Positions 1 through 64,000 are shown, numbered from the stretch's first letter. The stretch: DNA of 64,000 nucleotides from Octopus sinensis (GCF_006345805.1 NC_043015.1:33294001-33358000); one strand, 5' to 3'. A program made the numbers and translations. Notes: generated from the sequence alone by a model not told the origin.

Positions 1-240
1 CCCTGAAAGAACAGCATGGTATCAACCTGGAACTATTGAATGTTAAGTAGTGATGAAATAAACTGTTTCAACAAAGACCAGGTTGTATATAATGGAGGGT
101 GGTCGTGGACGAGGGAGACCCAGGAAGACATGGATGGAGTATTGAAGGTCAATCGCAAAATGCTGAATCTTATGAAGGAGATGACAGAGGACCAAGATAT
201 GTAGCGCTTGGCTGTACTCAAGAAGACCCACCAACTGTAA
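1..240 (+). mobile_element. RTE-clade LINE 3' fragment
   Basis: ggtcgtggacgagggagacccaggaagacatgg = GRGRGRPRKTW, the typical RTE C-terminal motif. Confidence 0.7.
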
Positions 241-1356
241 CAGAATTGAGATCCTAAAACGAAGCTGCTACATAAAAAGTACCCAGTACACCCTGTAGAG
301 TAGATGGTATTAGAAAAGGCATCCAGCCATAGAAACGTTTAAATCAGCCGAATCCGGCCCAAATATTCTACCAGTTTTATGTTAAAACCAGCCAAACCTG
401 GCCTTTGATATCTATCCTACATTGTCGTAGTAAAAATAAACAACCACATCATTGAAATCTCTTGGTTACAAGATAATGCAAGATTAATTCAAAACTATGT
501 GAATTAATAAACATTGCATTTTACAGAATAATCTGAATGCTAAAGGGTTAAATGTAATTGTTTTATTTTTAGGATGACATGGTAGGTTAGGTGTGAGAGG
601 CTGGATCTGGTCAGTTTGGACGTAAAACAATATATTTGGGCCAGGTGAGGATGGTTATATATGTATATACATGCATAAGAACACAAATACACAAACGCAT
701 ATGTGATCAGATTCAACATTCAATAACGGAGCATCTCTTGTGTCTGAGTGGTCAGTCCAGACTTCATCAAAATTCCAAAAGCACTGTTTTTGGCAATAGT
801 CTTAACGAACTCCAAGATGTAAAAAGCAGGAGAAATTGAGTTTCAGCATCATTTTTTAAAATCAGTCAATAATAAATAGTAAAAAACAGCCCCAGTAATT
901 ATCATGTAGAACAGACTTGAGTGTATAATGCCTATTATAAAGGTGAGGTGGTGCCAAAGTGAGCAGTGTGCGCTCATGCACACAGATGCACAGACCTGTT
1001 GAATCTGTATGCTGCCAATCTATTGATGAGATGCATATTAAGAAATAACTTAGGCCTTAACAACCTTTCCATTCTGTACCAGTGTGAAAAGGTAGCTTGA
1101 AGATGAAGATGATGATTGGATACAATAGGGTGTGAATGAAAGAAAGAAAATGCTTAATATACATATGAAAGTTTTGAATGTAGAGGGTGCGATGGGTAAA
1201 TTGTTGCCAGTTTATATTTTGCATTTCATGCATGTGCATTGCTTATTTCTGATTGTCGACTACACATTATGGTAGGGTCAGTTGGGCACTGCCTGTGAGA
1301 AAAACAGCATCATGATGCAATTCACTCTGCCAGAAATTTAGAAACAACATGCTGTA

Positions 1357-1898
1357 TTGCTTGGCATCACTAGTGATGGCAATGTTATGCCTCCATTCAT
1401 CTTCCCACACGGCCTCAGACTCAATATGGAGGCTTACATCAAATGCCTGGAGGCGGTAGTGCTCTCCTGGGTCAACAGGGTGGCTGCTGGAAGACACTAT
1501 ATCTGGCAGCAGGACTTTGCACCATGCTACACAAGCAGGAGAACCCAGTCGTGGCTGTCAGACAATTTCTGCGACCACATCACCCCTAACATCTGGCCAC
1601 CTAACTCCACTGAGAGACCAACAAAACTCCTTGTAACACCAAGGATGAACTGAAGGCAAGGAGCATGGCAGCATTCACCAACTTAAACAAAGAGACCGTC
1701 CAGAAGAGTTGCAGGAGATTCTGAAGTTGTTTGGACACCATGGTTGAAGCCAATGGATGAGTTTATTGAATAAATTTACTCTTCAGTATTTCAAGATATT
1801 TCAATGTAAATTTGGTAAATATATCTGTTAAAATGAGATGCCAGTGTTATTTTCATTTTTGCATAATTTAGATGACAATTTATTCACTGCACGCTGTA
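1357..1898 (+). mobile_element. Tc1/mariner superfamily (maT/DD37D-like) transposon, 3' part, degenerate
   Basis: ORF 1357-1653 contains TSDGNVMPPFIF...YIWQQDFAPCYTSRRTQSWL...IWPPNS (catalytic region with a deletion). Ends in a TIR-like aatttattcactgcacgctg followed by TA. Confidence 0.85.
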
Positions 1899-4800
1899 TA
1901 TATTAAACGCATAAGAAATGTTTATTATACATAATATAATTTATATTTGTATGTATGTATATATATTAACAAAATATATTTAATATACACACACAAGTAA
2001 TTTATGTTTATATTGACATACATTAAAGCATATATAATTGTTAAGATGCATTCATGCATATACCAACACAACATATAAGAAATTGTTAGCATAGGTGGCT
2101 ATAGTTTATAATTCCTGAATATATATAAGTTAATATGATGCTAATAAACTTTATACACACACACATAAAATAATTTACAATGTGATTTTGTAAGTAGTCA
2201 CAGTAGTAGTGGGAGGACTGAAATGACAAATGGATGTGGACTGGGGGGGGGGATGAAGGAGTTATTGTTACAATGAAACAAAGTATTATCCCCCTGTCAA
2301 TTTCCTTTCACTAAATTATAAATAAGAGAGATAAGTATCCAATATAGTAATTTTCTTTCAGGTTTCATTCAAAAATAAATCATTCACACATTACCTTTCA
2401 AATGCATTTTATTGCTCTCACACACAAACACATACTTGTAATACACACACACACACACACCTATTGTCCATTCTGCAAGGTGGTTGGTGTTAGAATTATA
2501 AAAACCATGCAAAAATGGACAGTGAAGCCTGGTGCTAGCTTCTGGTTTACTAGCTCCTGTAAAACCATCCAACCCATGCCAGCATGGAAAATGGATGTTA
2601 AATGATGATTATACACACACACACTAGAGCATAGCTGTATGGTTAAGAAGTTTGCTTCACAACCATGTGGTTTCAGGTTCAGTCCCAATGGGCAAGTGTC
2701 TTCTACCAAAGGTGACTAAAGCTTTCTGAGTGGATTTAATACATGGAAACTGAAAAAGAACCCGTGTGTGTGTGTGTGTGTGTTTGAAAGTTCGAAGGAT
2801 CTGTCATTTTAATTATCTTTTTCTGAAGATATCTGTAAAGAAATAGCAATTTTAGCAAAACACTAATAATAAATCAAAAAACATAAAAATGAACAAGTTT
2901 TTGATGGTTTTATAGATATTTCAAAATTATGATGCTTTGATGCTAAGTATTTCCATTATTTTGTTCGACCCCTGTATATATGTACAGATACACATGCATG
3001 TAGGCACATATGAAAATATATTTGCTACATGTCATTTACATATACATTAACACATATACAAGAAAAGGGATAACACCCACACATTCACCCACAGTCACCT
3101 TATACACATAACCATATATAACTCAAACTAAATTTGGGGATTAACTTTATTTATAGCCAGCCCTGCTAACTTACATATGTACTTACCCTAAATACATAAT
3201 TAACTCCTCATGCGTTCATCATCTAGTTAGTCAAGACAAACATTTTGGTAAAATACCTCAAAAACTTTGTGACAGAAATAGTGCTTGCATGCACACACAG
3301 CAAGAAACACCCACATACACATATCTAAATACATGCACACACACATACCCAGACACACATCCATATATCTTGTTACTACTGGCAAAAATTTGGGTCAAAA
3401 GGGAAAAATCAAGAAAATAACTAATTAGGATGAGATTAAAACCAAAATTAAAGCATACAAGATTTAAATTAATTGAAATTTAATGAAAGAAGCAATCCTA
3501 CGGCACCCACACTCCTCCATCAATTTGGTGAGCATAATTTCAATTTTCTTCTTCGTAAACTAGAATAAAAGAGATGAGTCTTAACACAAAGCCAATTATT
3601 TCTGTTTAGGATGGGTGAGTACAGTTAATCATGTTATCTGCAGTATATTACTGGTATATATACCACCCTTAGACTCTTGCCGTAGAGAACAAAAAGTCTA
3701 CATCATCTACAATTGGCTGGAACTAAAACCAGAGGGTTGCTGAACAAGTGAATTTTTCCCCATATCTGATATTTTAAAAATTACTCTAGCACTTTATGAA
3801 GCTCATTAAAATGCTATAAATAGATCAGTATTTCCAGATATGACAGAGAAAATATTTAAGACCTGTACAAAACAGAAGTCCTAAACCTTTAGACTGTCAA
3901 TATGTTTTCATTAAGGAGAAGAAAAGTAATAATTGGTCGAAGAATATACAATTCAGTGGTGGACTTAAGTCCATTTTGATTCTATGAAGTGAAATAACTG
4001 AAGACAGAAACCAAAAGTAGAAGCTGAGGTGTTTGTCTCCAGATGAAGATTTCAGGTTAAAAACGAAAAAGTGAATGGGAAGTCGAGGCATTCATATCTT
4101 TCCCCAAAGTGATGTAAATAAAGTTGATAATGATAGAAAAGTAAATGAGAGCAGAAAGTGTGACATGGTTGTCACAATATTTTGAGACTTCATTCACACA
4201 CAATGACACAAATGCATAAAATGAAGGTATTGTTAGGTGAGTTCACTCACTCACATTAGCAGAAATATGTAGGACCAGGTGAACTTGTGCATTCCTCGGT
4301 ATACAACAAACATTTATTTTATTGACTCTAAAGGAATGCTATTTAGTCTTGCTCTAATGCACACACACAAATACATGTGTGTGTAGGGGCATCCAACCAT
4401 AAAAACCATGTCTAAGCAGACCTTGCCAGTGCTGGTGCTACATAAAAATCACCCAATTTACTGTGAAGTGACTGGTTTTAGGAAGAGCACCCAGCCATAA
4501 AAACTATGTCAAACAGAGGAGCTTGCCGCTGTTGGTGCCAGGCTAAGAAGCACTCAGTCCACTGTGTGATGTCGTTGGCATAAGAAAGGGCAGCCAACTG
4601 TAAAAACCATACAACCCATGCCAGCATGGAACATGGACACTGATGGTGATGAGCATGATATATGTATGTACATGCATGTGTGTGTGTGTGTGTGTGTTTA
4701 GAGAGAGAAAGAGAGAGAGGTGTAGAAATGGATGTGTTTCTCAAACATTCACTTCCAGATCAGGTTTTCAAATTCAGTCCCACTGTGTGGTACCTTGCAC

Positions 4801-5053
4801 AAGGGTCTTCTATAATTCCTGGCAATGTTTCCAATTTTCTGTGAAAGCATGTCTGGCCATGAGGAAATATAACCTAGTTCAGAGAATGGTAAAGGCTGGA
4901 AATAGGGAAGGAGTTCTGTCATAGAAAATCTGCCTCAACAAAATCTCTAACCCATGTGAGCTGCAAATTTGTTTCGTCTTTGTGCCTGCTCTTAAGATAC
5001 ACTCTACACCTTAAATATGAAGGAGTCCTTTTCTTAAATTGTGCATTCTTTAA

Positions 5054-5258
5054 CCCTTTTGTTACCATGTATCTGCTGAAATACACTGCCTTTGTTTTTT
5101 AAAATACTCTTTTACTTGCTTCAGTCATTTGACTGAGGCCATGCTGGAGCACCACCTTTAGTCGAGCATATCGATCCCAGGACTTATTCTATTGGTCCCT
5201 TTTGCTGAACTGCTAAGTTACGGGGACAGAAACACCCCAGCATCGGTTGTCAACACAG

Positions 5259-5344
<86 letters not shown>

Positions 5345-5662
5345 CACGACGAGATTCTTTCAGTTTCCGTCTACCATATCCACTCACAAGGCTTTGATTG
5401 GCCTGAGGCTATAGTAGAAGATACTTGCCCAAGGTGCTACAGTGGGACTGAACCTGGAACCATGTGGTTCGTAAGCAAGCTACTTACCACACAGCCGCTC
5501 TTATGTAAGTTTTAATAAAATAACTTAGTCATTATTAAGATGGTGTCTGGGACATAAATTAATGTGCAATTTCAATAAAAGGTTTTAATTTAGATCTCTG
5601 TAAAACAAGAAGTTTGTACCACAGAACCAAGGACAGTCTTAGGTGGACTGGTATCTAAAGGG
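5054..5662. mobile_element. TTAA-flanked piggyBac-like MITE with a nested SINE and (CA)n(TA)n at ~5107-5500
   Basis: ttaa|ccctttt...aaaggg|ttaa termini. Related copies at ~10950-11137 and ~35705-35921; a TTAA-ended element also ends at ~551. Confidence 0.7.
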
Positions 5663-8600
5663 TTAATCATATGATTTGGCAGTATGACCTGGTATTTCTC
5701 AAATGTGTGTGGCTTAAGGAGGGATCAGGTTGTGCCCAGTGTGGAGCAACAAAGATGGACCTTTGAATCACAAGTAAAGTAGACCCAACACGGTTCCACA
5801 CAGCTTCTCTCTACCCATATTTTACTCACAAGGCAAGGAGCAATGACCTGATTCTGGGAGAGAAACTTGCCCACAATTCCATGCATTGTAATTTAATCCA
5901 AGTCCTCACAAAACAAACACAATAGGTCTACCTGTGTCCAAACACACCCACACACACATACAAGCGTAAACGTAATTCAAACATACACACATACACATGT
6001 ACACACACGCTGTATATGACACACACACACATGTATACATTACTCCACAAACACACACAATGGTTGCTTGGCAAACAAAGAATAAATTCCATGAGTGGAT
6101 TTATTGTTCCCTTTTCAATCTCAAATTGGTATTTATAAATGTCTAATGTTATACTATTTGCAGAGAAAGAGGTGGAGGAGAGAGAGAAAGAGAAAGAGAG
6201 AGATGGGGAGAGAAGAAAGAGAGTGTGTGTGTGTGTGTGCACACAAGCCTGTTTTGAATATTGCTTCTCAAAGATAATAAATTTGCCTTAAACCTTTTAT
6301 GACCATAGTTTCAATGAAATACACAACCTGCTGCCACTGCTACCACCAGCGTATCAATCATTTTTATGTCCACTTTCCATGCCAGCATGGGTTCTGCAGG
6401 TCATCATGATCTGAAGCAGCTTCTACACGGAGTTACTGTCCTAAATGGGCAAGAGGGCCAAGTCTTGTTTGTACATACTATTTCTGATACAGTTTCTCCA
6501 ATTTACGCAGAGTACTGGATCCCTTTCAGGGTAACCCTACTTACTACAGACCTTATCTAGTGCTCTGTAACACTAAATCATCCTCTTCTCTATGTTGTCT
6601 CTACTCAAGTATTTTACAGAGTGTACTGGCTGCAGCTTATTTGGAGCATCAACACAGCTGAGGTTGTAAGACTGAATGCCCCTCACCACCATTCAATCAA
6701 GGCAACATGATTGACAGAATGAATAGAAGACAGTGAAACTGAGTGAATGAATAGAGTGAGAGAGTTTGGTGAAGGAGACAATAATAGAAGAGAGTTGGTG
6801 ATGGCAACTACCATGTTAGCTGATGAGAGAGACTGAGTTACTTAGTTAGTTTGGATAGTAATGGGTAATACTAAAGCATGAGAGAGTAACAGAGTGTGTT
6901 TTAATTAGTTTTGTAAATAATGAAGAATTTGCATAGTAAAGTAACTTTTTTTTTTTTCTTCAATATAAAGCTGATGTATTGAGCAGAATCTTAACAAAAA
7001 AGTTTGTGAAATTAAGATATGGTAGATCTGTGTCAAAGAAACAAGCAGAGAAAATAGGTATTCGGTAGTTTGGTATCAAAAGAACTGACAGTAAATGGAT
7101 GAGCAACACCATCTGCTAGCTCCACTTAGTACAAAGCACCTCCCACTCCAAGAATCAGTCAGCACTCCGACTGTAAGACCGCTCATGCAATATAGTAATC
7201 TGTCACTCTACAATACCTGTGCTACCTACCACACACACACACACTGGATCTATCCATGTTATTACCTACCACACACTGTACAATCGATATCTGTGCTACC
7301 TACATCACCACATTAACTACGCAAAATTCCTACATTTCATTAAGCTTCACAACATCGTCAGTAGCACCAACAACAACAATTAAAAACCGAAACCTATCGC
7401 TCACAAGTGAGCATGATTTGGTAGCATGTACTTTGCTTTCACTAATTGTTTTAGGTGTGTCTGTTGTCGCAGACAGGCAGTGACAGTGTGTTCCACCCTT
7501 GGCCCAGGAGGACACCAAGTATATGATTGCGAAAGAGAAAGAGAGCTGCACCGGCACTGAGCTGGTTATGTATTTTAGTGGAGTAGACTAAAGCACTGTG
7601 AAATGAAGTGCCTTGCTCAAGGTCACAACAAACCACCTGGACTAGGAACTGAATCTACAATCCTGTAATCATGAGCCCAACACCCTAACCACTAGGCCAC
7701 ATGCCACCAAAGCACCAAATTTAAACAGTTCTGATATTCCAGTTCATGGTACTTTTACTTACCCATCCCAGGTACACTTGAGTCATTTTTATTCAAATGC
7801 TTGTCCTTGACAAAATTGCTTTAGTACCCCCAATTAAAAAAAAAAAAAAAATTACGCATGCACACACAAATGAAAATTGGCAGGGAGATACCCATGCATA
7901 CAGACACACAGAGCGTGAGAAGAGAAATACCCAGAATAGCAAGTATTCACTAAATTTGGGGCACAGCATTTCCTGTTCCATTTCTATTTTTCCTCATGAT
8001 TTTTTTAATAATGTGCCTGGCTTCTGTCCAAAAATTCTCAGTTAATTAGTCAGGTGACTTTATAAAAGACATCATTCAAAAAGTATGAGAATGGCATCTG
8101 AAGCCCAAGGACAAGTTGACACTCCTCTATCAGGCCAACTGGGTTATTGGCATCATACAGTATTTCTACACCAGATACATTTATACTTCCCTTTACATTT
8201 ATTTAATTTTCTGATGTAAATCCTTTATCTGTCTAGGAATTGCTTCCTACACATCCATCATTCTGGCAACAAAAAAAATTATCAACATCATCATCATTAT
8301 TATTATTATTATTATTATTAATAATAATCATAACAACAATAATGATGGTTTCAAATTTTGGCACAAGGCCAGTAATGTCGGGGGAGTGAGTAAGTTGATC
8401 ACAACACCCCCCAGAGCTCAACTGGTGCTTATTTTATTGATCCCAAAAGGATGAAAAGCAATGTTGACCTAGAGGGAAATTTGAACTCTGAAGATAGACG
8501 AAATGGGTAAAGACTAAACTGTTGAAGCTCAAATACCTTGTGGTATTTGTTTAAGCACATAACTTTCTGAGTTCAAATCACACTGAAGTTAGCTCTGCCT

Positions 8601-11600
8601 TTCATTCTTCAAGGGACAATAAAATAAAGTACCACTCAAAACATTGAGAGCCAATAAAGACAACCAATCCTTTTTCCCAAATTCTTAGATTCATAACATA
8701 AGTAAAAAAAAATCATTATTAATGTTATTATCATAATTATATTTGTCTGCACATAAGACAAATTATATTCTAAAAAAAAAATCCAATTTCTTTTCTTAAT
8801 GAGATCAAGAAAAAGTGATTTGGAATTGAAAATGTGCATTGTCCCTCAACATACATAAACAGAAACCCTTAAGGAGTGGCTAAAGGTTATGGGAGGCACA
8901 AACACCAAGATGGAACCACTAAAAACAATATATCTAGCAGTCTCACATTTTGGTGAAAATGCAGAGATAGTTATGTGGTTAGGAAATTTGGTTCATTACC
9001 AGGAGGAGGCAGATGGCTTACTGGTTAGGGTGTTGGATGCATGATCGTAAGATTGTGATTTTGATTCCTAAACTGGGCAGTGCATTGTGTTCTTGAGCAA
9101 AGCACCTCAATTCATGTTGTTCCAGTCCACTCAGCTGGTAAAAATAATTCTGTAAAAGACACCAACAACTCTACAGAGTGTACTGGGTGTCTTTGACATG
9201 TCGCCGTCATGTGCCATGACTATGATTTCACTTAGCTTGAAATGTCTTCTGAAGCAGCAAAACACTACAAGTTTTGGTCACTTGTCATCACCTCCATATA
9301 TATATATATATATAAATGTTGCCAATGACTTGATAATTGATTATCAGAATTTACCATTGACTTGTTATATCAGCTGACAGAACGTGGTCTTCAGTTTCGT
9401 AATTTATATATTTAATTCAATAAATGTTTAAGTTGTATAACATTTTTTTCTCCAGGCCACAAACCTCATCTGTAGAGATAAAAATATTTTAAAATTATTT
9501 CTATCTACACTACATTTGCTTCAGTTCAAACCCTTATTAAATTATAGAAATATTAAACATTCTCTCCTCTCAACAGCTGAGCCCCTTCATAAATCTCATT
9601 TGCAAAGCGATTTCATCATAAAAAATTTGTAGGACCAAACAGACTGAGGTCATGTCGAGTAAAGAAACAAAAGAAAAGAGGCACAAGGGTTGCAGTAGGG
9701 TTAGTTTGATCAATACCTTAAAGCTCACAGCAATTGGTGTGAAAAAAATTTAATTCCTCTTTTGTGCAAATGTTTGAAGAATTTAAGCAAGTAGAATAAT
9801 GATACTTTATAAAAATATTTTTACAATATCAATTGAATTGAGAAGATTTTGATTGTTGAAGATATTGATCTATTGTAGTGATTCCATTCTCTGATTTGTT
9901 GTGACAGCAAGTGAGAGGAAGTAGAGATGATGCAAAATAGCAAGGAATAGTTCGATAAACCTACCGTTTCTCAGCCCTACATTACAAGAAACAGATTTAC
10001 AACTAACCACAACAGTAGCAGCAGCATGAAGAAAAGTTAATGTTGCTACTTCTACTAAATAGAGTTTGTGAGAGAGAGAGAGAGTGATTTGTAGGTTCAT
10101 CGATTAGGTTATCATAGCTAGATAAGGAGATCAATACCAAATCAATATACAAGAAACTTGCTCAAATAACAGTTAATTGAAACAGAGGTGTGACAATGGG
10201 GTGGTTAACATGTTAGATTTTTGGGTGTAAAAGTCACAGTGTTGACCTCCCTCAAACAGCTGGGGAGTCATTATTTTGTCTGTTTGGTAGAGGTATTGGT
10301 GCCAGCACAGCTATAAATAACATTTCTATTTTATGTTAGATGGGGGTTTGTACTTGAAAGGATAGAACTAGCTAACAGTAATTATATTTGCCTAAATATA
10401 ATGTGTGACTATTTCAGGTTTAGCAAAGCTACACTATCTGCAGCATACAAACAAATCTAGAAGATAGTGGAAGGTATCCATGGTGAGATTGATGAAGGGA
10501 GAGTTGTAAAGAAGTAGCCAGGTTAGATGTGAAGATAAAAACATATAAATGAGAGACATTAAATAGAGATGTGTCATGCGATGAAACATTACAAATCTAT
10601 CCAAAGCATACCTAACATTGGAAAAACCAAGAATAAAAAAACCAAACTAGAACAGGTTATCACAGGTGAACTGTTTGTCACCATATTGATCACAAGTAAA
10701 TGACTTGTTTAAAATGGAATCGCAAACATATCACAGGTATATCTCCCAGCTGCACAGAGATGGTGTGAGCACTAAAAAAATTGCCAAGATGAAACTTGGA
10801 GACATGACCAGAAATATGTGGAGAAGTGGTAGCTGATGTGGCATTTCATTCTATTGAAAAGTGAGAATAAAGCAGCACCTGGTAAGATTTTAACACAGAA
10901 TCTAACTGAATATTGTAATCCATTGTGTTACTGTTATTCCACCAGTTTTAACCTTTTTGATACCAACCCACCGGAGACTGTTCTTGGATCTATGCTAAAA
11001 ATTTGGAGTTTTTAAGTGATCTCATTTAAAACTACCTTTTAAGATTTCATTTTAATTTATAGCCCAAACACCAGTGTAAATTCTTCATTATTTCCAAATC
11101 AATGTGTTTTGATAGAAATGAAGTAATAAAAGGGTTGGTGATGATGATGATGGTCATTAATAGTGGCCAAATGAATAAGAGGACATAGCGTTGTGGAGTT
11201 GGCAGCTGAAAGACAGAAAGAAATGGTAGGAGTGTGTGGTTAGCAGAACGACAACAGGAAATTCTTGTTTTGGTGCAGCAGAGAATTTATCTAAGTTTGC
11301 TGCCTCAGATTTTCTACTTTCAGTCCAACCAAACTATGCTTACTATTTTGTCTCTGAAGAGTTGATAATTAACAGTTAATTGACTAATTATCAGTAACTG
11401 ATTATATTTCCCTTCATGTTAACTCCAAATAACTTAATGTTTGCATTCAAATCCTGATAGGATGGGCTCTGTTGTTTGTTTGTTGTCAAAGGTTGATCAA
11501 ACAGTCCTCGGGCCAACGAAGGAAGTCTTACATGGGCACTTGATCTGCTAGGAAAAAACCAGATAAAACCTCCCTGGCAGCATAACCTACACTCTTAAAA

Positions 11601-12204
11601 AGGAAGGACACGTTGGACAACGTAGTCTTGCTTATGTAAAGCAATGAAACGATCACGACTGAAGCATATTTGGTCAATCAGAGCTGACAAGGCACTAAAC
11701 AACAATATCACCTCAATCAACAATAACATTCCATTAAAAACATCCACAGCCTGGCTGTGTGCTGAGAAGTTCCCTTATGCAGTAACATACAAGGATTGAG
11801 TCAGCTGACTCTACCTACCCCTGCACTTCTCCCTCACAACCCCCCCCCCCCGAAGCATTAAACAGTTATTTATTACCAAAAGCAGGTTGACCCAGCGGTT
11901 GTCTTGCTTCATAAATAACAATCAAATGACACCAGTCATTAAACTACTTCAGTCTTCGTCCACCTTGACGCTGATTGTCTTCATTACCAAATTATCTGCT
12001 GCTGTTGTTTAGCCCTAGGTCAGTCCTGACTGAACAGAGCTATGATCAAACGTTATTCTAGCTCTGATCATTGCAATGTGTTTCTTCGTCTCAGATGAAA
12101 TACATTGAAAACTACCATCATCCAATACATTCTTCCTACTTTAAGACAAAAGAATGTGATTTGAAGGAAACTTGACTTATTTCTAGCAGAGAGTATGGAA
12201 GAAG

Positions 12205-12533
12205 TAAAGAAAAAGACCCTCCTTTGGTCCCAAATGACCATGTGATTGCCCCCAAAAAGTTCCCCTCCAAGGCACAAGTCCAGGAAAGGCTGTTTGTGGG
12301 AGGCCAGCGGTCACCAATGCATACCAGTCTCCATGCCACTGATGTTATCCAAGAGGAAAGCAATAGTTTAGCACCAGTGACATGACAACTCATTTCCACA
12401 GCTGAGCCAACTGGAGCAACATGAAATAAAGTGTCTTGCTCAAGAACACAACACATAACCTGGTCCAGGAATCAAACTCACAACCTCATGATTGTAAGCC
12501 CAACACTCTAACCACTAAGCCACGAACCTTCAC
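12205..12533 (-). mobile_element. tRNA-derived SINE with CORE-like segment
   Basis: tgaaataaagtgtcttgctcaagaacacaac...ggaatcaaactc (B-box on the minus strand). A similar copy lies at 38830-39150 and partial copies at ~7590-7705, ~9010-9140 and ~29990-30065. Confidence 0.75.
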
Positions 12534-13771
12534 AGAGTATAGAAGTAGAAACATACATTTCAATAGAAAGGAATAAACATGCAAAAAGCTGTCCTCCCCC
12601 AAAGTAAACTGATATAGAATAATGTAAAGACCACATGAAAATACCTATAATGTAATAATTATAAGTAAGACACGAAATAATTCTGTTGTGTAATTCAACT
12701 GATGTCTTGATTCAGCTGTTTCAAATCTAGAATCAACCTAACTTGCACAACTGCACCTTAAAATCTTGTATATGGTGACAATATACAGGGCTGGAAGTAT
12801 TTTCTGACCCTGAAGTTGAACTCAACTTTTGGGATGTAATTTTGGGTTATGTGGTTAACATAAAAGCTAGTTAGAAGTTGTGAATAGCCCCCCCCCCCAC
12901 TTCAGAGTTGTGAATGTATGTGTGCATGCGTGCATGTGCAAATGAAAAATGACTGAAGAATGAAGACAGAAATGATAAGTGTGAGAGTAGGAGGAGTACT
13001 GTAATATAGGGAGTATAACAAGCAACCTGTTGTTAACATAGATTTATGGGAACATGAATCAATGGATTGTACTCGAGAAGACGCACCCACTACAACCAAG
13101 GTACCACTTAAAAAGCATTGGTGTGGGTGCTGGTGTCATGTAAAAAAAATACACCCAGTACACTCTGTGAAGTGGTTGGCATTAGGAAAGGCATCCAGCC
13201 ATAGAAACCAAGCCAAAACAGACCATGGAACCCGGTGTTGCCAGCTTGTGTCAAGCCATCCAACCCATGCCAGCATTGTAAACAGACTTTAAATATTGAT
13301 GATGAATCACTTGATGTACTTGTGATTCGGCTCATGATAAAAATTTAGAATTACTTGAAAGTACTGCAGAGAAGTGAACAAATATAATGCAGCAGACAAC
13401 GAACCTGAAAGTCAGTGGTTCCTATATCAGAGGTATTGTTTTGTGCCATAGGCCCAGGTGTTTAACTGCTAGGTTGACTTCACTGAGTTCACCTCGCTGT
13501 AACTTGGTACTACAGCTAGAAGTAGGTGGTGTAGTTCACCGGACTGTATGTGTATAGCTGAAGTGCTACGTGGAAGATCGAGGAGTAGCTCGTTATTTTG
13601 CAGTTCCAGGATTTACTTTCTTCCACAGGACAAAGTTTTCTGTGCTGTGTTATCCAGGTGAAGATTTATCTCACATCCACTTAACACTACAGGAAACCAG
13701 TGACAAAACACTTATGGATAACAAGAGACATGTGAGCTGTATTAGAAGAAGGAGGAGCATAGGAAACTTAC

Positions 13772-13928
13772 CGAATGTATTTGGTCACCTCGTCGAAGCT
13801 CTCCACTGAGATCGGCAGGTCCCCCTGCCAAAATGAATGAAACAAAAATCCCTTCTCCATCTTCACCACCAACAATATTGAATCCTAGACCAGTCGAGCC
13901 TTTGTTTAGAACTATTCTTCTTGGTTCT
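13772..13928 (-). CDS. dlg1: Discs large (DLG/SAP97/PSD-95 family MAGUK) internal exon, first part of the PDZ3 domain
   Basis: Reverse complement reads tttcag|A GAA CCA AGA...CAT TCG|gtaagt. The 157 nt exon (phase 2 in, phase 0 out) translates to (R)[52 protein letters not shown], near-identical to DLG PDZ3 including the GLGF loop. Both splice sites are canonical. Confidence 0.97.
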
Positions 13929-14032
13929 CTGAAATTATAAGAAGAAGGGATGGAGAAATTAGTAAAACAGCAGCAACAACAATAACAACAATAATAATGG
14001 TTTCAGATCCAGACACAGAGAAGGGGTAGTTG

Positions 14033-14215
14033 ATACCTATTGCTTTACTACCCACAAGGGGCTAAACACAGAGCGGACAAACAAGGACAGACAAACAGAT
14101 TAAGTCGATTATATCGACCCCAGTGCGTAACTGGTACTTAATTTATCAACCCCGAAAGGATGAAAGGCAAAGTCGACCTCGGTGGAATTTGAACTCAGAA
14201 CATAACGGCAGACGA
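14033..14215 (-). mobile_element. tRNA-derived SINE (abundant family)
   Basis: Core gaccccagtgcgtaactggtacttaatttatc..ccccgaaaggatgaaaggcaaagtcgacctcggtggaatttgaactcagaac recurs many times in the window. B-box gagttcaaattcc on the minus strand. Confidence 0.85.
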
Positions 14216-17200
14216 TAAGCACATACTTCTATATACCCTGGCCATATTGAGGGACCATACATTCTGCCACATATTGGCCAGGTTCCCTCAAACTACCCTT
14301 TCAAGGACAAATAAAAATACTGCCATTTTTGTAAAGCAGAGAAGTGTCTCTTTCCACTTTGCCCTTTCCTGGCCTAAATTCTTTCAACAAGAAGTTCTCT
14401 TTTCATTCTGTGTGCAGTTATTCCGTGTCACAAAACAAGCAAAAGATCAGTTGCTATTGTCATTTAGCATTGTCTTTGTAACTATGCCTGTCATTTTTTG
14501 AAAATCTGTTTGTGTGGTCACAAGACATTTTGAGAAGGAGGATGTATTCACAGCTATCTCCATTGTGGCTAACACTTCCTCTAACGACGACGCAGATAGA
14601 CACATTGAACTACTAAACAAAGCAAAAAAGATTTTTTTCGAAAACATATGTACACAATAAAATGGTTAAGGATGAATCTTTTTTTTTTCTCATGTAACTG
14701 GGTGGACATTTAAATATCCTGAAGCCCTTTGTAAGTGTAAAACAAAAAAAATCAAGTAATTCAGGAAGAAATACTCCATGTACCAAGCAACAACAACACT
14801 TTCTACACTGGAACAAAACCGTAAATTTAAAAGTGAAGGGCCCACTTGATTGAAGTGACCCCAAGTATTTTGCAGCGTGAAGAGGCATAGCTAAATACGA
14901 TACAACTCTTCTACCAATCCAACCCCTTCAATATCAATAACCAGCTTCTACACAATTACTTGATTTGTTAGAAGCAGTAACCAAATTCTCCAATCATAAC
15001 CTCTACTGCAGGCATGGACAATGTTTTTCTACCACCAGCAGGTCATCAGATATTGCTCCTTGTAAATCACTCAACATCTGGATATAATTTAACCAACATT
15101 GCAAGCAGTTACAAAGTACATCATAAATTATTCTAAGTGTATCCATAAAAATATTTTGAAATCCATAATTAGTTTAATAAAACATTAGAGTAAAATGAAT
15201 TGTTTATTTTTAAAAGCATGACATACATTTTTATATTTGTCGAGGAATTAAACTGATGCTGGATCCTTATGACAATATGGCTAAAGAATTTAGTGTTGGT
15301 TCACCTTATTTCTATGTCTTCTTACAAATGGCAAAGAAGCTAATGAGGGAGTTTCAATGTGGTCACTCAACCTGCTAGAGATAGTAGCAGCAGCATCCTC
15401 ATATTACATTATTGGTTTGAAAAGAATAAAGATGTATGAGAATATAGCTAACAATACACCATGTTTGAATAAAAGACAAGGACACCAGGACTGGAATGGT
15501 CTGGTCACTTGTCTGATGGACCAGCAGTGAGTTGCAACCAAATGACCTCTACAACACAGTGCCATTAACCAATGTTGAACACACAGTTGTACCAGTGTAT
15601 ATATTTTCTCTTGTGAGGTATAAAGAGAAATCATCCCTTCTTAGTAATGCATAGTGCAACCTATTCATTGACTTATAATATAAGCAGCAGAGTGTCCCAT
15701 AGGCATGTAATCAAGAGGTGTAATAGGGTGCAAGAAGCAGTCATTTGAATTGTAGTTAAAATTCATCTGGTAGGCTAACATACGGTTTCTGGCCACCTAA
15801 TTTCATTCACAGCTTGGGTTGACCTGACACAATGGCAGAAGATATTTGTCCAGTGTGCTCTGCAGTGGAGGGAAACACAAAACCTCGTTATGGCAGGGTT
15901 GTTAGAAGACTGGATTGATTGGTTTGTGATAATTGCTCATTTTCTGCATTCAGAGTTTAAATTCTACCGTGGTCATTTTGCCCGTTTGTTTTGGGAATAA
16001 ATGCTAATCCACCACTCGAATCAAGTCTTTTCTTTCTTACACTCTTTCTGAAGGAAATTAGCTATGGTCAAGCCTGGATAAAGATGGGTTCCATCAAGTC
16101 TAAAAGTGCCAAGATACCATATGCCACAATGAACCTTTACGACTACCAAACAGCTGAGTGTCCAAGGGTTAATATATATAAGAAGAGCTTGCAAAACCTC
16201 TGAACAGCCCCTGCAGTTTCTTCATGGGGTAAAGCATCTCTGATGTCTATTTCACCTACACACACACACACACGAGATAGATAGAGAGAGAGAAAGAGAG
16301 AGATGCTCACAGTAAGCCTTAAATGCTGCAACACATGCAGTTGTTGTCTTTATGTAAGAAAGAAACTTAAGGAATTCAGGAGGAGAGCAACAAGAGTCTT
16401 AACATTGATATCTTCACTATTGACATCAACTGTTGGCGATCACAAACAGGGGCCGACACCAGTCACAGTTAATCTTAAAGGTGCTAGTTGATATATTGTA
16501 GTGACATAAAAATAAAGAGTGCAAGTCTGGTAATTTAGGAGAATCCTTTCAACTTTATGGTCTTCCTACAATTCATATATTGATGGATTGACTTCACTGA
16601 CACCTCTTAATTGCAGTGTCTTCATATTCTAGCAAAGAAAGAACAAAAAAATCTATTTTCATCTCTCTACAGACTTAAATATAGAAGTCATGGTAAGGAG
16701 ATATCAGATATTACCAGGATTATAGCAATAACTGATATATATATATAAAAATAAAATGAAATGTTATCGCTAAGCAGTGTTTAGGCATAAGCAAAACTTA
16801 GGTTAGTTAAAATATGATCATGACATATTTCATCTGCTAACAGGTAAACACACTACAGTTACCATGGTGAAAATATCTCTCTTATGGCAAAGGGTATGAA
16901 AACACGAGGTTTGTTCAGTGTCGCCATCTATCAGGAATCCCAGAGTTTATTGACTCCTATCAATAGCACTAACATTTTGTTATTTCCCTCACCTGGGCAA
17001 TCTACTACTGGAAATCAGCTAAACGTGTTGACTGAATTTTACATAAAGCTGCTGCTTTATAAGTTTGTTCAGAGTTGCCTCTCTTAGGTACATCCCATTG
17101 ACAAGAGTCAATAAGCATCAATGTCTGGGATGCTTGATAGATGGCAACACTGAACAAACGGGGTGTTTTCACACCTTTTACCATAACAGAGATACTTTCT

Positions 17201-17282
17201 CCATGGTAACTGCAGTGTATTTGCCTTTTAGCAGTTGAAATATGTCACAAACACATTTTGACGAACCTAAATTTTGCATATA

Positions 17283-17508
17283 TATCTGTAAATATAATAT
17301 GTGACAATTATTCGAAACTCCGAGTTTTATCATGGCTACCGAATAATTATCACATATTACCTGTAAATATAATTTGTGACAATTATTCGGTAGCCATGAT
17401 AAAGTTCTGAGTTTCGGATGTCAGGGCTGAAACCCATGCCGGCATTTCTACAGTTATTGGGCCATCGAGAAAAAATGCTAGCTTTGTCACATATTATATT
17501 TACAGATA
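17283..17508. repeat. Nested inverted repeat element with a degenerate hammerhead-like core
   Basis: A 25 bp perfect terminal inverted repeat (tatctgtaaatataatatgtgacaa) plus an internal ~40 bp inverted pair (17313-17353 / 17376-17416). Confidence 0.8.
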
Positions 17509-17630
17509 AATTCCTCTATTTAAACAATATCAAGGTCTTTTTCATTCTTTTGTTGTCTTGCCATTTCTATCAATATATATATATATATGAAGGAAGAAAT
17601 ATTGCCACATGTTAACCAAGTATGTGCTTG

Positions 17631-17664
<34 letters not shown>

Positions 17665-18539
17665 TGTACATGTGTGTGTGTGCCTTTGTATATTTTTTTG
17701 TATGCATACTTGGTTGCGTGTGGTCTGAAGACCCTGTGCTCCAACAAGCAAGACTGACTTGATCAAAATGAAATATACATACACACAAACACACAGTCAT
17801 ATGCACATATATACACACCAATATATATATATGAACACACATACACACTTTTATAAATGGAAACACGTATATACAAATGGTTAATATATATTCTACTATC
17901 TGCCACTCAAGACACTGATCAAATTCAACAATAGAAGGTTCCAACCCTGGAACCACAAAGCTGAAAATGAACTCATTAAGCACATGTCTATGGCTGCAAA
18001 CTCACACTCACATATGCGTGTGTACACACATATTGGAAAAATGCTGTGAGAATGTAGTCAAGGAATGCTTTGACATAATGGTTGAATAAAGTTTGCGAAA
18101 CATGATACCTAAAGTACTATCAAGTACTATAAAGTAAAATCAAATTAAGTGGTAATGGTATGTATCAGTGTGCTTGTATATTTATTAACACTAGTGTAAA
18201 CACAATCATTTAGAATATTGAAATATTTATAATCTATGGTGCAAAAGCTGTGGGTAGAAAGTTTCAATGATGTTTACAGTGAAAATAGAACAAGGTTAGT
18301 GACTGAATCTTCATAGCTGTCACCCTCTCTCGTCTCAGCTGGTGCTGTGTTAGGGCTCAACAGGTTGAATCATATTCTAAACTAGAATATAAATAACCAC
18401 CATTCTTTTGATGATATCTTTACTTTCAGTTCATGTTATAAATACACACACACACGTTAACAAATGTAAACTATGAGTGCACAAGCAGACTGACAGAGAT
18501 GAATGATTTTGCATATAGCAGATGAAATAGAGTAGCAGT

Positions 18540-19075
18540 TCCACCCACTGTTGGAATGAATCTTTTCAAATCTTCACAAGTTGACAGCTTTCACTATCTT
18601 GGGGACCTACCAAGCAGTGGAATCAAATGATCCAAAAGCAAAGCAGCCAGTATAGGAAGAAAACATCCAAGGGATCTATAACATCAGATAGGCAATGAGG
18701 GTACACTTTCTTTGAAAGAATGAGCAAATTGTATGGTATTTATGTACAAAGTACAATGTTGCATGGTAGTAGAACACAAACACTGGCTGTAGAAGATATG
18801 TGAAGGCTGGAAAGAAATCAAACAAACGTAATCTGCTGGTTGTGATGTGTTGTGATATGCATGAATGTCAAATGACAGATGAGCTGTGAGACTGGATACA
18901 AGAGGAACCAGATGATGTGTGCACAAAGAAGGCCACGTTTTGTCCTCCACACCAGTACGAGTAGCACAAGAACCAACAAATAGTCCACACTACAAGCTAT
19001 ACACAACAAAGTATCTCTACCGATGTGTGTGTGCAAAGTGATGCAGACCATGACAATCCATGATGTAAAATGATG
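18540..19075 (+). mobile_element. Degenerate RTE-like LINE fragment
   Basis: Resembles the RTE 3' fragments at 26740-27520 and 1-240; heavily decayed. Confidence 0.45.
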
Positions 19076-19191
19076 ACATATACAAATACATTCACATATA
19101 CACATAAATACATACACACACACACACACACACACACAGATACACATATTGTTGGGCTTAATGTTTTAATAAAACATAATACACATAGATG

Positions 19192-19231
<40 letters not shown>

Positions 19232-20715
19232 TCTTACATCTGTTTTATTAATGAGCACTCCAGTTGCTTCATTAACTAAATTACCTACTTAATGAATTAT
19301 TGTGTCTGAGTATTCCACAGACATATATACTCTAAATGTAATTCTTAAGTAGAATGAGTGCAGTAAGGTTGGATCTTTGAAATACAAGCACAAGCCATCT
19401 GAGGGTTTCTATGGTTTCATACTACTTAATTTCACTGGTAACCCATAGTAACAGATATTTGAACAAGATGCGATGCAGTGGGCACAGGATCTGGAACCAG
19501 ACCACATGATTGCAAAGCAAACCTCATAACAACTCAACCATACCAGTGTCCAAGACACATACATATGTACACCTCTCTTTCTCTCTCTCTCAAGCAATCA
19601 CACATATATTGCGTAAGCAGGTAATTTACTCCAGTATCTTAAAACTGTAAAGGTTATACCAACCAAAGAATTATTCAATTGTGAAACTTGAAATAATCAA
19701 ATTTACATCACATGATGGAGGGGGTGGGGAATTGAATGTTTTTTATTTGGTGTGGTGGTGGTGGTGGGAGTGTTCCATTTTAAAAATATTTCTGATTATT
19801 AAGCAGTTTTAAAATAACTTTTGTAGAGTATGGAGTAACCGAGATACTTTAGACAGCCATGAAATAACAGAATGTCACTTTTTATAAATAATTTAGATGA
19901 ATGTTATGAAATAACAAGCAGTTGCATTTTATAAATAAGGTAAATGAATGCTACAAAGCAGAAAATATTTTCCTTAATTTCCTCCTAATTTCCACAGATA
20001 ACGATGGCAACATCGGAACATAGACATTAGACAGCAAGTGATGATGAATAATGTTTGGTAGCAGACGAGGGAAGAACTGAAGAGTTTAGAGAAGACATAA
20101 ATAAAATGTAAATAAAAACAAATAAAATGCAGTATCCGTAGCAATTGAGAAAGGAGGAGGAAGAGGAGGAGAAGGTTACAAATAATTAGACATGGAAATT
20201 ATCTGGAATTTTTGTTAAGTTAGAAGGAATTTAATTTGTGAATGATTCATAGGAAGGAGTTGTGTAAGGAAGAGGTCGACGAATTAATGGGTTTCAGAGA
20301 ATAAACAGAAAAAACAAAAAAAAACAAGGGCTGAGAAAATTGCAAAAAATTTCATGAACAATTTGGTAAATAGGAAAAGAGAAGATTAAATAGAATTGGT
20401 GCCTATTTCAAAATGAGGAGAAAAAAGGGAAAACATGAAATTCAAAAAATTTAATTGGCATGATATGCAGAGAAAGGAAGGAAGAATATGATGTCTGAGT
20501 CAGGTACTAACCAAAGAAATCTTTAGATTCTAGTTGAAAGCTAAAATTAGTTTAATTATTGATCTGAGGTTCATAACATGAACTTATGCTGCTGCTGCTG
20601 CTGTTGTTATATATATGGATAGAAAAAAACAATGGTGTATGTCATTTAGTACCAAGAGTTCTCAATCCTTCTGTTCTTTGTCACTAACATCACTATAGTT
20701 TCCTCCATCCATATT

Positions 20716-21120
20716 CACTGTGGGTGCCTCTCTACGCAACCAAATCTCAAACAACATCTGAAAACAATACCAGCGACAAGAGACCATTGAAGACGAACTC
20801 CAGTAGTTCTGGCTCCAGTGGTTCGGCCACATCTGCAGGGTGAGCGCTGGAGGACTACCACACCAATTTTTAATGGCGGCAGCAACTGATGCATTGGAGA
20901 ATCAAGCGCAAGGGCACCAAAGAAGACATGGGTGAAATAACAATTGAGAAAGATCTGAAGTTGCAGCACCTTGACCTCAAGCATGCTAAGGTCAGCGCCA
21001 TGGATGAGAAAGTGTGGAGCAACGTCACCAGAGTCCGTCATCCAGAGGCAGTGTATTGGTTGAGAGAACAGAATCTCCCTCCAGTTGCCAGCTAGGGATT
21101 TAAGAAGAAGCTTCTCAACA
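20716..21120 (+). mobile_element. RTE-clade LINE 3' fragment
   Basis: tggctccagtggttcggccacatctgcagg = WLQWFGHICR, followed by a KRKG.PKKTW-like motif with frameshifts. Confidence 0.7.
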
Positions 21121-22689
21121 TTAACACTCAAACTTCACAGGTTTTTTTTAATCTGACATATTTCTTAGATCACTTTAAATGCCATCTTTATCCAACCAAA
21201 GTCAGCATGGAAAATGATGTTAAATGGTGATGACAATGCAACGGTCATATTCAAAAGTAGTCAATTTGTTTTGACCAAATTCATTAAAAGAGACTCGTTT
21301 GACATCTCACTATTCTGTGTTCAAACTCTGCTAGATCTCTAGGCTGTTCTTTATACCACACCCTCCCCACCTCTACCAGTAATAATCCTTTCTACAAGAG
21401 GCACAAGGCCTGAAATTTTGTAGGAGAGGGTTAGTTGATTATATTGACCACAGTGGTCAAATGGTACTTAATTTATTGACCTCAAAAGGAGGAGGGGCAA
21501 ATCAAACTCAGTAAAATTTGACCTTAGAACGTAAAGCCAGATGAAATATCACTAAACATTTTGCCTGGCAGTGCTAACGATTCTGTCAGCTCTAATAATA
21601 ATGATAATAATATAAAGTATAAACTCACAACTACCCACTCCCTCCTTATAATTCAGAGTCTTTGCGACCATCTAAGAACAATCAGTTCATGTTTCAAGTG
21701 TGGTTCTTGTTAGAGTTTTATAATTTATAGCTCTTCTGTAAGTTGGGCAATGAGATTTCCAGCTGAAGCCAATGCGTTTTATTAATGATGCTGATAAATC
21801 TTGTCCTATTTAGACTTTATTACAAAAGCAGCAAATCCGCTCAGTATATTTTCAAAACACAACAGATTCTATCTTTATTTGAACGTACAAACTCCACAGG
21901 ACTAAATGTATAACATAGATCACCATCACTGAATTACTCACACCGACAAATATTTGAAAGGGAAAGGACTCAATATGATACATTTTCCTATTTTGCCACC
22001 CAGCTCATAAATTAGAAGTTGTATCCGAATGGCCTATATAAAACCCTTCGTTATTAGTCAGAATACAATGGTATCGGACTTCATAGAAATTGAAATGACA
22101 TAAACTATTTCCCTTTTAATATACAAATATAAGTATAACAACCACATTCACCTGCACCTCCTTACAAACTGAATTTCTACTCTAATTAACTGCCGACCCT
22201 AATTATAATAACATTCAGCAAGTAAACATATCACAATAAAGAGTTATCAAATGCTTCACATGTCACCAACTTAATAGGCAGCTCATTATGAAGTGATATT
22301 CATTCATTCTTTCATCTGTTTTACATCTGTTTTTCCATGCAAGCATGGGTTAGACTAATACTATTGAGGTTTCTGCCTTACAGCTGGATGCCCTTCTTGT
22401 TGCTAGCACTTGTTTCTACTTGCCTTTGAAACACATAGCTACTAGAGAATTTGATCAACAGGAAAATGTCAAGAAACATCACCATCCAGATTTCAGCACA
22501 GAATGTAAACACTCACACAGACACAAATGCATATACATGTGCACAAGAGGCTTTTGTATAGTGTCCTGCCTACCAAATGTGCTTATAAGGCATTGGTCAG
22601 CCCAGGGTTGTAGCAGAAGACACTCACTCATTGTGCCATACAATGAGACTGAATCTGAAATGAGCAGCTGTAAAGCAAAATTCATTGTG

Positions 22690-22731
<42 letters not shown>

Positions 22732-23999
22732 CGTGTGCGCATGTTCTGTAGCTGTATGGTAAATGCAAACAACAATGGTTATTTCAACAATTTAGATGTT
22801 CCAGAAACTAAAAGAATCACACTATTCTATTTTGTTGGCTGTAAAAACCATCCTGTTGCTATTAATTAAGCCTCTCCTGTAAATATTGACAGTAGTAGTA
22901 ATAGTAGTCGTTGCCATCATAGTAGCAGTGGTAGTAGTAGTAGTAGTATGATCTCAGGTGGTATTTGATAAGCTAAATGGCAAGTAAGCCATTTTAACAT
23001 CCTGAAGACTCACATATTTACCGTGGAAATAGTGGTAGAAGGAATAAGACTGTAATATTCAAGATCTTCCTTGATATATTGAACTCTAAACAAACCCACG
23101 AGACAGCACCTATAAGGTTGCCCAATCAACTAGAAAGAGCATCTTGATCACACCCTGCTATTTTAGAAAAAAACTATACAATTAGATAACAAAGCAAAGA
23201 TTATCTATCATAGCACAAAAATACAAGGTAGGTTTAGTTGGAATATCTAGTTGATCAGGACCAACTAAATAGTTAAGTTTTAAAAGAAAGAAGGCCACAG
23301 TTGTATTTGAATCTGCAAACATCATGAAAGAGAATGTGCAGTATCATATACGAATCAGGTGACACCATCACATTATATCTCTGAATAAGTGAATTACCAA
23401 TCCTAGCAAATATATTTGATATTAATCAAATATTTGCTGGGATTGGCAATGCATCCAATGTAGGTTATGCTGGAAAAGGACACTTGCCCTTCATAATCAA
23501 AGAACCGTGATATCTGTGCAGTTCTTTGATTGGACTTAGGTGGCTGCTGTTCCCATTATTTGAGAACAGTGGGGTTCCTTGGTTAGGCTTAAACATTTAC
23601 CAATCTCCCACCATTGAAATGATTTCATTTCACTCAATGTTCTTTATGCTTTTTTTCTTTTCAAATCGTATGATGATGATGATGATGATGATAACCTCCC
23701 CAACAGCTTTTGTAATTTGTCCAGGTGAAGTTTTCCCTTTGATGCCCTTGTGGCAGTAATAATATAACTGAATAAGACTATGATTGAATTTGTAGACAAC
23801 TGAAAAAAGCTCAACAGCATTTAGTTATGATCCTTTACAATTTTGAGTTGAAAACCAACTGGATTCAACTTTGTTTCCATCCTACTGCACCAGAAGAGTA
23901 TTCCTGGCAACATACAAGTTATGTTTAAATTAGATATTCAATTAAATTCACAATGCATGTCCCTTAAGAATGTGTGGCTTTGAAATCATCATTATTACT

Positions 24000-24715
24000 A
24001 TCAGAGGTTGATTGATTGTTAGTGCATCAGGTAAAAATGCAGTATTTCTTTTAGCTCTTTAAGTTCTGAGTTCAAGTCCGGCCAAAGCCAACTTTGTCTT
24101 TCATCCTTCTGGGGCAAAAAAAACAAAGTAGATGTCAAGTACTGAGGTTGATGCAATCAACCAATCCTGTCCTGGAAAACTGCAGGTCTTGCATCTAAAT
24201 CAGAAATTATTGTTATTATCATTATTTTCATTATCACCATCTTTCAATTCTGTTTCCATTTCTTGGCGAGGGTCTTCCTGACACCTAGGGCAGAAAGAGT
24301 GCCAAGCAGACAGAATCATTGCTTTGGTGGAAAAAAATGAGTAGCAGCATTTCTTCTGACTTTATATTCTGAGTTCAAATGTTACTGAGGTTGACTTTGC
24401 CTTTCATTCCTTCAGGGTCGATAAAATAAGTACCAGTTGAGCACTGGAGTCTATGTATTTGACTCACTCCCTCTCCCAAAATTTGAAACCATTATTAAGG
24501 TGGTGAGCTGTCAGAATTGTTAGCACACTGGGCAAAATGCTTAGTAATATTTCATCCGTCTTTACGTTCTGAGTTCAAATCCCACAGAGGCTAACTTTGC
24601 TTTTCATAGCTCCAAGGTCAATGTCAATAAAATCAAGTAAAAAGTACTGGGGAGTGGATATAATCCTGCCCTTAAATTTTAGGACCTGTACCTAAATTAG
24701 AAACAATTATTACTA
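24000..24715 (+). mobile_element. Cluster of three plus-strand SINE copies
   Basis: Repeated tctgagttcaa...actttgcctttcat...aagtac cores at ~24065, ~24368 and ~24568. Confidence 0.8.
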
Positions 24716-25009
24716 CTAAAAGCACCAACAACCTTTATACTTGTTTCAACAACAGTTAGCTAATACAATTATGTTATTTTAAACGTAGAGCGTGTGCATG
24801 TATGCACACAGCATCCATTCATACTTTCATAACTCAAATCAGTTCCCAGATAGTATTTATCCATTCTCCACCCCATCCAATTACCATGGACAACTATAAT
24901 ATTACAAAAGACCCCCACCTTATCAGTTCATTGAAAGTAATAATAGCAACCAAATCCAAGATAAGTTAACTGACACTGTGGTGAGAGAGAAGAGATGAGG
25001 AGTTAGCAA

Positions 25010-25045
<36 letters not shown>

Positions 25046-25917
25046 AAAGGTTAACAGACAGAGAAGGGAATAACAACAGGTCAACACTGGGGAAACATCC
25101 CTTTGTTATACTGCTTAATTTTTGATATCAGAGAAAATATGAGACAGGGAAAGTGAAAGAGAAAGACAGAAGTAGAGAAACAGATGGAGAGATAAAGAGA
25201 AAGAGAGAGTAATTATTATGGATCACATTTAAAGACGACAACAGCAGCAGTGAAGATGATGAAAACCGATTCTTCTAAAACTCTAACTAGGAAGCTTCTA
25301 TGTAGCTACTTCATTTGACAGAAATAGCAGCAATATCTTCCTCAAATCATACCCAATCATCTTCTAAAAGCAAAAATATACAGTGCATATAAAACTACAT
25401 TCTTTTATGTAAGAATTTCAGAGGAATAAGCAAGGCTGAGTCGTGTCATTGGTTCAATCAGGGCTGAACAGGGGCCAAATGACAACAACAATTCTAAGTG
25501 AAATAGAAAGACCGAAAGGTAACAAATGGATTTTATAGACAGCTGACATTACATAAGGCAACTGCTTCGACATAACCTTAGCTGTAATGTCTGAAGCCAG
25601 CTAATCACTACCAAGTGTGTGTGTGTGTGTGTGTGTGTGCACGTGCGTGCGTGCATGTGACCTTAACTGGATCAGAGCAAATTGGGCAATTACAGTGGAG
25701 ATGTGTGTGTGTGTAGTTGGATAGAATGGAGGCTAGATTTACTTCAGTCAGCAATAGACTCTTTAAATAGAAAACAGTAAATGAGGTAAGAGACTCGAAG
25801 GTAGAGCAAGCAACTGTAACTACTAACGCAAGTTAAATGTGGTGCTGGTGGTGGTAGTAGTAGTAGTAGTAATAGAGTGAAGATTTAGTTTCTCTAAGAA
25901 TTAGTAGCTAGCTAACA

Positions 25918-25949
<32 letters not shown>

Positions 25950-26739
25950 ATGAACTGTTGTGGAGACACACACACACAACATAGCTCACTTATCTGTATA
26001 TATATATATATATATACATATATATATGCACAGATACACACATGGAAGAAACGCATAGGTACAAACATAGAAACACAGTTATGCATGTGCGCACACACAC
26101 ACACATACATACAACAGTGCTAACATGCCATCTTCAAGAAAGTGTGATGACATATCTGCTGTTTGCATAAAGAGGCAACAGGTTGTAGTACTTCCCTCTC
26201 CATTACCGCAATACAAAATGAACTTTGGACATCTTTTTCAACTGATCAACAACTCTCCTTTAGCCGTGTCTTTGCACCACATTCTGAACACTAAAGTAAT
26301 CTATCATGTGACATATACTCTTTAGTCTTGGTACTTCAAATTCACCAAATGTATTATGAAATCCAAACTATTCTTTCAGACAGACACCCACGCTCTCTCT
26401 CTCTCCTTCCCTCTCTTTGTATCTCTTACACTTTCCAATCACTTAGTAACTAAACTCTCCCACACTGCCTGAAGTGAAACTGAACCAACTTCCTGTTTAC
26501 ATTGTTAAAAAGTGAAATTCAGAAAAATGAAACTTAGATAATTGATACTTTTGCATTGGTGTGATGTGACAGAGGAGCGACTAGCACAGTGTGGTAAGAG
26601 TTAACCACTAGTTTAGCCTTTAGAAAAAAGAAAAAAAACCACACACAGGTACAGATTAAATTATTTCAATACGAAAAAGATATAAAGGCGGTGCTCCAGT
26701 ATGGCCGCAGTCAGATGACTGAAACAAGTAAAAGAATAA

Positions 26740-27520
26740 AAGAGCAGAATGGCAGAAACAGGGATATGTTAGGAGTAAGAGAACCCATGGAATAAATATC
26801 TCTGCTAGCAAACAAAGAGATTCTCCCTACAATCACAAGGGAGACTATGATGCACGTATATGAAGGGCAACGTTGAAAACATGGGCCTTGAATACAGACG
26901 AGGTGCAAGGATACAGCAGATCAAACAGATTCCAGGACTTGTATTACTTAATGAAATTGGTAAAAAGAGTACAGTGAACTTGCTGTGGAGAGTGAGAAAG
27001 GCCAAATGTGGTGTAGTACGACTCTCAGTTGAGGCATTTGAAGTTGGGTATAGTGAAACAGATGAGTTTGCAGGATTTTGTGGTACATATATGATCAAAC
27101 AGACTCCAAAGAAAGTAGAGTTGGTTGGCATTGACAAGACCTTCCACTGCCCTCAGCAAGTTCCTTGTTCTCTTTCTACTGATATTACTAAATGAATGAT
27201 GATAAGTGTACTTGAACAACTGAATACAAATAAAAGAATCGGATACAGTGCAGAATAAAGTAGACTGCAGAGGTAGAGATATATGATGAGTGTGGATGAT
27301 GGGTAAAGAAGTGCTAAGTGATAGGGTCCCAAGTGGAAGGAACCTGTTGGGAAAAAAAGACTGAGGAACACATGGTAAGAAGTAGCGAAGGCTGACCTTA
27401 AAGAACTGAATCACAAGAAGGAGATGAGAAATGAGCACAATCGGTGAGAAGATGCTGCACTGGAGAAGACTCATTAATGCAAGCAGAGGAAACCAAACAG
27501 AGAAAGAGAGGATGTAAAGA
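26740..27520 (+). mobile_element. Degenerate RTE-like LINE 3' fragment
   Basis: Remnants resembling RKAKCGVVRL and a decayed G...GK..KTW motif, with multiple stops and frameshifts. Confidence 0.55.
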
Positions 27521-27904
27521 AAGGCCCCACCCAAAATACATCTCACCTCCTCATATGCTACAAACTTATTTTCTCAGATTTCCTAACTCTCATTTTTTCA
27601 AACACAGACCATCACTCTTTCTCAGTATTGTTGTTGTTCTTGCCTTTATCTCTCATCGATATATTTTCTACCTGCCTTTTTTAGCCTTTCCCCTTCTTCC
27701 AGTGCCCTTCTCCCAATTATTTTTATTTCTACACACTCTCATTCTCTATTTTTCTGCTTTTCTTTCTGAAAAAGGACAAAGTTCCAAAATGCCAAAATAC
27801 TTCATACTCATTTGAAGTACTCATCTTAAGTGGTGATCAGATATATCGCATTCATGCTTTGTTTCCGGGGGGCGGGAGGGGGGTCTTTTTCAACTGTTTT
27901 GACA

Positions 27905-28745
27905 CATGAGGGTAATACTGAAAGTAATATAAAAGTGGGCAGAATGTTTTCATAAACTGACCATAGACCATTCAAATTTCACATGTCGGTAGAGTAACTC
28001 TTCTTTTGTGTTCAACATGGTCTTCATTACAAGCCATGCCTTTTATGTCATCTTTGAGCCCAATTCATGAATCCTCTTTGAAAAAATTCAAAGCGTGCAT
28101 TCTTGAACCCAATTCTTCACAGCAGCTTTCACATTGTCTATGGTCATCAAATTATCTTCAAAGACCATCCTTCATTGCACAAAACAGGTAGAAGTTGGAG
28201 GACACCAAATCAAGGCTTATATACGATGGATCCACTGACCAGCTTCATTGATCAGTTACTGGATTTCTTGCCAAAGACATGTGTGTGTTCACATATTGTC
28301 ATGGTGAATGTGGATCATTTTCAGGTTTTTGTTCAGACTCTTCCTCCTATTGGTTTGTCTAAGCTTTTCGAGTTACAGCACAGCGATGTTCCAGAAAATC
28401 AAAGAGAATAATGCCCTTATCAACCCCCAAAACAGTCATCATGATTTTCTGTGCTAATCACAGGCTTTGGAGAACAGGAGTGATTCCATTCCATGGACTA
28501 AACCTTTATTTCCAAATAATAAACATAAGCCCACTTTTTCGTCTCATTGCCTGTCATTATTGGCTTTAGATATTTCCAGCAGATCAGAGCAGACAGATTT
28601 CTACCCTTCTCTCCTTCAAATCTGGTGTCCACTGCCAAGATACCCACTTTGCACATACTTTCCAATGCCCAAAGTCTTCGGGTGATGCACTGTGATCACA
28701 GTTCAGTCGTGCAGCAACTCATCTGTCTGTGCAAATCAATTTGCC
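27905..28745 (-). mobile_element. Degenerate mariner transposon
   Basis: Minus-strand remnant of the P.YSPDLAP motif near 28200-28232 (ccatcgtatataagccttgatttggtgtcc) and a TIR-like tgagggtaatactgaaagtaat at ~27907. Confidence 0.55.
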
Positions 28746-29345
28746 CACCCACCGGTAAGTGAACCTAGAACCATGCGGTTGGAAAGCATAAGAAATTTGT
28801 TTCCTAGTCAAGTGGTTTCTAATCTGGTTATCATGCATGGCATTCTGGCTAAGTGAATTTTGCAGAAGGAAAGTGTAAGAAACCTGTTGCATGTGCTAAT
28901 CGTCAGTGAACGTTGATGATATTCTACAGTTTATTACTCCGAGTCTAAATAATGATGATGTTTACATAATGAAAGGTCAATGTGTACTTCTGAAAACATA
29001 TGCAATAAAGAAAAATCCCTTACTTGGAAAACAGGTTAAAGTTAGTGACAGGAAGAGCATCTGGCAGTAAGATCTTTCTTCAAAATAAGTCCCAATTCAA
29101 CAACCTATGCTAGAGTGAAAAACTGGACACTGAACAAACAAACCAACATATACACATAGACATATGAATTAAAGACTGTTAAAACTCATTGGCAGTCCAT
29201 AGTAAAATGCTAAGTTTTTGTCAATGGCAGTGGTGATTGCTCCAACACAGACAGACTCTTTATACATACATATTTATAAGTGGATACAACAGAGGATGGA
29301 GTTTGTGCCGAGAAGGAAGTGGTGTGTAAATGAGAAAATAGTCAC

Positions 29346-29374
29346 CGGGTAGTAAACACTATGTTTGCTAACAT
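29346..29374 (-). CDS. dlg1: Candidate alternative first coding exon of dlg1: MLANIVFTT(R)
   Basis: ATG TTA GCA AAC ATA GTG TTT ACT ACC CG|gtgact, phase 2, with an upstream in-frame TAG. Gives TTREPR. The donor is suboptimal (+5 C). Confidence 0.3.
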
Positions 29375-30398
29375 AAGTGCAGCGTGGCAGAGCTAAATAA
29401 TGAAGTTGGGGTAGGAAGTGAGAGTAATTTAGTAGAAAGGTCATTTCTGCAGACGGAGAAATGGTAGTAAACAGTAAGTGCTGCTGGCACACGGGTGAGG
29501 AAATCCCCATCGTGGTTAACATAGTGAGAGAGAGAGAGAGAGACGAACGGAACTGGAACACTTGACTAACAACAACAAAGGAAATGTGTGGGAGGAAGGG
29601 ATAGTCTCGAATATATAACATTCCACCATGTTGTATAACATTTCAACTATGGTGATAATGGAGGATGAAGATGATGGTGTTGCTAACAATGGCAGAAACG
29701 ATGGTGATGGTGGTGATTGCAATGATGACAGTAGTGATGGTGATAGCGGCAGAGATGACAACTTTAACTTTTTCAAACCACGTTTCAGACATTACCAGAG
29801 AAACAGTGCTAACAAATGTTTTAATTTATTTGTACCCTACATTTTTGTTCCAAATATCTCCATGGTTGATGTTTTCTCTGGTTAAATACCAATAACATTC
29901 TTCAGCCACTTGCATTGACAACACCCATTCCTCACTGAAAAACTAACAAGCAAACAAACATTGCCCTTCATTCTGCAAGTAAAAGTAACCAAGTATAATG
30001 AGGGGAACTTTCTAGGTGCAATCCCATGGTCATTCATAACCAAAGGGGGTCTTTTACCTTTACCCCTACCAAGAAGTATGGAACAAGACCATTGATATTT
30101 AAAGAAAATCATGGATTACTCGAGAGTTTCCTCACAGGATTCCTATTCACAGAACCTAGGAGTTCACCCTGAAGCGAGAGTGGGACATATTAATCTGACT
30201 GACTGAGGAAAGTAAAGCTGAAGAGGCCAATCATGGATGCAACACAACACCACTTCAAAGTTTGATTCAACTCACAGATATTTTGAGATGTAACATTAAA
30301 AATATGAGACTGATGCACTACAAAGGCATTTAAAAGTCATGTAACTGTTTTACTTTTGTATAAGTTGGATATTTTTGAAAATCTGGATATTCCTCCTT

Positions 30399-30435
<37 letters not shown>

Positions 30436-30440
30436 TAATC

Positions 30441-30640
30441 CAAACAAGAAAGCACAAAAAACACAACAACGCGAGGACGTGGAACAAATATAGTATTATT
30501 GGACGCTCAGGAAAGAAGGAGGGTTTAACATTTCGAGCGGAGCTCTTCGTTGGAAACTTAGGAGAAGGAAAGATCCAGAGAAGGGAAGACAGAGGGAAAA
30601 AAAAAAATCGCCAACGGTACACACGCTGTCACATTTTGAA
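30441..30640 (-). mobile_element. Short interspersed repeat within (TA)n carrying a degenerate minimal hammerhead motif
   Basis: Minus strand 30553-30526: CCAACGA-A-GAGC-UCC-GCUC-GAAAUGUUA. Flanked by TA microsatellites. Confidence 0.5.
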
Positions 30641-30642
30641 TA

Positions 30643-30686
<44 letters not shown>

Positions 30687-30687
<1 letters not shown>

Positions 30688-31487
30688 GTGGTCTGATCAA
30701 TAAGCATCTGGACTATTGCCATAGTAACGAAGCTAAAGCATGCAGAGTGAAGCTGCTTAGCACACTAAGTCTTAACATTCTGGCTCACTTCTACTGTTTA
30801 CAGCAGTGCTTGGAAGAAACGTGTGTAGCATGTGATTGTCACATTGATCATGAGAAAGTTGAGCAGAGAATCTGCATCAAATATTGCCAAAAGCTTGGCG
30901 ATACCTATTCAGAGGCCTACACAAAGTTTTCATTGTTCTCGATACAATCAAAGAGATTTTGTGTGTTTTTGGTCAACTGAAAGTAGTTTTAGTACAAACT
31001 TGGCAGACATGCGTCTCATACCCAAATCTTCAGTGATAATGGAATGAACTGAACTGAACTAATCTGCACATCTAATAACTCAGAGATGGTGATTTCACGA
31101 TTTCCCCTCACAACTGCACACACATCTGGCTGCAAGTCTCCCAGAACGTACACCACTATCAACATTTTTGTGGCCATCTTGGAAACGTCTAAACCACTTG
31201 TACACTTGCGTGCAGCTCATACACTCCTCTCCATACACTTCCTGCAACTTTGTGTAGGCCTCTGAGCAGGTATCGCCATGACAACTTTCTCAGTCATGGT
31301 CAATGCGACGATCGCATGCTACACACCTTCCTTCCAAGCACTGCTGTAAACAGAAGAGAGTAAAACTTTAAAACTTAGTGTGCATGCACAGCAGAATTCA
31401 TGGTCAATCTGTGCCAAGTGGCTTCACTCTGCGTGCATTAGCTTCGTTACTATGGCAACAGTCTGGATACTTATTGATCAGACCTCG
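30687..31487. mobile_element. Non-autonomous mariner made of two inverted 5' ends
   Basis: TA|cgtggtctgatcaataag...cttattgatcagacctcg|TA. The plus arm encodes EKVEQRICIKYCQKLGDTYSEAYTK; the minus arm encodes GDTCSEAYTKLQEVYGEECMSCTQVYKWFRRFQDG (mariner N-terminal HTH). Confidence 0.9.
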
Positions 31488-31633
31488 TACGCGTAAATTT
31501 AATTAGAGGTTGTGTTAACCTCCTGAAGGGATGGTTGCATCCAAGGAAATACTGGTTCAATCCCCAGTATTGTTGGGGAATGAAACTCCCTTAAAACAAT
31601 AGGTATATATTATACATATAGTTTGTATCCAAT

Positions 31634-32007
31634 TAAAAGAAGAAAATGGAGATTAGGAGGTTAATTATTTATTATTAACAACTTAGTAATCTTTGCTTCT
31701 TACAACCGTTTCAATTAATACTCAATAATTTAATTACAAATTTGTATGCTAAATTTGCATTTATGTGACATGAGCATAATTTCATCAGAGAAAAAAAAAT
31801 GTACCTATCAATTCATTTCACATTTAACATCCGAAGGTACATTTTCTTTTTCCTTTGCTGAAATTATGCTCATGTAACATAAATGCAAATTTGATGTACA
31901 AATTTGTAATTAAATTACTGAGTATTAATTGAAACAGCTGTAAGAAGCGAAGATGACCAATTTGTTAATAGTAAATAATTGTTAACTCCCTTATCTCCAT
32001 TTTCTTT

Positions 32008-32010
<3 letters not shown>
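31634..32010. repeat. Long imperfect inverted repeat (foldback), ~170 bp arms and ~28 nt spacer
   Basis: aagaaaatggagat...catgagcataatttca...aaatgtacct (to 31806) mirrors aggtacattt (from 31835)...tgaaattatgctcatg...atctccattttctt. Confidence 0.9.
31697..31792 (-). ncRNA. Type I hammerhead ribozyme motif (Penelope-type)
   Basis: Minus strand: UUCU-CUGAUGA-AAUUAUGCUCA...UGAGUAUUAAUU-GAAA-C GGUU G-UA-AGAA. Stem I UUCU/AGAA, extended stem II, very short stem III, GUA cleavage triplet at 31703-31701. Confidence 0.55.
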
Positions 32011-32051
<41 letters not shown>

Positions 32052-35000
32052 CCTGTTGTCTTTTGAGTTGATGCTCATTGTGAGAGTGTGGTTATCCAGG
32101 GAAGCTGAAATGTTGTAGTAGATAGTGTGTGTTGCAGTTACACAGGCTACACTAGACTATGTGAGTACTTGTGTACCCATACAGACTATCAGTTCGGCAT
32201 CTCGACCATCCAACTACAAATGATTTGATAGACATAATAATGTATAGGAATCGTGGAAAGTTAGAGATGATATAATTAAGTACTTGTGTACTTATGCAGA
32301 CCACTGATTCACCATCTTAACCATTCAACCATGAAGAATTTGATAGAGAGGATGCACAGGAATGATGGAATATTGTGGATGACATAGCACTGATCCTTTC
32401 AGACCCATATTTCTAATGGGATATATTGTCTGTGTGTTTTAATTCAATTAAAATAATTAAGATGTGGAGGTGGAGGTATTTGATAAAATAACCAGCTTTT
32501 TGAATTTGGTGTCTGGAATAACAAAAGATATATATTTAGAATATTAAAAATATGGTTAGGGACAAAGATGGCGTTTAGGACGTAAGAGACTAATATGTAA
32601 ATTGGTATATTTAGAAGCTGGTTGGAACATAGCTAAAACCAAATATATATATTGGTATATTAAGATGGTAATTGGGATGGAACAAAGAATAACTGTATGA
32701 TGGTATATTAAGATGAAGTTTATCAATACGTACACCTTGGTATATCTTAATAGTATAAGGAACATAACAGAATGAGTCTTAGACAAAATTGTGATAGAAA
32801 GTTTTAAGACAGAGTGTAAATTGAGAGATCTGAATGCTAAAATATGAGATAAGTTTGTGTAGAAAGGGTTAAAGATATAAAACCAATCTGTGATATTGAT
32901 ACAAGCAAACGTGAGATTCCTTTATTGGCAACTTTCTTTGGACTCAGGAATAAAACTAAGAATATGAAAATACAACAAAATAACCAAATACGCATTGTCC
33001 ATACTTTATAATAGCAACAACAACTACCATCACAATAGGAACTGAAATCTTTTCTATTCCACAAAGTTGGACTTTGTTTATTTTTGTTGCTATTCCTCCA
33101 CATTCTAACCACAATATCAACAAGTTAGGACTCTGAAATGATTGGATGGGATCTGACCAGAGAAACTGATTAAAAAAAAAAAAAAAATGAATGCAGCCAC
33201 GCCACCATCACCATCACCACACTCTCCCATCATCATCAGCAGCGGTGGTCGGTCGATAAGCTGTCTATAGCCAACTAACTAGCAACACTTTAACGACCCA
33301 TTAATGTCATACGCCACAGATTTCTATTGCTATGGAAATCAACAATATATTTTTAAAAATCAAAAAAAAAATAAATAAAGCAAAAGAAAGACCAATTCTT
33401 TTGAGATTTTAGACATCAATTGAACAGATTCCAAGAAGCTATTTACACTTAATGAAAAACCCAAGGAATTATAAGTTTACGTGTGTGTGTGTGTGTGTGT
33501 GTGACATAGATAAATCAATTCTCAGATGTTTGTTGTTAAACAAGTGAATATATAGTGTGCATTTTAATCAACTCAATCACTCAATAGTTTCCTAGCAGGA
33601 TCTGTTAGTCTAAGACGATGGTTTTTGTTGCTGGTTGTCAATAAAATAAAGAAATGATGACTTGGATATATACTGTCATAATAGAACAACAACATGGACA
33701 AAAGAATTTTTATATATATATATATATATAGACATACATGTGCATGCTATGTTTATATAATGTAGAGTGTGTGTATATATATACAACCACTACATCCAAA
33801 TGCACATAAGGGATGGTTTTTATGCACTACATTTATATGGAACTCAGTAGTCACCAAAATTATTTTGTCATGGAACCCTTAATTCCAATTTTTTTAAAAA
33901 TCACAGAACCCAAACCTAGTACACAATAGTATATACTGACATTGTAGTGCATACCTACCTTCCTTTTGTGTCATGCTAAAGGAAGTTTCTTATCTTCTGT
34001 CTAAATGTCCTCAGCCTCAGCAAAATATGTACTCAGCCCCAGAAAAAGTGGGCAGGGTGGGGGAGATGACGACAGGAAAAGCATCCAGCTATAGAAAATC
34101 TGCTTCAACAAATTCTATCTGATCCATGCCAGCATGGAAAAGTGGACATTAAAATGATGATGACACACACACACACATACAGTGTGCACTTGGTGGGGGG
34201 CACAAGTGTATGATTATGCATCTGCTTTGATTCATCTGCACTTTTTCTCCCACCTTTCACTGTTACTACTTCTACCAACATTTGTCACAACTCCCCCTCT
34301 CACTCCACCCCCTCTCCATCTTGCCTGCCATTTGCTGTCATCTCCATCATCACAACTGTAGCTCTCAGCTTTCACTAATGAAACCTGTAGAATTTCCATA
34401 AATTTGCTAGTAACTTATTTTGATAATGGTGAAAAAAACATTATTTTTTTAATAAAATAAATCATTATTGCATTTTATCAAACACTTCTTATCTTGCAGA
34501 ATCCCAGAATGTTTTAATGGAAGCTACTTAAAGAAACGCTGATATACACATCGTGTATATAAAGTGGGTTAGCAGGAAGTTCCTTCTTATCCCACCATAC
34601 ACTTGGCACATTTCCAAATCAATTGTTATTCTTCAAGTTAATGTTCTTTTCTTTTTATGGCCTAAACTTCCTCAACTTGCTTTCATTCTGGGATACTTAT
34701 TCATGTCAAACTGACAATGCAGGCTCAAAGAAGCCTCATTTACCAAATATTTTTCACAAAAAATTCTTATTTTCTTTCTTCATTTATTGGTTTGGTTTGA
34801 AGGAAGGGATTGTGACTAGAGTCTATCGAGCAGCCTTCAACTTGCAAATGTTCCTTGGGAATATTTGCAAGTTAAAGGCTGCAGAAAAAAATGTGCAAGA
34901 AGAGAATTCCAGAATACCAGACTGTGTAAAAAGGAAACTGAACAAGTAAGATCTGGCACCTACCTGACTATATAGGTATAAGAGGACAGAAAGGGCTAAT

Positions 35001-37318
35001 TTAGTAAATCAACAAATTCAACAGAGACATACTTCACAACTACATGAGTTTTATAAGAAAATAAAATAAAAAAGACCTTATACTGGCCTTATATGGTATT
35101 TTTACTGAGAGATCTTAAGACAAGCAACAATAAGGCAGAAAAGTTAAATTGATAGTTTATTATAACAGTTGGATTAAGGTGATTATTACTTAACCCTAGG
35201 CCTATCTAAGACTACATTATCCAATTTACGTTTCCTTTTTTCAAGATGGCAAGGTGTGATTTGAGGAAGATATAGTTTCTACATTTAGCAAATGTAGAGG
35301 ATCAGAAGTGTGAGATGCTCAAGTGTTGCAATACCAATCCATTTAAAATGACTAAAAACTAATTATCTCAATATTTTGCACTTAAAAACTTGATCTGTAA
35401 ATTAAACACCTTTAACATATTTTTGAAACAATAATTCATAATTGATAAAACATACTGGCATTCCTACAGCATAGAGTCAGAACATAATTTCTTTGGGGCT
35501 GTACCTTTTAAGCGTAAAAAAACGATTTTCAGGGAACAGTCAAAGCTGGAAAGTTATGAGGTGAGATGGCCCCACACCTAATTCCCCCCTCTGCCTCATA
35601 AGCCCTGATGCCTAAAACATACAGATCTGAAGAAATTAGGATTCTTTTTTTTTTTCGGTGGTAAACAATTCCCAACTCTATTCTATAAGAATGCCAAAAT
35701 ATTCAATCCTTTTCTTACTTTATTTCTATTGAAATAAACTGTTTTAGTTAATTTTGGAAATAACGATGAATTTAGTCGAATAACTGTCATTATTAAGCTG
35801 GTGTTTGGAACACAAATTAACGCGAAATTTTGATGGACAGTTTTAATTTAGATCACTTTAAGAGAAAGTTTGTATTGTAATATCAGGAGTGACTTCAGGC
35901 AGGTTTGTATCAAAAGAGTTAGTGTGTGAAATATGTAAAAACATCAGAATAAAGTAAAAACCATTATGAGAGGAGACAACATTGGCTTACATCTACTGAT
36001 ATCAATACACAAGTAAAAACTCCTTGGGGGTGCCTTAATAGCCTTATATTTGATCAAATGGTCTTTCACACTCTATAGTCACTGACCATCAGGTGTACAT
36101 ACATTCTTCATTCATTTCCAATGTTTAAACTGCTGTAAAATAACCTTTCTCAATAACATTGATAACTCATTTAATGGTACTCCAAAATTTAACATTGCAT
36201 ACTCAACAAAATATTACACCAAACTAGTTCTTCAACTCTTATATACACTCACAATATTCACAGCTTGTGTTACTCACTACCAGACAGTACCCACAGATCA
36301 TGCTCTTCAAATGACCAAAATTGAGATGCAATTCACTACGTCATGCTAGGAATCTCATCCCACCATTAGGCTGGTTTGATCAACTTCATCTTGTGTCTAT
36401 CACTAACATCAATTTAATTGAACAGTCTTCACTCTCTATTAGGGTGCAGAATTCTCCAAAATATAACAAATGTAATGGTCTAGAGTTTGGTAGAAAAACA
36501 GCAGTCAACAGAGCTTACCCCACATTGAGAAACAATAAAGATGGTAGAGATGTGACCACCGATTTCTTATTTTGGTCTTGTGCTCACACCAGTTGTGTTT
36601 GAGGCCTCGCGATAAGCCTGATAGACATACCAAGGAGACAATCTTGAAATTCTTTCTTGGTAGCACAGGGTAAGGTTTCACAGATGCTGTGAAGCTTCTG
36701 GCAGGTACCTTTTAGGTGTGTCTCTTTGTGTGCCACGTGGAACTCCTCTCATTGCCATACACTACTTGTTCCCTAAAAATGTTCTCCTATACTCTACCTC
36801 CAGCAGAAAGAGAAAAAACAGTTTCTTAGCAACAAAGGTAACAAATCTTTTACAATTCTAACCATTGAAACATTTCTGTTATTTACACACAGAGTTCATT
36901 ATTTTTCCACTAGAAGAAATGCAGAGAGTGAGAAACTGAGTAGTAATGGATGAGACATCAGCTTTGGACAAAGAAACTAATAGATGTACTAAGTATCTTT
37001 TTTTTTTATACTTGTACATTCATTATACTCATACACAAGGTGATGGTATTCCATCTTTTCCAACCATTCCTTCCCTGAACCAATGAGAAAGTCTCCTCTA
37101 TGTAGCTAATCAGCTAGAAACTTAAGCCAAACCTCACTCAAAGTTATATCTTTAACAGAAGGTAGAGTACACCGGGATAATGCAGTCCTAGTTATGCTGG
37201 TACCTTTGAAAAGGTAAATGAGATTGTTGTGGCTGAAGCAATTTTCATCATAGGCTAACTGGATTAGAGTTAAAATTATTAATCTCTTCTCACCACTAGG
37301 ATATAATTTCATAATTTT

Positions 37319-37477
37319 TACACTCATGGAGTGGTTGGCGTTAGGAAGGGCATCCAGCTGTAGAAACACTGCCAGATCAGACTAGAGCCTGGTGCAGCCC
37401 CCTGGCTTCCCAGACCCTGGTCGAACCATCCAACCTGTGCTAGCACGGAAAACAGACATTAAACGATGATGATGATG
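37319..37477 (+). mobile_element. SINE 3' part ending in (GAT)n
   Basis: gagtggttggcgttaggaagggcatccagctgtagaaac...gacattaaacgatgatgatg. An inverse copy lies at 47231-47452; other copies at ~4390-4650 and ~13110-13305. Confidence 0.8.
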
Positions 37478-40456
37478 TTTCAGACCATTCCACTGATGGT
37501 TACCAGCAAATTAAGATCCAAGTAAAGCAACAGCAATCATTCACCTGTAAAAGTTAGGAAATGCTTTCACTGCAGAAACTGCCATGCCCTTGCTAACATC
37601 ATAAAAAGTAACGACACTGCAGGATGGTAATTCAGCTGAATGTCAAATGTATTGCATGTTTATTCACATAGTTTTGAATTAACACATTATCTTGTAGTTT
37701 CAAGATTTCAATGGTATGTTTGTATGTTCTTAGAATGATATTGTAGGGTAGGAGGGAGGGGTTTGGATCTGGTTAGTTTTAATGTAAAACAGTATTTGGG
37801 CGAGATATGGCTAGATTAAATGCAAAAAGGGTTATACTGCCTAAGAACTCCAAGTCAGTTTTGCATGTGATTGATAGTGACCTGGAGGTGAAACAGTGAT
37901 TGTCAATTAGATAACTTGAAGCAAACATAATGACAGCGTGTGAATTTATTTGTAAACAACCAAGAAAGACACAAAAGAAACTCAAGAAACTTAGTTGAAG
38001 ACACATTATAAACGGTAATCACATTAGAAAAAAAAGTATACCGTATGACCTTTGCACCGAAAGTTTGAATAAAATTTAAAATACATTATACACAACACCG
38101 GAATGAATAAAGCCCACGGAATGTGTTGATGTGAATTTCACACGTGTTGATGCCGAAGACATGAACATGTTTAAGAACTGGTTGAAATCCACTGCAACAG
38201 TTCAAAATGGGAAGATGTGAAAAGTTGAACAATTAAATCATGGGTCACTGCTGTCATAAATCAGTTAGATGCCTAACTTGTGATAAAATTAGTCCAAATT
38301 ATCTTCCCGTGTGGCCAAACTGACCGTTGCTATGAATCAACAAATAGCAGAAATTATTTTCAATTCACTAAGAGTGTGACTTCACAACAGACATTACTGT
38401 TAGACAAGAGACCAGCTTAAGAAGTGGGACACGTGGCCCACAAACCTTGACCCTAAGCCATGAATGTGTAACAGAAATATCAGTACAGAGAGAAACTGGA
38501 CCTTAAGGTGTAGCTTGAACTTTCAGGTGAGAGAAGTAATAAGAGGGCAAGACAAGGAGTATAGGACACCTGCAAGCAGCTGGTACTGTGGCAATGAAAT
38601 TGAGAAATGAGGTAGAAATATTATCTTATGCGGAACCTTCCAAAAAAGGTGTCAAAAGAACACAAGTTGGTGGAAGGATGCTGTGGGGAAAGAGGATCCA
38701 TCTACTCTGAACAAACATGAGAAAATGAATGGAAAATGATTATGATTAGCTGGAGAGGAGCACATTTTCTATACAACATAAGTAACAGAAAGGTTACTTT
38801 GGACCAACTACTCAATGTTAAAAGCATGACCCCCTTCAGCCATGAATGACCATGGGATTGCACCTAGAAAGTTCCCTTCCAAGGCACAAGTCGAAGTAAG
38901 ATTGTTTATGGAAGACGAGCAGTCACCCATGCATGCCAGCCTCTCCTCTCTCCATGTCACCGATGTTATCCAAGGGAAAGGCAAGAGCCATTACAGCTTG
39001 GCATCAGTGACATTGAAACTCATTTCTACAGATGATTCAACTGGAGCGACGTGAAATAAAGTGTTTTGCTCAATAACACAACACACAGCCTGGTCCAGGA
39101 ATCAAACTCACTACCTCATGATTGTGAGCCCAACATTCTAACCACTGAGCGATGTGAAATTGGGAGCTCCATAATTAAGAGAGAAATATTCCAAGTTAGG
39201 ATGAGCCCTGGGTCATTAAAGGTGTGTGTGCCTTGTTTCAAAGGAAGGGTCCAGTGTTTATGGCACTATGGAATGTGCTAAATTTGAAACGAAATCAAAT
39301 CTCAAGAAACAGTAAGACACCTAGGGTTGAACTATATAGTTCTAACTTGGTTTTATTTCTTTTACATTGCTAGTGTCATTGACAAAGGCTCATTTTCATC
39401 AACCCTAAATGTTATTCTGCGTCATTATAATAAGAAACATTAAACATTTCTATTTTCCATTCGTATATCAGAAGGAAGACAAAAGCTCCAGCCTGAAAAT
39501 GTGAAGCTGGAGCTTCCTAAGCACTGAATGCGATAAAAATTGAATTCCTTATAAATACACACACAAACACTTCACACAGATTGATTTCAACTGATAAGAA
39601 ATTTTAGCAAAGACAAACATCTTCGTATTCTAAGTAGCAATGATAAGTGGATAAATGTCAAATAAATCATGAACACTATAAAGAAAAAGCTGATGTGACT
39701 CAAGGCAAGAAGACAGTGATGGCAACACCATCTATGATAGAGCATCCACTGTAACAAAAACATCTGCTGTCATGGTAAAAGCAACAGAACCTGCTGTAAC
39801 CGTGCAACAGGGAAAGCAGTCACTTTCACTGCAATATAAAGGCCAAAGTCTCGACTGTGATGCCAAAGGAAGGCAACAACATCTACAGTGACACAGAATA
39901 ACATAGAGAAGCCAGTAGAATTCAAAGTTACTGGTTCTCAAACAAACTTTATAGTTGGCAACTAGAAAGTGGGCAAACAAAAAGATATATATTTATTGAT
40001 TCACAGCATACAAATGTTGTGTCAGCGGGAAATTCCAATAGAGCTGTGAATACAATGCGAATGGCCAACCAAAACTAAGATCCAACTGTCTACTGGAGTA
40101 ATAACTGAACCCAAAGAATTAATTACATGGGATATTATAGGGATTTAAATGTGAAAAAAAAAAACAATTTTTCTATGATTTACATTAAAAAGAAACCCCT
40201 CCACCAAATTGTATATAATTGAGCATACATCACTGGCTTCAGCTTAACAGCTGAAGTATGCTAAATGTGTTCATTTGTTTATGTCCTCTTTTATATACTG
40301 GTATGGGTTGAGCAAGTTTTCTGAAGCATTTGTTATTCCTAGCCCCTTACAACATACAGGTAACAAAAGGATTCAATAGAGAAGTAGTTTCTGTCAGACA
40401 AACAACTGCCAGCAAAACTTCAAAGCCACAACCACCTCGTATTTCTGTCTCATCTA

Positions 40457-40527
<71 letters not shown>

Positions 40528-40556
40528 GTAGGCAAATACACTTGTATGTGTCTTAC

Positions 40557-40588
40557 CTTCCATATATATGACAAAGATGACAGAGCAT
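40557..40588 (-). CDS. dlg1: Candidate alternative first coding exon of dlg1: MLCHLCHIYG(R)
   Basis: TAA ATG CTC TGT CAT CTT TGT CAT ATA TAT GGA AG|gtaaga: strong donor, phase 2, in frame with the PDZ3 exon. Kozak context is weak. Confidence 0.35.
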
Positions 40589-41388
40589 TTACACTGTCCA
40601 AAACTGAATTCTGCTAATATGTAGGTGTGTGTGTGTGTGTGTGTATATATTTATTTATTATGATATCCTAAACATCCAGAGTCCTCAAATTCTGAGACTT
40701 TATAATACACTAACTCTACCCAATCATTTATAAGTACACAATTTATATCACAAAACATTTAAACTACACACACACACACACAAATAGTTGCAGCAAGTAA
40801 CAGGATCAACCCAAATAAACTCCACCATTAAGTTTGCATTGAGTACTTCTCTGGATCATTACTTAGCAGCAGCACCAGGAGCAGCCCTCAGTCATGTTTT
40901 GAACTATTGCAATCAACTTCAGCAGGGTGTTGTTGTTTACTGAAATGTATCCAGGTGTTGGTGGGTTTTTAAAATATTTCTTGGAGGAATTTCTCCAGGT
41001 ACTATTTGAGTGTTATAAGATCTTTTTCTTTGATTTCTTCTTGGATAATTCTGAATAAAGCAGGACCAGAAAAATTTTAAGAAAAAGTTGTGTTCCAATG
41101 TTTTGTGATGCGAGCTCTTAATTTTATTTTGTGCAAGGCATACAACACAGGACCTTAGCCTTCTTTGGGTAACTTGTGAATTTGGTACCATCACTGTTTG
41201 GACAATGCTGATGAAATATTTTCTAATTGTACAAATGATGAAGCATTCATAGAAGTGTTGGAGAGGAAGAGAGTTTGAATATTTTGTCTTTTTTATAAGT
41301 AATCCTAGCAATCAGGGCCTGTTGTGCCATTTGTTTTTATTTCTTTTTGTAATCAACCTCTGGGAGCTTCAACTTTCAAAATGTTTTG

Positions 41389-41580
41389 TTATGTGTAGGG
41401 AGACCATAGTGGGCTGCAGTATTCAAGGTGAAACCTGGCAAATGTGGAAAAGAGGAAGATGATACCAGGATCTCGAGGCTGGAAGGTTCTAAGGATCCAG
41501 GAGCACATTCTGTAGGCCATGTCAACTTTATTGTTCATACGTACACTCCAGCTTAGATTGTGACACAGTAACAACTCAGT
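41389..41580 (-). mobile_element. CR1/L2-group LINE fragment
   Basis: WILRTF...FSTFARFHLEYCSPLWSP resembles the LVRPHLEY..WSP motif downstream of the RT domain. Confidence 0.75.
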
Positions 41581-41636
41581 CTCTATTTTTTGATGCTATG
41601 AGAAGCTCTGACGAGGGAAGAGAGTATAGCTGTTTA

Positions 41637-41690
<54 letters not shown>

Positions 41691-41762
41691 TATATAGATA
41701 GAGAGAGAGAGTGGTATGTATATGTATATCTAAACATACACATACCCCTCTCTTTCTCTCTT

Positions 41763-41794
<32 letters not shown>

Positions 41795-43182
41795 GAGAGA
41801 GAGATAAGCATACACATTAAACCCTACATTTTCATCACAAGCATTGCAAATGTTTTTGTACTATTAGAAGCACCTACACATAATTTAACTTAGTGATGGT
41901 GATGGCAGGGGTTGAACAGGTTATAAGAAGGTTGCAAGAAGAACAATGGCAAGAAGCAAAAAATCTGGCTATGATAAGTTTTGAATAAGAAACAGTTCTG
42001 TAAGAGAATATAAATGCTGGGTTGAGTAAGAAATGTAGAGTCTGAAGAGCTGGGAGTGGCCGAAAATAGCTGAAATCTTATACACTTCTGTTGAGTATCT
42101 TCTCTTCCATGCCTGAAGTAGGGAAGTATATAAGTCACGAAAAGTACATTATAACCAGATTCAATTATTATTATTATTATTACAACTACCACTATGATTT
42201 TTCAGGCTCATTTTTAGAGAGATCCAGATCCATAAAGTGAATGTTTTCTTTTTCTATTAATCGTTAGATTGGAACCGAAAGAAGCCATCAGATGTTCTTA
42301 TAACAAGTTGGTGCCACTTAAAGAGGAAAAACTAAAAAAAACATTTGCCACGGAAACTAAAAATAAATTTCAGTATATTTTATATTAATTAAAAGTCTAT
42401 CGTAGTTGTGTGTTACAGATAAACATGAACTACAGGATGGATAACATTCGCACCGAAACCAATATTACACTAAATTTTATTGCAGTGTGCAGTGGATGGA
42501 GAGGCAGGGTGGTAGCGGATGGTGATGATGATGATGATGGTTATACTAATAATAACAATACGCAGGCTTTGAAATACATATATCGAATTGCAATTAGATG
42601 AAATGGAATTAGTGAAATGTAAAAAGGCGAGATCCAATGATGACGAATCAGAGTAAGACATGAAAATAAATCCCAAACTATATATTACTGGATTTGGAAA
42701 TCTTCGCCATTTTGTTCAGCAGTACCCCAAGTAAAATGCTCAGAGTGAAGAGTTCTTGTGTTCTTACAATCCAGACAAGAGCTACCCGAGAGAGAAAATG
42801 AAAATACAACAAAAACAAAAATAACAACCTAGAATTCTATAAGAGCGAAACAGAAAAATACGGTCCAAAAGTATTATTTTTAAGGAAATGGATTGATCAT
42901 GCAACATGTTAGGAAGATGTGATTAACACTTCACCCACCCCACCACCACTGCATAAAAGACAGGAATCCTTCCTGGAGACGATGGTTATGACTGGGCTGG
43001 CAAGGAATTTAGAATGGTTAGATTAAATGCTATTATTAGACACCAAGTTCACCCAACATGGGTAAACAAACACTCGTAGAAGACAGTTATTTATTTATTT
43101 TCTTCTCGCAGTCAAATGACAGAAACAAATAAAAGAATAACCAATTCCAAAGACTGGTTAATTGAAGAGAGAAATGTTTGTG

Positions 43183-43218
<36 letters not shown>

Positions 43219-43672
43219 AAGAAAGAGAGAGAGAGAGAGAGCAGTGTTGACAATGTCACACACGCATCGTAGGTTGTTTAACTTATACAAAATTATAGGA
43301 AAACGAAAATTCCATTTTCTACTAAACTGACATCGAGAATTGAAAGAAGGCAAAGAGAAGAAAAACAATGCAAATGGTTGAGAGAATGGAACGTGGGCGT
43401 GTTTGGATTAGCCATGGAACTACTATAGAGTACTATGCGAGTAGTAACAGTGGTAGTAATATAATTGAGAGTCTGTGAAATTTACGAAGTACAAAGTACC
43501 ACAGTTGTAAGGGAAGAAGCTTCAGTTGCAAAATGTGTGTGAGATGGAGAGATAAAAATATAAATGTAGGTGCGTGTGTGTGTGTGTGTGTGATAGTTTG
43601 CAATGAGTCGGTGCAGGAATAGTTTGTGGAGGAGAGAGAGACGGTTAAGGTAATGAAAATAGAGGCGGGATT

Positions 43673-43707
<35 letters not shown>

Positions 43708-43846
43708 GGAGCAAAGGTAAGTGTAGTTCTGCAGCAATGCGATCGAGATGAAAAGAAATGAAATAGATAGGTAGAGAGAGAGAGACAGAGATAGATATAG
43801 AGAGAGATAGATAGATAGAGGGAGAGAGAGAGAGATGTTCACCTAC

Positions 43847-43915
43847 CTCGTGACGGCCTTCATCGGTAGTGTCATAAGCCTGCCGAGACTGGAATAAGTC
43901 TCTTCTTAAAGCCGA
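43847..43915 (-). CDS. dlg1: Candidate alternative 5' exon of dlg1; CDS 43875-43847 = MTLPMKAVT(R)
   Basis: Acceptor tttcaacag| at 43916 and donor GAG|gtaggt at 43846. An in-frame TAA precedes the ATG at 43875. The phase-2 end (AG) plus the A of the PDZ3 exon gives ...AVTREPR, similar to the conserved ITREPR. Unique sequence between microsatellites. Confidence 0.55.
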
Positions 43916-44379
43916 CTGTTGAAATTGTTTAGCGACAGATTGTAGAATTGGAATGCCGAGGTTTGGGACACACAACAGAGAGAGAGAGAGACATACACAG
44001 ACAGAGAGAGAGAGAGAGAAAGATGTCTTATATATATATATTATGTGACAGAGACTGCTTTTGTAGTATTTGTTGTTTGGTTAGAGGTAGGTACGGTTGG
44101 TGGTAGCGATGGTAGAAGAAGTAATTGTGGCAGCAAACAGCAGCAGGTAAAACATTTCCAAAAGAGATTTTTAAAACAACCAGTCTCACCCGGAGAGACA
44201 GACACAGATAGATATACAGATAGTTAGGCAGGGAGAGAGAGAGAGAGAGAGAGATATAAAAATAGATAGAGCAATATATATAAAGAGAAGCAGAGAATGC
44301 GATTTCTATGCCTATCAGGGTGTTAGAGGTAGATAGAGAGGCCTCCTATCTATGTATCTATCTGTTGCAGTGTAGAAGT

Positions 44380-45320
44380 CAACGCTGACGAATCATGTTG
44401 GGCGCCTTCCCCAACTCGACTACAATACACACACACACATATATATATATTACTGACTGTGTGTATATAAATTATATATACGCATGCACACACATATATA
44501 TGTGTGCAGCTAATATGTATATGCGTCTGTGTAATATGAATTGTGTGTATATATATGTATATAGATTAATAAAAATTAAGGTTAATTGTCCAAATGAAAA
44601 GAGAGAGAGAGAAGGAGAAAGAGAGAGAGAGAGAGAGAGATGTGTATATAAAAGAGAGACCTCCCCCCAGGGGTGGAGAGGGTGTTGTCAGCAGTCCGAG
44701 GTTTGTTTCATCTTGGTAACCTGTTGTAGTTGTTTTTGTTGTTGCTACTGTTGATAATGATGTGTTGTAAGTCAGTCGCTAGTAGGCGACCACAACGTCT
44801 GCAGTTTATTCACCACTGGTAGCCACCTCATCCTCCGTCTCCTCCTCCTCCTTCTCCTCCTCCTCCTCCTCCTTATTCCCGCGATTCTATCGTCGACCCG
44901 CCGACTCCGCTGCTGCTGCTGCTGCTGTCTTCCCGGTGCAAATTACCACAACCCCCCCACTCCCCCAGCACTTGCATCAGGTTAAACATTCTTGCCACCA
45001 CCACCACCACCACCACCACCATCAGCTTGAAACAAAGAGGGAAGAAGCCTCTATGCGTTCGCTCGACTGCTAGAAACAACAGCTGAATCTCCCTCAAATC
45101 ACAATACCGCGTTAAATAGAACGAAACGACACATTAGGTAAAATAATCTTAGTTACCCTTAAGAAACAGAAAATAGTCACAACTGGAATGCCTTTGCTCA
45201 GAGATCGGCTGAATCGGTTAACCGGGGGCTAAACAGCTCCGCCACCACCACCACCACCATCAGCAACAGCAGCAGCACTAACTGCCAGTGTCCTCTACAA
45301 CAGCGCTGCTGCTAGAGATA
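44380..45320 (-). promoter_or_regulatory. GC/CpG-enriched patch with (CCT)n, (GCT)n and (CCA)n runs; possible internal promoter or 5' UTR
   Basis: Many CpGs (e.g. cccgcgattctatcgtcgacccgccgactccgc at ~44878-44910) in an otherwise CpG-poor intron, 0.5-1.4 kb upstream of the 43915 exon candidate. Confidence 0.35.
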
Positions 45321-45321
45321 C

Positions 45322-45359
<38 letters not shown>

Positions 45360-45541
45360 ATATAAATGTGTGTGTAATATACCTTTCGTTATCACTACAG
45401 GTCGTTTTACCTGTGTGTGTGAGTGTGTGTGTTCTCAGTACCAGCCACAGGTAGTTGCTATACAGGCAGTTCAAGCACAGAAAACACATACCCATCAAGA
45501 AATGGAATTTACTCTGTAATGCGTGTGCGTGCGTGTGTATA

Positions 45542-45598
<57 letters not shown>

Positions 45599-46039
45599 CA
45601 TACATATATATATATATATACATACATACACACACACACATATGCGTGTGTAGCACAAGTAAAGCCTTCCCAATTGTGGCAATATCTACGTATTATGTGA
45701 CACAATGTCGAGTATTCTTACGCTGAGGTCTAATCATACACACACACACCCTTCCATACACGCATACACACACTTCCTTGCAAATGCACATAGACTTTCG
45801 TACAAGTAGAGAGACATCTACACATACACGCCTAGAAACTAACCAACAGTTATAATATGCACGTGTAAGAAGTTGTGAACTCACGTTATAGGATAACAAA
45901 ATATTTACTGACGAAAGAATTCAATACTGGCGATAAGCCAAGTATATAAAAATGGACTGTGAAACTCGTCTTGTTCACAGCGCTTGGATAAGCTTTGAGA
46001 CAGGTAGAAACTTAGTCACAGGCAACGCTTATACATCAG

Positions 46040-47040
46040 ATACATGGAACGATGTGTGTGTGTGTACACAAAATTGCACATTATTAAAAACATGGGTAAA
46101 CTAAACTACCCCAAAATTAAAAGAAAAGAATTTTGTTTTATGAGATGCTAGACTTCTGTACGAAACCATTTATTCTTTGAGTTGCTTTCTGATTGGAGAG
46201 CATTATGCTGTCTATGTCTCACTGAAGAGATCTAAATAAGACTGAAACATACGAAGAATTGTCACCATAACTACAAGGGATTAAATCCTACTCAGACAAT
46301 TTCATTTTTTGTCTAGTGAACTTTTTTGTCATTTTTTGTCTAGTGACTTGTCTCCTAAGCCTTCTGAGGCTAATTTTTCATAAATGCTAATTACTCTGCT
46401 CATGTTTTTTGGGGGTTTTTTTTGCTGGGTTTGGAGGAAGAGGTAACGTCCATGATCTTTGCAAGTCCCCTTAGAACAGTGAGATAAATAGCATTAATGT
46501 TCTGGAGCCTTTCTAAGAAAACACCTGAGCAGAAAGGAAGTTCCACAGAGCTAATTGTTCTGGGAAGGCAGGACTTGGTGTAGTTGATAAATGTGAGGCC
46601 TGGGAGTGGGGGTGGATACAAGGGTGATAGGAGGAGGAGGAGAAACAAGTGAGTCAGGAATGCTTGAGTGAGAATAGAATAAGGCGAGGTAGAGCCAAGG
46701 AGTGGAGGCCATTACGGTAACAATAGAAGAAGCAGAGGGGTGAGAGGGCAAGTCTATAAAGCAGAGGCTAAAGATGTTGCTAAGGACGATTTTACGTCAG
46801 TTGGTCCTTTTTTGGATGAAGTTTAGGACATCAGTATGTACAGGTGTAGTACGGGTCTCAGATGTAGGAGCAATATTCTATTGTTGGCCTCACCTGGGGG
46901 AGGAGGGTTGTCAATAATTGTTGGGGTGTATGTGATGTGCCTTCTGGCCCTGAAGAGAAGGGCCAACTGATAGTATGTTGTCTGAGCTAGATTAACCCTT
47001 TTACGATGAAAATCTGAGATATTCAATCAAAATTTGATTA
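46040..47040. mobile_element. Possible Penelope-like element remnant
   Basis: CTGAAGA-gatc..gact-GAAAcatacg hammerhead-like relic at 46222-46253 next to decayed coding-like sequence. No clear protein motif was read. Confidence 0.3.
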
Positions 47041-48169
47041 CATCTACCAGAAAGCAATGTTATTTACCAATCTGTCTTTTATCTAAGAATATCGGATCCA
47101 AAACTATATTTTGTTGAAATATGTCAAGTTGACTTGCAGAGAATATCATTTCTATTTTTTTGGTAGAGATTTAACATCAGTTCTGGAATAACCATTAAAT
47201 CTCATTTTAAAGTTAAAGGGTCAAGGAGATTCATCATCATCATCATTATTTAGCATCCGCTTTCCATGCTAGCATGGGTCGGACGGTTCAACTGGGGTCT
47301 GGGAAGCCAGAAGGCTGCACCAGGCCCAGTCTGATCTGGCAATGTTTCTACGGCTGGATGCCCTTCCTAACGCCAACCACTCCGTGAATGTAGTGGGTGC
47401 TTTTTACATGCCCCCAGCACAGGTGCCAGACGAGGCTGGCAAACAGCCACGGTCTGAGATCCAACAAGTAGCAACTGTGAGGGCTTTAGATGAATGATTT
47501 TCATGATTAAGGTGTTGTGTGATGCAACGATATTTCCTTATTTGAGTAGTGCTTTCTTGTTGAAAGACACAAAATTAGCAGATTTTCACTGGAGGACTAT
47601 TTTAAGATCTGTCCTTCAGGAGAGTCAGCAGAAGTTTCCTGTAGAAAGGGAGGAATTAAAAAGTTCAGAGGGACAAGCTTTATGATACAATATTTGAGGG
47701 TTGTGAGGACCAGGACCTAACTCTATGGTACAATGTTTGAAAGTATTGCAAGAGACTGTCAGAGCCACTGGCCTTGCTTGTTGTAATGTCAGCTAAGAAT
47801 TAGCTTTAGCAATATATTGTAAGGAATTTGGCTACCTGAGACAAGAAGATAAAACATACCATTGACAAAGGAAGTTCTAATGTTCAAGATGCACACCACC
47901 CCACCCAAGTTAGCCCTGTGTATAAACACCAATGCTAATAATTTTCTACATCGAAACAAAGCAATTGTTCATATGGAAGAAAATTTCTATAAAACAAAGA
48001 AATGTTAAAGAGAGAGACCGGAACTGAGATTTGGATGATAATGGATTTGCAGAAAAAAATCATGCATTCTGAAAGAGTCTGCAACAAATCCTGTGAGAAT
48101 CAGAACATGAGTCTGTAAACATGATAAACATTTCCGAAAGGGGTACAAGAATGCAAATTTTGCGAGGAA

Positions 48170-49422
48170 GAAATAGGCAATGAAATTGATCCCAGGACTT
48201 ATTTTATTAACCACAAAAGCATGAAATGCATAGCTGGCCCCAGAAAGATTTGAACTCAACAAGTTAAAGAAAACAACTAAATACTAATAGCAAATCTTTG
48301 TAAAAGGCCAGTAACTTCAGGGGATGGGGTGGGGTCAGTAAAATTGGTCACAGTGCTCAACTGGTATTTATTTTATTGACCCCAAAATGATGAAAGATAA
48401 AGTTGATCTTGATGGAATTTGAACTCAGAACATAAAGACAAATAAAATGCCACTAAGTATTTTGCCTGGCATGATGGTGATTCTGTCAGCTCCACTGCTT
48501 TAAAAAAGCCACCAGATATCACTAGGTGTTTTATGTGATGCTCCACCGATTCTCATTCACCACCACAATAACAATCCTTTCTGCTATAAGCACAAGACCT
48601 GAAATTTCATACGGGAGCAGGGTTAGTGGATTACATCAATCCTAGTCCTCAACTGGTTGTACTTATTTTATCAATTCAGAAAGGATAAAAGGCAAAGCTG
48701 ACCTTGGCAGAGTTTAAACAAAGAATGTACAGCTGAAAGAAATGCTGCTACGTCCAGTGTGTGAATAGTTCTACCATCTTGTGGCCTTCATAATGATAAT
48801 AATGGTTTTACATTTTGGCACAAGGCCAGCAATTTTATGGGAAGGTGGTTAGTCCATCAACCCTGGCGATCAATGGGTACTTAATGCCGCCTTTCCAGGT
48901 CAATAAAGCAAATATTATTTGAGCACTGGGGTTGATGTAATATACTAAACCCTTCCCACAAAAACTGCTGGCCTTGTGCTAAAAATTGAAATAATAATAA
49001 TAATCCTTTCTACTGGAAGCACCAGACCTCAAATTTGGGGCAAGGGATTAAGTTGATTACATTGACCCCAGTGTGTAACTGGTGCTAATTTTAATGATCC
49101 TGAAAGGATGAAAGGCAAAGTCAATCTTGGTGGAATTTGAACTCAGAATGTAGCAGCAGATGAAATACCATTAAGCATTTCGCCTGGCATGCTAATGGTT
49201 TCAAATTTTGCCACTAGGGTAGCATTTTTCAAGAGCAAGGGGCTAGGTTGATTACATTGACCTCAGTGCTCAACTGGTACTTATTTTATTGAGCCTCACC
49301 ACATACACAAAAGGATGAGAAACAAAGCTGATCCCAACAGAATTTGAACTCAAAATAAAGTAGGATGAAATGCCACAAAGCATTTTGCCTGGTGCAGGAA
49401 TGATTCTGCCAGCTCGATGCCT
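48170..49422. mobile_element. Dense SINE cluster (about 6 copies, mostly minus strand)
   Basis: Repeated aactggtacttattttat...ggatgaaaggcaaag...gaatttgaactcagaa cores separated by short (TAA)n. Confidence 0.85.
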
Positions 49423-49429
49423 TAATCAT

Positions 49430-51350
49430 AATGGTGAAGGATGAGGGAGACACTTAGAAAGACAGACATAAAACGTGGGGGTTTACATATAATAAAATGA
49501 TTTAAAAAAAAAAGTATACATGGTATAGAATAAACTAAAGGGACATATACATAGAATACAACAGTAAAAGAAAAAAAAAAGGATGGTGCTGATGGGATCT
49601 TCCTGATATAGGAGGACTTCTGAGATAATAGAGGAACCCCACTGCCCAAGACCTCTCTGAACACCAAAGACAAGCACCCTTTCTAGTTCTTTTTCTGATT
49701 CACAGGTCTACACTTAGAGCGGTACCATCTGCTCTTGCCATTTTCACAACTTTCACCCACCGTTCAATGAATTCATTCAAGGACAGCACTTCTCTATCTA
49801 CTCTCACTTTCCTTTGAAAGTAAAACTTGAACACTCATTCAACCAAAGAGGAATGTCTTTGCTCTCATGCCTTCCAGCCTTGCCCACCAGAAGAGCTCTT
49901 TTGTCACTGCCACCAGGCAAAGGAAATCTGATTTACCTGTCCAATTAAAGGAGGCTAGCAGAGCAACCATCACTATGGACTCAGCTGATAGATGGATCTG
50001 CCCCACACACGACAGTAGGTGTTCAACATAACTCCAAAAGGGCAGAATGGTTTCATCAGCCTGCACACACCTAGTAGAACAAGCCCGTCTGACAGCACAT
50101 CCATACCTGTAGAGTTTATCTCAAACCAGAAGGCCATGAACATCTGGAAATTATCTATGGTCGTCCCCGACCAGAAAGTGCCCTTGAACAAACTAGCCAG
50201 ATCTCCCTGAGGACATTGGAACACTTCCTCATGACTAATCCTCTATATATTGCTAGAGTGGAACATTCACCAATCTCACTGCCTGACAACATTCTAAGTG
50301 CCAGCGCCCAGTCTCAGTCTGTCCTTCACTAAGGACAGCACTTCTATAAAAGAGAGGATCTGCAGAAAGATGGGCCTCACAAATAGAGCTCACACATGTT
50401 CACTGTCCAGAAATTGTTCCAGGCAGCAGACTGACTGCCTCACCATTGGAATGTGTGCCTTCCACCAGAAGAGAAGAGATGGCTCTAATCTGATCAAGCA
50501 GTAACTGGGGCAAAGCATGATGATGAGGCAATAAATGATGATGGAGACAATGGAGGTATTTTCCACCTTTGTCCAACCTTTCAGAGACAGCCTTCTCTCT
50601 GCCCATTTCTGGGTAAGACAGGCCACTCTGTTCATCACCTCATCCCAGTTCTTATCCACTTGGAGATTGGGACCAAACCAGACACTCTCTGACAGCATTG
50701 ACCTGCCTCTCCAGGTACCCAGTGGCCAGCCCATTGACTTCTTGGGGTTGATTTTGACCCCTACAACTAACACATGTTTCTTTAGAATGCATCCTACACC
50801 ATGATAGTGATGTCATCCACCCATGCTGACACTGCCCTCCTTTGTCCTCCCAGTTTGAAAGGGATGCTCCTTAACAGTTCCGACTTCTGCAGGCAGCAGT
50901 GGCTCAAGAGCCAGCACACACAGAAGAGGTGACGGTGGGCAGCCCTGATAGACCATGAAATATGTCTATTAGGTAGCAGTTTATTTTGACTGCCAATTTG
51001 GTGTTGCTGTGCATTGCAGCGACCCAGTTTGAGGACAGCTTCCATGATCAACCCTATTGAATGCTTTGGACTGATCCACATTGACCAAGACCCCACCAAA
51101 GCCAGCTTTAGTCCCAGCCCTCTCTAAGATGGTGGTGGTCGTCATGGATAGACCTGTTGAGAATTGCACACGTTTGTGCTTCCCTGACCATACTACTGAT
51201 GATAAGCGCCACCTTTTCATGAACACCTTGGCCTAAATCTGTGTTTAGCAGAGTTATGGACTGAAAATTCCCTAGAAAATCTCCATTGTTGGCATACTTC
51301 CCCAACAGTATTACCCCACCCCGGCTAACAGCACTAGCAATTCTCCCATT
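49430..51350 (-). mobile_element. 5'-truncated, degenerate L1/Tx1-clade LINE (RT domain to 3' end)
   Basis: Fragments in order: FQSITLLNTD, QTCAILNRSIHD, VDQSKAFNRVDH, SAWVDDIT (YADD equivalent), WFGPNLQVDKNW, WAERRLSLKG. Many frameshifts. Confidence 0.9.
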
Positions 51351-51359
51351 GTCATCATA

Positions 51360-51870
51360 ATAATAATGATTTCAAACTTTGTCAAAAGGGCAACAATTTT
51401 GGGGGAGGGGAGGAGTCTATTACATCGGCCCCAGTGTTCAACTGGTACTATAATAGTAACAATGGTTTCAAATTTTGGCAAAAGACCACCAATTTCATTG
51501 GGAGGGATAAACTGATAACATTGCTCCCCCCCCCCCCTGTACTCAACTGGTATTTATTTTATCGACCTAGAAAGGATGAAAAGCAAAGTTGACTTCAGCA
51601 GAATTTGAACTTAGAAGAAGAAACACTGCTAAGTATTTCTTCCAGTTTGCAAACTTGATATTAATAGTAATAATAATAATAATAATTTCAAACATAGGCA
51701 TAAGGAAAGAAGAAGAAGAAGTCAATTATGGCAACCTGAGTATTTGAGTGGTGGAGGGAAGTAAAGCAGAGTTGAGTTCTGCAGGATTTGAATCCAAAAT
51801 ATAAAGGGCAAAACCATATATTGCAAGGTAGTCTGTCCAATGATCTAACAATTCTGCCAATCCACTAGCC
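51360..51870 (-). mobile_element. SINE cluster
   Basis: Same SINE core; continues the 48170-49422 cluster on the other side of the LINE. Confidence 0.75.
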
Positions 51871-52011
51871 TAATAATAATAATAATAATAATAATAATTA
51901 ATTGCTTCTAATTTTAGGCACAATAAATAGTAATAAAAAACTATAATAACAATAAAGTCCACAATAACCATAACCATAAACATATAATAATAATAACAAT
52001 AAACTTAGTAG

Positions 52012-52047
<36 letters not shown>

Positions 52048-52994
52048 TAAAAGACAAAGGGTAAAAAGCAATAAAAGAGTGGTGTGAGGGGAGGGAGGGA
52101 GGTTGGAACCTTGCTTTTAAGCCATTATGTAAATCAGTATTGTGGTTGTTGTTAATGTGAAGAACTCACAGACGGGCAACACCATGACAACAGACCCAGG
52201 GAGAAGGAGGCTGGCAGATGGATGCGGAGATCAGTGTACAATAGTGATAGACAGTGGTGGTGGTGGTGGTGGAGGAGATGGGAGTGGTGAGAGGCAGGGC
52301 AGCGTGAAGTCATCCATCATATCTCAACAAAATAACCAATAGAGGATCGATAGATGCTATATTGGTAAGTGAGAAGGGAGGAGGGGGAGCTTGCGTGTGT
52401 GTGTGAGAGTAATGTTGGACGTGTGTGTGTGTGTGTGTGTGTGTGTCACTATAAGAAAAACCAAATGTGTGCATTAGAGAGAGAGAGAGATGTTGCATAT
52501 GTATCTTTGCAAGAACAAGTGTGAATGTGTGTGTGTGTGATACTGCATATGTATGTCTGCCAGAATGAGAGTGCGAGAGATTAGATTATTCCAGTCAAAA
52601 TATATATGCAAGAATCTATTTCAATGTGTGTGATATTTTACATATACGATGAGTGTGTGTGTGTGTGTGCACATGTGAGCATGCACAGATCGATTTCAGT
52701 TTTGATTCAATAAGAAATATCTCCTTTAAAACTTCGACTTACTTGCAAGAAACTAACAAAATGAAAAACAAAAGAAAAAAACCATTTCTCTACATCATTC
52801 ATTATCAACACATTATTCCTGATTCAATATCACACATACAAATGCATGCATACAATGTATGTATACATACACACACACACATCCAGCAATGGAGACTTAT
52901 TTCTTTGTTAGGAACCAGGTCCTTCATATAAAGTTGGTTTTTATTAAAGAAACAAAGCACCACCAAATACTGCTACTACTACTACTACTAATTT

Positions 52995-53570
52995 TTCAAC
53001 TATAGGCAATTTTAGGTCAGGGGGAGAAGTCGATTACATCAACCCCAGTATTTCACTGGTACTTTATTGATCCTGAAAGGATGAAAGGCAAAGTGGACCT
53101 CGGCAGAATAATAATAATCTTTTCTACTAAAGGGAGAAGGGCTGAAATTTGAGGAGAGAAGTAACAAGTTAATTACACTGACCCCACTGTTTCACTGGTA
53201 CTTAATTTATCAACCCCAAAAGGATGAAAGGCAAAGCTGACCTTGGTGGAATTTGAACTCCGAATGTAAAGATGAGTGAAATACCACTAAACATTTTGCC
53301 TGGCATGCTAATGATTCTGCTAGCTTGCTGCCTTCAGTAATAATAATAATAATCCTTTCTACAAAAGGCACAAGGCCTGAAATTTTGGGGGAGCGGACTA
53401 GTTGAGTACATAGCTCCCAGTATTACACTGGTACTTAATTTATCAACCCAGAAAGGATGAAAGGCAAAGTCAACCTTGACAGAATTTGAACTCAGAACGT
53501 AAGGACAGACAAAATGCCACTAAGCATTTTTCCCGGGGTGCTGACGATTCTGCCAGCTTGCCGCCTTATT
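52995..53570 (-). mobile_element. Three tandem SINE copies
   Basis: Cores at ~53030-53108, ~53170-53335 and ~53400-53567, separated by (TAA)n. Confidence 0.85.
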
Positions 53571-56403
53571 AATAATAACTGCTCTTTCCATCAGTTGGAT
53601 GAGGTTAATATTTATTGCAAGAGAACCTAATAAAGACATAATAGGCTAAATAATGAGATAAATATACAACACCTGATGCCAAGTTGACAAAATGAAATAG
53701 CTAATTCAGGAGGGACTAATTAGCAAAAACAATAGTTTGATAAACATACAAATCAGGTGTTCTATCATCAGCAAGTTAATATTAACTTATTTAAAATATA
53801 ATGCATTAAAATAAGTAACTAGTAGTGTAAGTATGTACTGAGGAGAAAAGATATTATTGATCAATGGCTAATAACGTTTCTTGCATACAACCAGTAAATG
53901 AGATGACTCCAGACATGTTTCAATATTATACTGACATCATCATCTTTCACTAAACTTATGAGAGATTACTACCTTTTAATGTTTAATAAATGTGCAGTGG
54001 TTGACATGATTTTTAGAGAATAAATAACTTACACACATCATGAATGTTGTAAGGTTTTGTAGCGAGAGCATGTTGCATGGTGGCATAACGTAGCAGTGGT
54101 GATAAATTGTGCTGCAATTAGACATACGTTGTAGCTTGGAAGAGGAGATATGATGTGGGCAGAGTCAGGTGGTGAGGACTTGCAGTGTGGTGGTTAAAAT
54201 GTTTGGCAATATAGGGTGGGAGTGAGCCCTTAATGTGCAGAGGTAAGGACATGTGCTGTTATGTGGTAGTGAAGGCCTTATCATATATTCATTCGTATGT
54301 ACATTACTGCCATAGAGTTGGGGGGTGAGGAGGGTAGTAAATGAGCAAAGAAAGGGAAAACAAAGAAATGTGAAAGTAGAACAGATGTTTAATGAGTGAA
54401 AGTAGGAGCTTAAGTTATTGTGATGCAAACAAAAGACAGGTTTGTCCATAAAGAGATAGCAGATAATGCCAGAAAACTTTTCTATCAGCTTATCGAGAAA
54501 GGGTAGAACTACAGACACTGGCAAAGAAGATTGACTGGAATTGTGCAAGAAAGACAGAAACAAGAAGAATGCTCTTTCTGTAAGTTAGATAAAATATGAT
54601 GTTTAAAATGTTGCAGCGATAACTTATTACACAACAACCACCTAAATGTTATCATATAAAAACATAGTGGAATGTTTGGTTGTTACTTTGGTAGAAGGAA
54701 TAAACTTTAGTGAAACAGACAATGGAATTCAGCCTAGGATCACAGGAACATGAGTTCAATTCTTATTCACAGATTTTCACTTCAATTTCAGTGCAGGTAT
54801 TTCATTCTGCTACACTTCATTCTATGTCTTTGTTTACGAAGCTATGAAAAATAGGTAACAGACCCTTTAGAAAGGAAACGCAAAATAGACTGCTGTCATA
54901 TTCAAAGTGAGATTTCTCTCTCACACATCCAGTTGGTCCTCAAAAACCTCTTGAAAATTAACACAAACTCTGCACCATTCCCAGAATATAGAGTGGATAA
55001 GAAATATGAAAGCTTACAGGAAATTGTCCTGAATACATATATTAGTGTCTAGATAAAATAATGATTGTAAGTTTCTGTCAACAAAGATTGTAAAGGTGTT
55101 GTTAATGGTCAGAAAACTAACACATGAAGTGAAATCATAGCAAACCTTAAACGTTGCTTGAAAAATAATATTTTGAGAAAGAAGAATAAGGTTAAAACAG
55201 GGTGTTGTGGAACTTGAGACAGAAAAACTAGGTCGATATTGAAAGGAGTAGAATTAGTTATGTTCTACTTTTAATCAGAAAGCATGAGAGATGTTGAGGC
55301 TAGAAAACACAGCTAAAACTGAATTATTTCACTAACTTCATATGACATATTCAGAAACAGACATCAGCATTTAAACAAGTTGAATTCACTGTGAACCCAT
55401 CAAAGAACAAGCGGTGGATGGACATGCTACAAGAAGCAGTGTAGGTGGACTCAACTCCTCTCTACATCCAGGGCCAATACCTTCCAAGTTAATGTAGTAC
55501 TGGATGCTACAAACAATAGCAATCTAAATACCATAACCCCTGTTCCCCACACACAATCATACAGCTCAATATAGACTCAGTAGAGAATCCATAAGTATTT
55601 CCTACTTCGTTGAATCTCAATAGAACAGAGTTACTTTAGGAATGGCTAGAATGAAAGTTATTTCCTTGTTGAGACCTTGTGCAGAACATGTCACTAACAA
55701 GTCTTGTACTAATATAAACAGTGCCACTCCCTTCATACAACACCGATCTACAGCAACAGTGTGTCACAAAGAACAACTTTGGATATTATTATACAAGTTC
55801 ACATGGTGTGCAAGATTATCCATGAATACTTCTTAATTGATGCTATATGTTACGTGTATTATCTACGAATTCCACATCTTAACTGAGGATATGCTATATA
55901 CAATATCACATTTTAACTGTTTTACTACAAAAATCAGATATACTCCCAAAATTTCATCATCCTTGACTGTAGATAGCAGTTTTATATACCATTCTATCCT
56001 TTGTTAAGGAATGTCATGTTTCTAACTATTTTTTGTCAAGTTTATTGAGGCAACGTGACTTGCAGAAAATATCATTTCTATTTCTTTTTTTTTTTGGTAG
56101 ATTCTTAACATCCTTATAGCCATGAAATTTAATTTTGTAGTTAAATGATTAAGTGAAGTAATGTTATATACAATATCTCTAAGTCTATGTTATATATATA
56201 TATGTTACATATAATATTTATGAGGTGTTGTTATATAAAAAATATCTATGAATATTCCACCTTAACAACTGATGCTACATTATATAGATCACATATGAGG
56301 TTATGTTGTATATACAGTATCTATAAGACTGCATTATATACAGTATCTGTATAGTTATATCATATATATATATATATATATATGTTTTCTTGTTTGGATT
56401 AAC

Positions 56404-56435
<32 letters not shown>

Positions 56436-57359
56436 TACAGTATCTAAGAGGTTATCTTATACACAGTATGTATGAGGCTATGCTAATACAATAAACTGCT
56501 GTTTATCTCTATGATTACAGTTACTGACATGTCAGAAACATTACTTCAAGAGATACTAATTGCTAAACAATGATTCCAATAAAGCAGAGACGGGGGGGGG
56601 GATATACTCGTTACTTGACTAGCTAAAAATAGTAACAAAATTGCCCTCAAATTATACCTTACATTCTAAAAATGCAAGGACTACATTATCTTGGATACAT
56701 TAATTTGATAAACCAAACTTATCAAACCCTCACAAGAATGAACCTGACAAAAAGATGAGGACAACAAATGATGGAAAATTTTAAAGAAATCAAGTTCGTT
56801 GTTACACGAGAGGAGGAAGCTGGCTTGATGTTTTGTATATTTTTTAACTCTCGGGGTAAGATTTTGGTTCTTTTTACTAGTGCTGTCAGAATATTGCTAT
56901 TGTGGTTTAGTGAACATATTCTTGCCATGATGTAAGCAGCAGCAGAATAACTGATATTTGGAACAATCACAAATAGAAAGTTAAATCCATTATCAATAAA
57001 CAATAGATGTGTAATTGGTAGATTCAGTGCTTACAACAACACAACCTAACAAAAAAGGAAAAAAGGAAAAAAAAGACAGTAAAGGGGAGATAATAAATAT
57101 TTAAAGCTCAACTGGCTTTGTGCTCTATTATCACCCTTGGGGCACCACAGCGAAATACCAGGAGTAGCAGAAGCAGGAAATCATTAGATCCATTGTATGG
57201 ACTTGAGGAAAGCTAAGTACAACTTGGAATGGTAGCGAAATCAGTTCAGACAGGTTAGCTAAATAAATAAATATATTGTAACATTTTTTTTTTCTATTCC
57301 TCAGTTAATCTGTCTCAAAATGATGCCTACTGTCAGCATCTGTGGCATCAGTGTTGCAA

Positions 57360-57570
57360 CAGACATGAGGTATTAGTTATGTCTTGTAAAGTTACCTGAA
57401 ACATTAGTTGTGTCTCTTACAAAAGACATGTAATATTAGTCATATAGGTATGTAGCATTTGTCATATCTTACAGGGGCCATGTAGCATTATCAATGTCTC
57501 GCAAGGACATGTAGCATTAATTATGTATTGCGAGGGATTTATAGTATTAGTCACGTTTTGCAAGGACACA
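57360..57570. repeat. Minisatellite, ~39 bp degenerate unit (gacatgtagcattagttatgtcttgcaa core)
   Basis: Repeated atgtagcatt..t.atgt.tt.caa motifs. Confidence 0.65.
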
Positions 57571-57734
57571 CGAATAAACAAGTGTTACTGGACATAGTTC
57601 AGGTACCACAACCCAGTAGCTCTTCCCTTATCTCTTCCAATATCATATGAAATGCTTAACATTTGCAACAACAATATGCCTCAAACCATGCTTGGTTCAG
57701 TGACCAACATCCCCTAGCCTGAAGTTAGAGTGCC

Positions 57735-57946
57735 ATCTGAGACCACCTTTGGTTCCAAGTTACTAATACCCTTGAGACAATCTTTAGTCCTAAGTTACCA
57801 ACTTACCTAAAACCACTGTTGGTTCTAAGTTACCAAATAAGGACCACTTCTGGTCTAAAATTACCAACTTACCTGAGACTACCTCTGTTTCTTAGTTACT
57901 AATTCATCTGAGACCACCTCTGGTCTTCAATTACCATCTCACCTAA
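57735..57946. repeat. Minisatellite, ~33 bp unit (ctgagaccacctctggttctaagttaccaacttac)
   Basis: About six diverged copies are visible. Confidence 0.75.
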
Positions 57947-59127
57947 AATTCCCCATATTCCTGTGCAGTTTCAAGTGAGATGGTATATTTAGATCCAAAT
58001 GTCAACTTACGTTACAGAATTATGGAAGAATCTTGTTTCTTTTAAAATTGTATTCCAAACACCATTTTATTTTATCAATAAATAAGAAAATATCCGTTAT
58101 TTAACCAAACCATTTCAATGATTAACTGAAACTGCAAGAGAATGTTATCACTGTATTGTGATGACGATTCTACATATATCGACAGACAAAAGGGAATTAA
58201 AGAATTGTAAGATATTTGTAAAACAATGACAGGGAGTTAAATAACGGCTTTATATTTGTTAAGAAACAAAATAAATCAATAAAACCAAAAACCAAATAAT
58301 AAGAAAAAATGTCAACAAAATGTAGACCAGAGGAGTTGAAATGGTTAAAACTGCTCAATTAGAACTCCACTAATGAGCAGGTAAAGGCAGTAATTCTTTA
58401 AATAGACAATCTTCACTTTATCTTGTCCATCTAAAGAAATATCTGAGTTGTTTTGTCCAGCTGATTAAGTGCTGCCTCACATATAGGTCAGTGAAGGTTT
58501 TCTTTATCAAGAGAAATATTTCTTCAAAGAATGTCACTGCCCAACACTTGTTTAAATGTCAATTATTTTCACTTTTGTTTCTGCTTTCATTTACCATTAT
58601 TTGTTTTTATTTCTTCTTCTCCTTTTTTTGTAACAAACTTATGCCAATGTTACCATTTTCCACATTTTGGAATCCAACCAACTTTAACTATAAGCAAATG
58701 ATATTTGAAATAATACACATTAAATTAAAATTGTCTTAGACATACAATGAAAATATCAAGACATTTTACTGTAACTACTTTTAGAGAAAATGCAGGGAAA
58801 AGAGAGATAGACAAAAAGACAGAGAGGAAGACTAGAAAAGAGGGAGGGTTGGAGGGTGAGTGGCAGCAGGCAGGAATGTGTGTGTGTGTGTGTGTTTGTG
58901 TTCACATGCAACAGTCTGTTCATGGTATATTCATAAAATATATTGACATTTATTATTAACAACACAAGAACATTTGAAGAGATCCATGACCAGAAACTTA
59001 ATTACTGGAATCAATAGATTTTCCTTTTTCTTCTTTTATTACTTATTTTTTGGCATTTTGTACAAATTAAAAAAAGACAAAAAAAAGTCTATTTATTAGG
59101 AAGCAGACTATTACGGAATGCTGTTAC

Positions 59128-59141
59128 CTGTGCCTAAGCAT
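59128..59141 (-). CDS. dlg1: Candidate alternative first coding exon of dlg1: MLRH(R)
   Basis: ATG CTT AGG CAC AG|gtaaca, phase 2, with an upstream in-frame TAA. Lies downstream of a stretch (59150-60500) without recognisable transposons. Confidence 0.35.
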
Positions 59142-59747
59142 AACTAGAACTAAACTTATTAGATGTGTGAAGATTTACAAAAAAGACCACAAAAAAAGAA
59201 AAAGAAGATATCACCACCACCACAACTGCATTCAATATGAAAAAGGGGACGGGGAAGGTGGGGTTGAGGGAGAGGAGATTCTGGCCCCTGAAGCTTCCAT
59301 ACATAGCAAAATCGAATTGAAGCATTTTGCACAACTTCATTAAAGATGGGCAGAGGGAGTTACCAAGGGAGGGAGGAGAGAATGGGGATATTTTATTACT
59401 TTTTTAAAAAATATCCATGTAAAAGAAACAACAAAAATTAAAAACACACAATCAACAGGCAAAAATCCTGAAGCAACAAGAAATAAGGTTAATGCATTTG
59501 TCTGTTTTGGGTTTTTTTTTCCTTGTCTTTCTAAAGTAATAATGATGATGATGATGATGATGATGATAAATGTAGGGCACTGTAATCGCAAATGAACATT
59601 ATAAATAGAGAAGGAAAAATTGCGTTTCATATTAAACAATATTGTAAAACGCACACACGTGTGCGTGTGAATGTATGAGCATCATGTGTTTACATATGTA
59701 TGTAGTTTGTGTGCGTGTGAATGTATGTATGTGCATGTGTAGTTTAA

Positions 59748-59779
<32 letters not shown>

Positions 59780-60669
59780 ACAAGTACAAATAAGCAAATA
59801 GACAAGTGATCTTTATTTCCTGTGGCATGGTTCTATGACTTATCTGTCAAAGCCACCTGAGATAAAAACATCGACATCATTAGTTCAACAGAGAGAAGTT
59901 GATAACGAGGGAGAAATTAACAGGGAGGAGAGGGAGAGAGAGAGAGGAGAGAGAGAAAGACAGAGAGAGAGCACAAGAGGCTTATTGCTAAATGCAAAGC
60001 CAGCTCAAGCTAGTTCTTGAAGAGCTGTAATAATTGCTGAAGGAACTGAAGACTAGGCATGAGTTGTTGTCGAGGAATAATTGCAGAAATGCACAGAGTG
60101 GTTAAGACAGCTGCTACATAGCAGCAATAAATCAGTGGAGAGAGAGAGGGAGAGGGAGAGGTAGAAGAGACCCTAAGTTGTTGTTGTTGTTGTCGTAATA
60201 CTTGTTAACTTAAGCGGAGCTTGCTTTCAAAAGTAGTATTTACTTGAATATGATATAAGCGGTTGTGACAAGTGAGTTATTATAGAAATTCAATAATGCA
60301 TCAGGTGTGTGATTGTATTGTTGAGAGACGACTGGCCTCGCTGAGATGGAGAACAGCCGGGGAGTTTGAAGAACTTTCAGCATCAATTGGAAAAAAAACA
60401 TATACGGCAGAGGAATGCAAACAATAAACTGACACTGATTGTGTGCACTCTCCCTCCTTTGGTTTTTTTCTTTTTATGAAAGTACTACAAGACAAGATCA
60501 CTGCAACAAATAGAGAATTATACACCTAAAAATCAAATGAAAGTTACGTCATGTATATATATCTATACATATGAATTTGACATGGGCAATTCTTTCTTGT
60601 CTTGGGATTCACAGTCAAACGGCTGGGTGGAACTGCACAAAAAATTACACAGATGTGTAGACTGATCTG

Positions 60670-60856
60670 GTGGTGATGCATTTTTTTCATAGCTCCAATG
60701 GTTACCAAGATAATCTACTATAAAAATACTCTTGTGTTTATGAATGAGAAAGGAAGGGGTGATGTCATATTTTTTCATAGCTCCCATGGTTACTGAGATA
60801 ATCTGCTATAATAATACTCCTGTGGTTTACGAATGAGAAAGGAAGGGTGATGTCCT
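60670..60856. repeat. ~88 bp tandem duplication
   Basis: atttttttcatagctcc.atggttac..agataatct.ctata...gaatgagaaaggaagggtgatgtc occurs twice. Confidence 0.85.
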
Positions 60857-61220
60857 ACTTGGTAGTGGGATGATGAAAATTGTATGCTGAAAAAATAAAT
60901 CAAACAGCGCTTCAACTCTGTGTGAATATATGTGTGTTTGTGTGTGTGTGCACAATGGAAGTGAGATGGTTCTTCTTTGTTTCCTTAGTATTTGGGTTTA
61001 TTTTCTGATTTGGTCAGTTATTTTTCGTGTTTTGACAGAAAAAAGTCATTCTAAAATTGTTTTTTAACGTAAGCATGCCCAAACAAGTCGAATGCTTACA
61101 CAGAACAGGTTTTACAGTCACATCATCCAAACCGACCGGATAAAACAGGGCTTAGCTGCTAAAATATGTGTGAGTGTGCACATGCATGTGTGTATACGTA
61201 TGTGCGTGTATGTATGTATG

Positions 61221-61263
<43 letters not shown>

Positions 61264-61264
61264 C

Positions 61265-61557
61265 ATGTGACTGACCAGGCTATCAGATGTTGCTACACAT
61301 CACTGGTCACAATGCGCTTCACATTGTTTTAGCCTTCAAATGATGCCACTCTGCTGGCTAAGTGAACAGGCCAACAGAAGAAAGAGTGAGAGAAAGTTAC
61401 GGCGAAAGAGTACAGCAGGGATCGCCCCCCCCCCCCTGCCGGAGGCTCGTGGAGCTTTAGGTGTTTCCGCTCAATAAACACTCACAACGCCCAGTCTGGG
61501 AATCGAAACTGTGATCCTACGACCTCGAGTCCTCTGCATTAACTACTGGGCCATTGC
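61265..61557 (-). mobile_element. tRNA-derived SINE (a different family)
   Basis: Minus strand begins caatggcccagtagttaa (A-box)...gtttcgattccca (B-box). Confidence 0.75.
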
Positions 61558-61695
61558 AAGAGCATCTAACCATAAAATCCAGGCCAAAACACAGTGGAAC
61601 CTGGTGCAATCCACTGGCTAGCAAGCTCCTGTCAAGACATCCAATCTGTGCCAACATGGGAAACAGACATTAAGCGATATTGATGATTATATATA

Positions 61696-61737
<42 letters not shown>

Positions 61738-61799
61738 ATCATCATTATCATTTTTATGTTGGTTTTTCCATACTGGCATGGGTTGGAAGACCTGACAGA

Positions 61800-62300
61800 A
61801 GCAGTGAAATATTGGGGTTGATGAAATAAAGTACCAGTTAGGCACTGGGATTGACTGAATGGACTACACATTCCTTTTGTGTGCTTTTGAACTTATTAAG
61901 GCAGTGAGCTGGCAGAATCATTAACAAGCTGGGTAAACTGCTTCACAGCATTTTCTCTGTCTTCATACTCTGAGTTCAAATTCTGCTGAGGTCAGCTTTG
62001 CTTTCATCCTTTCAGGGTCCATAAAATAAGTACCAGCCAAGTACTGGAGTTGATGTAATCAACTTCTCCCTCCCTTCACAAACTCCTAGCCCTGTGCCAA
62101 AATTTGAAAGCTTTGAAACATTAGCATCTCAAACGAAATGCTTAGTGACGTTTCAGTTCTGCCAAGATCAACTTTGCCTTCAGAGTTCTTTGCCTCGGAG
62201 TTCTCAAACTGGAATACCAGTTGAGCAGTGAGGTCAATGTGATCGACCGATACCCTCCTCCTAAAATTGCCAGCCATGTGCCAACATTTGAAACCATTGT
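61800..62300 (+). mobile_element. SINE cluster
   Basis: aaggcagtgagctggcagaatc...tctgagttcaaattctgctgaggtc...aagtaccag. Confidence 0.8.
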
Positions 62301-63171
62301 TATTAATATTAGCCCTGTTCCGTCACTGAAGACCAGTTCTTGGGATTCTTCTGCATCACATTTCTTCTAATAAATCAATTAAATCAATCCTGTTAATCAT
62401 CCCTACCAACACACAGTTACGTGATCTCCATAAATGCAGAGCAAAAGCTCGGTCTCTTCTCAAAGAACAGGAAAAACATTGAACGAGAGGTGTCAACTTC
62501 TTCAACCAGAATGTGGCACTAATTCCTCTTCCAATAACACAGTGAGAGCCGGATAAGATTAAGAGAGAGGGATTAAATGGAGGCAGGGGAAGGTAGATAT
62601 GAAAGGAAACATGGGGGGTGAGGGGTGGCAATAGAAAAGTGATAAAAATTGATATATTTTTTTTCTTAAGCATTAAGTCTCATATTTCTTTACATAGGCA
62701 GAGAGGAAGGGAATCTTTTCTGTGTGGTAACATTAATGCTTTCCAAAGTGTGGTTACAGAATGAGAAGTAATACTAAAACGGGAGGGGGGGACCCCCAAA
62801 ATCTTTTTTATTATAAATTAATAAGAGACCCTAGATAATATGAATAGGAGGCTGTGATGGTCATGCTTTTCTTAAGATCACAGAAAGAATAGGCTAATGA
62901 TTGATTTGACTGAAAATGAAAGACTTATTTGCGAAAATAAGAAAAAAGAATAATGAAGAAAATCCAGTAAAAAGGGAGGAGTTATTTAACAAATAAACTG
63001 ATAACAGGTGTAAACCTGAATAACAGCCAGTCCCCCAGTGTGCCACAGTAGCTGGCCACTGGAATGGATGGGGTGATGAGGAATATGGTTGTCATGGCAA
63101 CACAGAGCAACATTGGCAATGTCATATTTGCTACTAATGGCTTCTGTGGAAATCAGCATGAGAGAGAGAGA

Positions 63172-63292
63172 GAGAGAAGGGGAGAAAGAGGAAGAAGAGA
63201 AGGGGAGAAAGAGGAAGAAGAGAAGGGGAGAAAGAGGAAGAAGAGAAGGGGAGAAAGAGGAAGAAGAGCAGGGGAGAAAGAGGAAGAAGAGA
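63172..63292. repeat. Pure-purine minisatellite, 23 bp unit x ~5
   Basis: gagaaagaggaagaagagaaggg repeated almost perfectly. Confidence 0.9.
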
Positions 63293-64000
63293 CGTGGATT
63301 GAGTGATGAGAGAAAGGAAGGAAAATGAAAGAGTTAAGGGAGAGAAATACAGGATTTGTAGGAGAGAAAGAGAAGACATTTAAGTATTTCTGCTGTTTTC
63401 TGTTGAAAAATGGCAAAGTTTCTTTACAGAGACACACAGTACTTTTCTTGCTTCCACACAGAATAATCTGTATATCAGCCATTTTACTATAAATAGCAGC
63501 AAGATGTGAATAAATTACACTCCTACTGTTTTAAACAATGATGGACACATTTAACACATCTGACCAGGCCTGGTCAACCTTTTCCCAAGAAGCAGGTTTC
63601 ACGAGACATGGCAGATCATCAGGTGAGCCACACAACTGAAAAACAAATCAAGGTACTTTTACGTTTAGGTAAGTCATTCAGAAAGCCCTGTGAGCTTCAG
63701 TTTGTCAGTGATCACATCAACCAGATGGTCATGGCTGGAATATCATTGATCTATCAATGTTAACCTAGGACAAAAGAACAATAATTGCATTAAGTTTAAT
63801 GCGAGGGAAGAATACAAAGAATTCATAAGCAGGTATTAGCTTGGTAAAGGCAAGAACATCATAGAAATTCCATCATTAATTTTCTATAAAACGAAAAGCC
63901 ATGTGTCTGTTTAAGAATTGCCAGAAAAAAGAACAAGAACTTGAAAGAATTTTTTCACCATTTCAAAAATCAAGTCAGTATCAGAAACCATTGTCTAATA

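What the first reader, a model, noticed from the sequence alone, without database searches (positions are those of the whole stretch)
29346..59141. Array of tiny alternative first exons that could give PDZ3-SH3-GK DLG isoforms interchangeable N-termini
Seen: four separate minus-strand units (59141-59128 MLRH, 43875-43847 MTLPMKAVT, 40588-40557 MLCHLCHIYG, 29374-29346 MLANIVFTT). All have the same layout: upstream in-frame stop, ATG, 4-10 codons, then a phase-2 GT donor ending in AG or CG. Each therefore completes the Arg of 'REPR' on the PDZ3 exon. Each sits in unique sequence near GA/CA/TA microsatellites. Known: MAGUKs diversify through alternative N-termini, and as I recall vertebrate DLG3 has a short isoform starting just before PDZ3. 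Inference: promoter choice among several first exons spliced to a shared constant region, producing short scaffolds lacking L27/PDZ1/PDZ2. Caveat: NG is favoured before donors and short ATG-donor pairs arise by chance in 50 kb, so some candidates may be false.
Basis: partly seen in the sequence, partly recalled or inferred. Interest (0 to 1): 0.75.

Follow-up and report, generated by a model that had tools for sequence, protein, structure and literature searches.

The report
Two ancient short-start exons in Dlg
Inside a huge intron of the octopus discs-large scaffold gene, two small exons (one of the four proposed, plus one just outside the window) are spliced onto the third PDZ exon in transcript assemblies and match limpet and clam gene models, so they likely start half-length versions of this scaffold that molluscs have probably kept since their classes split; the other three proposed exons look like chance.

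Summary
The four ATG-to-donor units exist as described, but the layout is no commoner than chance: 21 phase-2 cases in 50 kb against 15-25 in control phases and strand. Only MTLPMKAVT (43875-43847, exon B) is supported. It is joined to acceptor 13928 in 4 of 4 runs laid (2 directly, 2 by resolving a two-contig consensus), heads an O. bimaculoides RefSeq model, and matches limpet MTIPMRRVT (rank 1 of 1955 candidates). A second exon A, MYKSV...KKEPYYYDSRIP, lies 5 kb beyond the window. It is joined in 2 of 4 runs, and its motif recurs in limpet, sea slug and bivalve models. MLRH, MLCH and MLAN show no junction (0 of 4 runs) and no homologue. So this is not an array of four: it is two old exons that likely act as internal first exons giving PDZ3-SH3-GK-only Dlg. 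Start sites, protein and function are untested. Alternative first exons are known in DLG genes; I found no paper on this mollusc pair (10 searches).

The parts
13772..13928 (-). Shared PDZ3 exon of dlg1 (157 nt, enters in phase 2); acceptor at 13928
   Evidence: 100% identical to Octopus Dlg1 RefSeq proteins; the contig holding it stops at 13928 in 4 of 4 runs in each
13929..64000 (-). In-window half of the 99.5-kb intron before the PDZ3 exon. Exon A (coding part MYKSVRNTKKKEPYYYDSRIP, donor TAG|GTAAGA) lies in the other half, 5 kb beyond the window end: extended coordinates 69083-69019 = G000:C19:33363083-33363019, locus L005
   Evidence: Intron limits. Exon A: 22/22 match to an O. bimaculoides RefSeq N-terminus; junction in X12 and X18 by consensus resolution, 30/30; CpG 99-100th percentile
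43847..43875 (-). Exon B coding part MTLPMKAVT, donor GAG|GTAGGT; likely a first exon
   Evidence: Junction to 13928 in X7 and X9 directly, X12 and X18 by consensus resolution; RefSeq XP_014780563.1; limpet match
43876..44026 (-). Likely 5' UTR of exon B (at least; contigs end at a CT/TA repeat, so the start site is not defined)
   Evidence: Contig lengths mapped assuming colinearity (only the first 30 letters were seen); in-frame stop 10 codons upstream, one out-of-frame upstream ATG, no acceptor-like site
43500..46000 (.). CpG-rich stretch over and upstream of exon B, promoter-like (inferred)
   Evidence: 9-16 CG per 500 b; 1-kb windows at the 90th and 98th percentile of the intron
59128..59141 (-). 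MLRH unit: probably chance
   Evidence: No loose end at the expected place 13931 in 4 runs; no homologue
40557..40588 (-). MLCHLCHIYG unit: strong donor but unsupported; probably chance
   Evidence: Not among the AG branches in 4 runs; CpG 0-14th percentile; rough donor score 10.3
29346..29374 (-). MLANIVFTT unit: weak donor, probably chance
   Evidence: No loose end at 13929 in 4 runs; rough donor score 2.3

Best explanation
Two exons inside the 99.5-kb intron before the PDZ3 exon of octopus dlg1 (B in the window, A 5 kb beyond it) are spliced to that exon and likely serve as first exons of internal promoters, which would give 470-500-residue Dlg proteins made only of PDZ3, SH3 and GK. Shown: the junctions, their phase, in-frame upstream stops, the domain content of the matching models, and peptide conservation in other mollusc classes. 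Inferred: that each exon is the 5' end of its transcript (CpG-rich surroundings; the long-form contig does not branch at the upstream linker exon), and that the proteins are made. Likely working: a stand-alone PSG supramodule that keeps PDZ3, SH3-HOOK and GK partners but cannot bind L27 or PDZ1-2 partners such as receptor tails, so promoter choice would shift a junction between receptor-anchoring full-length Dlg and a receptor-free scaffold or competitor (about 50%). The conserved N-peptides likely set targeting or partner binding as short linear motifs (about 50%). MLRH, MLCH and MLAN are likely chance.
For:: the only 5' neighbours of acceptor 13928 in runs X7, X12, X18, X9 (organisms A, A, D, C; four studies) are the long-form linker exon (4 of 4), exon B (4 of 4) and exon A (2 of 4); the X7/X9 loose end maps uniquely to 43849; the X12/X18 mixed consensus is explained 30/30 by B plus A, next best position in the intron 24/30. 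Long-form contigs are 812-1521 nt, far longer than the linker exon of about 125 nt, so the linker does not detectably splice to A or B. O. bimaculoides models begin with A (6) or B (2). B-like start in Patella caerulea (2 models); A-like motif in Patella (2), Dreissena, Potamilus, Plakobranchus and 2 unnamed Logan proteins. B ranks 1 of 1955 against the limpet peptide (score 39; plus-strand control maximum 13); A ranks 1 against 5 of 5 A-type peptides (47-58; control maxima 10-17); one PDZ, SH3, GK and no L27 in 4 of 4 short models. PSG folds confidently. PMC9490041 (passages): PSG is a supramodule with its own ligand specificity, needed for phase separation with SynGAP/ADGRB1, while PDZ1-2 binds NMDA/AMPA receptor tails.
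Against: No start-site data: contigs cannot show a start, and they end at repeats; further upstream non-coding exons are possible. Exon A's junction rests on resolving a consensus, not on reading a single contig. Exon B's conservation outside octopus rests on one limpet species. The Patella and Dreissena short models come from annotations that split the gene in two, and I saw no RNA support for them. 0 of 11 O. sinensis RefSeq isoforms seen and none of the listed RefSeq members for Mercenaria (6), Ruditapes (7), Gigantopelta (12), Haliotis (15 listed of 35), P. vulgata (5) or Liolophura (2) is short. In Plakobranchus the A motif is internal in a predicted long protein. Both UTRs hold upstream ATGs. 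The fold gives the N-peptide no structure (pLDDT 38 and 65 for residues 1-10 and 11-20). No protein-level or functional evidence.
Confidence: 0.8

Rival explanations
1. All four proposed units are used first exons; MLRH, MLCH and MLAN are rare or tissue-restricted.
For: Correct phase and GT donors; MLCH has a strong donor, one of 2 phase-2 candidates scoring 10 or more in 99.5 kb on a rough matrix; contigs drop rare variants and only 4 of 23 listed runs were laid cleanly at the acceptor.
Against: Chance rate equals the observed rate; control phases and strand hold 0-1 equally strong cases each; 0 of 4 runs show them; no protein among those fetched starts with them; CpG not elevated like A and B, lowest at MLCH.
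Confidence: 0.07
2. A and B are internal cassette exons or mis-annotations of a split gene, not first exons.
For: Short models appear where the annotation split the gene in Patella and Dreissena; the A motif is internal in a Plakobranchus model; an acceptor-like site lies 73 nt before A's ATG.
Against: In-frame stops lie just upstream of both ATGs; long-form contigs do not branch at the linker donor; the start Met and length of B are the same in limpet; junctions are seen in transcript contigs independent of annotation.
Confidence: 0.07
3. The short transcripts are real but the N-peptides have no role of their own; they only supply a start codon and the residues that pad PDZ3.
For: The peptide is unstructured in the model; the end of exon A aligns with the residues before PDZ3 in PSD-95, so part of the conservation may be structural padding.
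Against: The [KR]EPY[YF]YD block is kept in three mollusc classes while residues before it vary freely; B keeps 6 of 9 residues and its length between octopus and limpet.
Confidence: 0.3

Closest known systems
Vertebrate DLG2/PSD-93 with several promoters and coding first exons (PMC5518101, passages read)
   Same: One DLG gene, several intronic promoters, each with a short coding first exon spliced to shared exons; some were missing from reference annotation.
   Different: The passages read do not place those exons before PDZ3 (recalled: they lie before PDZ1); the mollusc exons remove L27, PDZ1 and PDZ2 and share no clear sequence with vertebrate proteins fetched.
Drosophila dlg1 (PMC10261928, passages read)
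   Same: Single invertebrate Dlg gene with 21 annotated isoforms from alternative promoters, some giving non-overlapping proteins.
   Different: The passages describe L27-containing and L27-only forms; I saw no statement on a PDZ3-first form and did not see Figure S1, which may show one.
Human DLG3/SAP102 short transcript NM_020730 (structure recalled, not verified)
   Same: Recalled as starting from an alternative first exon just before PDZ3, which would be the same architecture. One search shows only that this accession is a second DLG3 transcript; one search lists DLG3 among genes with strong start-site switching in mouse cerebellum.
   Different: No sequence comparison was possible; a SAP102 review (PMC10620527, passages) lists only I1/I2 splice variants. 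Shared ancestry versus convergence is untested.
PSG supramodule of PSD-95 (PMC9490041, passages) and single-PDZ MAGUKs such as MPP5/PALS1 (PDB 4wsi, 7m4r)
   Same: PDZ-SH3-GK as one working unit.
   Different: The PSD-95 PSG studied there is a laboratory fragment, and MPP proteins are separate genes; here the unit would be a natural product of the Dlg gene.

Membership tests
DLG-subfamily MAGUK gene (dlg1) | [quoted passage not shown] | tested here: met
   Exons of P0005 map in order over G000:C19:33230410-33727158, minus strand; Pfam domains
Alternative coding first exon (A and B) | Spliced to the shared downstream exon | tested here: met
   B 4 of 4 runs, A 2 of 4
Alternative coding first exon (A and B) | Not joined to upstream coding exons; own start codon after in-frame stops | tested here: met
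   Unbranched long-form contigs of 812-1521 nt; stops. Holds at contig sensitivity only
Alternative coding first exon (A and B) | Own transcription start and promoter | tested here: inconclusive
   CpG-rich surroundings; contigs cannot show a start
Alternative coding first exon (A and B) | Translated into protein | not testable with these tools
   Only indirect: peptide conservation
Alternative coding first exon (MLRH, MLCH, MLAN) | Spliced to the shared downstream exon | tested here: inconclusive
   0 of 4 runs, but contigs show presence, not absence
Alternative coding first exon (MLRH, MLCH, MLAN) | Above chance or conserved | tested here: not met
   DNA-level comparison with other cephalopod genomes was not available
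Variable-first-exon array (protocadherin/UGT1 type; features recalled) | Tandem paralogous first exons, each coding a large domain, spliced to constant exons | tested here: not met
   Two unrelated exons of 9 and 21 codons, 25 kb apart; B scores -8 to 2 against A-type peptides and A scores 0 against the B-type peptide

The most novel reading that the evidence does not exclude
Molluscs have carried, since before cephalopods, gastropods and bivalves split, two dedicated promoters that make an abundant PSG-only Dlg with its own conserved N-terminal motifs, largely missing from current reference annotations. This would be a natural receptor-free form of the phase-separating scaffold module, possibly as common as full-length Dlg in octopus tissue, and perhaps ancestral to the short DLG3 form recalled in vertebrates.
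Probability: 0.35. Interest if true: 0.68.

Novelty: new variant of a known kind. Interest (0 to 1): 0.45.

Why it matters
If the short proteins are made, half-length Dlg is not an annotation artefact but an old, selected product. Work on synapses and polarity in octopus, squid, Aplysia or bivalves that knocks down or stains Dlg through its 5' half would miss it. It would give a natural test of what the PDZ3-SH3-GK supramodule does without PDZ1-2, studied as a laboratory fragment in the paper I read, and two short conserved motifs with unknown partners. It remains one gene's isoform story within a known mode of regulation.

Tried and rejected
(13600-29800 laid with 4 runs) was swamped by high-copy repeats; no 29346-13928 joint was shown but 303 joints were hidden, so it is uninformative for MLAN. 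One search listed no holder on record as RNA; kinds are guesses, though exact splice junctions argue that the laid contigs come from RNA. Contig depths at the junction (short versus long: X7 143/82, X12 98/36, X18 75/55, X9 56/25) are a weak hint only, as the tool warns that depth cannot rank parts of a gene. (B-start search) was dominated by PDZ3 matches and found no further B-type start; no A or B motif outside molluscs among 369 fetched proteins with a PDZ3 signature (best other scores 20 and 16); short forms are often hidden inside clusters, so this is weak. The donor matrix came from 21 automatic calls of which about 5 look mis-called; scores are rough. The Atlas gave no result. Earlier findings: nothing. 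Paper searches found no report of PDZ3-first Dlg isoforms in molluscs; the library lacks most subscription journals, and Mendoza 2003 was not held. No supplements were read; Figure S1 of PMC10261928 may bear on a fly parallel. Rejected: repeat origin of the three unsupported units (single copy); a protocadherin-like array.

Full report
Setting. The window lies in genome G000 at C19:33294001-33358000. Its only Dlg coding exon of the known long form is the minus-strand PDZ3 exon, 13928-13772, 100% identical to Octopus Dlg1 proteins. The gene spans about 497 kb, and the intron before this exon is 99.5 kb; the window holds about half of it. I fetched the rest.

Observation. The layout is at chance level: ATG + 2-15 codons + [AC]G|GTR occurs 15, 21 and 21 times in minus phases 0, 1 and 2 and 16, 23 and 25 times on the plus strand. 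Sequence alone cannot pick real exons here.

Protein records. The latter is absent from the window and matches 22/22 at extended coordinates 69083-69019, phase 2, with a GT donor (exon A). None of the 11 O. sinensis RefSeq isoforms seen is short. No fetched protein begins with MLRH, MLCH or MLAN.

Transcript junctions. I laid 5 of the 23 listed runs. One search was swamped by repeats but showed the PDZ3 contig ending at 13928 in 4 of 4 runs. laid 13700-13956 with X7, X12, X18 and X9. Each run has the long-form linker junction. X7 and X9 have one more branch whose 30 loose letters map uniquely to exon B. X12 and X18 have two AG-ending branches; their mixed consensus is reproduced 30/30 by B plus A, against 24/30 for the next best intron position. 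Expected loose ends for MLAN (13929) and MLRH (13931) are missing and MLCH does not fit the mix (13/30). Contigs drop rare forms, so this shows presence of A and B, not strict absence of the others. Long-form contigs are 812-1521 nt and do not break at the linker donor, so A and B are not detectably downstream of the long form's exons (inference from how contigs branch).

Conservation. Patella caerulea models start MTIPMRRVTR (2) or MLHQVKKEPYYYDPRIKR (2); Dreissena, Potamilus and two unnamed Logan proteins start with A-type peptides; a Plakobranchus model carries the motif internally. Against all 1955 phase-2 ATG-GT candidates of the intron, B ranks first for the limpet B peptide (39; next independent 14; plus-strand maximum 13) and A ranks first for 5 of 5 A-type peptides (47-58; plus-strand maxima 10-17). 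MLRH, MLCH and MLAN rank 41-1095. These outside models are predictions, two of them from split annotations, and the listed RefSeq sets of six other mollusc groups hold no short form. Neither motif was seen outside molluscs among 369 proteins, a weak test. The age of the class split (early Cambrian) is recalled.

Promoter hints. CpG counts are at the 99-100th percentile around A and 90-98th around B, against 68-85 (MLRH), 79-84 (MLAN) and 0-14 (MLCH). That promoters are CpG-rich against methylated gene bodies in molluscs is recalled. Start sites are not defined: contigs end at microsatellites.

Product and working. The short models hold one PDZ, SH3 and GK and no L27. AlphaFold on the A form (76 sequences, mean pLDDT 83, pTM 0.61) folds these domains and leaves residues 1-12 disordered and the block 11-20 as coil at mean pLDDT 65; its last residues align with those before PDZ3 in PSD-95. 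In PSD-95 the PSG unit has its own ligand ranking and is required for phase separation with SynGAP and ADGRB1, whereas PDZ1-2 binds receptor tails (PMC9490041, passages). I therefore infer a receptor-free scaffold or competitor made by promoter choice, with N-peptides acting as linear motifs. Neither octopus peptide has cysteine, so N-terminal palmitoylation is unlikely. These steps are inferred, not shown.

Comparison. Multiple promoters with coding first exons are documented for human DLG2 (PMC5518101, passages) and alternative promoters for fly dlg1 (PMC10261928, passages). A PDZ3-first DLG3 transcript is recalled; I could confirm only that NM_020730 is a DLG3 transcript (PMC11731956, passages) and that DLG3 switches start sites in cerebellum (PMC5470264, passages); the passages of PMC10620527 and PMC10796462 do not describe it. 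Ten searches found nothing on mollusc short Dlg forms. No supplements were read.

Verdict. One of four proposed exons is real, a second real one lies outside the window, and both look old. New variant of a known kind; interest 0.45.

Noticed in passing
L019:1119-2302 (G000:C1 near 161420118-161421301): A 1184-b copy, 99.2% identical, of two dlg1 GK exons and the intron between them on another contig: a recent partial duplication or an assembly artefact.
   Followed up: partly
window 40557-40588: The unsupported MLCH unit has two cysteines spaced like the palmitoylated N-termini of some vertebrate DLG isoforms (recalled) and the strongest donor of the four; worth a check in raw reads.
   Followed up: partly
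Proteins P0004, P0121, P0122, P0005, P0135: Octopus Dlg1 records show further alternative N-termini: two before L27 and two before PDZ1, so the gene may have six or more starts.
   Followed up: no
Proteins P0124-P0128, P0306, P0314, P0272-P0282: Short forms also vary by alternative splicing between SH3 and GK in both octopus (470-496 aa) and limpet (464-488 aa).
   Followed up: no
Proteins P0003, P0032, P0167, P0223, P0224: Fish DLG2 models carry a conserved tyrosine-rich insert just before PDZ3, at the same junction; score against exon A is low (11-14), so no homology is claimed.
   Followed up: partly
Proteins P0386, P0373, P0410: Unnamed representative Dlg proteins that start 6-11 residues before PDZ3; P0386 is vertebrate-like. 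They may be short isoforms in other lineages or prediction fragments.
   Followed up: no
Protein P0316: A 239-aa O. bimaculoides model with a distinct N-terminus joined just before the GK domain: possible GK-only form or artefact.
   Followed up: no
window about 14033-14215, 21380-21600, 24330-24580, 26584-27124: High-copy interspersed repeats that attract thousands of contigs in each run; probably SINE-like (label inferred).
   Followed up: no
window 1342-1653, 30829-31047, 50794-51232: Broken reading frames resembling Tc1/mariner transposase (first two) and LINE reverse transcriptase (third); labels rest on recalled motifs.
   Followed up: no
extended coordinates 66000-67000, 69000-72000, 75000-75500 (L005, L006): The CpG-rich stretch at exon A is about 3 kb wide, with smaller peaks on each side; may mark its promoter or further non-coding exons.
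   Followed up: no
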